The notes beneath the pieces were generated by a model. That model was not told where the DNA came from. It worked only from the letters and a program-made list of their open reading frames with translations, and ran no database searches. DNA of 64,000 nt from Cetorhinus maximus (Eukaryota), in NCBI RefSeq assembly GCF_964194155.1, contig NC_135880.1, positions 177,506,001 through 177,570,000 of the forward strand, given 5' to 3'. Position 1 is the first letter of the stretch. Each line of letters opens with the position of its first letter. Of the stretch, positions 1-64,000 are shown one piece after another. Made by a program: the position numbers and the translations under genes.

Positions 1-9
1 GAGGGTGTG

Positions 10-33
10 CAGCAGCAGCAGCAGCAGCAGCAG
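10..33 (+). repeat. (CAG)8 microsatellite
   Basis: Eight consecutive CAG units read directly. Confidence 0.9.
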
Positions 34-40
34 GCCCTAC

Positions 41-85
41 GGGAAACCCCTCCGCGCCGAGCGGAAAGGCACAGAGGGAATTTCC
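41..85. promoter_or_regulatory. Two consensus NF-kB sites in a GC-rich patch
   Basis: GGGAAACCCC (41-50) and GGGAATTTCC (76-85) both fit GGGRNWYYCC; function not shown. Confidence 0.4.
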
Positions 86-151
86 CATGAGGCGGCTGAA
101 ATTGCGGGGCTGCAGCTCCTGAGGGAGGTGTCAGGATTAGACAAATTATAG

Positions 152-454
152 GCTCTTTTGAGAAACAAATCCACAAATTAAACTAAAAAAAAACAAAGTG
201 GGGTGGGGGGGCGGGGTGTGTGCGGGTGACAGCCCCTGGTGGAACATTGTTAACTAAAACAAAAACTTGAGAGGAAACTGACCAAATTAAATCAAGATGT
301 CATTTCCGGGGGGGTGATGCTGTACCCCCAGCCCCCGCAGTGCCCACCGATCACGTACCGGCGGACAATGTGCGCTCCTTCTCCAGGGCCACTCAGCCAC
401 AAACAGTCGGGCAACCCCCTCAGCTGCCCACCGCCTGAACCTGTCGACGGCCAG
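152..454 (-). mobile_element. 3' fragment of a Tx1/L1-clade LINE
   Basis: Minus strand gives a decayed Tx1-like ORF2 C-terminus (LAVDRFR...RDRWALRGLG); its 3' end (plus-strand CTCTTTTGAG-AAACAAA) matches the fragment at 61933-62130. Confidence 0.5.
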
Positions 455-654
455 TTAGACAACCTGTACTGCAGCATTACTAATAATGCGTGCAAATACA
501 ACAGAAAAGAGAAAACAAATAAAATTCTTGAAGGCAAGACGGTGCCAGGCCGAACACATTGTAATTCTGCACAGGTAGGAGGGGGGAGGTAGAACATTTT
601 TGTTCCTGGCTTTACAATCTATAATTTTTCCAGGCGACTCCCTCAGAGACACAC

Positions 655-940
655 CTGTCATGATACAGGGTCGACCACATAGGACCAAGACAAGGAGAAA
701 CTTCTTCATTCAAAGGGCTGTGAATCTTTGTACGTCTCTACGCCAGAGGGTTGCGAATGCTCTGTTGTTGGGTATCTTTAAGGCTGAGGTGAATAGATTT
801 TCGTTGTTTCGGAGAATGAAGGGACGTGGTTGGGGGGCATGCTGTCAGTGGGCAGGAAAGTGGAGTTAAGGCAGAAGATCAATCAAGAGCAGATTCATGA
901 GGTCATATGGTTAACTCCTGCTCCTATTTCTTCTATTCTC
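655..940 (+). mobile_element. CR1 LINE 3' end
   Basis: Decayed RT C-terminus (RRNFFIQRAVNL...IFKAEVNRF) and CR1-type tail ending CCTGCTCCTATTTCTT. Confidence 0.7.
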
Positions 941-1049
941 CCTGTAAATAATTATACTGGTGCAAAGAGCACATGGTGAGCAACTGAACTTCCCAAAGGG
1001 AGTTTTATGTCACCTGCAAGGGAGGGGACAGCAGCATTGTTTCATTTTC

Positions 1050-1442
1050 TTAATTATTCGTTCTTGGGATGTAAGCACCACTGGCTAGACCAGCATTTAT
1101 TGCCCATCCCTAATTGCCCTTGAGAAGGTGGTGGTGAGCTGCCTTCTTGATCTGCTGCAGTCCATGTGGTATAGGAAATGCATACTGGAAATACTCCGCA
1201 GGTCTGGCAGCATCTGCTTCCGCCAACCTTTATGGTAATGCATTTATTTATATGGCTAGTCTAGTTCAGTATCTGGTCAATGGTAACCCCCAGGATGTTG
1301 ATAGTGGGGGATTCAGTGATGGTAATGCCATTGAACATCAAGGGGCGTTGGTTGGATTCTCTCTTGTTGGAGATGGTCATTGCCTGACACTTGTGTGGCA
1401 CGAATGTTACTTGCCACTTGTCAGCCCAAGCCTGGATATTGC
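1050..1442 (-). mobile_element. CR1/L2-group LINE fragments
   Basis: Minus frame NIQAWADKWQVTFVPHKCQAMTISNKRESNQRPLMFNGITITESPTINILGVTID; same family as 57180-58215 and 60285-60925. Confidence 0.7.
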
Positions 1443-2722
1443 ACTGGTTCCTCTGCCGTCGCATCTGTTCTGATGATGCCACTTTCAAAAACAGTTTCTC
1501 TGACATGTCTTCCTTTTTCCTTAACCGAGGTTTTCCACCCACGGTGGTTGACAGGGCCCTCAACCGTGTCCGGCCCATCTCCCGCGCATCCGCCCTCACA
1601 CCTTCCTCTCCCTCCCAGAACCATGATAGGGTCCCCCTTGTCCTCACTTATCACACCAGCCTCTGCATTCAAAGGATCATCCTCCGCCATTTCCGCCAAC
1701 TCCAGCATGATGCCACCACCAAACACATCTTCCCTTTACCCCCCCCCGGCGGCATTCCGCAGGGATCGTTCCCTCCAGGACACCCTGGTCCACTCCTCCA
1801 TCACCCCCTACACCTCAACCCCCTCCCACGGCACCCTCCCATGCAACCGCAGAAGGTGCAACACCAGCCCCTTTACTTCCCCTCTCCTCACCGTCCAAGG
1901 GCCCAAACACTCCTTTCAAGTGAAGCAGCATTTCACTTGCACTTCCCTCAATTTAGTCTATTGCATTCGTTGCTCCCAATGCAGTTTCCTCTACATTGGA
2001 GAGACCAAACGCAGACTGGGTGACCGCTTTGCGGAACACCTTTGGTCTGTCCACAAGCATTACCCAGACCTCCCTGTCGCTTGCCATTTCAACACTCCAC
2101 CCTGCTCTCATGCTCACATGTCCATCCTTGGCTTGCTGCAATGTTCCAGTGAAGCTCAACGCAAACAGGAGGAACAGCACCTCATCTTCCGACTAGGCAC
2201 TTTACAGCCTTCCGGACTGAATATTGAGTTTAACAATTTCAGATCATGAACTCTCTCCTCCATCCCCACCCCCTTTCTGATCCCCTTTTTTTCCAATAAT
2301 TTATATAGATTTTTCTTTTCCCACCTATTTCCATTATTTTTAAATGTATTTCCATCCATTGTTTTATCTCTACCTTTTAGCCTATTTCGATTCCTTCACC
2401 CCCACCCCCACTAGGGCTATCTGTACCTTGCTGGTCCTGCTTTCTGCCCTTAATTAGCACATTCCTTAGATAATATCACCACCTTCAACACCTCTTTGTC
2501 CTTTTGTCTATGACATCTTTTGGTTATCTCCACCTATCACTGGCCCTCTATCCAGCTCTACCTGTCCCACCCCCCACCCCCCTTAAACCAGCTTATATTT
2601 CACCTCTTTCCTATTTTTCCTTAACTCTGATGAAGAGTCATTTGGACTCGAAACGTTAACTGTGCTCCTCTCCGCAGATGCTGTCAGACCTGCTGAGTTT
2701 TTCCAGGTAGTTTTATTTTTGC
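1443..2722 (+). mobile_element. Penelope-like element, 5'-truncated, GIY-YIG endonuclease end plus 3' repeat with hammerhead
   Basis: RRICSDD...FLNRGFP linker, then CNRRRCNT...NLVYCIRCSQCSFLYIGETKRRLGDRFAEHL...HFN...LQPSGLN (frameshift near 1740). Flanked by a 12-bp TSD CCTGGATATTGC (1431-1442 and 2723-2734). Confidence 0.9.
2622..2661 (+). ncRNA. Minimal type I hammerhead ribozyme motif in the Penelope 3' repeat
   Basis: CTGATGA-A-GAGTC-ATTTG-GACTC-GAAACGTT-AACTG: intact core and stem II, palindromic ACGT stem III; the 5' strand of stem I has two mismatches. Confidence 0.7.
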
Positions 2723-2770
2723 CCTGGATATTGCTGATTCTTATCAATTGAGATACGAGGAGGCACAGAA

Positions 2771-3088
2771 TCCTTCTCCCGGCCGGCAGGGGGTGCTCTG
2801 GAATATCCTCCTCCCGGCCGGCAGGGGGTGCTTTGGAGTATCTTCCTCCAGGCCGGCAGGGGGCGCTCTGGAGTATCCTCCTCCCGGCCGGCAGGGGGTG
2901 CTCTGGAGTATCCTCCTCCCGGCCGGCACGGGGTGCTCTGCAGTATCCTCCTCCCGGCCGGCACGGGGTGCTCTGCAGTATCCTCCTCCCGGCCGGCAGG
3001 GGGTGCTCTGCAGTATCCTCCTTCCGGCCGGCAGAGGGTGCTCTGCAGTATCCTCCTCCCGGGCGGAAGGGGGTGCTCTGCAGTATCC
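2771..3088. repeat. GC-rich 35-bp minisatellite, about 9 copies, upstream of NDUFB6
   Basis: Unit GGGGGTGCTCTGSAGTATCCTCCTCCCGGCCGGCA recurs at 2786, 2821, 2856, 2891, 2926, 2961, 2996, 3031. Confidence 0.92.
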
Positions 3089-3204
3089 CCGGTGTGACGC
3101 AATCAGCGTGCGCCGAACTGTAACCCGGGCAGTTGTTGTCGCTCTGATGCCGATGTCCGAGTGACCGGGGCCTAGTTATTGCTCCGCTCCGCCAGTTTGC
3201 AGCG

Positions 3205-3387
3205 ATGCCTCTGGGTTACACGCCAGAGGAGAAGGCCCGGTTCCAGCAGCTGGTGAACCTGCGCCGCCGGTGGCTGAAGGACCAGGAGCTGAGCCCGCGC
3301 GAACCCGTCCTTCCGGCCGATAGCAAAGGGGCCGTAAGCCGGTTCTGGGAGGGATTCCTACAGCCGCGGAGCCTCTGGAGAATTTAT
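3205..3387 (+). CDS. NDUFB6: NADH dehydrogenase 1 beta subcomplex subunit 6, exon 1
   Basis: [37 protein letters not shown]...FWEGFL carries the NDUFB6 signature; phase-0 donor TAT|GTGAGT. Confidence 0.95.
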
Positions 3388-3464
3388 GTGAGTGAGTGAG
3401 AGCTGGGAGAGGGGAGAGGACTGACGAGGAGCTGTCACTCTGCAATGATAGGCCGGCAGGCACT

Positions 3465-3720
3465 TTGTGACATCACATGGATTGTGACCTCATAAGTGTC
3501 ACATCATTGATTTTGACCTCACGATTGTGACATCATAGATTGAGACCTCACACTGACTGTGACATCATATATCGTGACCTCACATGGACTGTGACATCAT
3601 ATATTGAGACATCACATGCATTGTGACCTCACAGACTGTGACATCATAGACTGCAACCTCACATGGACTGTGACATCACACAGATTGTGACATCCCATGG
3701 ATGGAGCTGATTGTGACCCC
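3465..3720. repeat. Degenerate ~15-19-bp tandem repeat in NDUFB6 intron 1
   Basis: Recurring TGTGACATCACATGGAT / TGTGACCTCACA units. Confidence 0.8.
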
Positions 3721-5029
3721 CTGTTGATTGTGGCACCGCTTCAAGTGTAGTTGGGGGTAAAGCCTCACTTAGCCCAGTACGTTTAATCCTGTCCTTGGCC
3801 CAGGTGGGTGGGTGGTCGAGTGTTTAAACAGGTCTGCTCTCTATCTCTCTCTTTTGCAATCTTTGAATGGTACTCCTAACATTCTCTGCAAATTTGACCC
3901 AATAAGGTATTTAAAATTATGAAAGGTTTTGATGGAATGAATACAGTGAGAATGTTTCCTCTCGGGAAGAGTTTAACTAGAGGCCATCGGTGTAAGATAG
4001 TCACCAAGAAATCCAATAGGTAATTCAGAAGAAACTACCCAAAGAGTGGTGAAAATATGGAACTTGCTACCACAAGGAGTGGTTGAAGCAAATAGTATAG
4101 ATGCACTTAAAGGAAGCTAGACAAGTGTATGAGGGAGAAAGGACTAAAGTGGAGCATAAACACCGGCATGGCCGATTCCTGTGTCATATATCCCTTGTAA
4201 TCATTTCTCATTCATCAAATCATAGAAAATTTGCTAATCCCATCTTCCTACACCTTGTCCTTAGCCCTGCAGGTTACAGCTCTTCAAGTAGACATTATGT
4301 GGTAAGCCTCAACCACCCTTTCAGGGAGTGGCTTCCAGGTCCCTATACAATTTTTTGGTGGAAAAATTGTTTCCTCATTTCCCGTTTGACCCTTCTACCA
4401 TGCCACGTGCTTTTGGATCCCTCTGCTCCTATTGGTGCAGAAAAAACCTGTCTATTTTAAATGCAATCACGCTTTATGTTAGCAAGCCCAGCAATCTGGA
4501 ATTATCTGCATGTAGATTTTGTACTCTCCAGTCTGCTCTGCTTGAAATTCAGGAGCTGCAAGTTTTGCAAACAGCTGCTCTTAGCACTGTGGCCTCATAA
4601 ATCTGAACACCATCTGTGAGAATGAGTAACTTGAAATAAAGCCAAATCAATGGGAACGTTAAGTACTGGTGTTGAACATTCCTGAGTCAGGGGTGTTCTG
4701 CAGCTCAGTGTGAGCAAGTTTTGTGCTGCTTGCTCACCAGCTACTGAGTGCTCTCCTCTTCCTCTCTCCCCAAGCTTCTTCCATTCCGTTAAAGATATTG
4801 ATTCCCTCACTGGGGTCCAGTTCTTTTCATGCTCACTATTGATGTGTGAAGAGTGAGTATTGATAGATTATATACTTGCTGAGAGGGTATAACGCCTTAG
4901 CTCAATGCATTTTTCACTCAATCTTCCCGTCCACCATTGGTGTGTTGGAAGGGTTAGCAGGATGATTATCAACCTGTTTAGATGTGTTATGAACGCTGTG
5001 AGGTGGAGTGAGAGAGGTTTTCTTTCTTT

Positions 5030-5397
5030 ATTTACTCTTTCATGGGATGTGGGTGTCGCTGGCAAGGCCAGCAATTGTTGCCCATCCCTAACTGCCCTTG
5101 AACTGAGTGGCTTGCTAGGCCATTTCAGAGGGAACTTAAGAGTCAATCACATTGCTGTGGGTCTGGTGTCACATGTAGGCCAGACCAGGTAAGGATGGCA
5201 GATTTTCTTGCCTAAAGAGCATTAGTGAATCAGATGGGTTTTTACAACAACTGATAACAGTTTTATATTCCAGTTTTATTAATTGAATTTAAATTTCACC
5301 AGCTGCCTTAGTGGGATTTGAACCCATATCCCCAAAGCATTAGCCTCGGACTCCAGATTACTAGTTCAGTGACATTACCACAATGCCACTGTCTCCC
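5030..5397 (-). mobile_element. tRNA-derived SINE
   Basis: Reverse complement of the SINE at 7135-7520 (B box GGTTCAAATCCC, shared body and tail). Confidence 0.75.
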
Positions 5398-6680
5398 TTG
5401 CATTCCTTAAAGACTTCAGCCTCTGACTGCTGTTTGTTTCTACTGTTTGAGGAGACCTAGTGGAACAGTCAGAGCTTCCAGTCAGAAGAAACTGAAAGGT
5501 GACAAGTGTCGGTGGAAGTGAGAAGTGGTGGAAGCATAGAATCGTATGATAGAGAAGGTGGACATTCAGCCCACTGTGCCTGTGCTGGCTCTTTGAAAGA
5601 GCTATCCAAATCATCCCACTCCCCATTGCCCTGCAAGTTTTTACTTTTCAAGTTTACGGCCAGTTCCCTTTTGAAGGTTGTTGTTGAGGCTGCTTCCACT
5701 GGACAGTTGGCTGAGATAGATGACCTGCACTTACACAATTTTGGATCTCCATAAATGAGCCCTGCAGATAGGATTAATGGCTGAATTATCAGGATAAAAT
5801 ACAAGTTTAGGAAAGATGTGAGGGTCCTTGAGAGGGTGCAGAGGAGATTTACCAGATTGGTTCCAAGAATGAGGGATTTTAGCTAGTTGGAGAGGCTGGG
5901 GTTGCTCTCCTCAGAACAACAGAGTTTGAGGGGAAATTTGATAGAGGGGCACAAGATTATGACAGGTTTAGATAAGATAGACAAAGAAAAGCTGTTCGCA
6001 TTAGCTGATTGGACAAGGAGTAGGGGGACACAGATTTAAAGTTTTCGGCAAGAGATGCAGGGGGAATGTAAGGAAGAACTTTTTTACACAAGTGGTAATA
6101 ACCTGGAACACTCTACCTACTCTACCTGCTGAATGATTTCAAAAGGAAATTGGATGGACACTTGGAAGGAAATAAACTTGCAAGGCTAAGGGGATAGAGC
6201 GGGAGAATGGGTGTGACTGGATTGCTCTACAGAGAGCTGACACAGACTTGATGGACTCCTGTGCTGTAATGACTCTATAATATTTACTTTGGACAAAAGC
6301 CAAAATCCTGCAGATGCTGAAAATCTCAACATAAACAGAAATGCTGCAAATATTAAGCAGATACTGTCTGCCTTGCTAGCGTCATCTGTTTAAATTTCCA
6401 ATGTGGGTTGTCAGAGTAAGTGCACTCTATTCCTTCTGCGTACCCCATCTGGAAATTCACCCACATAATGAGATTGCTTTTAGCGAAAAAGAATAATAGT
6501 TTTGATAGTGAAGTTAGTCAGATTGTTAAGTTATTTCTAAACCAATATTTTGAGTGTTTTAATCTAGGCTCACTGAGTGCCAATCTTCCTAAACTGTCTT
6601 GAATGCAATCTTTCTACATCTCCAATTCCTGTCAAGTTTTCATGTTGATGTTTTCATTTTGTAATTCTTCTATATTTCAG

Positions 6681-6773
6681 ACCTATAAGACATGCAACGC
6701 AGGCTGGTGGACTTTGACTCGGTTGCTGATTCCTGCCTGGGTTGTCCATTACTACGTGAAGTACCATGTTGAA
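6681..6773 (+). CDS. NDUFB6: NDUFB6 exon 2
   Basis: TTTCAG acceptor; TYKTCNAGWWTLTRLLIPAWVVHYYVKYHVE (transmembrane helix); GTGAGT donor; 93 nt, phase 0/0. Confidence 0.93.
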
Positions 6774-7134
6774 GTGAGTACTGGCAGTTGTTGGCAATCT
6801 AGATGAAGAGCTAAAGAAAGAAACTGCATTGTCTATAGTGTCTTTCAGATTGTCCCAAAGCGCTCTACAGCTAATGAAGTACCTTTGAAGCATAGTCCCT
6901 GGTGTAATGTAGGAAACACGGCAGCTTATTTCCACAGGTGTGATAGTAACTCTGTTTTAAGCGTTGGTTGAGGGGTAAATATTGGCCAGCACACTGGGGA
7001 AAACTCCCCTCTTTGTCGTCCAAATTGTGCCAGAGATCTTTTATTTACACCCGGGAGGGCACACGAGGCTTCGGTTTAACGTCTGATTCAAAGGCAGCAC
7101 CTCCCAACAGTATAGGATTCCTTCAATACTGGTC

Positions 7135-7520
7135 AGGGAGAGATGTGGTAATGCCTTAGTGATAATGTTACCGGACTAGTAACCCAGACGTAATGCTCTT
7201 GGGACACAGGTTCAAATCCCACCATGACAACTGTGGAATTTAAACAATTAATATAAAGCCAGTCCCTGTAATGGTAACCATGATAACTATCAATTGTTGT
7301 AAAAACCCATCTGGTTCACAAATGCCCTTTTAGGGAAGGAAATCTGCCATCCTTACCTGGTCTGGCCTACATGTGACTCTAGACTCACAGCAACATGGTT
7401 GACTTTTAACTCCCCTCTGAAATGGCCTAGCAAATCACTCAGTTTCATGGGAAATTAGGGATATGCAGCAAATGCTGGCCTTGCCAGTGATGCCCACATC
7501 CTGTGAATGAGTAAAGAAAA
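7135..7520 (+). mobile_element. tRNA-derived SINE with LINE-like 3' tail
   Basis: A/B-box head (GGTTCAAATCCC), conserved body AAAACCCATCTGGTTCAC...GGAAATCTGCCATCCTTACCTGG, tail TGCTGGCCTTGCCAGTGATGCCCACATCC. Confidence 0.8.
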
Positions 7521-7961
7521 ATGTTTCTCAACAAAAATGTTCTCAAATCCCTCCATAGTCTCCATTCTCTCTATCACTGTTAACTTCTCCAGCCCTTCTG
7601 GCCTATTGAGTGTCCATGATTTTCATTGCTCTACCATTGGTGGCTTTGCCTTCAGCTGTCTAAGCCCTAAGCTCTGGAATTCCCCCCCTAAACCTGTGCC
7701 TCCATCACTCTCTCCTCTTTTAAGGCTCTCCTTAAAACCCACGTCTTGGATCAAGCTTTAGGCTCCTTGTCCTAAAATCTTATGTATCTCATTGTCAAGT
7801 TTTGTATGATAATCACTCCTGTTAAGCACCTTGGGATGGTTTACTATGTCAAAGGAGCCAAATAATTGCAAGTTTTTTGCTGTTACTTGTATTCAGTATT
7901 TGCATCTAGTAAATTTCAGTCGAGCTCTTCAGTCCTTAAATTTGTGGCTTTTGTTCCACAG

Positions 7962-8006
7962 GCTAAACCATATGGCGTTGTGTGTGTGAAACCAAAAATT
8001 TTCCCG
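7962..8006 (+). CDS. NDUFB6: NDUFB6 exon 3
   Basis: CCACAG acceptor; AKPYGVVCVKPKIFP; GTAAGT donor; 45 nt. Confidence 0.92.
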
Positions 8007-8476
8007 GTAAGTTACATGGCAGGATCTGCACCGTATGCATTAGTGTAAAATTGATTAGTGTATCTTCAATGTGCTGAGATGACGAGGAGAGATTTATAAA
8101 ACAAAGAAAAACTGAGAATGATGGAAATCTGAAACGAAACCAGGAAATTCTGGCGTTTGTTGCATCAAATCTTGGCACAGCCCATATTGAGTATTTATTC
8201 ATCAAACAGAAACCCAAGTGTGTAACCTCCCTCCAACCTGCAGTCATGTAATCTCCTGGGAGAGACCAAAAAATAAACAGAGCTAATAAGGGAAAAGTGC
8301 TCTTGAAAATTCCTCTCCAGTCAAGGTTTACCCACAGCACCTATGGGTGGCATTTTGAGAAAAAGCATGCAGCACCTGAACAGTCCCGCTTGCAGTAGTG
8401 CACATGCTGTACCTTGTTGTCACGTCTTCAACAATCTGTACAGGTCAAAACAAACACAAAGGAAAGATAATGGAAC

Positions 8477-9347
8477 TGTCAGGAGGATATAATAATGTTA
8501 TTGGAATTTATTGTAAGATTGTGGTATGTGTGTCTATATGTGTGTGTGTGTGAGAGAGAGAGACTTAATTGGATTAAAGGCAGCTGGCCTGAAGGTTTTG
8601 ATGTAGAAGATAGCTAGGTTTGAAATGTTAAGTAGATAAACATGGGAGAAGTTTAGAATGTAAGGTATAAAAGGACATTTGCATTTTTAAATAAACTAGA
8701 CTAGCTTGAATTAAAAAGAGGGAGTGAAATATTACACCAAACCAGCAGAAGTTAAGAAACAGTGTTTATTTTTCCCAAAGATTACTGGTAAAATTGGTAC
8801 TATGATAATTTTTTTATGATCAGGGAGGTAAAGCCCAAAGACATAGTGAAACAATGGGAATTTGCATTCAAAGGGGAAAATATGTATAAAAGAGAGAAGG
8901 CTCTGTGTAAAGGTAGGCATTTTAAGATCTAACAGGTGTGAAAAGCCTTCAGCATCTACACCTCAAGCTGCTGTCTACAACGAACTGAAATTAAGGAAAC
9001 TCACTTTGAATTGGATTGTTCAGGTATCATGTTTCTTTGCCCGGGTCTTTTAAAATCTGTGTTACTGTTGCCTTAACAGAGATATAACTGGAGTCAGATT
9101 AATTAGGGGCTTTAGAAGTTATTATAGTAGTAATTTATAGACATATATATGTGCTTTAAAAATCATTTTTATTTTTAATAGATGTTTAATCTAGTTTTGT
9201 CAAAATCTGTAAGGCTTGGTGGTCTTATTACTACTGAATTCAAAGCCCGCATCTCAAAACATACAGATTGCAAAAATAGTTGTGGCAGTTGTCTCAAGTT
9301 TCCCTCTGGGATTTGAACAGCTCAGCATTTTTGGCTGTGCCATAACA
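8477..9347 (+). mobile_element. Probable solo LTR (Gypsy-like) in NDUFB6 intron 3
   Basis: TGTCAG...CATAACA ends, near-identical flanks GGAAC/GGGAC, internal TATAAAA, no ORF. Confidence 0.55.
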
Positions 9348-10186
9348 GGGACGTCCCAAGAAGTGGCTAGGGAAATCCTGACTGGTGGTACTGGCTTTTG
9401 TGTATGAAGAAAGAATCCTGGTTCACCGCAGATGCGTTGGGAATCCCCTTACTGCTCGTTAGGCCCCAGGAACTGTCTCATTGAGGGGTTGTGTGTGTGT
9501 GTTTATGTACTGGCATGAGCCAGGGAGCTCTCAAACATAGGGACTCCGTGGATAAGCAGGAATCATGAGGTACTTGGGGGATGGGTTGTTTCCAAGCCCC
9601 GAAGATTCAGTGCGGTGAAAGTAAGGGTAAGTACATGCGGTTAGAATTTCCTCAGGAAATATCCCAACCCCCTGTCATTGCTGTATTGGAAAATTGATGA
9701 TAACACTGAAAAAAAGCTTTTTACGCTGCTACTCCAGAATCTAAACCAAAGTAATGGCAGGAAATTGCGAAAATCCCCCTGAAAAGATACTAGCTGTGAT
9801 CTCTGTACATTTTTTCTGTTTTTTTAAATCCAGTAACCTAAATTTTAGAGGTGCATATAACAATGTGAATATGGAACTGTTAAAGTAACTGTGTTTGAGG
9901 ATTTTTTTTGCTGGAATGTTACCTGTGTAGACTTTGTGTGATGAAATGAGATCAAGAGACGAGGGAAACTAGGGAGAAGGATTTTTGTGTGATACGGTAA
10001 CTGAGAATTGTAAATAGAAAATAACCAATTGTCACAAAAACTCAAGGCTCGAAACATTTAATTAATGGGGAAACCGGCTGAAAAAGACAGAAACAAGGGA
10101 TTTTATCATAAAGAATAACATGCTTGAGTGAAAATCTGTTGAGCTAATCACACGTCTGACTTCTATCTTATGGTTCGTTCCTTCAG

Positions 10187-10258
10187 GGTGACACAATATT
10201 GGAGACGGGAGAAGCTATTCCACCAATGCCGGAGGATGAGCAGAATGGGCACCACTAA
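10187..10258 (+). CDS. NDUFB6: NDUFB6 exon 4 (last coding exon)
   Basis: CTTCAG acceptor; GDTILETGEAIPPMPEDEQNGHH-TAA; GDTILETGE is the conserved C-terminal motif; spliced CDS is 130 aa. Confidence 0.94.
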   Translation, partial: GDTILETGEAIPPMPEDEQNGHH

Positions 10259-10355
10259 TCAGAGGATATTATGGATGTCTAGCGTCAATGGTTGTACAAT
10301 TAAGTTCAGAGGAAAGGCACAGATACAGTTGCTCCATTTGAAAGACTTATTTATC

Positions 10356-10361
10356 ATTAAA
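10356..10361 (+). terminator. NDUFB6: Candidate NDUFB6 polyadenylation signal
   Basis: ATTAAA about 100 nt after the stop codon. Confidence 0.55.
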
Positions 10362-10449
10362 TGCTGATTTACCAAGATCCAGAAGGCTGCTTGTTATTCA
10401 TATGGAAATTTATAAAACTCTGTTGCCCATGTCTTGATTTGCTCCGAGT

Positions 10450-10865
10450 TCCATTCACCCATCACCTCTTCATTTATCTGACCAGTCCAGCCATGCCTCA
10501 ATTTTTAAAATTCTTATCCGCATTTTCAAATCCATTTTTGACCTTTCCCTCCCTCTGTGACTTCCTTCAGCCCTACCACCCTCTGAGACCTCTGCACACC
10601 TCCAATTCTGGCCTCCTGTGCAGTCCTAATTTTCATCACTCCGCCATTGGTGGACTTTCCTTCAGCTGCCTGGGGCCTAATCTCTGGAATTCCCTCCCTA
10701 AACCACAATGCGCCTCTCTCCTCCTTCAAGAGGATCCTTAAAACCTACCTCATTGACCAAGCTTTTGGTCACCTGTCCTAATACCTCCTTAGGTGGCTCA
10801 GTGTCAAATTTTGTTTGACGATTGCTTCTGTGAAGTACCTTGGGCATTTCACTATAAAGGCCAGA
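10450..10865 (+). mobile_element. L2-type LINE 3' end
   Basis: Decayed FSCLGPNLWNSLP motif and tail AAAACCTACCTCATTGACCAAGCTTTTGG. Confidence 0.7.
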
Positions 10866-10879
10866 ATTAGACGAGTACA

Positions 10880-11650
10880 GCGATCTGAGGGTTGTGTGGC
10901 TGAAGAAGATTTATAGAGATAAGGAAGAATGAGGGTATGGAGGGATCAAAAGCAAGGATAAGAATTTTAAAATCGAGGCATTGCTTGACCAGAAGCCAGT
11001 GTAGGTCAGTGAGCACAGGGGTGATGGGTGAGTAGGACTTGACGCAGGCAGCAGTGTTTTGGAAGACCTCAGGTTTACAGAGGGTAGAGTGTGGGAGGCC
11101 AGCCAGCAATGCACTGGAATAGTCTAGTCCAGGAGTAACAAGAGGCATGGATGTGAGTTTCAGCAGCAGATGAACAGAGGCAGGGGCAGAGTCGGCAATG
11201 TTATGGAAGTGGGAATAAGCAGTCTTTCTGATGGTGCAGTTATGTGGTCAGAAACTCATCTCTGGGTCAAATCTGACACCAAGATTGTGGACAGTCTAGT
11301 TCAGCCTCAGACAATTGCCAAGGAGTGCGATGGAAGTTGTTAGCAAGGGAACGGAGTTTGTAACAAGGACAAAAGACAGCGGCTTCAGCTTTCCAATATT
11401 GGAGGAAATTTTAGCTCATCTAGTACTGGGCGTTTGAACAGGCTGAGAATTTAGCAACAGTGGAGGAGTCAGGAGAGGTGGTGGTGAGGTAGAACTGGGC
11501 GTTGTCAGTGTACATGTGAAAACTAACACTGATTTTGAACGATGTTGCTGAGAGCAGCATGCAGGTGAGAAATAGAACGGAACCAAGGATAGATCCTTAG
11601 GGGACATCAGAGGTAAGGGTGCAGGAGTAGGAAGTGAAGCCATTGCAGGC
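10880..11650 (-). mobile_element. L2-type LINE RT fragment
   Basis: Minus frames LDYSSALLAGLP...FQNTAA...ITPVLTDLHWLLVKQCLDFKIL and decayed VP-QGS-LGP / YTDNAQFY RT motifs. Confidence 0.75.
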
Positions 11651-12560
11651 TACTGTTGGTCCAGTACAGCTCCAGGTAAAATTTGGAGGGCTACCTGCAA
11701 GCTGAACCCCAACTGCAGCAGATGATAGACATGCCATACAATCCCCCCCAACCAATTGTTTAAGTCAATGTTCTGTCGACCTCTTTGCATCCAGTCAAGA
11801 GTGGTGATGAATACCAAAAGAACCACCAGGTGGCCAACCCACATCCTAAACCATTCTGGAGCCCAGGACAAGAGTGGAGAAAACAACACCCTAAAGTGTT
11901 TCCAAGTGTCTTCAGAGATTCTGAAAACACAGGATCAGGATTTAGGGACAGAATTTTGAAGAGTTTACACCTCCAATGAAACCGCCAGTCAAATTTCATT
12001 TTAACCTCTGGCACCAGGAGAGTAATAAATGAAGGAATGCCACACGGAAAGGGACTGCAAGGAAATGTCAGGGTAGCAGGTAACTTACCACAACGGCTTT
12101 AACGTAATTATACTTCCTGAACTGCAGATTCCTTGCACTTTTGCACAGAGTCTTCAGCACAAACAGGATATTCAGCGTAGTGGGTTATGCTGGTATTTAT
12201 GATCCACACGAGCCTCCTCCTACCCGTCTTCATCAAACACTATTTCCTTCTCCCTCGTGTTTATCCAGCCTCCCCTTTAAATGTATGCTACTCACCTCAA
12301 CCAGTCCCTATGGTAGCGAGTTTCGCATTCTCACCGCTCTTTGGGTAAAGAAGTTTCTCCTGAATTCCCAATTGGATTTACTAGTGATTCTTTTATATTT
12401 ATAGACCGCAGGTTTGGTCTCCCCAACAAGGGAAATTACCTCAGTCCGAGTACCATTCAGATGACAGACATGGAATTGTAAACTTGATGAACATTGAAAA
12501 GTCTACTCCAGATTTTCAAAATATAGCTAATCTACCTAAGAAGTCTATATGGGTAACTGA

Positions 12561-13116
12561 GGGGAGAATTTTCTCCCCGTCGGGCTAGCCAATTAAGGCC
12601 TGCCCAGCGTGACGTGCGCCCGGTAGCGGTGAGCGCTCCCTGTGCGGGCAGCGGGAGGAGGGAGAGTCGCTGCCTGCGCTCTTTCGTGCATGCATGCGAA
12701 CGAGCACAGAAACCTCAGGGAGATGACTTTAATTATGAAGAATTGAAAAAAAATTATTCAGACATGTCCCCTCATGTGACAGTGTCACATGAGCTGGGAC
12801 ATGTCAATGAATTTTAATAAAAATTTTTATTTAACTTATAAACACTTCATGAAACCTCATCCCGCCCGTGGATGAGGTTTCATGATAAATGCGAAGGCCG
12901 CCTGGGCTCTTCGCCTGCCTAACAACCTTAAGGTTGGACGGGCAGCCCTGTTAATTGTTTCAACTGGTTGTTAAATGGGCTTAATAGGCCTTTGACAGTT
13001 TAGCGGGCGCACAGCCGACTCCGGTGCACGCCCGCCGAACTGAATATCAGTTTTACGTCACTTTACGCATCGGTGAGCAGGACCCACCCCCGCACGCCGA
13101 CCAGAAGATTCAGGCC
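12561..13116. mobile_element. Non-autonomous Harbinger-type MITE
   Basis: Ends GGGGAGAATTTT...AAGATTCAGGCC, 3-bp TSD TGA on both sides; subterminal motifs (GCCAATTAA...CCCAG-GTGA; ATCCC-CCCGTGGATGA) shared with the element at 41772-45909. Confidence 0.75.
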
Positions 13117-13723
13117 TGACTGTTGCTCTTCCTAATTCTTTGTGCAAAATATTTTACAGAATATACAACACAGAAACAGGCCATTCAAGCCAACTAGCCA
13201 ATGTCTGCTTATGGTCGCTCGAGCCTTTTTTCCACCCTTCACCCTCTGTCAGCATAATCCTCTATTCCTTTTTCCCTCGTGCTTATCTAGCTTTCCCTCA
13301 AATGCACCTGGGCTATTCACTTCAAATGATCCCTCTGTTGGTGAGCTCCACATTCTCACCACTGTTTTACATTAATTGTTTTACACAAATCCATGCAACA
13401 ACAAAGATATTCTAATCTTCAATGCTGTTTACAAATGGAAAAAATCAAAACATAAAAGGCGACAATTCTTTGCTGATAAAGCTTGATTATTAAAATGTGA
13501 ACATCAGAATTTTTAAGTGAAATTTTACAGTTTGAAGTAATTAAAAACATTCATTTGCAATCCAGTCATTCTTTACACATCAATTTAGTTATGTTTGCAG
13601 TGCTCACTGTGCAGCATTGAAAGCTGCAAGCTCACACATTGCACAAGGTTGGTGCCAAGACCTTTCTCCTCATCTGTGTCCTGCTTCGTCTAGTGATACA
13701 GGTGCCCTTACATCAGCAGAATC

Positions 13724-13843
13724 TTAATAAAGGTCTAACTCTGGAAATAATTTTGGAAATCTCTTCTTCAGCTGCTGGATACCTGTAATCCTGGCTGCAT
13801 AAATAACAAATCCCCAAGAGAGCAAGACGATGATCAGGAGTAT
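13724..13843 (-). CDS. SMIM27: Small integral membrane protein 27, exon 2
   Basis: Acceptor TCTTGTACAG; ILLIIVLLSWGFVIYAARITGIQQLKKRFPKLFPELDLY-stop aligns with recalled human LLLAIVLISWGCIIYAS...RQLRKKYP; syntenic position. Confidence 0.88.
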   Translation of the reverse strand: MLLIIVLLSWGFVIYAARITGIQQLKKRFPKLFPELDLY

Positions 13844-13879
13844 CTGTACAAGATGAGACAGACATCGCGTTAAATCAAA

Positions 13880-14095
13880 AAGAAAAGTACTATGGATGCT
13901 GGAATCGAAGTAAAAACAACAGAAAATGCTGGAAAACATTCAGCAAGTCAGGCAACACCTATGGTGAGGGAATAAATTAACATTTCAGGTTGCTGCAGTT
14001 CTGATAAAGGGTCATCAACCTGAAACGTTAACTCTTTCTCTCTTCATAGATGCCTGACGTGCTGAGCATTTCCAGCATTTTCTGTTTTCATTGCA
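13880..14095. mobile_element. Inverted pair of Penelope-derived terminal-repeat fragments with a degenerate hammerhead
   Basis: ACAGAAAATGCTGGAAA...TTAACATTTCAGGTTG followed by CAGTT-CTGATAA-AGGGTCATCAACCT-GAAACGTT-AACT...TTTCCAGCATTTTCTGT. Confidence 0.7.
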
Positions 14096-14852
14096 TTAAA
14101 TGAATTCTGGTAGATGATGCTAAGAGATCACAAGTAATTTTTTTTGGCATTTGTCCCTAGTACAGTCCCATAGATTTTAATAGAACTTGACTGCATTTTG
14201 TTTTTATCTGTATAAGCTTTGATTATTCTTCGCCCAACTTGACAACGTTCCTCCCAAAAGGCTGTTCATTAATTTCATTACTGTGGCTGCAGGGTATATG
14301 ATTAAGAAATTGGTGGAAGAATAGAAAATGGTCAAGGTTTCAACTGCAAGATATGTTTTGCACCATATAGTACTTAGCCCTGCTAGAACCGACAGAATAA
14401 ATTTTACTAATTAAAAGGAAATAAGTTTGCACCTTGTCTTAGCGACATGTTGTTATGGCAGTTTTCACAATTTGGTTTTAACATGCTGCAATATATATGT
14501 TAAAAAAAAAAGAAATATTTCGACGAGCACTTGAAACACCAAAGCATACAGGGCAATGGGCCAAGTGCTGGAAAATGGGATTTGAATAGATTGGTGCTTG
14601 ATGGCTGGCATGGACACGATGGGCCAAAGGGCCTGACTCTAAATAAGGGGTAATTAGTTAAGAGGAGTCAGATTTTGGTAAGAGCCCTATTAATTGGTAC
14701 TGTGTTCAGCTGAGCGAGACAGTGAGCTCGACAGAGGGCAAAACAGTGCCAAAGTGAAATTTAATACAGATTGTGCAGAGTAAGGCACGCAAGAAGTGCA
14801 AAAGGCACAACATTTTTCAGCCATCGTTGCTGCTAACCTAACATCCCAAATG

Positions 14853-14942
14853 TAAAGTTGCCAACTCTCCAGGATTGCCCTGGAGTCTCCAGAAGTCAAA
14901 GGGAATCTCCAGGACTATGCCCAACCAGAGTTGGCAACACTG
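14853..14942. mobile_element. Short hAT-like MITE
   Basis: Inverted ends GTTGCCAAC / GTTGGCAAC; body CTCCAGGATTG-CCTGGAGTCTCCAG shared with 59024-59395. Confidence 0.6.
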
Positions 14943-14973
14943 CTCCCCCCTGCTGTTCATACTCGATACTCAC

Positions 14974-15018
14974 AATGGAATAAATCCAGTCCAGCGCTCG
15001 CTTACTCACACGGATCAT
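14974..15018 (-). CDS. SMIM27: SMIM27 exon 1
   Basis: Kozak GCCGCCATG; MIRVSKRALDWIYSI (recalled human MKPVSRRTLDWIYSV); GTGAGT donor; phase-0 join gives 54 aa. Confidence 0.9.
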
Positions 15019-15560
15019 GGCGGCCCCGGGCTCCCTTCACTATGGCAACCGGTCACTATTGGGAAGCTGCACTTGCGAATAAAAAGAACGAGGAATTCTA
15101 AAATGTCCCCTCTAACCCCAACGGTTGGTGCTCTGCATCTCAAGTGGCGCAAAATCGCGACCCCATCTCGCTGTTTGGATCCCCCAGCGCTGAGAGAGTT
15201 AGCCCTCCAACAGTTGGTCCTCCGATTGGTGGGTCCTCCAATATCCCGGCAGGTAGCGCGCGGTGAGTTGTCGGACCTCCGCCATCCAGGGCAGTGGGGT
15301 GCACTGGTCCTCCAGCGTCCCGGCGGCCAGTGGGGCGCACTGGTCCTCCGGCGTCCCGGCGGCCGGTGGGGCGCACTGGTCCTCCGGCGTCCCGGCGGCC
15401 AGCGCGACGCCGTCACTCATCGCGCTTGTGTGATGGTGTCACCCCCTCACAGGCAGCGGCTTGTCCCGGACTGAGGCGGGGGGCAGGACCCTGAGTGGGA
15501 ATAACGGGAGCAAATGTTCGCGGCCAGATCAGGGAGGAGGGGGGACGGGATGCTATAGCA
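15019..15560. promoter_or_regulatory. CpG-rich bidirectional promoter region of SMIM27/TOPORS
   Basis: CpG-dense island starting at the SMIM27 ATG; CCAAT/ATTGG boxes at 15058, 15225 and 15238; GC boxes near 15475 and 15677; head-to-head arrangement as in human. Confidence 0.7.
15292..15399. repeat. 36-bp GC-rich tandem repeat, 3 copies
   Basis: CRGTGGGGYGCACTGGTCCTCCRGCGTCCCGGCGGC at 15292, 15328 and 15364. Confidence 0.9.
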
Positions 15561-15655
15561 TTTTTATTTTTTAAAAAAAAGAAAGAAACGCAGTTAAAAT
15601 AATTTATAATTCGAGTGAAGTGTGAGGAAGATCGGGGAGTGAGTGGCTGCTGCAG
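15400..15655 (+). other. TOPORS: Candidate non-coding first exon of TOPORS (start not defined)
   Basis: Strong donor CAG|GTAAGA at 15655/15656; alternative donors CG|GTGAGT (15262) and weak ATG|GTGTCA (15435). Confidence 0.4.
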
Positions 15656-18600
15656 GTAAGAGACCCAGGGGAATGGGGGCGGGGAGGGGGTTTGATTGGA
15701 GACTGAGGCCAACAACAGACCAGCCTGTCAGTGAGAATATCCACCGCCTGCAACCACTTGTGGAGCTGGGAGGTGACAAGGCAACAAAAAAAATACAAAG
15801 GCCAGATTTTTAAATCGAAACCCGAGCCACTGAACACAAGAATTGGGTTAATTAATTAAAATAATAACTGGGGTAATTCGATAAGATCATGACTGGTCTT
15901 ATTGTGGCCTCAGCTCCACTTTCCTGCCTTCCGAAGAAGGGTCATATTGGACTCCAGACATGCTGAATTTTTCCAACACATTCTGTTTCAGATGTCCAGC
16001 ATCCGCAGTATTTTGCTTCCCATTTCCTACTTTACACCCCCCATAAACCTTGATTCCTTGTCGATGAAAAATCCATCTATCTCAGCCTTGGATATATTCA
16101 GTGACCCAGCCTCCACTGCTCACTGTGGAAGAGAATTCCACAGCCCTCCGAGAGAAGTAATTTCTCCTAATCTCTGTCTTAAATGGGGGACCTCTAATTT
16201 TAAACTGTGTCCCCTAATTCCACAAGGGCAGACATCCTCTCAGCATCCACCCTGTCAAGTCCTGTCAGGACCTTATATATTTCAATAAGATCACCTCATT
16301 CTTCTAAACGCCAGTGGGTACAGGCCTATCTTTTCCTCATAAGATAACCCTACATCCCAGGTATCAATCTTATGGCATTCGATGTTGGTTTAGTTTTGAT
16401 TCCTACTTTGCTGGCTGTGGGAAAGTCCAGCTTAACTTTAAAATCAGGACCATTCAGGAGAACAGTTAGGAAACAATTCTTCACATAAAAGGTGGCAGAA
16501 GTGTGGAACACTCTCCCACAAACAGCAGTAGATGCTAGTTCAATTCATTTATTTTAAATCTGGGAAAATGATGGGTTTTTTTTGCTGGAGAAGACAAGGG
16601 TATAAAAAATATGGAGCTAAGGCAGCTGGATGGAGTTAAGTCAGCCATGATCTGATTGAGTGGCAGAACAGGCTCAGAGGTCTGAATGACCACCTCCTGC
16701 TCCTGGAGTCTGAATACAATGATTATTGCACAAGTAAACAAGTTGATTTATCTGTGTACATTTGAAGGTGTCAGGACTTCTTAAAAAAATGCATACAAGA
16801 CCCTGGACTTTATAATAGGCATGGAATACAAAAGCAAAAGAGTTATGTTAAACTTCTAATGCTGGTTAGTCACTTGGAGTATCATGTTCAAGTCTGAATA
16901 CCAAACTTTAGAAAAGGTGTCAAAGACCTTGGAGAGAGTGCAGAGGAGATTTAGCAGAATGACACCAGGGCTAGAATCTTACAGCACAGAAGGAGACCAT
17001 TTGGCCCTTGTGCTTGTGCCATTTCTTTGAAAAAGCTATCCAATTTATTCTACTACAGTTTACTTCTACACCACCCCCACAACCCTGCAAATTAGTCCTC
17101 AAATACATGTTCAATTGCCTTTGGAAAAGTTCCTGAATCTAATTCCACCCTTTCAGGTAATACATTCCAGACCTCAACAACTTTCTGAAGAAATTTCTCA
17201 TCTCCGACCCCGCCCTCGCCATTGCCCTCACCCCCGTCCTTGCCCTTGTCTTTTTTACTAATTATTTTAATTTCATGAATACTTTCAATCTCTGAATACT
17301 GATCAGTATGCCAGATGAAAAAGTTTCTTTCCCACTTGTTCAGTCAAAACCCCTTAATTTTGAATGCCTCTGTCCAGTCTCCCCTCAACCTTTTGCATTA
17401 TGATTTGAAATGCCAAGTTGACAAATTTACCAGTTGAATCTATTACTGCTTTGGAACTTGGCATCACTGCTTAGTTTGTTTGTCTAGTATTAAAAACAAA
17501 AGCTGCAGGTAACAACTTGGTAGACAATGAGGGGCTCCAATTACATGACGAGATTAGAGATGCAGGCATTGTTCTCCTTAGAGCAGAAATGGTTGTGGAA
17601 AGATTTAATAGAGGCTTTTCAAATATTATGGGTTTACTATGAGTAAATAGGGATAATGGCAGGGTTGGCAACCAGAGGACAGAGATTTAAGGTACAGAGC
17701 AAGAGAACCCAGTGTGAGATGAGAAGTTTTTAAGCAGCAGTTTGTTGTGTTCTGGAACGCGCTGTCTGAAAGGGCAGTGGAAGCAGATTCAATAATAACT
17801 TTCAAGAGGGAATGAAAGGAGAAAATTTTAGGACTTTAGAAGCACAACTATCTGGATAGTTCTTTTTTTAAAAAACCGGCACAGGCACAATGGGACAATT
17901 AGCTTTCTGTGCTCTGATTCTATGATTCAATGCAAGTATACCACAATATACATGCATTTATTGCATAAGAGGAGATGTGGATGCATGGATAAAAAGCTGG
18001 CTGGTAGGCAGCAAATAAATGGTTAGGCTGATGTGAATCACTGGGATGAGAAAAGCAATGGGAGGAGGATTGGACCCATATGTCAGTACTTTATCCAATT
18101 TTGTTCTCTATTATTTGAACACAACATAATAATAATATAATAATTTGCTAATGACACAGATATAGGGTGCGATAAACGAGATACAGGGCTTCAGATGTGC
18201 AATTTCCTGGAAAGCTCCAGTGCAGGTAGATAGAACCATGAAAAGAGTTAAAGACCTTTATAAATAGAGCCATTGATTACAATACTGATAAATTTGTATA
18301 TGGCAGTGGTTAGATCTTCCCCCTTACAGACTGGTCATCAAAACTATCAAGAATGCACAGTAAAAATTTGCTATGGTCATGTTGTCCATCAGAAATTACT
18401 TACTAGATATGGCTGCCATGAAACCATTTTAGTCACATACCAGTTTTATTAGAAAACTTCTTGCGCACACTCAGAAAATACAGGTAAATGCACTTCAGGG
18501 TTGTGTTTACTTAATATGGATCTACCAACATTGAGTAACCAAGAGAGTAGAGCATTCTCGACCAAAATACCCCTACGCTCTCCATGTATTAGCATTTTAC

Positions 18601-19281
18601 CAACAAGCACTCAAAAAGGGTAAAATACGCAGCATGTGTTATGTGAACTTAAGTATTGAGACCACTTTCCCAACAGTGATGTTGATTATTCATTTTTTAT
18701 ATACCAAACAGAATGCAATCTGGGCTCCCAATTTTCCACACCTGGCTAGTGGCTACTTTTCAATTCTATCCCTCTAGAAATAAACTCATGTGCTTGGTTT
18801 GATTTTTTAATGGACTTGCTAACCTGTAGCACAACTTTTTGGTGTATTTGTTCTTGAGATCCTTTGTCTCAACCCCACCTATACACACACCTTCGAAGAG
18901 AAGTGTTGCTAACTTACTTTTTAAACAATATATAAAGTGATTTTAGTATGTATGTTTGTATATATGTTCAATAATGTGGGATCAGACAGTGTGATTTACT
19001 TCAAGGTTGTGCGCTCATACTGAATAGTGGCTTGGGATCTCTCACAGCGATCCTCCACTAATATCTTTCGATTCCCTCAGAATACGTGTATTTTACATCT
19101 ATTCTGTAGATTTTTCATCATCTCTGCTCCAACAGAAATTTCAATTTCTCTTTTGAATTAATCCAAGTCTTGTTTATGATTAGTGCAAATTAGACTTGGT
19201 AATGAAGTCACCTGGGGCTGTCATTTTGTTTAGATAAATGGGCCATATCAATTTTGTACTCGAATGTAAAGTTCTCATCTT

Positions 19282-20120
19282 TGTGTTAACAAGAATTAAA
19301 GAAAACTTCACAGAAGATTACAGTTGCGCAGTTAAAAAAATAGTCTTACAACACATTCCCCAAAAAGACTCCCTACTTGGTCAGACCCACAAGTAAACAC
19401 CTTCCAGGCAACATTCCCATATAGATATTTAACTTAAAAATCCAGTAATATTACCCAAGGCTGTAGCTTTAATAACGGCATACCACACGACCCCCTTAAA
19501 CTCTTTTCTACTCTGCTGTGGAAATCCAAAACTTTAGAACAGACTGCTTGTTGCAGCCCAAGACTTCTCTGGCTTGACTGGATGGCTGATTCAAACTGCA
19601 TCTGCTCCCAGCTCAGAGCTCCAGCTAACAGCTACATCTCACAGCTCCAGCTAACAGCTACGTCTCACAGCTCCAGCTTAATGGCTATCATAAGCTCTCC
19701 ACGGTAACTCTAAAATACCTTTTTTTCCCCTTTCATCTCAGGTTCCATTGTACTCACATCTCTTTGAAACTCAGATCCTTTCAAACATAAAATCTTTAAT
19801 TCTTTATTTTGTCTTTGCTTTCGGGTCAATAAAATATATCACCTCTTCTGTTTACCTGTGGAATTCCTGCAAGATGCAAACATGTGTCTTTTCACCTCTG
19901 ACTTCCCTTTGATATTCAGACAAATTCTCAGCTTATCTAAAAATGCAAATGTTAGATCTAACCTATTCACTTGTACCTCAAACCTAACACATTTATCGTT
20001 TTCATGTTTTAAACTGCCCAGAAAACCTGTCTCCTATTAATCTCTGCCCAGCCAAAGTAAATCTCTCACACACAATCTTTTCCACAGAATAACACAAAAT
20101 AACCTTCATATCTCACACAA
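19282..20120 (-). mobile_element. Possible solo LTR with internal 26-bp tandem duplication
   Basis: TGTG...CACA ends, composition like the reverse of 8477-9347; CTCCAGCTAACAGCTACRTCTCACAG repeated at about 19618-19675. Confidence 0.4.
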
Positions 20121-21224
20121 TTCTGACCTCTTGTGGAGGCCAGGTCATTGAGTGTATTTAAGACCGAGATAGATAGGTTCTTGATTGGTAAGGGGATCAA
20201 AGGTTACGGGGAGAAGGCGGGAGAATGGGGTTGAGAAACTTATCAGCCATGATTGAATGGTGGAGCAGACTCGATGGGCTAAATGGCCTAATTTCTGCTC
20301 CTATGTCTTATGGTCTCTTGCACACATCCCTGACTTTGATCAGCCCCCCCATTTGCAGCCCTGTCTTCAGCTGCATCTATCCAATTACAAAATTTCTAGT
20401 TTGAGAAATTCCTGCCTAAGACTGTTTCAGTAGCTCAGTTATCAGTTTATTTTATTTTTTTAAAGTGCATCTAGCTCTGATCTTTTCACCATACAGCAAT
20501 CACCAATGATAGACATATGTAATATTGGAAGAGGAAGAAGCCATTCAGTCCCTTGAGCTCATTCCACCATTCAACTTGATCATGGTTGATCTGTATCTTG
20601 CCTTGGTTCCGTAACCCTTAATATCCTTGCCTAACAAAAATCTATCAATCAATCTCCTCAGTTTTAAATTGGCTCCCAGCCTCAACGACTTTTTGAAGGA
20701 GAATGTGTTCCAGATTTCCACTACTCTTTGTGTGAAGGTGCAATTCCTGTCATCACACGAGTTCTAATTTTACCCTTTTTGAGGGCATTTGAAAGAAGAT
20801 CTGATTTAGGCTGCTGTTTAAGTGTTCAGCATGCTTGTGCAATAAAATACAAAGCATCTGATGAATCAATAACCTGTGCATGCACTAATAAAAGTTTTTT
20901 TTAACCAAGGCAAAGTTGTATTCCTTCTTAATTTTCCAATTCAAAACAATAAATTAAAGCTTTTTAAAATATATGTTCAGGGGATGTGGGTGTCGCTGGC
21001 CAGGCCAGCATTTTCTGCCCATCCCGAGTCTATGACTCTTTAGCCCATGACCAAATGATCACTGGCTAATCTTATAAGATTCTTTTACACTTCAAACTCT
21101 TGTTGGGCTGCTCACTGGAGAATGTTACTGAATTCAAAACTTCTTTCAAACAAACTTGGTGCTTGTTATAATCTCAAAATCACCAGAGACAAGAAAACAA
21201 AGGAAAACTCATGACACTTACATG

Positions 21225-22145
21225 TGATGGCACAAAGATAGGTAGCAAAGTAAGTTGTGAGGAGGACATAAGGAGGCTAAAAAAAGATAGGTTAAGTGAG
21301 TGGGCAAAGATCTGGCAAATGGAGTATAATGTGGGAAAATGTGAAATTGTCCATTTTGGCAGGAAGAATGAAAGAGAAGCATATTATCTAAATGTTGAGA
21401 GATTGCAGAGCTCTGAAATGCAGAGGCATCTGGGTGTCCTAGTGCATGAATCACAAAAAGCTAATATGCAAGTACAGCAAGTAATTAGGAAATCTAATAG
21501 AATGCTATCATTTATTGTGAGGGGAATTGAATACAAAAGTAGGGAGGTTATGCTTCAGTTGTACAGGGCACTAGTGAGACTACACCTGGAGCACTGTGTA
21601 CAGTATTGGTCACCTTATTTAAGGAAGGATATAAATGCGTTGGAAGCAGTTCAGAGGAGGTTTACCAGACTAATACCTGGAATGGATGGGTTGTCTTATG
21701 AGGAAAGGTTGGACAGGCTAGACTTGTATCCACTGGAGTTTAGAAAAGTAAGAAGTGACTTGATTGAAACCTTTAAGACCTTGAGGGGTCTTGACAAGGT
21801 GGATGTGAAGAGGATGTTTCCTCTTGAGGGAGAATCTAGATCTAGGGGTCACTGTTTAAAAATAAAGGGTCGCCCATTTAAAACAGAGATAAGGGAAAAA
21901 AATTTCACTCGGAGGGTCGTGAGTCTTTGGAACTTTCTTCCTGAAAAGGTGGTGGAAGCAGAATCTTTGAATATTTTTTAAGGCAGAGATGGATAGATTC
22001 TTGGTAAGCAAGGGAGTGATAGGTTATCAGCGATAGGTGGGATGCAGATTCCAGGTTACTATCAAATCAGCAATGATCTTATTAAATGGCGGAGCAGGCT
22101 CAAGGGGCTGAATGGCCTCATCCTGCTCCTTGTTTGTATATTCAT
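21225..22145 (+). mobile_element. CR1 LINE, 5'-truncated (RT C-terminus and 3' UTR)
   Basis: ORF 21211-21981: DRLSEWAKIWQMEYNVGKC...LYRALVRLHLEHCVQYWSPYLRKDI..LEAVQRRFTRLIPG; CR1 tail. Confidence 0.9.
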
Positions 22146-25100
22146 ATGTTCATGGGTCTCATTTACTAAAATACACATGAACATTGAGAATTTAAATTAA
22201 GTCTTATTGTTTTGTGAAAATGCCATTAAGCAGATTTTTAAAAATTAAATAACATTTCTTCTGTTTGATGGAGATATGTCCTACCTTTTACATGTGCACA
22301 GCAGCAAATCTTACAAATCTGCTTCTGAAGAGCCAAAAAGAAAACTAGACACTATAATCTCAGTTGAGTGATGCACAAGCATCATTTTGGTGCCATGCTG
22401 TTCCTGATCTTCTTTCTAATGGAAATGCAAGTTTCGTCAACCCCATAAATTTGAGTTTTATATCCATGAATAAAGATGGTTGGGTAACTTGCATTTGGCC
22501 AGAATTCTGTGTTTAGGGTGGCAACCTTGTACAAAAGAAAGATTGAATTTTGGTGCTGTATTCTACATAATGTTTTTGAAGGGAAGGCAAGATTTTATTG
22601 TTTTCAATAAACCTCAGTAAATCATAATGACAGAATTGCAGCGACATGAAAAATATTCCCATTGGCAAGTCTGTGCAAGTGTTAAAATATACTGCACCAG
22701 CTCTTCTCTCTGTTTCAGCAGGATAACCACTTTTAGCAATATGTGAAGGTAATGGACTCTGATGTCACAATAAAGTTTTAGAAATGTTCTCATGCAGCGA
22801 GCAAATAAACAGTCCTTTTGGTTCTGATATCTGGTTTTGACTGCAGTCCAGACTAGGGTGATGAAATTATCCTCTCTGCTACCTAGCAAAATTTTGCATG
22901 AAATGTGTTTGGGCAAATCTCGATCTAAATGTCTAGTGAACCCTCATCCGCCAAATTGGCAACCTCGCTGAGAGAAAATACACTCAGTTTATTAGTCAAC
23001 AGCTGGGGTGAAGCCTTAGGTCGAAATTAATCTCTGATCATAAGGTCTAGGGTTCAAAGGTTTAATCTGTCACAGTAAAATATTTCTGTAGTTGAGTTCT
23101 TACACAGGCAGTGGCTATATTGCTTTGCTGTACATTACCAGTTCAAAACCTCCATACAAACCCATAGTGTAGCATGTCTGTATTCCAGATGAGTCTGTAA
23201 AGTCAACGGTTGTACTATAGGAAAGATCCACCATGGTAACAACACATTGAACACTGGATGCATAACTGGGTGCTTTGTAACAACAACTTGCATATATACA
23301 GCATTTATAACGTAGGAAAACATCTCAAGGTGCTTTCCTTCCTAAGGTTTGCTTTAGCAAAGGCACAGGAAGAGAGAAGGTGGGAAACTCGATCACATTC
23401 TTTATAATAAAAGCAAAATACTGCGGATGTCTGAAGTAAAACCAGTAAATGCTGCAAAAACTCAGCAGGTCTAGCAGGTCAGCAGATCTCTGTAGAGAGA
23501 GAAAAAGATAACAATTTGAGTCCTTATGACTCTTTAGATCACATTCTTTATCTTGCTTCTTGGCAAGACTAAAGTACAGTGGTTGTGTGTGCAGCTTGGT
23601 GGTCTTTGTTTTTATTTAAAAAAGAGCAGATTTAGAATGTTTTCCAATTTGTATGTTGTCCTCAGCATTAATATGTTCTGTGTAAATGTTTACATTGACG
23701 GTGTTGGTTGCATATTCCAAGTGGTCTGGAATGGATTGAAGATCACATTGTATTTTTATTTGCTGCATGCAATTGAAATCACCAGCATTTCAATCCCTAG
23801 TGGCAACTCCACTGTCTATACATCCCCCTATGCACTGCATTTTTGTACTCCTTTCTCAATGTGGGCATCACTGGCAAGACCAGCATTTATTGTCCATGAA
23901 GTTGTTGATTAGCCACCTTCTTGACCTCTGCAGTCCATGTGGTGCATGTGCTCCCATAATTGCAGTTAGGTAGGGACTTGCAGAATGTTGAACCAGCGAC
24001 ACTGTAGGAATAGCGACAGGATGGTGGGGGAGGGGGACTTGCAGGTGATGGTGTTCCCATGCACCTGCTGCCCTTAGAAGTTGCAGGTTTGGGAGGTGCT
24101 GTCAAGCAACAACCACAAAGCTGCAAATCCTGACCTCAGTCTCAGCTATAAGTCATGCAGTTGTTGGAAATTTGGGACTGTGGGATGGGGAGCCAGCCAG
24201 CAAAGCTGATCTGCCTGTGAAAATCTTTAGACTTGTCTGGGTAATTATTTAGTCTGGAGAGCTGCAGGGTGTACAGGTTACCTAGAATTATGCAGAATAT
24301 ACAACGGATACACAATGTAGAAAGATGGGCAATTAAGTAATAGTAAACTTTTTTTTAAATGCTGATCTTTTTTCATTTCTAAAGATCTTGTTTTTGCATC
24401 AAACTTTCTAATCCTAGATTATTGCAACTCTCGTAACATGCAGAGAATTCCATACAGCAGAGCAACAAGCGTAACCATGTTATGCTGCCTCTTTCCACCT
24501 TTATCTCGCCCCCATCAGCATCTCCTTCCAATTCGTTCTCCCTCGTGTTTATCTGTCTTTCCCTTAAATGTGTCTTTGTGAGACGCCTCAACCACTCCCA
24601 GTGTCAAGTTTCACATTGTCACCACCCTGTGGCTAAAGAAGTTTCTCCTGAATTCCCTATTAATCAATAATAAATCTATTTTACATTGAAACTCTCCCAC
24701 TGGTGGAAACATCTCTAATTTCCCACATCAGAGAAAACAGCACCAGCCTGTTCAATCTTTCCTGATGTGTATAACTTCTCAGTTCTGGAATCATCCTTGT
24801 AAATCTTATTTGCACCTTCCCCAGTGCCATGGATATATTCCTTAACCATCCTACGCCACAGATAGTGTTGTCATAAATGGTACATTTGAGAAATGCAACC
24901 TGACAAAGTGTTATAGGTGGTGCTATGAAATTGCTTTATAAAGACAAGGCACAGTACATCAGCAAGTTACCTCCTATAAAGTACAGCAACATGTTGTACC
25001 CAGATCTTGTTCTATTATTACATTTTAAAAATGAGGAGGCCCAAACTGGTTGTGCTTGGGTGCGCACTGTAGTTCCTTTAAAAAAAAACTAACCTGGTTT

Positions 25101-25364
25101 GTCACAACTGTACATTGGGATCAGATATTCACAGTGGGAGGGTAAACTGGAAAACACTTCACACTAGGCCCCTCTCAACAGCACTCCTGGCTGTATACAG
25201 AGTGGCAGAGGCCTGGGACCTGACGTCCAGCATGCCTGTACAGTTACAATACATGGCTAACTCTACTGGATTTTACAGGGAAAAATGACACCTTTTCTTG
25301 GCCTTTTGTTTCTGTATGGGTTCAGAAGTACTTCATTGGGGTCTTTACTTTTGGTTTTCAGATT

Positions 25365-28300
25365 ATGGCGTCTGCTACAGAGGATTTGAATGCGGAGAAC
25401 CAGTTTTCACCAGAGCCTGAAACCAGTAAGATTCCACATGGAGTTCGGGCTGATGCATCACCGGATGCAAAATGCCCCATCTGCCTAGACAGATTTGACA
25501 ACATGTCTTACATTGATCGCTGTTTTCATAAATTCTGCTTTCGCTGCATTCAGGAATGGTCTCGAAACAAAGCTGAATGCCCCTTGTGCAAACAGCCATT
25601 TAACTCCATATTCCACAGTGTGCGGACCGAAAACGATTTTCAGGAGTATGTACTGAAGGCGACAGAGAACGGCTCGTTTGCCAGTCCAGGTGGGCAGAGG
25701 TTTAGGTACCGAACAACACTGACCCGGGAACGTCGCACGACCCATCAGCGTCGGAGGTCCCCAGTTCTTCCCGTAATACCCGACAACGGAGTGGTATTCG
25801 AAGGACTTGGGCGCCAGCCCCGGGTGCATCAGGGACACAACTTGCGTCGGATGATGTTACGACTGGGCGCCCGGAGGAGAGCACAGTCCGAGGGCAGAAC
25901 CATGCGCCAGGTCCAAGAACAAGAAATGATCAACTTTAGACGGGAATTGTACCGGTCGGGCTTGCGTGTCAGGAACGTCCAGGATGGGGGTCGGAGTCGA
26001 GACATTTCCGCCGAATTCTTCCGCCGCAACGCAGCCTGTCTTCACCGACTAATGCCATGGTTGAAAAGGGAACTCTGCGTCTTGTTTGGCTCCCACGGCT
26101 CTGTTGTCAACATTGTGCAACATATAATCATGTCAAACATCGTTCGATACAACATGGAAGACGGGGCCTTTCAGGAAGAACTCAGGCCCTTTTTACTCAG
26201 CCGCACAGACCATTTCTTGCACGAGTTTATAAGCTTTGCGCGGGCACCATTCAACATGGAATCATATGACCAGCGGGCCAACTATGACTGTCCAGCTCCA
26301 TCCTACGAGGAAGAAAGTGACTCAGATTTATCTGTAATCACAATTTCGCCTGACACCGCTAACGTTCAGGAAGAAGATAGACCCACTCCCAATCCTTCAG
26401 AATTAGGTCTTGGCCTAAGTCAGGCAACATGGGACGATGAAACTCCTGGCCCTTCTTACTCAGTGGCAGAGACCATGGAGTCGGTTAACTCCTCACCTGG
26501 TGAAACCTCTGCTGTTTCTGAGGAGATGCCACCACAAGCTGGATCCTCTTTACTTACGGTGTCAATAAAATCCGATCCAAGCACAAAGGAAGAGGGCTCA
26601 GCCCGTTCAGCCGATGACTGCTTAATAGTTGGTTATGTGAAGCCTTTAGCTGAAAGGACTCCTGAACTTATTGAACTGAGCTCAGACTCTGAAGTTTCCG
26701 TACAGGCCACCAGCACCGAGGTTGTCAAACAGCCGATGCATTTACGATTCCACAGCACCAGCAGTTTGTCCTCGTCAACTAGATCATCATCAGCTAGATC
26801 GTCTGTGTCCAGGGAGCGATTGAAAAGAAAGAAATTGAAACAGAAAAAGAGTAACAAATCAAAAAGAGATAAGCACCGCAGTCATAAGAAGAGTTCCCAT
26901 TCTGGGGGCAATGCGTCACGTTCAAGCAGACGGAGGGAGAGGATGTCAAGCAGAGTTCGAGGCAGTTCGAAGGATCGATCAAGAATCCGACCACATAGTA
27001 GAGACAAGCATGAGTTTAGGAGGACTGAGCGATCAAGCACCAGGGACAGAACCATGGTGGCTTACTCTTACAGCAGAGGTGAACATCAAGCTAAAGACCG
27101 GAGCAGGAGAGCCGGCCGAGACAGATCTTCTTCAAGAGAGAGGGCCAGATCAGGCAGCAGAGAAACCCATGCTCGTCAAACCCGAGACAGGAGGCGATCA
27201 AGGAACCGAGAGCGAGTGCCATTCACCAGAAGTCGGACAAGGTCACAGAACAGTGACAGTGCCGTTTACAGGCATAGAGCTAGGTCACGTTCTTGGAGCA
27301 GAGGCTATGCCGCTCTTGGAGACAGGAGGAGGTCCAGAAGTCGAGAGAGGGCGTACAGCTACATGAGAGAATACCAGGAAAGAAACAGGGGGTTCTTATA
27401 TCAGTGGGAAAGATATAGCTACCACAGTAGAATGAACGATGGCCGTGATTCCGCGCCTCGAACCAGAGCTCACCACAGGAGAGGGTCACCGTGTTCAGAT
27501 TATAGAATTCGATCTAGTTCTGAAAGCACAAGCTTCAGAAGCCCAAGTAGCCATAGGGATGATGTCTATTACCAATACAGAAGTTATCGATCAAGAAGCC
27601 CATCCAGTACCAGATCTAGAACTACTTCTGGTAGAACTGATAAAATGAGACAAGAGAAACCTGGGGGCAAACGTAAATATAAAACTCATTATTTGGAAAG
27701 TTCCTCCAGCAAAAGTGCAAGTTTGCAGCTTTCTAATTTATCATCAGAAATTCACGTGTTGCCCAGACAGGAGGGTAGTTCTCCTGGCCCTCTTTCACAG
27801 TGTAGCAGTAACTCGAAAAGCGGCTCCGTGTTACTTGAGAGTATGCTAGGCAGCGAGCCAAAGTGGAAAAAGCACAATGAGAAGACAAGAAGTGCAAGTG
27901 TGGAAATCGTGTACGAGGGAAGGGTAACAGAGGCAAGTCAGCGCCATAAAAGAAAAAAGAAACACAAAAAGAAACAAAAAAGGGGAAAGAGCAATGAATG
28001 GGCTGACAGTGAATGTCATTCACCCCTTGTGATAACCATTGAGAGTGATAGTGATGTAATTGTTACAAGTATGGAAGATGGCAACAGCACTGTAGGCACA
28101 ACCACTAACCTTCTTAACGAAAACAATTTTGAACTTGTCGAGAAGTGTGTTCTTGAGACTGTGGAATCTCAGGATCTTCCTGCTACAACACCGAATATTT
28201 TCTTAAGGCACACAAGCACAGAGTCCTTGGATGTTTGTGGACTGTCTGCAGATTCTGATCCTAGTCCTCCAAATTCAAATGAACAGACTCACCTTGACCA

Positions 28301-28499
28301 AGATGATGTCAGTCCGGTGACTGATACCGACTGTCACCAGAATTTCAAAGGGGAAGAGCAAGACCATGGACAGAACTGCTCTTCGCCAAAAAGGACTCTT
28401 TCTAAAAACTCTTCAGACAGGCCACCTTTGATACTGAAAATCCCAAAGAGGTTCATTAACGGAGCCAACTTATTTAGCCGTCCAACGGAAAATGCATGA
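25365..28499 (+). CDS. TOPORS: E3 ubiquitin/SUMO ligase TOPORS, 1044 aa in one exon (exon starts 25362)
   Basis: DASPDAKCPICLDRFDN...CFHKFCFRCIQEWSRNKAECPLC RING; NAACLHRLMPWLKREL; RS-rich region; SIM-like motifs (PELIELSSD, SVEIVYE, LVITIESDSD); EKPGGKRKYKT. Acceptor TTTCAG|ATTATG. Confidence 0.97.
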   Translation: MASATEDLNAENQFSPEPETSKIPHGVRADASPDAKCPICLDRFDNMSYIDRCFHKFCFRCIQEWSRNKAECPLCKQPFNSIFHSVRTENDFQEYVLKATENGSFASPGGQRFRYRTTLTRERRTTHQRRRSPVLPVIPDNGVVFEGLGRQPRVHQGHNLRRMMLRLGARRRAQSEGRTMRQVQEQEMINFRRELYRSGLRVRNVQDGGRSRDISAEFFRRNAACLHRLMPWLKRELCVLFGSHGSVVNIVQHIIMSNIVRYNMEDGAFQEELRPFLLSRTDHFLHEFISFARAPFNMESYDQRANYDCPAPSYEEESDSDLSVITISPDTANVQEEDRPTPNPSELGLGLSQATWDDETPGPSYSVAETMESVNSSPGETSAVSEEMPPQAGSSLLTVSIKSDPSTKEEGSARSADDCLIVGYVKPLAERTPELIELSSDSEVSVQATSTEVVKQPMHLRFHSTSSLSSSTRSSSARSSVSRERLKRKKLKQKKSNKSKRDKHRSHKKSSHSGGNASRSSRRRERMSSRVRGSSKDRSRIRPHSRDKHEFRRTERSSTRDRTMVAYSYSRGEHQAKDRSRRAGRDRSSSRERARSGSRETHARQTRDRRRSRNRERVPFTRSRTRSQNSDSAVYRHRARSRSWSRGYAALGDRRRSRSRERAYSYMREYQERNRGFLYQWERYSYHSRMNDGRDSAPRTRAHHRRGSPCSDYRIRSSSESTSFRSPSSHRDDVYYQYRSYRSRSPSSTRSRTTSGRTDKMRQEKPGGKRKYKTHYLESSSSKSASLQLSNLSSEIHVLPRQEGSSPGPLSQCSSNSKSGSVLLESMLGSEPKWKKHNEKTRSASVEIVYEGRVTEASQRHKRKKKHKKKQKRGKSNEWADSECHSPLVITIESDSDVIVTSMEDGNSTVGTTTNLLNENNFELVEKCVLETVESQDLPATTPNIFLRHTSTESLDVCGLSADSDPSPPNSNEQTHLDQDDVSPVTDTDCHQNFKGEEQDHGQNCSSPKRTLSKNSSDRPPLILKIPKRFINGANLFSRPTENA

Positions 28500-29081
28500 A
28501 AATTGTTTCTGAAGACAAAGTTGGCTTGAAATTGGAAGTTGATCCAGCCTCCCATCCACCCCCTCCCTACACCCCCAACCACCACTTTCCCACCCACCAT
28601 GGGAATTTTATTAGATTCGTACAGTAGCACCAAGAGAGGATTAAGAAGTGTGTGGTCATCAAGCTGGCATCATGTGTGCAGATTTGTTTTTTAAAAGTTC
28701 TTGTGATAAGACTGGTAACGCTGTACAGATCAATCGTGTGCAGATACTGCTTAACAATGACTGAGAAGGTGTAGATTCCTATGCCAAATCTATCCATTGG
28801 AAATTTTATAAATATGGTGTATTAAGGTGGGACTTAAAAAGTTGTGTGGGTTTATCTATTTAAAAACGTTACAGGTTTCTTTTCATCTGACTTTATCATT
28901 GCCAAAAGTGCATCACATAAACTTGCATTTAACTGTTCCAGGCTGTCGATAATTGCATAATGCACAGACCGGAAGACCCGGAGAGATTAAAGGCACTTAC
29001 ATTTCTGTAAATAATCATACTTGAATGTTCTAAAATAGTTGCCAAATATATAGAACAATCAAAACTGGCAATTGGGTTGGC

Positions 29082-29087
29082 AATAAA
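29082..29087 (+). terminator. TOPORS: Candidate TOPORS polyadenylation signal (second candidate at 29992)
   Basis: AATAAA followed by a T-rich tract, about 580 nt after the stop codon. Confidence 0.5.
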
Positions 29088-32000
29088 ATGTTTTTTTTTA
29101 ATCATTTTATGAGAATAGTTTTGATGAGACTAAATGTTGTGCGCGTCGCAGCGAGAGCTGTTTACACAGGAAGCAAAATATTTTCCGGCTCCCTTGATGA
29201 CAGTACTGGATGAAAAACCTTTTGCTTCACCAGAGATTACAAATCAATGTGGGTAGTGCTTTCATTCCTTGCCCTGAGGAGCTGGTTTCTGCCGTTTTTG
29301 CACAGGGTATTGATTTCCGTTAACTTTTTGTCACCCTGATTGAAACACCCAGCAAACTATGAATGTTTCCTGTGATGATAGGTGGGCTGTTTGGATTAAG
29401 GGGATTCTAACCTTTTCTATGTCTGGGTCAATATTTCTGATAATTCAATCTGTTAGAACAGTTTTTAAAGCATTTATACTGTAGTGTGGGTGCGCAGTGT
29501 CCTGTAATTTGCAGGAAATGTATATTTGCATGTGACAGATTTGTGAGGGAATGTTGTGAAATGTTGTAAATTGGCTATTAGATAAACCTGCCAACAATTT
29601 AGTTAAAATTTCAGTTTGCCTGTCTGTATCGAATGATTCATCCTACTTTTAAGTGATTACTTGCATGTCTCCCTATGTTACAACAGCGACTACATTTCAA
29701 AAGTGACTACACTAGGTGAATTGCTCTTGCAGAGAGCGGGCACCAACAAGAGGGGCCGAATGGCCTCCTGTGCTGTATCCATTCTAAAAATACTTTGGCT
29801 ATTGAAGGGCTTTGGGACATCCAGTGTCAGGTAGGGTGCTGTAGAAATGAAGTTCTTCGTGGTTTCATTCCTATGTGAATTTGCCCTGATAGTCCTAATA
29901 GATGATAATGAGTGAGAATATCCACATCCCTATTTACTGAGTATTGCAGGATTATGCATTTTGCTTTACTAAATTTCCTCATTTTGAGAGAAATAAAATG
30001 GACCCCCCCCCCCCCTTCACCTCCCTTCCCAGGATAAATAGAATTTCGGTTGGGGCCTATGAGGTTTGCTTGCTGTAGGATGTATAGTGGATGTGGCAGA
30101 GTTATGAAAGTTGTTGGTCCATAAGCAGAATGAAAGTGATATGACTTTTAGGGCAAATAACACTCTGGGGATCATCAACGGATAGTGGATAGAGTTCCGT
30201 TCTTCGTCTGTTTGACGTAAATGTGCCAATCATACACAGGATTGGTGAAACAATAGTGTGGGCTCTTTATTTGAAAATAAAACTATGTACAATGATCACT
30301 GGAGCTAAGCATAGTATATCTGACTTCTACCACTGCTGCTCATAGATTGACTACATGCCTTGGGACTAATACATCATATCCTGTCTAGGTATATAATGAT
30401 TGACAGTAGCTTAAGATACGCACCCTTAAAGGTGCATGTCATCATATCACTAGACTTAGACTGGTGACAAATCAAATTACTGTGAAAAGGACAAACCAGC
30501 ACTAGACTTCAAGTGAGTCCTTGGGAATGTTAGTTGAGAATCAGTATAACTTAATACAAGGTGTCGCGAAGGATATGGCTGCTGAAGAAACTGATGAAAA
30601 TAGGGATATTGGATGGACTATGGTTGTAAGAAGTACTGAGCAAGGTCAAAAAGTCTGTAAAACTACCACTGGGAATGACCATAACAGATATCAAGCACTC
30701 CAGTAATGCTGGCTAAAGTTACCACATGGAGTGGTTGAGGTAAATAGCATGGAGCTCTTTAAGGGAAAGTTTGTAATGCATGACTGAGAAAAGAATAGAA
30801 AGATATGCTGATAGGGTGAGATGAAGCAGTGTGGGAGAAGGCGCATGTGGAGTATGAACATTGGCATGACCCGGTTGAACCAAAGGACCTGTTTCCCTGC
30901 TGTAACATTTGACATAATTTTCTATGTCAAAGCAGGGAATAGAAGATAGCTGAGGGTTGTGCGACTTTGGAATTCTCTGCCTCAGAGGGTGGTGGAGGCG
31001 GGGTCATTGAGTATTTTTAAGGCAAAGGTAGATAGATTCTTGTTAGCCAAGGGAATCAAAGGTTACCGGGATTAGATGGGAATGTGGAAATCAACACAGG
31101 ATCATCAGCCATGATCTTATCGAATGGCGGAGCAGGTTCGAGGGGCTGAATGGTCTACTTCTGTGTCTATTTCTTATGTTCTTATGACAGTGAGCTGTGT
31201 ACCTGGAACTAGAGTAGTGGCACATTGAAGAAAGGTTATAAGGAATACAGAAGGGGCAATGGCATCTCCATACAGTGCTGAATGACTTGTGGAGAAATCA
31301 CATCTGCAAGGTTTGCCTCAAAACACAAAGATAGTGAATGCAAAGTAATGTTCTCTGGTATGCTTTCTATTTTGGAATTATATAGAATCTATAGCACAGA
31401 AAAGGTAATTTGATGTTTATGCTCCACATGAGCCTCGTCTCACTATTTTATCTCACCCTATCAGTATTATCTTCCAATCCTGCCTCCCTACCTTTAAATG
31501 CATTTACGCTATTCAGCTCAATCACTTCATGTGTTAGTGCATTCCACATTCTTACCACTCCAGCTAAAGTTTCTCCTGAATTCTTTATCAGATTTATTTA
31601 ATATCTTATATCAATGGGCCCCTAGTTTTAAACTCCACCACAAGTGGAAACATCTCCAAGCCTACCCTATCGCACCGTCATAATTTAAAGACCTTTGAAA
31701 TCACACCTCAGCCTTCATTTTTCTAAGCCTAAGAGTTCCAGCCTGTTCAGTCTTTCCTGTTGGCTATAATCTCTGAGTTCTGGTATCATCCTTGTAAATA
31801 GAAAGGGAGTTCATCAAAAAAATGAGGATGTTTATCAATGGCTGGTAATCTAATATAAAAATAATGACACAAAGCTCATGAGTAATTTGAGGTAATTTCA
31901 AAACCTGAAGTACTAGAACTGGAAAGAGAAACTGCACCAAACTGAATGTAGCAACAAAGTTGAAGTGGTGAAGTGCAGTGAATCAATTAAACATTTAGGA

Positions 32001-34204
32001 CAAAAAGGTAATTGGATCCCAGATAAGACTGATTAAAGTGTGGAAGATGGGTTTGTATGTATGTAGTAAAATTGGAGAAAAATGGATAATGGGAGGAGCA
32101 GACTGCAGGGGGAAGGAAGCAGGAAAACTACATCTATAATATAAAATACTAGAAGTTTTTTTTTAAAATGGAAATGATATTTTTCATGTCCTCTATGCAC
32201 TTTACAGCCAATAAATTGATTTTGAAGTGTAATCAATCTTTGTCAGGAAACATAGCAGTCAGTTTATGCACAGCAGGATCCCACAAACCATTAAAATAAT
32301 GACTAGTTAGTCTTTCCTTTTGGAAGTTTTGGTTGGAGGATAAATGTTGACCAGGAGAAATCCTCATCTGCTCTTCAAATAGTTACTTCCACTTCAGAGG
32401 GCACTTGAGCTCTCATTTCACCTGAAAAACACCACCTTGGCTGATGCAGCACTCCCTAGGTACATTAGAATCATCAAAGTGCAGGAAATGGCTAGTGGGC
32501 AAGATTTTGTGCAACTCTTAACACTTACCCTAAATATATGGTTAAGTCTAGAACAGCCAACAAGGTTTATTGGTTTGGACAAGATCCTTTTACAACTCCG
32601 AGGATCAGTGGACTTATCAGACATGCCTGAAAGTTAAACATGGTCCACAAAAGGAAGGAAAGCAACACTCATTAAATCCAAATACAGGGAGCGTTATTCG
32701 TTTTTTTTAAACTTGAGCCAAGAAGAACCATTTCATGTGGCCTGGTGTCTTCTTTTTAATTCCACTTGAAACTTTGGTTTGTACAAGATCTAACCTAATG
32801 ACAATGTTTTGTGTTGGTGTTGCTATGCTAAGTTACATAGGCAGTTGGTTTCACATCAGGACGCCATTGGCAGAACAAGAGGACCAAAGAACCAAAGGTG
32901 ACGTGAGGAAACTGCTTTTGTGCAGCAAATGGTTAGTATGGTTAGAATGCACTGCCTGAGAGTTTTTTCTTTATTCTTCCACGGGATGTGGGCATCGCTG
33001 GTAAGGTCAGCCTGGCTTGCTAGGCCATTTCAGAGTCTGGATCTGGAGTCACGTGGGCCAGACCAGGTAAGGATGCCAGATTCCCTTCCTTTATGACTCT
33101 TCATCAGAGCTTCAGACTCCTCTTCTTCGGACTCGAAATATTGACTCTGTTTCTCTCTCCACAGATGCTGTCAAACCTGCTGAGTTTTTCAGCATTTTCT
33201 GTTTTTATTTTAGGCCTAATAGCCTTTTGTGCTGTAACCATTCTATGAATTACTTGAGTGAGACTTGAACCACTTGTTACCACTGAGCCAAGGCTGATGC
33301 CTAGGAATAATAACAAGTCAATGCTGGAGGGTTGCAGGTGGGAGTTACAGTGCAGTGGAAATTTAGGAAATGTGCCTAATTCCAGAAGATGGTAAATACA
33401 ACGTATAAGAGTGCGGAGTGTTTAGGAAAGGAAAAATCTGTAAGTTAAAGACATTGATGCTGTTTGAGGAGAGAGGGGGGGTGGCAGTGGAAAGTTACAC
33501 AATGAACAGCTCTAATTTGATATATATCTCATGTGAAAAATAATGTTAGCTACAATCCCTATTGACCAGAATTAAAAATTAGATGGTTTATGTTATCATG
33601 ATACAGCACAGAAGGAGGCCATTTGAACCATTAGTGCCTTTGCTGGCTTCTTGATAGACCAATTCACGTAGTCCCACTCCCTGTTCTTTCCCCATAGCCC
33701 GGTGTTGGTTTTCCCTTAAGTATTTATCCAAGTTGCTATTGAATTTTCTTCCTCCTGCCCTCTCAGGCAGTGCATTCCAGTTCATAACTCCCTGCGTCTA
33801 AAAGTTCCTTGATGTCATCTCTGGTTCTTTTGCCAAATATCTTAAATATTTTTCTGCTAGTTACCAACCCTCCTGCACTGGAAACAGTTTATCCTTATTT
33901 CCTCTATCAAAACCCATCTCGATCTGAAACACTTTGTCCAGAATCTCTTAACCATCGCTGCTCTGAGGAAGTGGCTAAGGAAGGGTAAGTGAAAGCAGGT
34001 AGGTTATTTTAGTGGGTGAACTTTAATCGACCAAAAATAAATTGGGACTAGCCCAGGTGGCTCAGAGTTCAAGTTGTAAACATTAAAGTGAGATGGCTTC
34101 ATGATGCAGTGGAGGCCACAAGAGAAGGCCCATGCCATGAATTTGGTAATGGTAGCAATCTAGACAACGTACCTGGAATGGAAGTTGGCCAGCATATGAA
34201 ATTT

Positions 34205-34822
34205 TGTCCTGTATTGCTAGGGGGTTGGAGTTTAAAAATAGGGAAGTCTTGTTACAACTGTACAGGGTGTTGGTGAGGCCGCACCTGGAGTACCGTGAAC
34301 AGTTTTGGTCCCCGTATTTAAGAAAGGATATACTGGCACTGGAGGCAGTTCAAAAGAAATTCACAAGGCTGGGATTCCTGAGATGAAGGGGTTGACTCCT
34401 CAAGAACGGCTAAACAGGTTAGGCCTTTATTCGTTAGAGTTTAGAAGAATGAGGGATGATTTTATTGAAACGTACAAGATTCTGAAGGTGCTTGACAGGG
34501 TAAATGTTGAGAAGATGTTTCCACTAGTGGGGGAATCGTGAACTAGGGAACATAGTCATTTAAAACTAAGATGCGAAGGAATTTCTTCTCTTGAGGGTAG
34601 TGAATGTCTGGAATTCTCTATCTCACAGAGTTGTGGAGGTTAGATCACTGAAAGTATTTAAAGAGGATGTCGATAGATTTTTGCAATATCGTTGTGTTGT
34701 GGGTTATGAGGAGCTGGCATGAAAGAGGAGTTGAGGCCTCGGGCAGATCAGCCATGATCTTATTGAATGGCGGGGCAGGCTTGAGGGGCCGAATGGCCTA
34801 CTCCTGCACCTATTATGTTCTT
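34205..34822 (+). mobile_element. CR1 LINE 3' fragment
   Basis: LYRVLVRPHLEY..QFWSPYLRKDILALEAVQKKFTR; RLGLYSLEFRRMR; CR1 tail. Confidence 0.88.
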
Positions 34823-36039
34823 AGGAGATCATGACCGCAGAACGATCAAGTTTGGCATGATGTGGGATTCAAAATACTGAGGACATATATATATATAATA
34901 TAGCTTTAAAAGATCTCATTTCAAAGAGGAAACAACTTGAGCAAAGTATGGATGGGGTGGGGGGTGTTGTGGTGGATAGGCTATTAAACATTTAAGCAGA
35001 AGGCCAGTTTAAAATCATATTGCTGATCTTGCAGAATACACACCTAAGGTCTACAAACATGAGAACAAAAACATGTGACCCTAACTGGATTAACATTTAG
35101 CAACTTGCATTTTATATGTAACACCTTTAAAATAGTAAACCATTCCAAGGTGCTTCATAGGAGTGATTAACAGAATTGTACACCAAACCACATTAGGAAA
35201 TTATTAGGCTAAGTGCCCAAAAGCTTGTTCAAAGAGTTTTAAGGAACATGATAAATAGAACAGTGGATGAGGTCAAAAAACTAGTTGGCGAAGTAGAGCT
35301 AGGGAATATACATGTCGAACTTGACGTATTTTAGGATAATATTGCTGCAATGCAGAATGTCGGTGAGAAATAGAGGAGAAGCAAGGATAGATCCTTAGGG
35401 GGCTCAGGAGATAATGGTGCAATAGCAGGAAGAAAAGCCATTGTAGGAGAACCAACGGCAAATGGGAAGGAACAGGAGGAAAACCAGAATTGAAAAATCA
35501 AGATGCTGGGGCTGTTCGGGATTGATATTGGAGGACAGTTGCAGTCGAGACAAGAGTCCTAAACATCTAAGTGTGATTGAGATTGAGCAAGAAAATCACT
35601 ACTATACCAAATTACATCCTCCAACTATTCATTATGGAGACAAAACTCTTCCAAAAGCATGAACTTTTCAAGTTCAGAATGGTTATCAATTGAATCAAAG
35701 CCAACACTTTGGCAGTGCAAGTTACATAATATTTCCAGCGCAGAAACAGCCCAGGAGATTGAAATCTGCTCCACACAAGCCTTCTCCCCAACCCCTCTGC
35801 ATCTAACCTTATCAGCATATCTTCCTCTTCCTTTCTCTCTCATATACTTATCTAGCTTCCCCATAAATACATCTGTCAAGAAAGCATGAACAAGCTTGGT
35901 CCCTTCTCTTGAAAAGAGAAGGTTGAGGGTAACCTAAGAGAGGTCTTTGAAAGCATACAGAACAGACACAGAATATGTTTCCACTTGTGGGGAAATGCAA
36001 AGCTAGAGGCCATCACTCTAAAATAGTCACCAAGAAATC

Positions 36040-39000
36040 AAGGGAAATGGTGGCATAGTGGTAATGTCACCAGACTTGTAATCCAGTGGCTCAGGCTAAT
36101 GCTCTGGGGACATTGGTTCAAATCCCACCACAGCAGCTGGAATATCTGGATAAAATCTGGAATATAAAACTAGGAGCAGGAGTAGACCACTCGAGCCAGC
36201 TCCACTATTCAATTAGATCATGGCTAATTGTATCCTCAACTCCTGCCTACCCCTGATGATCTTTCACCCCCTTTCTTATCAAGAAACTATCTGCCTCTGC
36301 CTTAAAAATATTTAAAGACTGCTTCCACTGCCTTTTGAGAAAGAGAGTTCGAAAGACTCATGACCTTCAGAGAAAAAAATTCCTCTCTGTCTTCAGTGGC
36401 AACCCCTTTTTTTAAATAGTGACCCCTAGTTCTAGATTCTCCCACAAGGAAAACATCCTTTCCGCATCCATCCTGTCAAGACCCCTCAGGATCTTAAAGA
36501 TTTCAATCAAGTCGCCTCTTACTCTTCTAAACTCCAGTGGATACAAGCCTAGCCTGTCCAACCTTTTCTCATAAGACAACCCACCCATTCCAGGTATTGG
36601 TCTAGTCAACCTTCTCTGAACTGCTTCCAACGTATTTACTTCCTTTCTTAAATGAAGAGAGCAACACTACACTATCCTCCAGATGTGGTCTCACCAATGC
36701 CCTGTATAACTAAAGTATGACCTCCCTACTTTCGTATTCAATTTCTGTTGCAATAAATGATGACATTCTATTAGTTTTCCTAATTACTTGCTGTACCTGC
36801 ATACTAATCTTTTGTGATTCATGCACTAGGACACCCATATCACTCTGCATCTCAGAGCTCTGCAATCTATCACCATTTATATGCTTATTTTTTATTCACC
36901 CTGCCAAAATGGACAATTTTACATTTTCCCACATTATATTCCATTTGCTAGATCTTTGCCCACTCATTTAACCTATCTTTATCCCTTTGTAGCCTCCTTA
37001 TATCCTCTTCACAACTTACTTTCCTACCTATCTTTGTCATCAGCAAATTTAGCAACTAATCTTTGGTCCCTTTCATTCAAGTCATCTATATAAATCGTAA
37101 AAGTGGAGGCCCCAGCACTGATCCCTGTAGCACACCACTCATTACATCTTGCCAACCAGAAAATGACCTATTTATGCCTACTCTGTTTCCTGTTAGCTAG
37201 CCAATCTTCTATTCATGCCAATATGTCACCCCCTACAGCATGAGATTTTATTTTCCGCAATAACATTTGATGTGGCACCTTATCAAATGCCTACAGAAAA
37301 TCTAAATAAAGTACATTCACTGGTTCCCTTTATCCACAGCATGTTGTTTCTTCAAAGAACTCCAATAAATTGGTTAAAGATGATTTCCCTTTCACAAAAC
37401 CAAGTTGACTCTGCCTGCTTACAAATGTAATGCGAGGAAAATTTTTTCACCCAGAGGGTGGTTTGGTGAGGCAGGTTTGATCGAGGTCTTCAAAGGGGAA
37501 TTGGATTGCTACCTGAAATGTGCAAGTTTATGGGGAAAAGGCAGGGGAGTGGGACTCTGTGGAATGCTGATTCAGAGAACCAGTGCAGACTCAATGGGCC
37601 TCCTGCACTGAAAAGATACTGTGATACTACTGTGATTACCTTGAATATTTCCAAGTGCACTTCTATAGCGTCTTTATTAATAGCTTCTAACATTTTCCCT
37701 ATGACAGATGTTAAGCTAACCTGCCTATAGTTTCCTTCCTTCTGTCTGTCTCCCTTTTTGAATGAGTGAAGTTACATTTGCTATTTTTCAAACTAATGGA
37801 ACTTTCCCTGAATCTAGGGAATTTTGGAAAATTAAAACCAGCGCATCAACTATCTCACTAGCCACTTCTTTTAAGACCCTAGGATGAAGTCCATCAGGAC
37901 CCAGGGATTTGTCAGCCCACAGTTCCAACAATTTTCTCAATACCACAGTATCACCTGGCGATTGTAATTTACTTGAGTTCCTCCATTTCCTGATTTACAG
38001 CTATTTCTGGGATGTTACTTGTATCCTCTATAGTGAAGACCAATGCAAAATACCTGTTCAATTCATTTGCCATCTCCTTATTTTCCCTTATTAATTCTCC
38101 AGACTAACTTTCTATAGGACCAAAGCTCACTTTAATTATTTTCTTTTTAGAATATTTATAGAAACTCTTACTATGTTTTTATATTTCTAGCTAGCTTTCT
38201 CTCTTTAATTTTCCCCTCATTAATCTTTTAATCATCCTTTGCTTTCTTTTTATGTTCTGTTCAATCTTCTGACCGGCTACCCATCTTTGCACAGTTATGT
38301 GCTTTTTTTCTTCGCATTTGCTAGTACCTTTAACATTTTAGTTAACCAAGGATGGTGGATCCTCTCCTTGGAAATTTTCTTGTAGGAATGCATCTATTCT
38401 GTGTATTCTGAAATATCCCCTTAGATGTCTGCCACTGCATCTCTTTTGACCTATCCCTTAATCTAATTTGCCAGTTCACTTTAGCTAGCTCTGCTTTCAT
38501 ACCCTCATAATTACCCTTATTTAAGTTTAAAACACTTACCGCACTCTTCTCTCCCTCAAACTAAATGTAAAATTCAATAATATTATGATCACTGCTACCT
38601 GGGAGTGCCTTTACCATGAGGTCATCAATTAATCCTATCTCATTGTACAATACCAGGTCTAGTATAGCCTGCTCTCTGGCTGGCTCCAGAACATGCTGTT
38701 CTAAGAAACTATCTCAAAAACATTTTATGAACTCATCTAAGTTACCTTCGCCCATCTGATTTTTCCAGTCTATATGCAGATTAAAATCCCCCATGATTAT
38801 CACCGTAACTTTCTGACAAGCTCCCATTATCTTTTCCTTTATACTCTGTCCTACCATGTAGTTACTGTTAGGGGGCTTGTACACCACTCCCACAAGTGAC
38901 TTCTTGCCTTTATCATTTCTCATCTCTACCCAAACCGCTTCTACATCCTGCTTTCCTGAACTTAGGTCATCCCTCTCTGTTGTGCTAAAGCCACCATTAA

Positions 39001-40190
39001 TTAACAGAGCCATTCCTCCACCATTCCTTTCCTAGTTCCCTATCCTTCCTAAGTGTCATGTATCATTCAATATTCCGGTACCAATCTATGTCATCCTACA
39101 ACCATGTTTCTGTAATGGCTATTAGATTGTACTTATTAATCTCTGTTTGCACTATCAGTTCATCCATTTTGTTTCAAATGCTATATGCATTCAGATACAG
39201 AGCCTTTAATTTTGTCCTTTTATTATTTTTGTAACTGCTAGCCTTATCTGCTGATTTACTCTTAGATTTATGCTCTCTATCTCTTCCTGTCACAGTCTGT
39301 TTATCATTCCCATATTAGTACCTTTCTCTCTTGCCTTGTCTCTTTTTGATTTACCACATCTTCCCAAATTTAACCCCTTGTCCCCACTATTTAGTTAAAA
39401 ACCCTCTCTACTTCTCTAGTTAGCTCACTAGAATACCAGCCCCAGCACGGTTCAGGTATAGACCGTCCCAATGGTCCTTTCCCCAGTACTGAATGCCAGT
39501 ATCCCATGAACCGGAACCCACTTCTCCCACATCAGTCTTTGAACTACGCATTCATTTCTCTAATCTTATTTGCCCTATGCCAATTTGCATGTGGCCCAGG
39601 TAATAATCCAGAGATTATTACCTTTAAGGTTCTTCTTAATTTGGTGCCCAGCTCCTCATACTGATCACGCAGAACCTCCTTCCTTGTCCTGCCTATGTCG
39701 TTGGTACCTAGATAGACCTTGACAACTGGATCATCCCCCACTCCCACTGCAAGTTCCTCTCCAGCCCTAAGCAGGTGTCGAACCCTGGACTTCTGGACTT
39801 CCACTCTTTGCTGCAGAGAACAATGTCAATCCCCCTCACTATACTGTCCCCTACTACCACCATATTCCTGTTTGTTCCCCCCACTTGAATGGCTTCCTGT
39901 ACATGGTGTCATGGTCAGTTAGCTCATAAAGCTAGTCTCACCGGTGACCATGACAACTATCATCAATTGGTGTAAAAACCTATCTGGTTCAATAATGTCA
40001 TTCAGGGAAGGAAATCTGCTGTCCTCGTCCAGTCTGAGCCTATATGTGACTCTAGGTCCACAGCTCTGTGATTGACTCTTAACTGCCTTCTGAAATGGCC
40101 TGGTTAGCTACTCAATTCAAGGGCGATTTAGGATGGGCAACAAATGTTGGCTTTGCCAGCGATGCCCACATCCCATGGAAGAATAAAAAG
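36040..40190 (+). mobile_element. tRNA-SINE split by a CR1 insertion (head 36040-36173, body and tail 39926-40190)
   Basis: The head stops at ATAAAACTAG and the SINE resumes at ATAAAGCTAG (probable 10-bp TSD, one mismatch). Confidence 0.7.
36174..39925 (-). mobile_element. Long decayed CR1 LINE with ORF1 SGNH-esterase, APE endonuclease and RT remnants
   Basis: 39544-39804: YLGTNDIG...KVIISGLLP (esterase-type ORF1); 38714-39013: VEAVWVEM...GVVYKPPN...IIMGDFN (APE); 36412-36630: RT C-terminus. Confidence 0.88.
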
Positions 40191-42014
40191 AAATACTCAT
40201 AGGGAATTTAGAAGAAACTTCTTTACCCAGAGTGTGGTGGGAATGTGGAACTTGCTACTACAGTGAGTGTTTGAGGTGAATAGTATACAGTAGATGCATT
40301 TAAGAAGAAAGTAGATAAACACGTGATGGAGAAGAAAATAGAGGATTATGCGGACAGAGTTAGGTAAGGAAGGAGGGCAATATAAACACTAATGTGGACT
40401 GGTAGGGATGAATAGCCCACTACCGTCCTGTATATTCCATATAGCTGTTCACCTCAACTAGTCCATGTGGTAACAAGTTGCACATTCTCACAGCAACAAC
40501 AACTTGTGTTTATTGAGCACCTTTAATATAGTAAAATATTACAATGTGCTTCACAGAAACGTTATCAAACGAAAGCTGATCCCGAGCCACAGAAGGACAT
40601 GTTAGGACAGATGACAAAGTGTTGGTTTTAAGGAACATCTTAAAGGAGAGAAGAGAGTCGAGGGGTTTAGGGAGGGAATTCCAGGGCTTTAGGGCCTCAG
40701 CCACTGGTAATGGTTGAGCGATTGAGAGTTGTGCAAGAGGCCAGAATTGGAGGAGCACAGATAACCTAGAGGGCTGGAGGAGGTTATGGAGATTGGGGAC
40801 GAGTGGATGGAGGGCATAGAAAGATTTGGAAAAAAGGATGGGAAGAGGCTTGATGGACAGAAGTGCCATTCTCTGAGTAAAGAGGTTTCTGCTGAATTCT
40901 TAATAGATTTATTAATGGCTATTTGTGGCCCTTAGTTTTAGACTTCTTAAACGTGGAGCTTTTTAAAAAAAGCTGTCCAGATTGTGTGTTTGAATCAAAG
41001 ATAACCTCTTGCTGCAGAGGATACAGGAGGTCATGAGCTGTAATTTCAAGATGTGCTGATATTTTTCAAAACCCAGGATGGTAGTCAGTTGTATCATTGA
41101 GGAAACAAGAGTACACAAGACTGACTATAGATGAAGAGCTTTTTGTGATGACCGCTGCCCCTAGGAGGACCATCTTCAGCTCCTGGAATGGCTGTCATTA
41201 GAAGGAAAGAGTAGGAAATGCTGCAGTCATTTTGTGCACAGCAAGCTTTCATAAACATCGATGTGATAAAGACCAGATAAACGCTTTTTTTAACGATGGC
41301 GGTTAAGGGATAGTAGAACTCCCCTGCTTTTTAAAAAAATAATGCCATGGGATCTCTATGTCCCCTGAAGAAAGCTCGGTTTAACGTCTCATATAAAAGA
41401 CAGCACTTCAGACGGTACAGCACTCCTTCAGAACTGTGCTGAGCATCAGCTTGGATTTTGTGCTAAGGTCTCTGTAGTTATTGGATTGTTATATTTGTAT
41501 CTCCAACTCTTGCTATTTTACCTTGTCTCAATAAGTTTCCCTCCCACCCAATTACATCCCCCCTGCCACATAAGAGCCACTTTATCTCTTGCATACTGTA
41601 AATTGTCTTTAGGACCCCTCTATCCCCCTCATACCCAAGAGTAAATAGGTTCACCATGGCCATCAAGACTTCTCTTCATTGCAATGTGACTAACTGCTCT
41701 GTCTGCTGCCAGGTAACCTCTTAACAACAATGACAGGAATAAAAGTGGGGAGGTAGAAGCCTTAGGATATGGGGCAGAATTTTGCCCTTGGCAGGCGGGG
41801 GCGGTCGGAAAGCTGACCGCCGACTGCCGCCCGCGATTGGCACTGCACCGCGATTTCATGCTGACGGGCCAATTAAACCCCGCCCAGTGTGAAAGGCAGC
41901 TGGGGAAGCTCCGAGAAGGGGCGGGCAGGGGCATGATGTCAACCGGGTCCAATGACGGCCCGGCAGCTGATTCAAAAGCAGCCTAGGCTGCCACAGAAGG
42001 ACGCTGAAGTCTCG

Positions 42015-43885
42015 ATGGACTCCAATGTGGTTGGACATGGCAGGTGGGAGGGCAGGTCGGTGGGGCAGTCAGCCCTGCGTTTCTCCGATGAGTGCCTCGC
42101 TGCCCTCCTGGAGGAGATGGCAGCCAGGAGGGAAACCCTTGTCCCCAGAGACAGGAGGAGGAGGCCCCTGCACCTCACCAAAAAGGCCTGGGAGGTGGTT
42201 GCATCCAGGGTGAGCAGCCAAGACGTGGTGAGGTGTACATGGGTGCAGTGCTGGAAGCACTTCAACGATCTGCAATCGGGAAGGGTGAGTACTGTGTTGG
42301 CATGGGTCAGTGTGCAGAACAGTTCAGGGTTGGCCATCCCCCCCCGTGGACCTGAGGGGTGTTAGAGTGAGTGGCAACTGTCAATGACGCCGAGCTGGCC
42401 AAGAGGGTAAGCCCTGGCCGCGTGGACTGAGTGCCTTGCGGCTCAAGGGCCACGAATTGGTTGAGCCCTGTCAGGTGTTCCTCAGCTGGGGTTGGTCAGA
42501 CTGCAATGGCACTGCAGGTAGAGAATGGACTAATCGATGCTCCTCTATCCTTTCAGGAGAAGACAACCCATAACAATATTGAGAGGTCGCAGACTGGCGG
42601 GGACTCCCACACCACCTAATCCTGACGCGCTATGAGCAGGAGGCCCTGGAGCTCGAGAGGCGGCATGCACCTTGGTCAACCGGCCACAGTGAGGTTGGGG
42701 TGCCAGATGAAGGTAAGAGTGCAGTGCACTGAGGTGAGAATGTCAGCTATTGCAACCATTGCAGTGTAGGTTCTATATTGATGTGAGCCTTGAAACTGGA
42801 GTCCTCATTGATAGTGGAAAGATGAGGGCACCATGATGCAGATATCTGTTGACTCACCAGGGTGCCTATCATGCACAGTGACAGTGCCATAACTTAAATT
42901 ATGACATGTCCTTTTTCTCCCTTTTAGGTTCACCAGCAGGCGCTCGCAATGAGGACCCTGAAGGCCCACCCCTGACCCCGGAGAACCACCATGCTCAGCA
43001 TGCATCTGCGTCATACCCTGTCAAGCATGCACCAGCGCAGATACCAGCACCTCGGTGGGCATAAGATCGCCACCTAGTACCTTGGTGCACATTGGTGAGA
43101 GCACTTCACACTCGCTTGAGGTGCAGGCAGAGGCAGAGTGTCCCAGGGCGCCGGCAGTCAGAGGACTGCTGGAGACCAGGACAATGCTCAGTTGATGGCT
43201 GATGGTGGGCCTCTGGAGTCGTCCATTAGGCAGCAGATGCTGGAAGTCCAGCGGGGTGAGTGGGAGGATCTGGTGGAGATACATGAGGGAATGCGTGCCA
43301 TGGTCTCCGTTTGGGAGGAGTCCCTGCGGACATGACCACTGCGTTGACCCTCATGGCCGAGCATGAATGCCTCTTCCACTGAGAGAGTGGCGACTCTCAT
43401 GGAGAGGCTACTCCAAGGACTTAATCAGGGGTCCTTGGGGATGCACTCAGACCTGCAAACCCTCACACCGACAAAGCTGGTCAGTGTCAATGGGGGAGAT
43501 GGATTTGGCACCCAGTATCCCAGCTAGATGCCCGTCCATCAATGGTGAGCAGGGAGGTCCAGAGCGACCTCACGTTGGCACACGAGCTGCCTGTCGTCTC
43601 TGTGGGCTCCTCTCAGGGTGCTCCAGATGACGCCAGCAGCTTCTCTGTCCCTCTGCCAGTGACCGTGGCATCTGATGAGGCCACAGTGACTGGGGAGATG
43701 CCAGCCGTGGCACTGGCCGCTCCCTCCCTGGCAGGGCCTTCACAGGCTCCACGGGCCAGAGGACAATCGCCAAGGTCATCAAGGCCAACATGACAGCAGA
43801 GTCAGCAGGCTGTCTCCAATGCCGGTGCCAGTGAGTGGGGAGCACCTAGACGTCACACCTGCAAATGTACATGTAAAGCACCTTA
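42015..43885 (+). pseudogene. Harbinger Myb/SANT-like DNA-binding protein, 3 exons (42015-42284, 42557-42712, 42928-~43885), disrupted
   Basis: ALRFSDECLAALLEEM...KKAWEVVASRVSS...RCTWVQCWKHFNDL; GT-AG introns; EKTTHN...QTGG; frameshifts and stops downstream. Confidence 0.8.
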
Positions 43886-44211
43886 AGCACAAGACGGCTT
43901 TATCACGGGTGATATTTTGTTCCCCCATTTTGTTTTAACTTTTTAAATGGTGTGATTAAGTACACCGGTTTATGTTCATTTCAGCTATGTTTTACATGCA
44001 CAATTAAATGAGATTTTATTTTGTGCTATTGGCCTGAGTATGCTTCATTTGTTCTGTAGGTGCAGGGTAAGCCATTATGTAATGATGGACGTGTGTCTCC
44101 TGAAACTTAATTGCACAGAGCGTATGTTGGTGGCCAAGGGAACTGGTCCTCTCTAGGATCAGGTATGGAGCCTGCAGCCCTGGCATGTGGTGGTGGTTCT
44201 TATTTGGTAGG

Positions 44212-45409
44212 CTAGCTGAAGGAGTGTTGGATCAAAGCGTCCTGGGTGTCCCTGCCTCCCTGGAGGTGACCCAGGTCAGCATCCATGCTCTCAGCATTCT
44301 CCTCACTGTGTTCGTCCTTGAACTCACTACTGAATTCAACCTCTGTGGCCTACGCAGCTGCGTCAACATCCTCTTCCTCCACTGGGTCCCCCCTTGCCAG
44401 TGCCAGATTGTGCAGACCGCAGCAAGCAACCACTATCAGTGACATGTGCTCTGGGAGGTATTGCACTGTGCCCCCTGAACGGTCTAGGCATTGGAAGCGC
44501 GTCTTGAGAAGACCTATGGTATTCTACCACAGCCCTTGTGGAGGCATGGCTCCTGTTGTACCGCTGCTCAGCCTCTGTTCTTGGGTGGCGGAGAGGCATC
44601 ATGAGTCACCTTTTGAGGGGATAGCCCTTATCACCCAGCAGCCATCCATCCAGTCAGGCTGAATTACTGAAGAGCCTTGGAGCTGGAAGTGTCTCAGGAT
44701 GTAGGTGTCATGGGAGCTGCCAGGGTACCTTGCACAGACTTGCTGAATCTGCATTTTGTGATCTCACACTATCTGCATGTTCATGGAGTGGAACCTCTTC
44801 CTGTTGACAAAGGCACCCAGCTCACCCACTAGCACCTTGATGACCACATGTGTGCAGTCGACGGCACCCTGGACATGGGGGAACCCAGCAATCGCTGCAA
44901 AGCCTATGGCTCGCTCAGCCTGGCTGCCCCTGTCCATACAGTAATGAATGAAAGTCAATAACTGCCTGAACAGAGCTTCTGTCACCAGCTTGACGCAACA
45001 ATGGACAGCTGATTGGGAGACTCCACACAGATCCCCCACTGAGTCCTGGAAAGAGCCAGAGGGCCACTGGTATGGGGTCTCCACCCACACAGTCGGAGCT
45101 GATCTCAGGCCCAATAATCTAACAAATAGAGGTCAATATCTCCCTTGAGTGACGAAGTATCCTTCGGCATTGCACCTCGGACATATTGAGGTAGCTTCAT
45201 TGCCGCCTGTAAACCCTGACAGTGAGATAGTGCCGTCTTCTGTGGCCCCTTCCGCCTTGGACAGCCAGCTGGCCCTGACCCCCTTGTTCCGGCATCCCTC
45301 CTCCCACAGGTAGTTCCCCTGGAAGCTGCATAGGGACACCTGGCCTCCTCTTGCTTCTGCCCCTCTCTTCCTCAGAGTAGGTGCCACCAGCAGCGACCAC
45401 AGTCCCCAT
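44212..45409 (-). pseudogene. Harbinger (HARBI1-like) DDE transposase, disrupted
   Basis: GSFQ..VGDLCGVSQSAV; GFPHVQGAVDCTHV; FVNRKRFHSMNMQIVCD; YPGSSHD; LLGDKGY; EQRYNRSHASTRAVVE; CCGLHN; several frameshifts. Confidence 0.9.
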
Positions 45410-46386
45410 TACCAGGGCTATGGAAGGCTGTCTGAATACTGGAAGGGCCCACACGGCCTGAATCCTCCAGGGGCCTGGAAGACACCAATCAGTCATGAAA
45501 TGAAGCTTAGAAATGCTCAGAATGCAGCTTTGAAGCGAGATGAAGCTGTCCAGTTCACAAAATCAACCAGCAGCACACTATCGCCAAAAGTCCTCACAAC
45601 TCACATTGACAATGCTGCTGACCCTTTTTATCCCACCCGTGGATGAACTTTTGCAAACCATGGCCTGCCCGCCTGCCCATTTTGCCCTTGCAACGGCTGA
45701 AAATTCACACGGGCTATGTAAACTCGGAGACAATTGGTGTGTCAAGGGTCTTAACTGGCCTCTTAATTAATGGCGGGCACACCCCCATCTCCCTCATGTG
45801 CACGCCTAGCGAAATATCGTGAGAATGAGCGTTGACATTGTCAACACGCGTCATCTCACACTTGAGCGGGTCGGGCGTGCGCCTGCCTGCCAAGCGAAAA
45901 ATTCTGCCCATGGTCACTGCTTTTTTCTTTCATTGTAGAGTTGACTGTAATGCCCCAGGAACAGAAGTATGTCACTCAGCCCATTGAGCCTGTTCCACCA
46001 GTTAATCAGAGCATGGCAGATCAATAGCTTACCTCCATTCACCTGCTTTGGTTTAGTAACCCTCAGTAGCCTTGCCTAATAAAATCACATGTTTGGATGT
46101 ACCAGAACAAATTGTTGTTTTCCCAGTGGATCTCATGAAAAACTAAAATCAGCTGAATCCGCAAACAATGGAAAGATATTTTGGAGCTTGTTCAAGGAGC
46201 CAAAATTTTCCAATTGTTGGGTGAAGTTTAGGATTGAAATAGAGGAACAAGAGACCATTCAGTCCCTTGAGTCAGTTGCACCATTCAATCAGATCGTGAC
46301 AGATCACCACAAAGGCAATTAGGGATGGGCAACAAATGCCTGCCTTGCTAGGGACACTAACATCCCATGACAGAAAAAAAAGTCAC

Positions 46387-46589
46387 GAGTATTGCTGAAA
46401 AAAAGGACACGCTGTCAAAGCTCTTCATCTTGCACGCATTAGGACAGAATCTACCAATCAGAAACTCACTTCACAACCAATCAGCACCCTTTTCTCGTGC
46501 AGTATAGATTTGTTGTTCCCTTTGAAATTTGGTATTCTTGCAATTCTATCCTGATGAAACAGCATGTCTCTCTTTTTTCAGCAATACTC
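46387..46589. mobile_element. 203-bp inverted-repeat element with hammerhead-like remnants
   Basis: 17-bp perfect inverted ends GAGTATTGCTGAAAAAA / TTTTTTCAGCAATACTC; two CCAAT boxes inside; CTGATGA at 46551; degenerate HHR-like motif on the minus strand at 46414-46445. Confidence 0.6.
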
Positions 46590-46955
46590 AAGATTTGTAG
46601 GAACAAGTGACTATTTAAAAAGTAATTTCCTTGGTTAGAAAAACTAATCAAAGGTTTACCTCCATATAATGAATATGGCCATTTTTACTTTCGATGGAGC
46701 TGTGGATGGAGGAAGATTAAATGGCATATATTCAATTATACGCAATATACATTAGTATATAGTCCCCATCACATGCTATGCTGAATCCTCATTAATTTAT
46801 ATTGCATTTTTTATATGACATGAACCTTTCCCCCATAAACTTGTTGTATGAATGAGCTTAAAGACATCTCCAGCCCTTACCCAAAATAAATCCATATATA
46901 CTAAGCAGCATACATACTTGTCACCACTCCTTACAGCCAACAGAGACTACTTTTA

Positions 46956-48005
46956 CAAAAACAGAATTACCTGGAAAAACTCAGCAGGTCTGGCAGCATC
47001 GGTGGAGAAGAAATCAGTTAACGTTTCGAGTCTTCATGACCCTTCGGCAGAACTGAATATAGTTAGGAGAAAGATGAAATATAAGCTGGTCTAAGGTGGG
47101 GGGGGCGGGGGGAGAGAGAAGTTGAGGGTGTGGTTATTGTGGAGATAAGCAAGCAGTGATAGGAGCAGATAATCAAAAGGTGTCACAGACAAAAGGATCA
47201 AAGAGGTGTTGAAGGTGGTGATATTGTCTAAGAAAGGTGCTAATTAAGAATGGAAGACAGGATACTCAAGGTACAGCTCTAGTGGGGGTGGGGTGGAAAG
47301 ACTAACAAAGTTTTAGTTTTAGATTTAAAAATAATGGAAATAGGTGGGAAAAGAAGAATCTATATAAATTATTGAAAAAAAAGGGAGGGGGGAGAAACGG
47401 GGTGGGGATGGGGGGAGGGGGGAGAAACGGGGTGGGGATGGGGGGAGGGGGAGTTTAAGATCTAAAGTTGTTGAATTCAATATTCAGCCCGGAAGGCTGT
47501 AAAGTGCCTAGTCGGAAGATGAGGTGCTGTTCCTCCAGTTTGCGTTGGGCTTCACTGGAACAATGCAGCAAGCCAAGGACAGACATGTGGGCAAGAGAAC
47601 AGGATGGAGTGTTAAAATGGCAAGCGACAGGGAGGTTTGGGTCTTTCTTGCGGACAGACCGCAGGTGTTCTGCAAAGCGGTTGCCCAGTTTGCGTTTGGT
47701 CTCTCCAATGTAGAGGAGACCGCATTGGGAGCAACGGATGCAGTAGACTAAGTTAGGGGAAATGCAAGTGAAATGCTGCTTCACTTGAAAGGAGTGTTTG
47801 GGCCCTTGGACGGTGAGGAGAGAGGAAGTGAAGGGGCAGGTGTTGCATCTTCTGCGTGGGCATGGGGAGGTGCCATAGGTGGGGGTTGAGGAGTAGGGGG
47901 TGATGGAGGAGTGGACCAGGGTGTCCCGGAGGGAACGATCCCTACGGAATGCCGTCGGGGGGTGAAGGGAAGATGTGTTTGGTGGTGGCATCATGCTGGA
48001 GTTGG
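46956..48005 (-). mobile_element. Penelope-like element, 5'-truncated, GIY-YIG domain open
   Basis: ORF 47455-47994: CPRRRCNTCP...NLVYCIRCSQCGLLYIGETKRKLGNRFAEHLRS; 14-bp TSD AGAGACTACTTTTA (46942-46955 and 48014-48027). Confidence 0.92.
47014..47056 (-). ncRNA. Hammerhead-like motif with variant core CUGCCGA
   Basis: Minus strand TCAGTT-CTGCCGA-A-GGGTC-ATGAA-GACTC-GAAACGTT-AACTGA; 6-bp stem I, 5-bp stem II with one G-U pair. Confidence 0.6.
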
Positions 48006-49249
48006 CTACTTTTAGAGACTACTTTTATCCTATCCATTTGTGTTGGCAATTAGAAGAGCTTTGATAGTGAATAAGGAAGACTATTGATGCTGGTTTGGGA
48101 ATTGGTGGCAATGTTATCAATATAAAATTGCCACAAAGTGAGTGAGAAGAAATGTTTTTATGCAGAACGCTGGACAGGTAGGTACTAGGTACTGAAGAGT
48201 CTGAACTGAATAGTCTCGGGTTAAAGAGTTTGGCCATTTAGGACTGAGATGAAGAGGAACTTTTCCACTCACGATTGTGAATCTTTGAAACACTTTACCC
48301 CAGAAAGCTGTGGATGCTCAGTCATTGAGTATATTCAAGCCTGAGATAAATAGATTTTTGAATTCTAAGGCTATTTAAGGATATTGAGATCAGGCTGAAA
48401 AGTATTATTGAGGCCAAAGATCAGCCATGATCTCACTGAATGGCAGAGCAGGCTTGAGGGACCATATGGCCTACTCCTGTTCCTATTTCTGATGAGACTG
48501 CAATGCTTTGCCACAGGCTGAGGTAAACTCCATTGACTGTTCTAAGGGAAAACTGAATAAGTATTTGAAGCAGAGGAAGATTCAAGGAGAGAACAGTGGA
48601 GTCAGTTTTGCACTGGTTTCACAAACAACCAGCATGGATGTGATGAACCAAAAAGCCTCCTTTTGCGCTGTAAACTTCTGTGTTTCTTTTAATTCAACTA
48701 GTGTGTTAGAATTTGGAATAAGACATCTTGACAAGGCAGGGTATAAAGGTTTATAAAGGTTCTCCCAAGTCCAGCTATGCAAAACCGCAAGCTGAAAGTG
48801 CTTGACAGATTGCCTTCATTAACCTGAAAATTCACCCAAAATATTTCAAGATTAAATGGAAATATTTAATCAAGTGGTAGAAGGAAAATTATTTCCAGTT
48901 TGATTACAGATCAGTAACAAAGGCGTTGAAGTTTGTTGAACTTGTCACTATATACACAGATTGTGGCTAATGATCTATTTGTATCGATTGCATAATAACA
49001 GGCAACAAATAGAAAGTTATAATATTGCAGAAGTTTTCCACAACTGATGCTGAGGTTCCTGAGATGCAGAATGATCTGGAAATATTATACTGAGATAGCA
49101 ATAGTCAAATAACCTGCAACTTAGAACATGTTGCAGCAGCTTGGGTCATCATGCAATGATCACTCTACATATGTAACTGTATACAACAATGCAAATTCCT
49201 GTTTCTCATTTGTATGCTGCCCCTTGGCAACAACATTTGCAGCAGAAAT

Positions 49250-49885
49250 CTTCACCTGTACACTGACAGCAGCCGACTCCAGCACCTCACCACAACCTCT
49301 CCCATCTCTTTCACTGGTTCTAAATTAGCAGACTGCTTGTTTGTCATCCAGGGCTGGATTAGCAGAACCTTTCTCCAATTAAATTTAGGGAAGACTGAAG
49401 CCGTTATCTTCAATCTGCTGTACAAACTCTGTTCCCAGCTGCAGACTTTGCCCTCTCCCGGGCAACTCCCATAGGCTGAATCAGTCTCTTTACAATTTTG
49501 GTGTCATATTTGATCCCAGGATGAGCTTCCAACACACATCCTTGCCATTACTAAGATCATTTATTTCCATCTCCCTGACATTGCCTGATTCCACCCTTGC
49601 CTCAACTCATCTGCTTCTGAACCCTTCAGCCCTACCTCTGGAATCGACTATTCCAACTCCTGGCTGGGTGCCCCCCACATTCTACCCTCCATAAACGTGA
49701 GGTCATCCTAAACTCTGCTGCCCACCTTCTTACTGTGCCAAGCCCCATTCACTCATCACCCCTGTGTTTACTGACCTACATTGGCTCTCAGTCAAGCAAC
49801 ACCTTGATTTTAAAATTCTCATCCTTGTTTTCAGATCTGTCCATGGCCTAGCTCCTCTATATCTCTGTAATCTCCTGCAGCCCTT
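49250..49885 (+). mobile_element. L2-type LINE RT fragment
   Basis: LHLYTDSSRL...WISRTFLQLNLGKTEAVIF; TPVFTDLHWL motif. Confidence 0.75.
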
Positions 49886-50269
49886 TTTGTTACAATTTAT
49901 CACATTAAAGGTGCTATATAAATAGCGGTTGTCTTTGTTGATCTAGAATACATTGCCTGAAGGGGTGGTGGAAGCAAATGCTATTGTATCATTAAACAGG
50001 GAACAGGATAATTACTAGAAAGGGAGAAAGTAGCAGGGTTATGGGGAAAGAGCAGAGAAAGTGAGATTAACTGGATAGCTGTTTCAAAGCGCTGGCACAG
50101 ACATAATGGGCTGAATGGTCTCCTATGCTTTTTTGTTATTTGTTCATGGGATATGGGTGTCGCTGGCTGGGCTCACATTTATTGCCCATCCCTAATTGCC
50201 CTTGAGAACTGAGAGGCTTGCTAGGCCATTTCAGAGAGCATTTAAGAGTCAACCGCATTGCTGGGGGTC

Positions 50270-50631
50270 TGGAGGTGATCTGCACCCCCAGCCAGAAACA
50301 GGTCCAGCTTTTGGTCTCACTCAATCACCCCTCGGTAAGCCTAGCAGAGCAGGTAAGCCACAAAGCAGTGTGGTGACTATGGCTGTCTTGAGAAGTAAAT
50401 GTGCCTGACAAGCCAGTGAACCAAAGGGATATAAACTACCCCTGGAGGGCCGGTGAGCAGAAAGGACAAGCACCAGTTTGGTGCTAGAAAGCAGGCAGGC
50501 CTGGGAGCACGAGGTCCATGAATAAACAGTTGAGTTGGATAGCATTTTTTGCACAGCAATGGACAGGTGAGCTGGGAGACAGTCGGGTTTGGGGAGCAGG
50601 CAGTCGGGTCAGCAAATGGGGCTGCGAAACA
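50270..50631 (+). mobile_element. Possible LTR-like fragment upstream of RIG-I
   Basis: TATAAA (50430), AATAAA (50521), ends ...GAAACA; interrupts a SINE. No TSD or 5' TG end established. Confidence 0.3.
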
Positions 50632-51065
50632 CTAATGCACATCAAACCAAGGAACGTCTTGCATTTATGTAGCGCCTTTAATGTTGTAAAATGTCCCAGA
50701 GCACTTCATAGGTTCATTATCAGACAAACTTTGACACTGAGTCACATAAGGAGATATCAGGGCAAATGGACAAACGCTTGGTCAAAGAGAGAGGTTTTTG
50801 AGCATCTTGAGGAAAGCCGGACGGGGAATCAGTGTCTGTTAGTGGACACGGTTGATGGACGGACTGCATTTGGCAAGAACTAGGGTTCGAGTACTGCACC
50901 AAAAGCAGGGCCAAGGAAGCAATTAGACAGGGCATACATTAGTTTGGTGAGTCAGCAAGCAGACTTTATTTTGCTGCTTCATTGGGTTAAGAGCAGATTT
51001 GGATGGGGAAAAAATAATGGCAGGTTTAAAAGACCGGGTCAACACACAGACAAACATCAGCATCT

Positions 51066-51112
51066 GAAAATGAAAGGGAGATGGAAACCGATACAAATCG
51101 AAACCGATACTG
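51066..51112. promoter_or_regulatory. DDX58: Cluster of IRF-element/ISRE-like sites upstream of RIG-I
   Basis: GAAAATGAAAG, GGAAACCGATAC and AAATCGAAACCGATAC within 47 bp. Confidence 0.6.
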
Positions 51113-51266
51113 ACTGTGTGTGTGTGAGAGGGAGAAAAAACTAAACAAAACTGTGCTGAGTACTCCCTGGTCAATTACACTGGCGCAGAAATCCGCGAAA
51201 GTTACTGACCAGTTTATTACAGTAGCTTCCTATCCTAAATGAGCAGCTGATATTCAATAAATGTTA

Positions 51267-51280
51267 AGTTTCTGTTTCCT
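51267..51280 (+). promoter_or_regulatory. DDX58: Canonical ISRE
   Basis: AGTTTCTGTTTCCT matches AGTTTCNNTTTCNY, about 180 bp before the RIG-I ATG. Confidence 0.8.
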
Positions 51281-51307
51281 CGCGGCTCCTGGTCTGACTG
51301 GCACCTG

Positions 51308-51320
51308 ATTTCCTGGAAAT
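51308..51320. promoter_or_regulatory. DDX58: GAS (STAT) palindrome
   Basis: ATTTCCTGGAAAT contains TTCN3GAA, 27 bp downstream of the ISRE. Confidence 0.7.
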
Positions 51321-51459
51321 TGCGCTGTTGTAGGCGGAGTACCAGAACATATTTAAGTAGGTGGATGGTGTGTTGCTCGGCCAGACGGGCAGAAGCGGAT
51401 TGCATGATATTGCATGTACCACAGTTGGGGTTGCTTTTAAAGCAAAACAAAGACTTAAA

Positions 51460-51565
51460 ATGACCGAAGCCGACAAACAAAACTTGAGGGCCTGGGGACA
51501 TTACATAACCCACATCCTACGTCCAACTTACATTCATGGATTCCTCACAAGTTTCTTTACGCAAG
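51460..51565 (+). CDS. DDX58: RIG-I exon 1 (CARD1 start)
   Basis: MTEADKQNLRAWGHYITHILRPTYIHGFLTSFFTQ aligns with recalled RIG-I MT.E....L.....YI...L.PTYI; 106 nt; phase-1 donor G|GTATG. Confidence 0.88.
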
Positions 51566-52149
51566 GTATGGTTATTGCGTTTGATTTTTAAAAACTAGGT
51601 GATGCATCTTTTTTTATTTCCTGATACTATTTTAAGCAATACCGGCCCGTCGAGAAACTGACGTCTTCGTGTCGGCCGCAGCGCCCGATTTTTAAACCCG
51701 CCCATCCCGGTTCTACTCTGGAGTGTAATTATGGGGGGTGGGGATGCAAAATATAAGGCTCACCCAGCGAATTAGGCTAAAATTGCTCCTTAATTAAATT
51801 AAATTGTGTAGGAATAAGGTGCTGGGACTGAATATAAAGAGGTGCCAAAGGTCAGCCCACTGGACCATTTCAGTAAATAAATATATCTTATTTAATTTGT
51901 GTATCTGTCACAGAAGCTGTATTCAGGCTACAGTTACAGCCTCGGGCGTTTTCTTACATTGAAACTTCTGCAGAGAATTGTTTCTTGGTTGCAATAGGAA
52001 CCTAAAGGCAATGATGTCCTTGCGACATAGCCTGACAACTGAGCCTTTATTTTTTCCTAAAAAAAATACTTGGCTGATTTTTATCATCAGAGGCAAGTGA
52101 CAGTGCTTTCGGAATACCTTGAGGAGATTCAGGCAGATGGCTCTTTGGC

Positions 52150-52680
52150 AACTTCTAATTTCCAAAGAAGAGTCATATTGCACTCGAAACGTTAATTCCA
52201 TTTCTCTCTCCACAGATGCTGCCAGACCTGCTGAGGCTTTCCAGCATCCGCAGTGTTTTGCTTTTGTCCCTTGGCAACTTAATTGTTTTTGTAGGGACTC
52301 CCAAGAGCCTCCATTTGAAGAAAAATGCCTTTATCCCCCATCTTTTATTCTATTTTCAATCTTTTTCCCATCCCCTCCCCCCACAAGGGCCAGCTGTCAC
52401 TTCTTCATGTTGTTCTTTCCAGAGTGTTTACTCTTGTCCTGCTATTATCACATTCTGCTTTCTGACCTTAATGCCACCTCCTTTAGCCAGTACCACTATC
52501 ATTAACACCCCTTTGTCCTTTTGTCCATTACATCTCTGGCAATCTCTCCTTTGCCTCCACCTATCACTGGCTTTCTATCCAGCTTCACCTGCTCCACCCC
52601 CTTTAAACAGTATAAATTTCATCACATTTTTACTTCTCTTTAGCTCTGAAGAATAGTCATACAGACTCGAAACATTAAAC
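52150..52680 (+). mobile_element. Tandem Penelope terminal-repeat remnants with two hammerhead-like motifs; second repeat resumes at 55519-55590
   Basis: CCAAAGA-AGAGTCATATTGCACTC-GAAACGTT (52162-52193) and CTGAAGA-ATAGTCATACAGACTC-GAAACATT (52646-52676); the sequence between them resembles the 3' UTR of 1443-2722. Confidence 0.7.
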
Positions 52681-55518
52681 ATCGAGGTTTTTCATCCTCA
52701 AAGGCGTCCAGAAAGATAGAAAGGAACAGAGGGAAATGTCCCCACTCCAGAAAAACATGCAGAACTTGCTTCGGCTGCAGTCGGTGAGGGTCGATGTCAA
52801 GGAGGAACTCCAAGAGGTGAAGAGCCAGCAAGCCTCGCTCTTTGCCTCGGAGGCCTCCAAGATCATCTTCCGATCCAGAGTCCGCTCTGTGGAGCAGAAT
52901 GAGACGTGTTCACGTTTCTTCTTCCAAAAGGTACACAGAGAGAGCTCTGTGATCAGCAGCCTGAAGGAAGAAGACGGCTCAGTAAAGTCATCACAGTGTG
53001 ACTTTTTGAGGATCAGCAAATCCTTTTATGCCAGATTGTCTGACGTGAAGCCCACAGATAGCACGGCCTCCCAGTCCTTCCTGTCCTCTATCACGTAGGT
53101 CTTAGACAACAGTACACGGGAGAGCCTGGACAAACTGCTAACTCCTGATGAACTGACTAAGGCCCTTGAGTCCTTCAAGAAGAGTAAAACTCCCAGAAAC
53201 GATGGTTTACAGGCCGAGTTATATTCGGCTCTGTGGGACTGGATAGGCCCAGACCTGCTAGAAGTGTACGAGAGTATGCTCCTGGCCGGCAGCATGTCAG
53301 CATCCATGAGGAAAGGCATCATCACCCTCATCTACAAGTGGAAGGGGAAAGGGAGGAAATTAGAAATTGGTGACCCATTTCACTGTTGAATGTGGACTAT
53401 ATGATTCTGTCCAAGGTCATCGCCAATCGGGTCAAGTCCGCTCTGGAATTGGTGATCCACCCTGACCAGACCTGTGCTGTGCCCGGCAGGAAGATCTCTG
53501 ACAGCCTCGCGCTACTCAGGGATACAATTGCCTATGTACAGGACAGGGCTGTGGACACCTGCCTCATCAGCCTGGATCAGGAGAAGGCCTTTGACAGAAT
53601 ATCGCACACCTGCATGGTGGATGTGCTCTCCAGAATGGGGTTTGGGGAAGGAATCCACAACTGGATCCAGTTGCTGTACACTAACATCAGAAGCGCAGTT
53701 TCAATCAATGGGTGGGAACAGAAAGCTTTCCAATTAAATCTGGAGTCAGGCAGGGCTGCCCTCTCTCCCCTGTCCTGTTTGTGTGTTGCATAGAACCCTT
53801 TGCTGAGTCCATCAGGAGGTATCGGGCATAAGAGGAGTGATGATCCCAGGCAGTGGAGGCACTCAGGTCAAAGCCTCCCTGTACATGGACGATGTCGCCG
53901 TCTTCTGCTCGGATCCGCTGTCGGTGCGCAGACTGATCCACATCTGCGACCAGTTCGAATTGGCCTCGGGAGCTAAGGTAGATCATGGCAAGGGCGAGGC
54001 CATGTTCTTTGGGAACTGGGCTGACCGATCCTTTGTCCCCTTCACCGTCAGGTCGGACGGCCTGAGAGTGCTGGGGATATGGTTCAGAGGGATCGGGGCA
54101 TGCGTTAGAAACTTGAAGGAGTGAATGGCTATGGTGGAAAGGAAACTAGGCTTGTGGGAGCGACGCTCCCTCTCCATTGCGGGTAAGAACCTGGTCATCA
54201 GGTGTGAGGCACTCGGTGTTCCTGTATCTGGCCCATTCCTCACTCCTGCGCGATGGCAATCACCCAAGCCATCTTTCGCTTTATCTGGAGGTCAAAAATT
54301 GATCGTGTTTGCAGGGATGCAGTATACAAGCCTCTAGATAAAGGGGGAAAAAACGTGCCCAACATTGCCCTCATCCTGATGGCCACTTTTGTGTGCGGCT
54401 GCATCAAGCTGTGCGTAGACCCTCAATACGCAAATACCAAGTGTCACTACATGCTGAGGTTCTACCTGTCCCTGGTGTTGTGAAGGATGGGTCTGGCCAC
54501 GCTGCTGCAGAACGCTCCAAGTACTTGGACCATGCAGTACCACCTGTTCCTCAAGGAAAAATTTACGCAGAGAAACACCTTTGACCACAAGTGCATCAGG
54601 CAGTGGTCGGCACGTAACATTCTAGAGGGCTTGCGGGAAAAGGAGAGGGCGGATCCTGTCCCTGAGCAGACCGTCAAAGTCATTTGACAGAACGCCTCAT
54701 CGCCAGAACTTTCCACCAAGCACCAAGATGTAACTTGGCTGGTGGTGAGAAAGGCCCTCCCCGTCAGATCCTCCCTACATGCCAGTTATCTCACCCCCTC
54801 TGCACGTTGTCCTCGATGTGACTGTGGTGGGAAAGAGACCGTTGTTCACCTCCCTGTGGAATGTGCCTTTGCAAAGAAGGTCTGGAGAGAGATGCAGTGG
54901 TTTTTGTCGAGGTTCATCCCGAGCAGTGCTGTGACACAGGACTCTGTGCTCTATGGGCTGTTCCCAGGGACACACACCGAGACAAACATCAACTGCAGCT
55001 GGAGGATCATCAACTCGGTGAAAGACGCTCTTTGGTCTGCCCGAAACTTGGTCTTCCAGTGCAAAGAGTTGTCCCCGACCGAGTGTTGCAGACTGGCACA
55101 TTCCAAGGTCCAGGAACACACTAAAGCTTGCGGCAGCCACTGCAAAGGTGCAATGGAGAAAGGTCGCTGTCTAAGACCTTTCTGCCATAGTGCACCGAGG
55201 GGCTGGGAATTGTGTAGATCCCTCGGGCCGTACGACTCACAATGAATGTATGCAGTGAACACTAAATGTATCATAATTGTATTGAAGCACCTCAGACTGC
55301 AACATGATGTATATAGATAACTCCAATACCATTGCACTGTCTGACTGCCTGTAATGACCACACTGAAATGTCTGTAATAATCATTGATTGTATTGAAGCA
55401 CTTCTTGATCCAAGTGTAAAAGTTGAATATGATTGCACCGTTTGCGATGGCCATTTAGAAATGTTTTGTCATGTTCTTTCAGATATTTTATGAATAAAGT
55501 ATATTTTTCCAAAAAAAA
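52678..55518 (+). mobile_element. Tx1-clade LINE, 5'-truncated, decayed ORF2, in RIG-I intron 1
   Basis: E.CSRFFF; NVDY.ILSKVIANR; ISLDQEKAFDRISH; GVRQGCPLSP; YMDD; C-terminal CPRCDCGGKETVVHLPVEC; AATAAA at 55493 and an A-tail. Confidence 0.92.
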
Positions 55519-55904
55519 CTTTTTTTCCTCTCTATAGATGCTGTTAGATCTGCTGAGTTTTTCCAGCATTTTCTGTTTTTATTTTAGATGTCAAGTGTTC
55601 TTTGATCATCAAGAAAATTGGCACTCATTAAAAGGGAAAGGTTTTTGATTTTTCACTTGGTGCACCAGATAAATGAATAACTATGGGTTTTGCCTGAAAA
55701 GATCATTTGAGGGCAACTGCCCTGCAAGGTTGAGTTTGGCCACATCGTTCCCAAAGCTTTCCTGCACTGGGGTTTTCCTTGCCCCATGTCTGGGCCTATT
55801 GTAGACACATTGATAGAGATTGATAGCTTTGATTAGTCAAGAACTTGATCATTGTTTTATCATATGACTACCAGGATGGTAGAAGGTGAACCAGATGGAC
55901 AGAA

Positions 55905-56965
55905 CACATCCATTCAATCCACATGCTTGACCCTGAACTTCCGGTTCCTTGCCATTTTAATTCTCCATCCCACTGTCACTCTGACCTTTCTGTCCTGAGC
56001 CTCCTACACTGCTCCAGTGAAGCTCAAAGCACAGCACTACATCTTTTCATTGGTCACTTTACAGCCTTCCAGCCTCAACATTGAACTCAACAATTTCAGA
56101 TCGTAACCACTTCTTCCATTTTTGTCCGCTGTGTCTGCTGCCAATTCAATCTGGTCGCACAAGATGGCCACCAGCATCTGTCTGCGCATATGCACTGGTC
56201 TGTGGTCGTGCAGAAATCGAATGACCTCACTGCTGGAGCCTGCAGCCTGGAACTTATAGAATGGCAGAAGGGGAAAGAATGAGGACAAGTAATATAGTCT
56301 AACACCCACAGCAACCTACGATCCACTTACATTACTAGGATAGTGAGACAGAGCTTAGAAACACTGACCAACATGACTGCACTAAATATCCCACAAGGAA
56401 AAGATTTTAGTTTCCCGTCTGCAAATCCTTCCCTTCTAGCCCCCTGTAAAAGGAGTTTGCAAAATCTATCGCTGTCAGTCCGGGATGGAAATTCACAACA
56501 CTCTCTCCTCCTGCGACTTGGGTCAGTGATGCCTGCGCATGAGCTTTGCTGCACATTGCCCCCAATAAAAATAGTGGCCTTTAACCTGGGCCTACCATCA
56601 GCATACAACTACAACTGCACATGCACAGAGTTGCCAACAAACACAGCCATTTTTTCAGCTTTTGAAGATGATTTTGCCGCTTTTCTAGAGGAGTTTTACA
56701 CCTCTTCTTGACTTCTTTTTGTTTCTTTACTTGTCCCATTACCATCTCCTTTTGCCTTGTACCGTCATCCATTTTCTCATTTAATCTCTTCTGCCTTCCA
56801 CCCTATCACAGAAATGTCCTTTGTTCTTTTCTCCCCTCTCCCTTTCCCTCCCTCTGCACTCGCTTAAAACGTGTTAAATTCCTAACACTTCACAGTTCTG
56901 ATGAAGGATCATCGACCTGAAATGTTAACTCTGTTTCTTTCTCCAATGATGCTGCCAGACTGGTA
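55905..56965 (+). mobile_element. Old Penelope 3' end (GIY-YIG tail 55905-56110, about 550-bp insert, 3' repeat 56700-56965)
   Basis: Matches TGCCATTTTAA...TCCAGTGAAGCTCAA...TTACAGCCTTCC...AACAATTTCAGATC of the less-decayed copies. Confidence 0.75.
56893..56932 (+). ncRNA. Minimal hammerhead motif in RIG-I intron 1 (sense)
   Basis: CAGTT-CTGATGA-AGGATCATCGACCT-GAAATGTT-AACT: stem I and core intact, C>T in the stem III palindrome. Confidence 0.6.
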
Positions 56966-57179
56966 TTTTTGCCGTGTAGATGAATCTTTCCCATCTAACA
57001 ATTTCAGAAAACTCCATTGGCTTTGAGTCAGTATTAATATCAGTATGTTTTTCCATGTTAGACCAGATAATCAATCAGCTAATGCGAAGGCGAAATATTG
57101 CAAACACTGCAAATTTGAAATATAAGCAGAAAATGCAGGAAACACTTTTTTTCATTCTTTTCATTTCATTTTTTTTCAT

Positions 57180-58215
57180 TATTGCCCTTGAGAAGGTGGC
57201 AATGAGCCACCTTCTTGAACCGCTGCAGTCCATGTTGTGTAGGTACATCCACAGTGCTGTTGGGAAGGGAGCTCACGGATTTTGACCCAGTGACAGTGAA
57301 GGAACTGCGACATAGTTCCAAGTCAGGATGGTGTGTGGCTTGGGGCAATAGAGGTCGCAGGTTTGGAAGATGGTGTCAAAGACGCCTTGATGAATTGCTA
57401 CAGTGCACCTTGTAGATGGTACACAATGCTGCCACAGTGTGTTGGTGGTGAAAGGAGTGAATGCTTAAGGTGGTGCCAGTCAAGCAGGCGGCTTTGTCCT
57501 GGATGGTGTCAAGTTTCTTGAGTGTTGTTGGAGCTGCACTCATCCAGGCAAGTGGAGAATATTCCATCACACTCCTAATTTGGGCCTTGCAAATGGTGGA
57601 CAGGCCTTGGGGAGGCAGGAGGTGAGTTACTCGCTGCGGGATTCCTAGCCTCTGACTTACTCTTGTAGCATCAGTAATTATATGGCTGGTCCTGTTCAGT
57701 TTATAGTCAATGGTAACCCCAGGATTTTTTGATAGTGGGGGATTCAGCAATGGTAATGCAATTGAATGTCAAGGGGAGATGGTTAGATTCTCTCTCGTTG
57801 GAGATGGTCATTATCCAGCACTTGTGTGGTGCGAATGCTGCTTGCAACTTATCAGCCCAAGCCTGAATGTTGTCCAAGTCTTGCTGCATATGGACATGGA
57901 CTGCTTCAGTATCTAACAAATTGTGAATGGTGCTGAACATTGTGCAATCATCAGTGAACATCCCCACTTCTGACCTTATGATGGAGGGAATGTCATTGAT
58001 GAAGCAGCTGAAGATGGTTGGGCCTAGGACACCACCCTGAGGAACTCCTGCAGCGACGCCCCAGGACTAAGATGATTGACCGTCAACAACCACAACCATC
58101 TCTCTTTGTGCTAGGTAGGACTCCAACCAGTGGAGAGCTTTCCCCTGATTCCCATTGACTCCAGTTTCGCTGGGGCTCCTTGATGCCACACTCGGTCAAA
58201 TGCTGCCTTGATATC
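57180..58215 (-). mobile_element. CR1/L2-group LINE RT fragment
   Basis: MFTDDCTMF...MQQDLDNIQAWADK; MEYSPLAWMSAAPTTLKKLDTIQDKA; HGLQRFKK. Confidence 0.85.
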
Positions 58216-59023
58216 AGTTCAGGAAGTATCAGTGGAGAAAGAAACAAAGTTAACGTATAGACCCTGATGAAGGGTCACCAACTTGAAATGCTTAACTCTG
58301 TTTCTCCATAGAGGCTGCCTGACCTGTGTATTTCCGGCATTTGGCTGATATGATGGATCAGATTATCTCCAGACTTGTGATGATATATTTCTGTAGATCA
58401 TCCAATTGTAAACAAACTTGTTAACTGCTAACTTGCCATTTCTTTCTTCAACCTTCAGAAAACAGCAGTCATTTAAACCCATTTAGCTAGAAGGAGGCTT
58501 ACCACCACACAATAGGCAATAAATGTAGACCAAATCCTGAGAATGATTTCTATTTTAAAAAACGTTCTGATGAAAGATTTCAACCCAAAATATTCTGCTT
58601 CTGTCTCTACAGATGCTGCCTGACCTGCTGAGTGTTTTCTAGCATCTTCTGTTTTATTTCAGATTTCTAGCATCTGCAGTACTTTGCTTTTGTCTGTGTA
58701 TTTGAACTCCTGTGGATTTTTGTTCAATTGCCCTCTTTTCATTAAACAAATGCTCCTCATCCCTTGTTTTGCCTTTTAAAACACACCACTTAACACTCAC
58801 CAACATTAAGTTGTATTTTCCATCTCTTCCCATTCCCTGTTCTGCTAAACTGCCCCTCCCATTAGAACTTTTACATACTCCCCACTTCAGCATATTAGTT
58901 TAAATCCCCTCCTCCCTGCCATTGGTCAATTTTACCTCCCCAAGTTGTATTACTTCAGTTAAGGTGAAGGTATTGCCTTCAATGTTACCTTCCTTTGCCC
59001 ACAACTGGTTCCTCCTGCACTGG

Positions 59024-59395
59024 TATGGGTTGCCAACCCTCCAGGATTGTCCTGGATTCTCCAGGAATTAAAGACATCTCTTCAGGACACTGCTGCGAGC
59101 AACTGAGGAGAAAAATCAAAGGGGCATGAAAAGAATTATGTTTTTAATAAAATTCCCTTGAACACTTTTACAAGTTATAAAAATACTGGACTTTGAGGGG
59201 AGAAAATATTGTTTGACTGACAGCCAAGGATCAGCCAGTGGGGTAATGGAGTCTACTTTCACTTTCAGTTTGGTGTTGGAAGGCACCATGAAGACTGACA
59301 TGTTGGGTGATCAATAGGAATGTTGGGAAGTGGGAGGCCATGGGAGAGGTGGGAGGTCATATGATGGAACTTCCAACAAGAGTTGGCAACCCATG
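59024..59395. mobile_element. hAT-like MITE (Blackjack-type ends)
   Basis: TIRs TATGGGTTGCCAAC / GTTGGCAACCCATG; 8-bp flanks TGCACTGG / TACATTGG (two mismatches). Confidence 0.7.
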
Positions 59396-59511
59396 TACAT
59401 TGGTCTTTTTCTTCCAGGTCTGAACATTTCATCCTTTTTTATGTTTGGCACTCAAGCTGACAACTTATTTACTTCATTTTGTTGATGACTTGCAATGTTC
59501 TTTCTCCCCAG

Positions 59512-59643
59512 TTGATACTCAGCAGATTCTATCAATGGAAGACACGTCAGTCATTCGTTCTGCAGAGCTCTTTCTTGAGTGTTTGCTTAAATTGCATGAA
59601 AAAGGATGGTATCAAGCATTTTTAGATGAACTAGGAGCAATAG
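59512..59643 (+). CDS. DDX58: RIG-I exon 2 (CARD1)
   Basis: CCCCAG acceptor; (V)DTQQILSMEDTSVIRSAELFLECLLKLHEKGWYQAFLDELGAI(G) aligns with recalled LFL..LL.L...GW...FLD; GTGAGT donor; phase 1/1; 132 nt. Confidence 0.9.
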
Positions 59644-60284
59644 GTGAGTGAGTGAATGTTGCAAGGAAGCCACAATTATACACTCCATAGGGTTTGTTCT
59701 CATCAAAGGTAACTTCTATAGTGCATCATCACCATTTAGTTAAGTAAGATTCTTGGTAAATAAGCCATTAACTTTACTGGTTATTAGTTTATCAATGTCT
59801 CAAAATTCAAGGCAAGCAGTGTGCTTAATTGCTAATCAAAGAATGGAGAGTTTGCAGCATTTATTGGGCTAGGCTGTCCTGTCAGCTAGGGAGACAGCAT
59901 TATTTGGATCTCTGCACTTTACGGTTTCAGTGGAGGGTGGTGAGATGGACAGAGAGAGAAATCCGGTTGGAAGGAAGTGCTAAGGAACTTAAATGAACAA
60001 TGGAACATATTGGGAGATTCATCCTTGAAAAGCTTCGATTCTTAAATAATACCTCCTTTCGGTGGATAAATGCAGCATTGGGTGAGATACTGAGCCTTTG
60101 CAGACCTGGATAAAGAGTCAACCAATTAGGACCGGAATGAGGAGAAATTTCTTCACTCAGAGGATTGTGAATCTTTGGAATTCTCTACCCTAGAGGGCTG
60201 TTGTTGACAACAGGTACCGGACCCTGTATCCGGCAAGTTCGGTACCGGATGTATGCCGGATTTGGGGATTTTATGGATTTTTTT

Positions 60285-60925
60285 CATTCATTTATGGGAT
60301 GTGCCCATCCCTAACTGCCCCTGAAAAGGTGGTGTTGAGCTGCCTTCTTGAACCACTGCAGTCCATGTAGTGTAGGTACACCCACTGTGCTGTTAGGGAG
60401 GGAGTTCCAAGATTTTGACCCAGCAACAAATGAAGGAACGGCGCTATATTTCCAAGTCAGGATGGTGAGTGGCTTGGAGGGGAAATCCAGGTGATGGTGT
60501 TCCCACGTGTCTGCTGCCCTTGTCCTTCTAGATGGTAACGGTCATGGGTTTGGAAGGTGCTGTCTAAGGAGCCTTGGTGAATTCCTGCAGTACATCTTGT
60601 AGATGGTACACACTGCTGCCATGGTGTATTGGTGGTGGAGGGAGTGAATGTTTGTGGATGGGGTGCCAATCAAGCGGGTTGCTTTGTCCTGGATGGTGTC
60701 AAGCTTCTTGAGTGTTGTTGGAGCTGCACTCATCCAGGCAAGTGGGGAGTATTCCATCACACTCCTGACTTGTGCCTTGTAAATAGTGGACAGGCTTTGT
60801 GGAGTCAAGAGGTGAGTTACTCACTGCAGGATTCTTAGCCTCTGACCTGCTCTTGTAGCCATTGTTTTTATATGGCTGGTCCAGTTCAGTTGCTGGTCAA
60901 TGGTAACCCCCGGGAGTTGATAGTT
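60285..60925 (-). mobile_element. CR1/L2-group LINE 3' fragment
   Basis: TPQSLSTIYKAQVRSVMEYSPLAWMSAAPTTLKKLDTIQDKATRLIG...RLLRQHLPNP. Confidence 0.85.
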
Positions 60926-61062
60926 TGACTAGGGAGGCAGTTGGAGGCAGGGGGTCATATAATGAAACCTCCAGCAATATACCCAACCAGATTTGGCAAC
61001 CCATATTGGCTCTTTGATGCATAAAATGTTTCATGTTAATGCTCTGTGCATTCTGTTTGCAG

Positions 61063-61244
61063 GTTACACTGGTCTGAAGGAAGCCATTGAAACTGCTGAC
61101 TTTACTGAAATTGATAAACTGCAAGAGCCTAAAGCACTACTGGAACGCATTTCACAAACAATTGTTTCCAATATAAAGCCATGTGATGTTATTTTTCAAA
61201 TGTCATCGTGTCTCCTAATCAGGGAATGTGAAGAGATTAAACAG
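61063..61244 (+). CDS. DDX58: RIG-I exon 3 (CARD1 end and CARD2 start); gene continues beyond the window
   Basis: TTGCAG acceptor; (G)YTGLKEAIETADFTEIDKLQEPKALLERISQ...IKPCDVIFQMSSCLLIRECEEIKQ; 182 nt; CAG|GTATTT donor. Confidence 0.92.
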
Positions 61245-61802
61245 GTATTTCTTAAGGATTGAGTGACATGGGGAAGCTAGTTGGGTTGCCAACCCTCCAG
61301 GATTGTCCTGGAGTCTGCTGGGATTAATAGCAATCTCCTGGCAACTAGAATAAGCAATATCGAGTGAAAAATCAGAGGGGCATTAAAAAATTTTTTTCAT
61401 TTTCTTTGAACGCTTCTGTTATCAGCCTGCCAAGAGCACTTCCAATTCTGAGGCATTCTTGACTTTAATCGTAGCACCGCTGGCAAACATGCTTTGAGCT
61501 GTCTAGGCCTAAAGCCCTGGAATGAACTCCCTGAACCCCTCTGACTCTGTTCTTTAAAATGTTCCTTAAAATCCAGCTTTTTGGCCATTTGTCCTAATAT
61601 CTCCTTACGTGGCTCGGTGTCAAATTTTGTTTGATAATCAATCCCATGAAACACCTTAGGATGTTTTTTGCTACGTTAGCATAGAAACATAGGAACAGGA
61701 GCAGACCATTTAAGCCCTTGAACCTGTTCCACCACTCAATCAGTAAATCTATGCTGCACTCCCTCCAAGGCCAACATATCCTTCCTAAAGTGTGGAACCC
61801 AG

Positions 61803-62214
61803 TGTTAACAGAATCCAAGCGGGTTGGTGAAGTTGAAACCAAGAGACAGAACTTTTCTTCATCAAGAAAGTTTATTGACTTTGTTCAGCCTCACAGCTCT
61901 CCTCCCACACTCCCAGCTGTCCCCTATTTATACTCTTTTGAGTAAACAAATGAATAAAAAGGGGGGGTAAATTAACAAAATAAATTAAACAATTTAGGGG
62001 ACCAGTCCCTTAAAAGGGCACAGTAACAAAAAAGAAAAACCTTAAAGGAAACTTGACAAACTAAATCACAATATTGTTTTGGGGGTCAATGATGCACCCC
62101 AGCCCTTACAGTACCCACCGATCGCGGAAGGTCCCCTATTTATATGTGCTTAAAGTACTTAATTAAACAATGCCCTTCACCTGTGTATCTTAACAATATA
62201 ACATACTATTAATA
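61803..62214 (-). mobile_element. Short solo-LTR-like element inside a CR1 fragment
   Basis: Ends TGTTAACAG / CTATTAATA; 5-bp TSD CCCAG; minus-strand TATAAATA and AATAAA. Confidence 0.65.
61933..62130 (-). mobile_element. 198-bp Tx1 3' fragment nested in the solo LTR
   Basis: 14-bp TSD GTCCCCTATTTATA (61919-61932 and 62131-62144); minus frame FRDRWVL*GLGCIIDPQNNIVI. Confidence 0.75.
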
Positions 62215-63084
62215 CCCAGAGCTGCTCACAGTGTTCCAGGTGTGGTTTAACCACAGCACTGTGCAGTTGAAGCATGACTTCTACTCCCTTATATTCCTCT
62301 AAATAAAAAAGTCAACATTCTATTCAGCTTTTTTGATTATTTACTGTACCTGTTGATGGCATTTTAATGACCTGTATACCCGGACCCACAAGTGTCTTTG
62401 GACCTCCACTGTTTTTAGCTTTTCCCTTTCTCATCCTTTTTAGACAGCAGAGCACCTTGTACAATTTTCCAATCGAAAGGAACAATTTCCCAAATTGGGA
62501 TAACTTTGGAAGATGGTGCTTAGTGCATTGGCAATGTTCTCCCTAATTTCCTTTAACATCCTGGAATGGAAACCATCTGCTGCTGGGGATTAGGGGAGTC
62601 AAGAGTAATGGGGAGCAGGCAGGAAAATGGAGTCGAAGCTACGATCAGATCAGCCATGATTTTATTGAACAGTGGAGCAGGCTCAAGGGGCCAAATGGCC
62701 TACTCCTGGTGCTGTTTACGTTCTTAAAGACGCCACATAAATGCAAGCTGTTGTTGTTATGGGGGAATGGACTAGATGGGATAATAGGGCAAATTTACTG
62801 AAGTGGGAAGTATGGCAAATTTTGTTAACCCACCAGCAGTCTTTCCTAGTTGTTTATAGGTGTGAAAGAAGGGCAGACAGTTAATTGACAAAGTTCTGTA
62901 CAGAAAAATGTGAACCCACACATTTTAAAAGTAATAGAAGGAATTCAGCTTTAAGTGGAGCAGAGGGACATGGGTGTGCAGATTTAAAAATCATTAAAAG
63001 TGGCAGCAGCATTAGAGAAGGTAATTTAAAAAAAAACAATGGCCTCAACCATCACTGTAACTCCCTTCAACCCTAGATAAAAAC

Positions 63085-64000
63085 AAAAAGCTAAAAGCTA
63101 CTGCGGATGCTGGAAATCCAAAACAAAAACAGAATTACCTGGAAAAACTCAGCAGGTCTGGCAGCATCGGTGGAGAAGAAATCAGTTAACGTTTCGAGTC
63201 TTCACGACCCTTTGGCAGAACTGAAGCATAGTTAGGAGAAAAGTGAAATATAAGCTGGTTTAAGGTGGGGAGGTGGGGGGAGAGAGAAGTTGAGGGTGTG
63301 GTGATTGTGGAGATAAGCAAACAGTGATAGGAGCAGATAATCAAAAGATGTCACAGACAAAAGGATCAAAGAGGTGTTGAAGGTGGTGATATTTGTCTAA
63401 GAAAAGTGCTAATTAAGAATGGAAGACAGGACACTCAAGGTACAGCTCTAGTGGGGGTGGGGTGGAAAGACTAACAAAGTTTTAGTTTTAGATTTAAAAA
63501 TAATGGAAATAGGTGGGAAAAGAAAAATCTATATAAATTATTGAAAAAAAAGGGAGGGGGGAGAAACGGGGTGGGGATAGGGGGAGGGGGAGTTTAAGAT
63601 CTAAAGTTGTTGAATTCAATATTCAGCCCGGAAGGCTGTAAAATGCCTAGTCGGAAGATGAGGTGCTGTTCCTCCAGTTTGCGTTGGGCTTCACTGGAAC
63701 AATGCAGCAAGCCAAGGACAGACATGTGGGCAAGAGAACAGGGTGGAGTGTTAAAATGGCAAGCGACAGGGAGGTTTGGGTCTTTCTTGCGGACAGACCA
63801 CAGGTGTTCTGCAAAGCGGTCGCCCAGTTTGCGTTCGGTCTCTCCAATGTAGAGGAGACCGCATTGGGAGCAATGAATGCAGTAGACTAAGTTAGGGGAA
63901 ATGCAAGTGAAATGCTGCTTCACTTGAAAGGAGTGTTTGGGCCCTTGGACGGTGAGGAGAGAGGAAGTGAAGGGGCAGGTGTTGCATCTTCTGCGTGGGC
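63085..64000 (-). mobile_element. Penelope-like element in RIG-I intron 3 (runs off the window), near-identical to 46956-48005
   Basis: ORF 63594-63923 GIY-YIG (NLVYCIHCSQCGLLYIGETERKLGDRFAEHL); hammerhead-like motif at 63182-63224 with core CTGCCAA. Confidence 0.92.

Follow-up and report, generated by a model that had tools for sequence, protein, structure and literature searches.

Penelope-derived features of the locus

The window analysed here, a 64,000-nt stretch of Cetorhinus maximus contig NC_135880.1, contains the ends of Penelope-like element (PLE) reading frames together with a series of hammerhead-derived motifs (Table 1). All 11 sites listed in the original prediction consist of hammerhead-derived sequence, most of it decayed. 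An nhmmer profile search, employed in place of a covariance model, recovered 18 fragments from the window, whereas the reversed window gave 0, and a degenerate scaffold pattern matched seven times, compared with one match in total across 30 shuffles. Seven fragments lie beyond the earlier list, at 1217-1183(-), 6373-6302(-), 13990-13888(-), 23534-23422(-), 55524-55601(+), 58256-58214(-) and 33115-33089(-), the last being the inverted half of the copy previously described as split at 33095.

Table 1. Penelope-derived features of the window (positions in nt; a dot marks features with arms on both strands)
Feature	Position	Strand	Basis
PLE ORF end, 5'-truncated, frameshifted (late RT region, Cys linker, GIY-YIG endonuclease)	1457..2246	+	tblastn with L062 protein residues 564-827, 83-91% identity; Pfam GIY-YIG E=7e-4, under curated cut-off
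Hammerhead, canonical core CTGATGA (C3 at 2627), stem II GAGTC/GACTC, predicted cut after 2657, 2 mismatches in stem I	2620..2665	+	sequence comparison; nests among U6 copies in UTR tree
Conserved downstream segment of pseudo-LTR, to first (short) 3' end	2666..2729	+	profile search
Head-to-head insertion, oldest subfamily; + arm 13997-14091 from stem I (core CTGATAA, G8 lost), inverted arm 13990-13878	13878..14091	.	sequence comparison
Decayed copy, GAAACGTT strand and cut site deleted	15929..16018	+	profile search
Short copy absent from the original list (23534-23406), flanked by 15-nt direct repeats 23551-23537 / 23405-23391	23391..23551	-	profile search; repeats read from sequence
Inversion-split copy: hammerhead 5' half inverted 33115-33089 (-), 3' half 33128-33213 (+)	33089..33213	.	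profile search
Young 5'-truncated copy: endonuclease ORF end 47961-47458, 3' UTR, hammerhead, short 3' end	46955..48006	-	Pfam GIY-YIG E=2.9e-5; 92-95% identity over ~1,050 nt with many genome copies
Best-paired hammerhead: 6-bp stem I, 5-bp stem II, ACGT palindrome, core CTGCCGA (C6); predicted cut between 47020 and 47019	47014..47056	-	pairing check
Decayed short copy, core CCAAAGA	52156..52268	+	profile search
Older copy, core CTGAAGA, G10.1 lost; homology ends 2 nt past cut site at LINE remnant	52455..52678	+	sequence comparison
Old endonuclease C-terminus, same sense as and upstream of 56893 hammerhead	55893..56103	+	tblastn, 56-66% identity
Oldest-subfamily hammerhead, core CTGATGA, stems CpG-decayed; ~200 nt upstream UTR common to other old copies	56894..56961	+	sequence comparison
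Decayed head-to-head pair: 58256-58211 (-), 58264-58364 (+)	58211..58364	.	profile search
Decayed short copy, long 3' tail	58564..58691	+	profile search
Young copy, long 3' tail; hammerhead 63224-63182, core CTGCCAA (C6; G8 lost at CpG); endonuclease 63998-63597; runs beyond window edge	63075..64000	-	L104 carries ORF residues 470-692

Several details of the initial description required revision. The proposed consensus of CTGANGA plus GAAACGTT is intact at 1 of the 11 sites, 2622, where stem I is imperfect, and the view that every copy has some helix imperfection is contradicted by 47014(-), in which both stems and the palindrome pair fully; 63182(-) has the same helices. The 47014 hammerhead is identical over 61 nt at eight other places in the genome (40 candidates scored). 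The stem II register given as AGG-TC/GACCT is better taken as GGGTC/GACCC with CpG decay, and the C11.1-G12 step in 30 genome copies of that old type reads TG in 24, CA in 2, TA in 2 and CG in 2. Comparison with Rfam, by which the motifs were to be checked, matched no part of the window to a hammerhead family at E<=1; two weak matches to unrelated families were treated as chance. Single copies did not fold clearly better than their shuffles (z from -1.56 to +0.98, seven copies), which gives weak thermodynamic support. The idea that 48006 represents a fixed 5' end was rejected, as it is merely the truncation point of that copy and other loci extend further.

The host element

As originally suggested, the motifs are minimal type I hammerheads of a PLE that lack stem III as monomers and are predicted to be cut at GUU. 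Judged by sequence, the arrangement is a known and mostly ordinary one, namely minimal type I hammerheads in the pseudo-LTR (pLTR) of a Neptune-type element (PMC4209133), and hammerheads in Penelope ends as such are already known. The repeating unit comprises the hammerhead, a conserved segment, an optional tail of about 40-45 nt, a short leader, an ORF beginning at an ATG about 147 nt beyond the cut site and encoding reverse transcriptase (RT) and GIY-YIG endonuclease, a 3' UTR and, 3.3 kb further along, the following hammerhead. The single ORF with RT and C-terminal GIY-YIG endonuclease agrees with an EN+ PLE. One locus (L062) has an 827-aa open frame (RVT_1 E=1.9e-6, GIY-YIG E=0.001, both just below curated cut-offs), and two others found via the 5' ORF region of the family (L101 and L103) have 925-codon open frames; the nearest named relatives are shark proteins at 64-67%. 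A CX4CXXC linker read in the translations fits the CX2-5CxxC of Neptune, but this linker between RT and endonuclease is common to Neptune and Nematis (PMC8557442) and does not by itself separate the two.

Pseudo-LTR organization is indicated by partial tandems, adjacent inverted copies and the optional 3' tail. In L081 the pLTR, hammerhead, tail and ATG follow in that order, L099 has two hammerheads in the same sense 3,305 nt apart, and full-length copies carry the motif in the pLTR, as family membership requires. The hammerheads themselves lack stem III and have the palindrome at 15.1-16.1 (15.2-16.2 in the comparison with PMC4209133), an extra base after A9 (A9/10.1) and a G10.1-C11.1 pair, features shared with the type I motifs described by Cervera and De la Pena (2014, PMC4209133). 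The short helix I, the pLTR position, the many solo copies and the opposite-strand pairs are likewise shared.

Abundance and variation at core position 6

The claim of abundance holds: a core-free pattern has 81,023 matches in the genome and 10 in the control, and exact scaffold matches number 31,564, with 0 in controls. Position 6 of these exact scaffolds is A in 8,897, U in 11,951 and C or G in 10,716 (by subtraction), with C in at least 9,106. The canonical A6 is thus absent from 72% of them, and about 72% of the genome's intact scaffolds would escape a search demanding CUGANGA. The main departure from the canonical motif, the core CUGCCGA in the best-paired copy at 47014, had been overlooked in the original prediction. 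Its interpretation as decay was rejected because, among 30 copies chosen by upstream UTR alone, 29 read CTGCCGA and one CTGCCAA.

A motif-blind sample from 1 Mb in one region of one contig, with the oldest type excluded, provided 85 core-spanning copies. The core bases are largely kept in them (C3 in 84, U4 84, G5 82, G8 82, A9 82, A13 85, A14 85, U16.1 84), position 6 varies (A 35, U 25, C 20, G 3, gap 2), and H17 is U in 65 and C in 20. The full canonical core (C3 U4 G5 A6 N7 G8 A9, G12 A13 A14, UH) occurs in older subfamilies; younger subfamilies, including the window copies at 47014 and 63182, have U or C in place of A6. In 80%-alike contigs from public sequence runs of organisms A, B and D, the majority base is U at position 6 and at position 17 it is C; these contigs, whose RNA status is presumed, are uninformative on starts, strand and cleavage. 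In literature searches that covered few subscription papers and no bioRxiv supplements, none of the titles and abstracts listed dealt with changes at position 6 in Penelope hammerheads of sharks.

Judging from their sequences, the subfamilies form an age ladder from A6 through U6 to C6. Nearest-neighbour identity in the 1-Mb sample is 0.93 for A6, 0.98 for U6 and 1.00 for C6, identity medians in the UTR tree varying with the sampling depth of each class. In this tree, built with the hammerhead left out and midpoint-rooted without support values or outgroup, copies cluster by core type along the ladder.

Stem pairing and conservation

The stems covary, as the original prediction had expected, through few independent evolutionary events. 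Pairing is found in 85% of 616 cells and in 96% for stem II, versus 19-42% in slid controls. Compensatory change is seen in stem II, where pair 18-30 is G-U in 25, A-U in 19 and G-C in 9, and one pair among the first 100 C6 matches listed is C-G in 70, U-A in 29 and U-G in 1, with no mismatch (counted by eye). Pairs changed on both sides number 4, compared with 3.2 in shuffles, 195 of 500 of which reach as high a count. The UTRs of one old subfamily and the young one diverge by 22% (52/238), and by a rough calculation the chance of zero change in 12 core positions at this divergence is about 0.05. The 60 nt downstream of the hammerhead are about as conserved across subfamilies as the core, so selection could be for a protein-binding or promoter function.

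Insertion ends and short copies

Two sites, some 63 and 100-110 nt beyond the cut site, mark where insertions end, and the two zones hold 40 and 32 of 73 copies (72/73). Many insertions start 31-40 nt ahead of the cut site, at the 5' arm of stem I: 73 younger copies include 19 starts at -40..-31, none at -60..-41 and two at -3..+2, with no pile-up of ends at the cut site. The proposal that insertions begin at the cut site was therefore rejected, and starts at the hammerhead 5' edge without such a pile-up suggest that templates were likely copied uncut. A second cluster of starts lies near -63..-73, and among ORF-side alignments 2 of 57 start at -35 while several reach further upstream. The 5'-end peak of the old subfamilies may be inflated because the references diverge upstream. 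A candidate splice donor (CAG|GT) about 48 nt past the cut was dropped, since the GT is missing from older subfamilies.

Exact flanking duplications of at least 9 nt accompany 6 of 40 solo short copies (shuffled mean 0.025) and are lacking in 34. In an empty-site test, 3 of 58 candidates were clear (overlaps of 7 and 4 nt and a 2-nt gap), most having no homologue in the sequence set. Among 90 core-spanning copies in the 1 Mb, 7 same-strand neighbours lie within 4 kb, irregularly spaced, and the 1 Mb holds 18 head-to-head pairs. The suggestion of short non-coding derivatives stands insofar as a discrete short class of about 100 or 140 nt exists, but not as a family of its own: the class has the diagnostic letters of each subfamily that the coding element forms and longer copies enter the endonuclease gene, which makes short cDNA products of the autonomous element the better reading. 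The broader notion of an abundant self-cleaving RNA family is unsupported as written, given the truncated or decayed window copies, the scaffolds without A6 and the lack of a cut-site peak.

Proposed explanation and alternatives

The window copies are probably truncated, partly inverted ends of a Neptune-type element whose pLTR carries minimal type I hammerheads, likely to cut slowly and only as dimers, with U6 and C6 forms predicted to be slower still. The element RNA would start at stem I, and reverse transcription may prime internally at either downstream site, as the anole element does in vitro. Priming at the 5' copy of the site would yield a 100- or 140-nt cDNA running through the uncut hammerhead to the RNA 5' end, and such cDNAs could make both the short copies and the head-to-head pairs. 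In source elements, selection would hold the fold and most core bases; as fast self-cleavage would be unneeded for insertion, position 6 would be free to go from A to U to C in successive waves.

More tentatively, because the RNA must start with an intact, uncut ribozyme when copied, the recent waves that spread most successfully in this shark lineage might have tuned the hammerhead down stepwise (A6 to U6 to C6) while keeping the fold and the catalytic guanines, with cleavage occurring only once the element protein, or a metal such as Mn2+, has activated it. If this is true, the subfamilies would constitute a dated natural series against which the function of Penelope hammerheads, which has been called unclear (PMC8557442), could be tested. 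Tens of thousands of copies record a succession of source elements that altered a base described as highly conserved in hammerheads yet spread, and should U6 and C6 only slow the ribozyme without killing it, attenuation would be tolerated or favoured.

It is conceivable, though doubtful, that the hammerhead of the U6 and C6 waves is catalytically dead and kept as a folded scaffold or as a promoter or RT-binding sequence. A6 changed twice, insertion ends do not pile up at the cut site, the downstream segment is as conserved as the core, and in the anole system hammerhead mutants still insert, cleavage being dispensable in vitro, and no RNA-seq reads end at the cut site (PMC11167929). Loss of catalysis is harder to reconcile with the retention of C3, G8, G12, A13, A14 and the GUH triplet in every subfamily majority, with U or C at H17 in 85 of 85 copies, and with the persistence in sources of G8, G12 and G16.2, which lie in CpG steps and decay in genomic copies; moreover, a natural A6C hammerhead cuts slowly in Mg2+ (PMC7151607, PMC3088659) and well in Mn2+ (PMC7151607). 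The opposite reading, that all versions are fully active in vivo through the element protein or dimer geometry and that the cut 3.3-kb unit circularises to become the template, as proposed in PMC4209133, is quite unlikely. It would suit the single ORF between two same-sense hammerheads, the C6 dimer fold within about 5 kcal/mol of the computed minimum (-20.7 vs -25.6) and the anole hammerhead that cleaved only with protein (PMC11167929), but copies stopping at -35 call for a template that terminates at that point and has its cut site intact, whereas a circle would be read beyond -35 and cleaved linear RNA would produce +1 ends, which are not enriched.

There are two further alternatives. In one, which is unlikely, the -35/-33 edge would mark a 3' splice site and not the place where transcription starts. 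Just ahead of -33, 11 of 11 subfamily references have a pyrimidine tract followed by AG (YAG in 10), and in D. virilis Penelope the intron extends to the 5' end of helix I (PMC4209133); yet the AG also belongs to stem I, and where a duplication of at least 9 nt is clear, 1-3 nt separate it from -33, indicating that an upstream exon was not copied. The public contigs listed, which are weak evidence here, include no joint ending at the stem I edge. Least probable is an independent non-autonomous family of short copies, resembling SINEs or retrozymes, with its own transcripts. Their diagnostic letters are those of each subfamily from oldest to youngest, oldest-type 5' ends are staggered to about -315, 3 of 30 oldest-type genome copies and the window copy at 56893 reach a same-sense endonuclease gene, and same-strand neighbours (7) are fewer than head-to-head pairs (18), unlike in tandem retrozymes. 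In favour of such a family are the sharp 5' edge, the pair of defined 3' ends, the target duplications and the report of pLTR-derived retrozymes in vertebrates, including one chondrichthyan (bioRxiv 10.64898/2026.07.22.740005).

Relation to known systems

Minimal hammerheads have been reported in fish Xena, Poseidon and Neptune elements, with inactive monomers and weak dimers (PMC4209133). In the searched portions of that article and its supplementary files, sharks are not named and the sole core variant named is U3-A8, whereas most intact scaffolds here are U6 or C6. The small variants of Lunse, Weinberg and Breaker (PMC5785218) share the PLE association and the dimer model, as far as the title and a review (PMC6765202) convey. 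The phage Bcep176 A6C hammerhead (PMC3088659, PMC7151607) likewise has a natural C6 with the rest of the core intact, but this one phage case has been called a rare variant, whereas the shark element has C6 fixed in a subfamily with more than 9,000 exact copies, on a minimal fold of the dimer type and after an earlier U6 stage.

Non-LTR retrozymes (bioRxiv 10.64898/2026.07.22.740005) are similarly non-coding, hammerhead-bearing and pLTR-related. They form tandem units, each with a complete hammerhead, whereas the shark copies are solo or head-to-head, and no retrozyme-type tandem array occurs among the window copies. The Anolis Poseidon element PAc (Frangieh et al. 2024, PMC11167929) resembles the shark element in its two 3' ends, which yield an optional tail, in its pLTR hammerhead and in the apparent use of uncut RNA as template. 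PAc belongs to the Poseidon clade and its ORF starts inside stem II, whereas the shark element has its ATG well past the cut site, the tail length given above and the Cys linker of Neptune and Nematis elements.

Hammerhead copies and their carrier element

The 11 hammerhead sites listed for the window in the original prediction all exist. A profile built from 148 segments matching the hammerhead scaffold recovered 18 hammerhead fragments in the window versus none in the reversed window, and a degenerate scaffold pattern gave seven window matches versus one match over 30 shuffles. An Rfam scan of the window returned no hammerhead family, and folding z-scores of single copies against shuffles ranged from -1.56 to +0.98 across seven copies. 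Both canonical core strands are intact only in the copy starting at 2622, in which stem I is broken; the minus-strand copy at 47014 has fully paired helices and the core CTGCCGA, and the minus-strand copy at 63182 reads CTGCCAA. Other features of the window are collected in the table.

Features of the window other than the hammerhead copies
Feature	Window positions	Strand	Remarks
Array of 35-nt repeats	2731-3158		Adjoins the 3' end of the 2622 copy
1,091-codon open frame	25224-28499	+	N-terminal RING finger (Pfam E=2.7e-9) and Ser/Arg-rich region; presumably resembles the main exon of TOPORS
Myb/SANT-like domain fragment (Pfam) and opposite-strand frames	41937-45562		Opposite-strand frames taken by us to be Harbinger transposase-like; the one checked had no Pfam match
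Broken LINE remnant	52679-55245	+	RVT_1 and zf-RVT matches; begins 2 nt past the cut site of the 52642 hammerhead

The end of a GIY-YIG reading frame lies about 400 nt upstream of three window copies, and an older frame end precedes a fourth. The whole unit, obtained from genome loci, carries an 827-aa frame that contains reverse transcriptase (RT) and GIY-YIG parts and a CX4CXXC linker. Among named proteins, those most closely related to the element's protein are from sharks (64-67% identity). At a genome locus the order is pseudo-LTR, hammerhead, tail and ATG, and one genome locus holds a same-sense hammerhead pair spaced 3,305 nt apart. Linkers of the CX4CXXC kind are presented in PMC8557442 as a mark of Neptune or Nematis elements, and the element is probably of one of these two types, a class assignment that rests on the linker. 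Hammerheads in Penelope ends are the known part of the finding, minimal hammerheads in pseudo-LTRs, including those of fish Neptune elements, having been described in PMC4209133; related retrozymes in one chondrichthyan are the subject of a preprint (10.64898/2026.07.22.740005). In one copy (L081, 400-820), some 300 nt of the 3' UTR are duplicated internally.

Replacement of the canonical A at core position 6

With positions 6 and 7 left free, 31,564 exact scaffolds were counted genome-wide, comprising 8,897 with A6, 11,951 with U6 and, by subtraction, 10,716 with C6 or G6; four control patterns gave 0 each. The core CTGCCGA has at least 9,106 exact matches genome-wide. Since exact patterns are biased to young copies and hold the rest of the core constant, two checks free of this bias were made. 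Of 30 copies chosen by their upstream UTR alone, 29 had the core CTGCCGA, the single exception being CTGCCAA. The other check, a 1-Mb sample from a single contig, yielded 137 copies, 90 of them core-spanning, and 85 were scored after the five of the oldest type had been set aside because their spacing differs. In these 85 copies C3, U4, G5, G8, A9, A13, A14, A15.1 and U16.1 are each retained in 82-85, and G12 and G16.2 in 74 and 70, respectively, most changes there being of the CpG type. At position 6, 35 copies have A, 25 have U, 20 have C, 3 have G and 2 have a gap, and the cut-site base H17 is U in 65 and C in 20. A core-free pattern matched 81,023 places genome-wide versus 10 in the control.

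A literature search found no position-6 replacement in Penelope-like elements, with the most relevant paper, PMC5785218 (known via the review PMC6765202), lying beyond its reach; PMC6155905 and PMC11014351 added nothing specific. A subfamily whose cut site is GUC and whose cores have U6 or C6 was also observed (G000 C1, 1.0-2.0 Mb; L073, L137, L185, L206), some copies of which have an altered stem I with a wobble pair retained.

Stem pairing and covariation

Across 56 copies drawn from the different subfamilies, 85% of cells were paired (96% in stem II) versus 19-42% for slid partners. Cells changed on both sides numbered 20 versus 10 after shuffling, and pairs with both-side changes 4 versus 3.2 (195/500 shuffles as high), counts that are inflated by relatedness of the copies. 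One clear compensatory event, U-A to C-G, marks the youngest branch; in the first 100 matches listed, this pair is C-G in 70, U-A in 29, U-G in 1 and mismatched in 0. Covariation of the stems had been proposed originally as a test, and the pairing counts together with this event therefore bear it out modestly. Conservation is about equal in the hammerhead and in the 60 nt that follow the cut, which cautions against over-reading it.

Short copies and their ends

The 3' ends of the younger copies fall into two zones (40/73 and 32/73), matching the anole element, whose tail is reported in PMC11167929 to arise from two internal RT start sites. Their 5' ends peak at stem I: relative to the predicted cut, 19 of the 73 begin at -40..-31, none at -60..-41 and two at the cut site itself. 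For better-referenced subfamilies, starts at stem I numbered 8 versus 4 over the 60 nt further upstream in the 1-Mb sample (p=5e-5), and 17 versus 24 at other loci, selected partly for a whole core (p=2e-5). Head-to-head arrangements account for 18 of 58 short copies. Exact duplications of 9-16 nt flank 6 of 40 solo short copies (shuffled mean 0.025), with only 1-3 nt between the duplication and -33. Penelope-like elements are already described in PMC3846280 as having head-to-head junctions, tails and duplications. In the oldest type the 5' ends are staggered, and 3 of 30 copies extend into the endonuclease gene, with matching sense. Letters diagnostic of every subfamily occur among the short copies, which are read as probable short cDNAs made from RNA of the autonomous element.

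The 5' edge at stem I, where the CAGT context is presumably initiator-like, could be a transcription start. It could also be a splice acceptor, for which D. virilis offers a precedent (PMC4209133, PMC2377424); because no upstream exon has been copied ahead of the edge, a transcription start is favoured. A second cluster of 5' ends was observed some 63-73 nt before the cut, just within a C-rich tract (L124, L126, L129 and other young copies).

Predicted working of the ribozyme

In a monomer, which is without stem III, the active site is predicted to be unable to form, and two hammerheads of one transcript could pair via ACGU; computed folding places the dimer of C6 copies at most about 5 kcal/mol above the minimum. 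Published minimal hammerheads are described as cutting weakly even as dimers (PMC4209133). For A6C, an expected loss of one or two hydrogen bonds and a rate under 0.1 per min are given in PMC3088659, and much reduced Mg2+ cleavage with largely retained Mn2+ cleavage in PMC7151607; a literature search judged by title found no study on A6U in hammerheads. As far as the genomic record shows, copying of templates ran through a cut site that was intact. Most simply read, the motif is a slow, structure-conserved ribozyme whose cleavage would be unneeded for insertion; its U6 and C6 forms may still cut.

Probable order of core changes

A tree in which 120 copies were compared outside the hammerhead (midpoint root, without support values, several rearranged copies on long branches) gave the ladder CTGAAGA, CTGATGA, CTGTTGA, CTGCCGA, with 145 of 265 copies excluded because their upstream homology was short or their core could not be read. 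Nearest-neighbour identity climbs along this ladder (83, 92, 94 and 98%, from unevenly sampled classes), and the 1-Mb sample gives 0.93 for A6, 0.98 for U6 and 1.00 for C6; A6 is present in 26 of 30 genome copies of the oldest type. From these ages we infer that position 6 probably changed from A to U and then to C. In contigs from runs of three other organisms, whose RNA status is guessed, U6 with GUC is the majority among close matches, suggesting that U6 is common to more organisms. One 154-nt contig from a public run (X5), corresponding to window 46970-47055 and with a depth of 6,269, holds a CUGCUGA/GUC hammerhead, and the 68 nt before it include another hammerhead-like 5' half.

What the first reader, a model, noticed from the sequence alone, without database searches (positions are those of the whole stretch)
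13724..15018. Hidden 54-aa microprotein gene SMIM27, antisense and head-to-head with TOPORS
Seen: a 45-nt exon with a strong Kozak context splices in phase 0 to a 120-nt exon, giving MIRVSKRALDWIYSIILLIIVLLSWGFVIYAARITGIQQLKKRFPKLFPELDLY (one transmembrane helix, basic tail). Known: human SMIM27 was formerly annotated as TOPORS antisense RNA and is poorly characterised. Retention of sequence, exon structure and position in a distant vertebrate argues for a real, ancient membrane microprotein that annotation could easily miss.
Basis: partly seen in the sequence, partly recalled or inferred. Interest (0 to 1): 0.7.

Follow-up and report, generated by a model that had tools for sequence, protein, structure and literature searches.

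The report
Shark copy of cilium-gate microprotein SMIM27
This is a real, spliced two-exon gene for a 54-residue protein with one predicted membrane helix, the already-annotated shark copy of the vertebrate gene SMIM27, which likely works in the gate at the base of cilia rather than in mitochondria; it is an ordinary orthologue.

Summary
Two minus-strand exons (15018-14974, 13843-13724; GT-AG, phase 0) give a 54-aa ORF. An identical protein is already in RefSeq as 'SMIM27-like'. The exact junction is present in contigs of 6 of 7 RNA-like runs from related species. Orthologues run from sharks to mammals, and a sea-cucumber protein also fits the family. The gene lies tail-to-tail with NDUFB6 and head-to-head with TOPORS; no transcript overlap was seen, so 'divergent' fits better than 'antisense'. 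The mitochondrial guess is unsupported: a 2026 review lists SMIM27 as a ciliary transition-zone, MKS-complex microprotein needed for ciliogenesis (primary paper not held). Best reading: a small membrane subunit of the ciliary gate (about 0.8). The scan found this gene before on another cartilaginous-fish genome. Two leads remain: a pre-vertebrate origin, and SMIM27 as an unconsidered candidate in ciliopathy patients assigned to TOPORS. Verdict: already known; interest 0.15.

The parts
14974..15018 (-). SMIM27 exon 1, coding part (codons 1-15)
   Evidence: donor GT directly after; junction in contigs
15019..15231 (-). SMIM27 5' leader (minimum extent), with two 8-codon upstream ORFs starting at 15166 and 15138
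   Evidence: contig ends 15148-15231; uORFs
13844..14973 (-). 1130-nt GT-AG phase-0 intron
   Evidence: unspliced DNA-like contig
13724..13843 (-). SMIM27 exon 2, coding part (codons 16-54 and stop); holds most of the predicted membrane helix
12887..13723 (-). SMIM27 3' UTR (contigs end at 13511, 13469 or 12887; one runs past 13200)
   Evidence: nearest AATAAA at 12831
15001..16000 (.). CpG-rich kilobase (GC 0.55, CpG obs/exp 0.74) holding both first exons; likely bidirectional promoter
   Evidence: promoter role inferred
15292..15402 (.). 36-bp tandem repeat, 3.1 copies, between the two first exons
15416..15655 (+). TOPORS non-coding exon 1 (minimum extent), donor GT at 15656
   Evidence: start of 4.4-kb contigs; no in-frame ATG; joint to 25362 inferred, not displayed
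25365..28499 (+). TOPORS coding sequence, 1044 aa, RING from residue 37
   Evidence: 53% identical over 118 aa to a gecko Topors-like model
6681..10258 (+). NDUFB6, last three coding exons (6681-6773, 7962-8006, 10187-10258), tail-to-tail with SMIM27
   Evidence: Pfam NDUF_B6 in 2 of 3 pieces, one over the cut-off; GT-AG joints

Best explanation
This is the single-copy, spliced shark orthologue of SMIM27, whose 54-residue product is predicted to be one membrane-spanning helix that likely serves as a small structural subunit of the MKS complex in the ciliary transition zone. Shown here: gene anatomy, splicing in relatives, orthology, synteny. Taken from a review table: transition-zone location, MKS-complex binding and need for ciliogenesis. 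Inferred: the conserved C-terminal half of the helix (V21-A31, with invariant W25, V28, Y30, A31) packs among the membrane helices of MKS subunits such as TMEM231 or TMEM17/216 and helps the gate assemble or stay stable; the gene is co-transcribed with TOPORS from a shared CpG-island promoter.
For: Identical RefSeq protein named SMIM27-like, 4 more shark models. 70 proteins at E<=0.01 of 1071 candidates, most named SMIM27, from amphibians, reptiles, teleosts and mammals; 58% identity over 45 aa to a lemur SMIM27. A profile of 43 non-shark vertebrate sequences scores the shark protein 84 bits; 0 of 200 segment-shuffles reach it. W25, V28, Y30, A31, L40 are invariant in 48 of 48 vertebrate sequences. 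19 of 85 stored relatives lack the exon-1 part ahead of position 16, and an orangutan isoform has its insertion exactly after residue 15, pointing to the same intron. Junction in 6 of 7 RNA-like runs, 5 studies. One helix, residues 6-43, mean pLDDT 82.8; hydropathy peak 2.5. [quoted passage not shown] The genome holds TMEM231 and TMEM17/216-family genes. TOPORS is itself described at the basal body (PMC8361718).
Against: The function rests on one row of a review; the primary paper was not held, so I saw none of its data, and linking the row to that paper rests on the order of the reference list. No shark protein, localisation or binding data. No run of the window's own species showed the junction (X20 listed none). 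Conservation shows no one-sided helical face (p 0.39-0.44), so the packing model has no positive test. Topology is unresolved: the C-flank is more basic than the N-flank in 34 of 48 vertebrate sequences, but even in the 6 divergent ones. The shark tail differs from the tetrapod tail.
Confidence: 0.8

Rival explanations
1. A mitochondrial membrane microprotein, co-located with NDUFB6 because of shared function.
For: NDUFB6 is the neighbour; many single-helix microproteins are mitochondrial (review table).
Against: NDUFB6 is tail-to-tail, so it does not share the promoter; the same review places SMIM27 at the transition zone; no Pfam or PDB likeness to respiratory subunits.
Confidence: 0.05
2. 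The locus acts mainly as a regulatory RNA (TOPORS-AS1) or as a by-product of the TOPORS promoter; the peptide is secondary.
For: [quoted passage not shown]
Against: ORF, start, length and helix residues are kept across sharks to mammals; PMC8021562 has 0 occurrences of 'peptide' or 'ORF' in its main text, so it did not address the peptide; no overlap with the TOPORS transcript seen in sharks.
Confidence: 0.05
3. The protein is an ER or secretory-pathway assembly factor that chaperones MKS membrane subunits, or has a broader membrane role, and is only secondarily at the cilium.
For: Conservation covers all faces of the C-terminal helix half, which fits burial in any bundle; human SMIM27 was a hit in two monocyte CRISPRi screens (PMC11145268), though knock-down of a neighbour is a caveat the authors raise for such loci.
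Against: The review gives a transition-zone location.
Confidence: 0.1

Closest known systems
SMIM27 (small integral membrane protein 27; human gene also annotated as TOPORS-AS1)
   Same: Homologous over the whole helix (58% over 45 aa to a lemur protein); two exons with the break after codon 15; beside TOPORS and NDUFB6 (human link); about the same length.
   Different: Shark-specific tail after residue 33; 54 versus 55 aa; no overlap with the TOPORS transcript seen in shark contigs (the human overlap is recalled, not tested).
RefSeq 'SMIM27-like' shark models (XP_078385408.1, XP_041042310.1, XP_067886729.1, XP_078071445.1, XP_067839666.1)
   Same: 100%, 94%, 80%, 80% and 73% identical.
   Different: None for the first.
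MKS module of the ciliary transition zone (TMEM231, TMEM17/216, TMEM107, tectonics, B9 proteins; full list recalled)
   Same: Reported binding partner of SMIM27; module gates entry and exit of membrane proteins (PMC9844136).
   Different: SMIM27 has no sequence match to any Pfam family of the module; binding not tested here.
Holothuria leucospilota hypothetical protein KAJ8040382.1
   Same: 38% identical over 52 columns, same start position and helix motif; 46 bits on the vertebrate profile, 0 of 200 shuffles reach it.
   Different: Not named SMIM27; shorter, different tail; synteny and intron not checked.

Membership tests
SMIM27 orthologues | Sequence homology to named SMIM27 proteins | tested here: met
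SMIM27 orthologues | Two coding exons, phase-0 intron after codon 15 | tested here: met
   direct in the window; indirect for other vertebrates from where their protein models break
SMIM27 orthologues | Position between TOPORS and NDUFB6 | tested here: met
   human link from papers
SMIM27 orthologues | Single copy (orthologue, not paralogue or retrocopy) | tested here: met
   2 of 3 matches are the two exons; the third (E 6.7) has no plausible ORF; intron present in DNA
SMIM27 orthologues | One hydrophobic membrane helix | tested here: met
   prediction only:
SMIM27 orthologues | Purifying selection at codon level (dN/dS) | not tested
   no orthologous coding DNA was held; protein-level conservation only
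SMIM27 orthologues | Translation (ribosome footprints or peptides) | not testable with these tools
   no such data source
Natural antisense transcript of TOPORS | Overlap of the two transcripts | tested here: inconclusive
   contigs end at or below 15231 (minus) and begin at or above 15416 (plus); contigs cannot fix starts
MKS-complex subunit | Localisation at the transition zone | not testable with these tools
   review table only
MKS-complex subunit | Physical binding to MKS proteins | not tested
   no whole partner protein was in hand for a complex prediction
MKS-complex subunit | Partner genes present in the same genome | tested here: met
   TMEM231 (5 exon matches) and TMEM17/216 family (5 matches); only 2 families were searched
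Mitochondrial inner-membrane microproteins | Homology to a respiratory-chain subunit or assembly factor | tested here: not met
   no Pfam family over cut-off, 0 PDB matches at E<=1

The most novel reading that the evidence does not exclude
SMIM27 is an ancient ciliary-gate subunit older than vertebrates (sea-cucumber homologue), has shared a promoter with TOPORS since the ancestor of jawed vertebrates, and is the true or contributing gene in the recessive oral-facial-digital/Joubert cases assigned to TOPORS p.Pro10Gln: those patients are homozygous over 6-17 Mb that include this locus, the report never mentions SMIM27, the phenotype is typical of transition-zone genes, and shark and gecko TOPORS models appear to lack the N-terminal segment that carries Pro10 (human numbering recalled). 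The pre-vertebrate part alone I put at about 0.85; the disease part is the unlikely one.
Probability: 0.1. Interest if true: 0.65.

Novelty: already known. Interest (0 to 1): 0.15.

Why it matters
As found, it matters little: the protein is already annotated and the family has a reported function. It adds modest support that SMIM27 is a conserved coding gene and not merely a lncRNA, which bears on how TOPORS-AS1 cancer studies are read. If the side leads hold, a 50-residue gate subunit would be traceable into invertebrates, and a human ciliopathy locus would need re-examination, because promoter-level or founder-haplotype effects at TOPORS could act through SMIM27.

Tried and rejected
Pfam: no family over cut-off for the protein or for 21 relatives. 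PDB: 0 matches. ESM Atlas: not answered for the shark protein; a lizard homologue gave no feature hit and only generic helix matches. Primary paper (PMC12662653) and Strong 2023 (PMC10449431) not held; 'TZMP1', an alias I recall for SMIM27, is in 0 papers of the library. No RNA holder on record was listed; X20, the run with the same species label as the DNA-like holders, listed no piece on the gene, which is no evidence either way. One-faced helical conservation: not significant. Positive-inside topology: unresolved. Metagenome scan: 2 loci of 39 pattern matches; L005 is a chance hit in a GC-rich bacterial-type contig with the match out of frame with the local gene and was dropped; L004 gave no neighbours or intron. 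P0020 is a repetitive 1018-aa false positive (no score). Nucleotide differences in relatives' contigs (one shown in the ORF, Y54H; 21 rows not shown) were too few for a selection test. No complex prediction was run. Sequence look-up in earlier findings returned nothing.

Full report
Observation. The 1130-nt intron has a GTGAGT donor and a pyrimidine-rich acceptor ending TACAG. The start context is GCCGCC-ATG-A, good upstream but without G at +4. The first kilobase above the ATG is the most CpG-rich of the window (GC 0.55, obs/exp 0.74).

Splicing. Of 20 runs listed I laid 8. In one search the joint 13843/14974 stands in one contig in each of 4 of 4 runs. In one search the piece table shows contigs bridging the same joint in X6 and X9; X20, a small run, lists no piece on the gene; X16 has a contig identical to the window that crosses the exon-2 boundary unspliced (13158-14042). 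So 6 of 7 RNA-like runs, from 5 studies and three organism codes, hold the joined form. Limits: these are relatives (a few differences per hundred bases), the RNA label is the tool's guess, and contigs show neither strand, level nor true ends. Exon 1 reaches at least 15148-15231 and the 3' UTR 13511-12887. The leader holds two 8-codon upstream ORFs.

Identity. The protein is 100% identical to RefSeq XP_078385408.1, 'small integral membrane protein 27-like' of Cetorhinus maximus, with four more shark models at 73-94%. A wider profile found 70 proteins among 1071 candidates, most named SMIM27, from amphibians, reptiles, teleosts and mammals. From the stored proteins I took 52 vertebrate entries, dropped 4 by length, and aligned 48: W25, V28, Y30, A31 and L40 are invariant, and L17, V21, L23, S24, G26, P45 are kept in 47. 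A profile of the 43 non-shark sequences scores the five shark proteins 80-88 bits, with 0 of 200 segment-shuffles reaching any of them. In 19 of 85 stored relatives the exon-1 part is missing ahead of position 16, and an orangutan isoform carries its insertion exactly after residue 15, which points to the same intron in other vertebrates (several of the 19 are primate isoforms of one event). The genome has one copy.

Neighbourhood. NDUFB6 ends at 10258 on the + strand (Pfam; GT-AG joints), tail-to-tail with SMIM27. TOPORS lies on the + strand: 4.4-kb contigs begin with 15416-15655, and the 1044-aa RING ORF starts at 25365. The joint 15655 to 25362 was not displayed; it is inferred from the donor and acceptor and from laid pieces starting 3 nt early on the shared CAG. 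About 185 nt, holding a 36-bp repeat in 3.1 copies, separate the outermost contig ends, so the pair is divergent and overlap was not seen. In human, one paper equates SMIM27 with TOPORS-AS1 (10.1101/2021.06.24.449728, passages) and another assigns the same chr9:32.56 Mb interval to SMIM27 and NDUFB6 (PMC11181590, passages).

Mechanism. The model is one helix, residues 6-43, mean pLDDT 82.8, pTM 0.48, with the hydrophobic peak at 14-32. No Pfam family or solved structure matches. A 2026 review (PMC13143143; I saw the table passage and reference list) lists SMIM27 as a 55-aa microprotein at the ciliary transition zone, partner MKS complex, function ciliogenesis; the matching reference appears to be Sun et al., Dev Cell 2025, which was not held, so neither its text nor its supplements were seen. 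The transition zone gates membrane proteins through MKS, NPHP and CEP290 modules (PMC9844136, passages). This genome encodes TMEM231 and TMEM17/216-family proteins. I therefore infer that the shark protein is a small membrane subunit that packs its conserved V21-A31 stretch among MKS transmembrane helices. Two tests of detail gave nothing: conservation has no helical periodicity (p 0.39-0.44), and flank charges do not settle topology. Confidence: orthology about 0.99, ciliary function in the shark about 0.8.

Rivals. The mitochondrial guess has only gene order for it. An RNA-level function has published support for human TOPORS-AS1 (PMC8021562, passages), but that text has no mention of a peptide or ORF, and the protein conservation argues for coding. 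An ER assembly-factor role remains open; SMIM27 was also a hit in two monocyte CRISPRi screens (PMC11145268, passages).

Depth of the family. The search of 1.84 billion representatives gave 24 hits at E<=0.001, one of them a false positive. The cluster of one weak hit (E 2.9e-4) contains a 50-aa hypothetical protein of the sea cucumber Holothuria leucospilota. It scores 46 bits on the vertebrate-only profile against a shuffle maximum of 8.7; five unnamed divergent proteins (P0021, P0023, P0025, P0027, P0086) score 27-44 bits and P0024 43 bits, each with 0 of 200 shuffles reaching it. This rests on one named invertebrate, with no synteny or intron check. I found no paper on it (searches 'SMIM27', 13 papers; old aliases; 'TZMP1'), but the unread primary paper may cover it.

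A clinical lead. Two unrelated patients with oral-facial-digital syndrome VI were homozygous for TOPORS p.Pro10Gln inside runs of homozygosity of 6 and 17 Mb on chromosome 9; the main text has 0 occurrences of SMIM27 and names several transition-zone genes as causes of the same overlap with Joubert syndrome (PMC8361718, passages). Shark TOPORS has its RING at residue 37 with no in-frame upstream ATG in exon 1, and a gecko model at residue 36; the human RING begins near residue 103 (recalled; one search did not confirm it), so the Pro10 segment may be absent in these species, though a further small exon in the 9.7-kb intron was not excluded. Against the lead: TOPORS is itself described at the basal body and its knock-down gives ciliopathy-like fish, exome sequencing would probably have shown a SMIM27 coding variant, and the 2023 follow-up could not be read. 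I give it 0.1.

Verdict. The scan reached the same conclusion before on another cartilaginous-fish genome (e1-9311471), seen after my reading was recorded; it is not independent support. Already known; interest 0.15.

Noticed in passing
window 15166 and 15138, minus strand: Two 8-codon upstream ORFs in the SMIM27 leader, both ending well before the main ATG; could tune translation. Conservation not checked.
   Followed up: partly
window 15292-15402: GC-rich 36-bp tandem repeat, 3.1 copies, 94% matches, between the divergent first exons.
   Followed up: no
window 15416-15655 and 25362-28499, plus strand: Shark TOPORS appears to have a non-coding first exon with three out-of-frame ATGs and one large coding exon, with the RING at residue 37.
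   Followed up: partly
P0017 and P0022 (Gekko japonicus XP_015265280.1, XP_015265279.1): Two gecko RefSeq models fuse NDUFB6 or TOPORS to SMIM27 exon 2, which needs the same strand, unlike the shark layout; rearrangement or assembly artefact.
   Followed up: no
P0035 (KAJ8040382.1); P0021, P0023, P0024, P0025, P0027, P0086: Divergent SMIM27-like proteins from a sea cucumber and from unnamed records suggest an origin before vertebrates.
   Followed up: partly
L004:125-247: Intron-free 40-codon SMIM27-like ORF followed by about 1.2 kb of AT-rich sequence, transcript-like; organism unknown.
   Followed up: partly
   Followed up: no
window 1335-2249, 21172-21981, 44764-45132, 47455-48018, 52679-55245: Open frames that look like broken retroelement and transposon pieces (LINE/Penelope-like reverse transcriptase or endonuclease, Harbinger-like transposase), judged by eye; no family scan run.
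   Followed up: no
window 2583-3215: GC-rich tandem minisatellite giving long repetitive open frames on both strands.
   Followed up: no
window 12540-13120: High-copy, CpG-rich interspersed element just beyond the SMIM27 3' UTR that contains the nearest AATAAA (12831); the longest transcript contig ends inside it.
   Followed up: no
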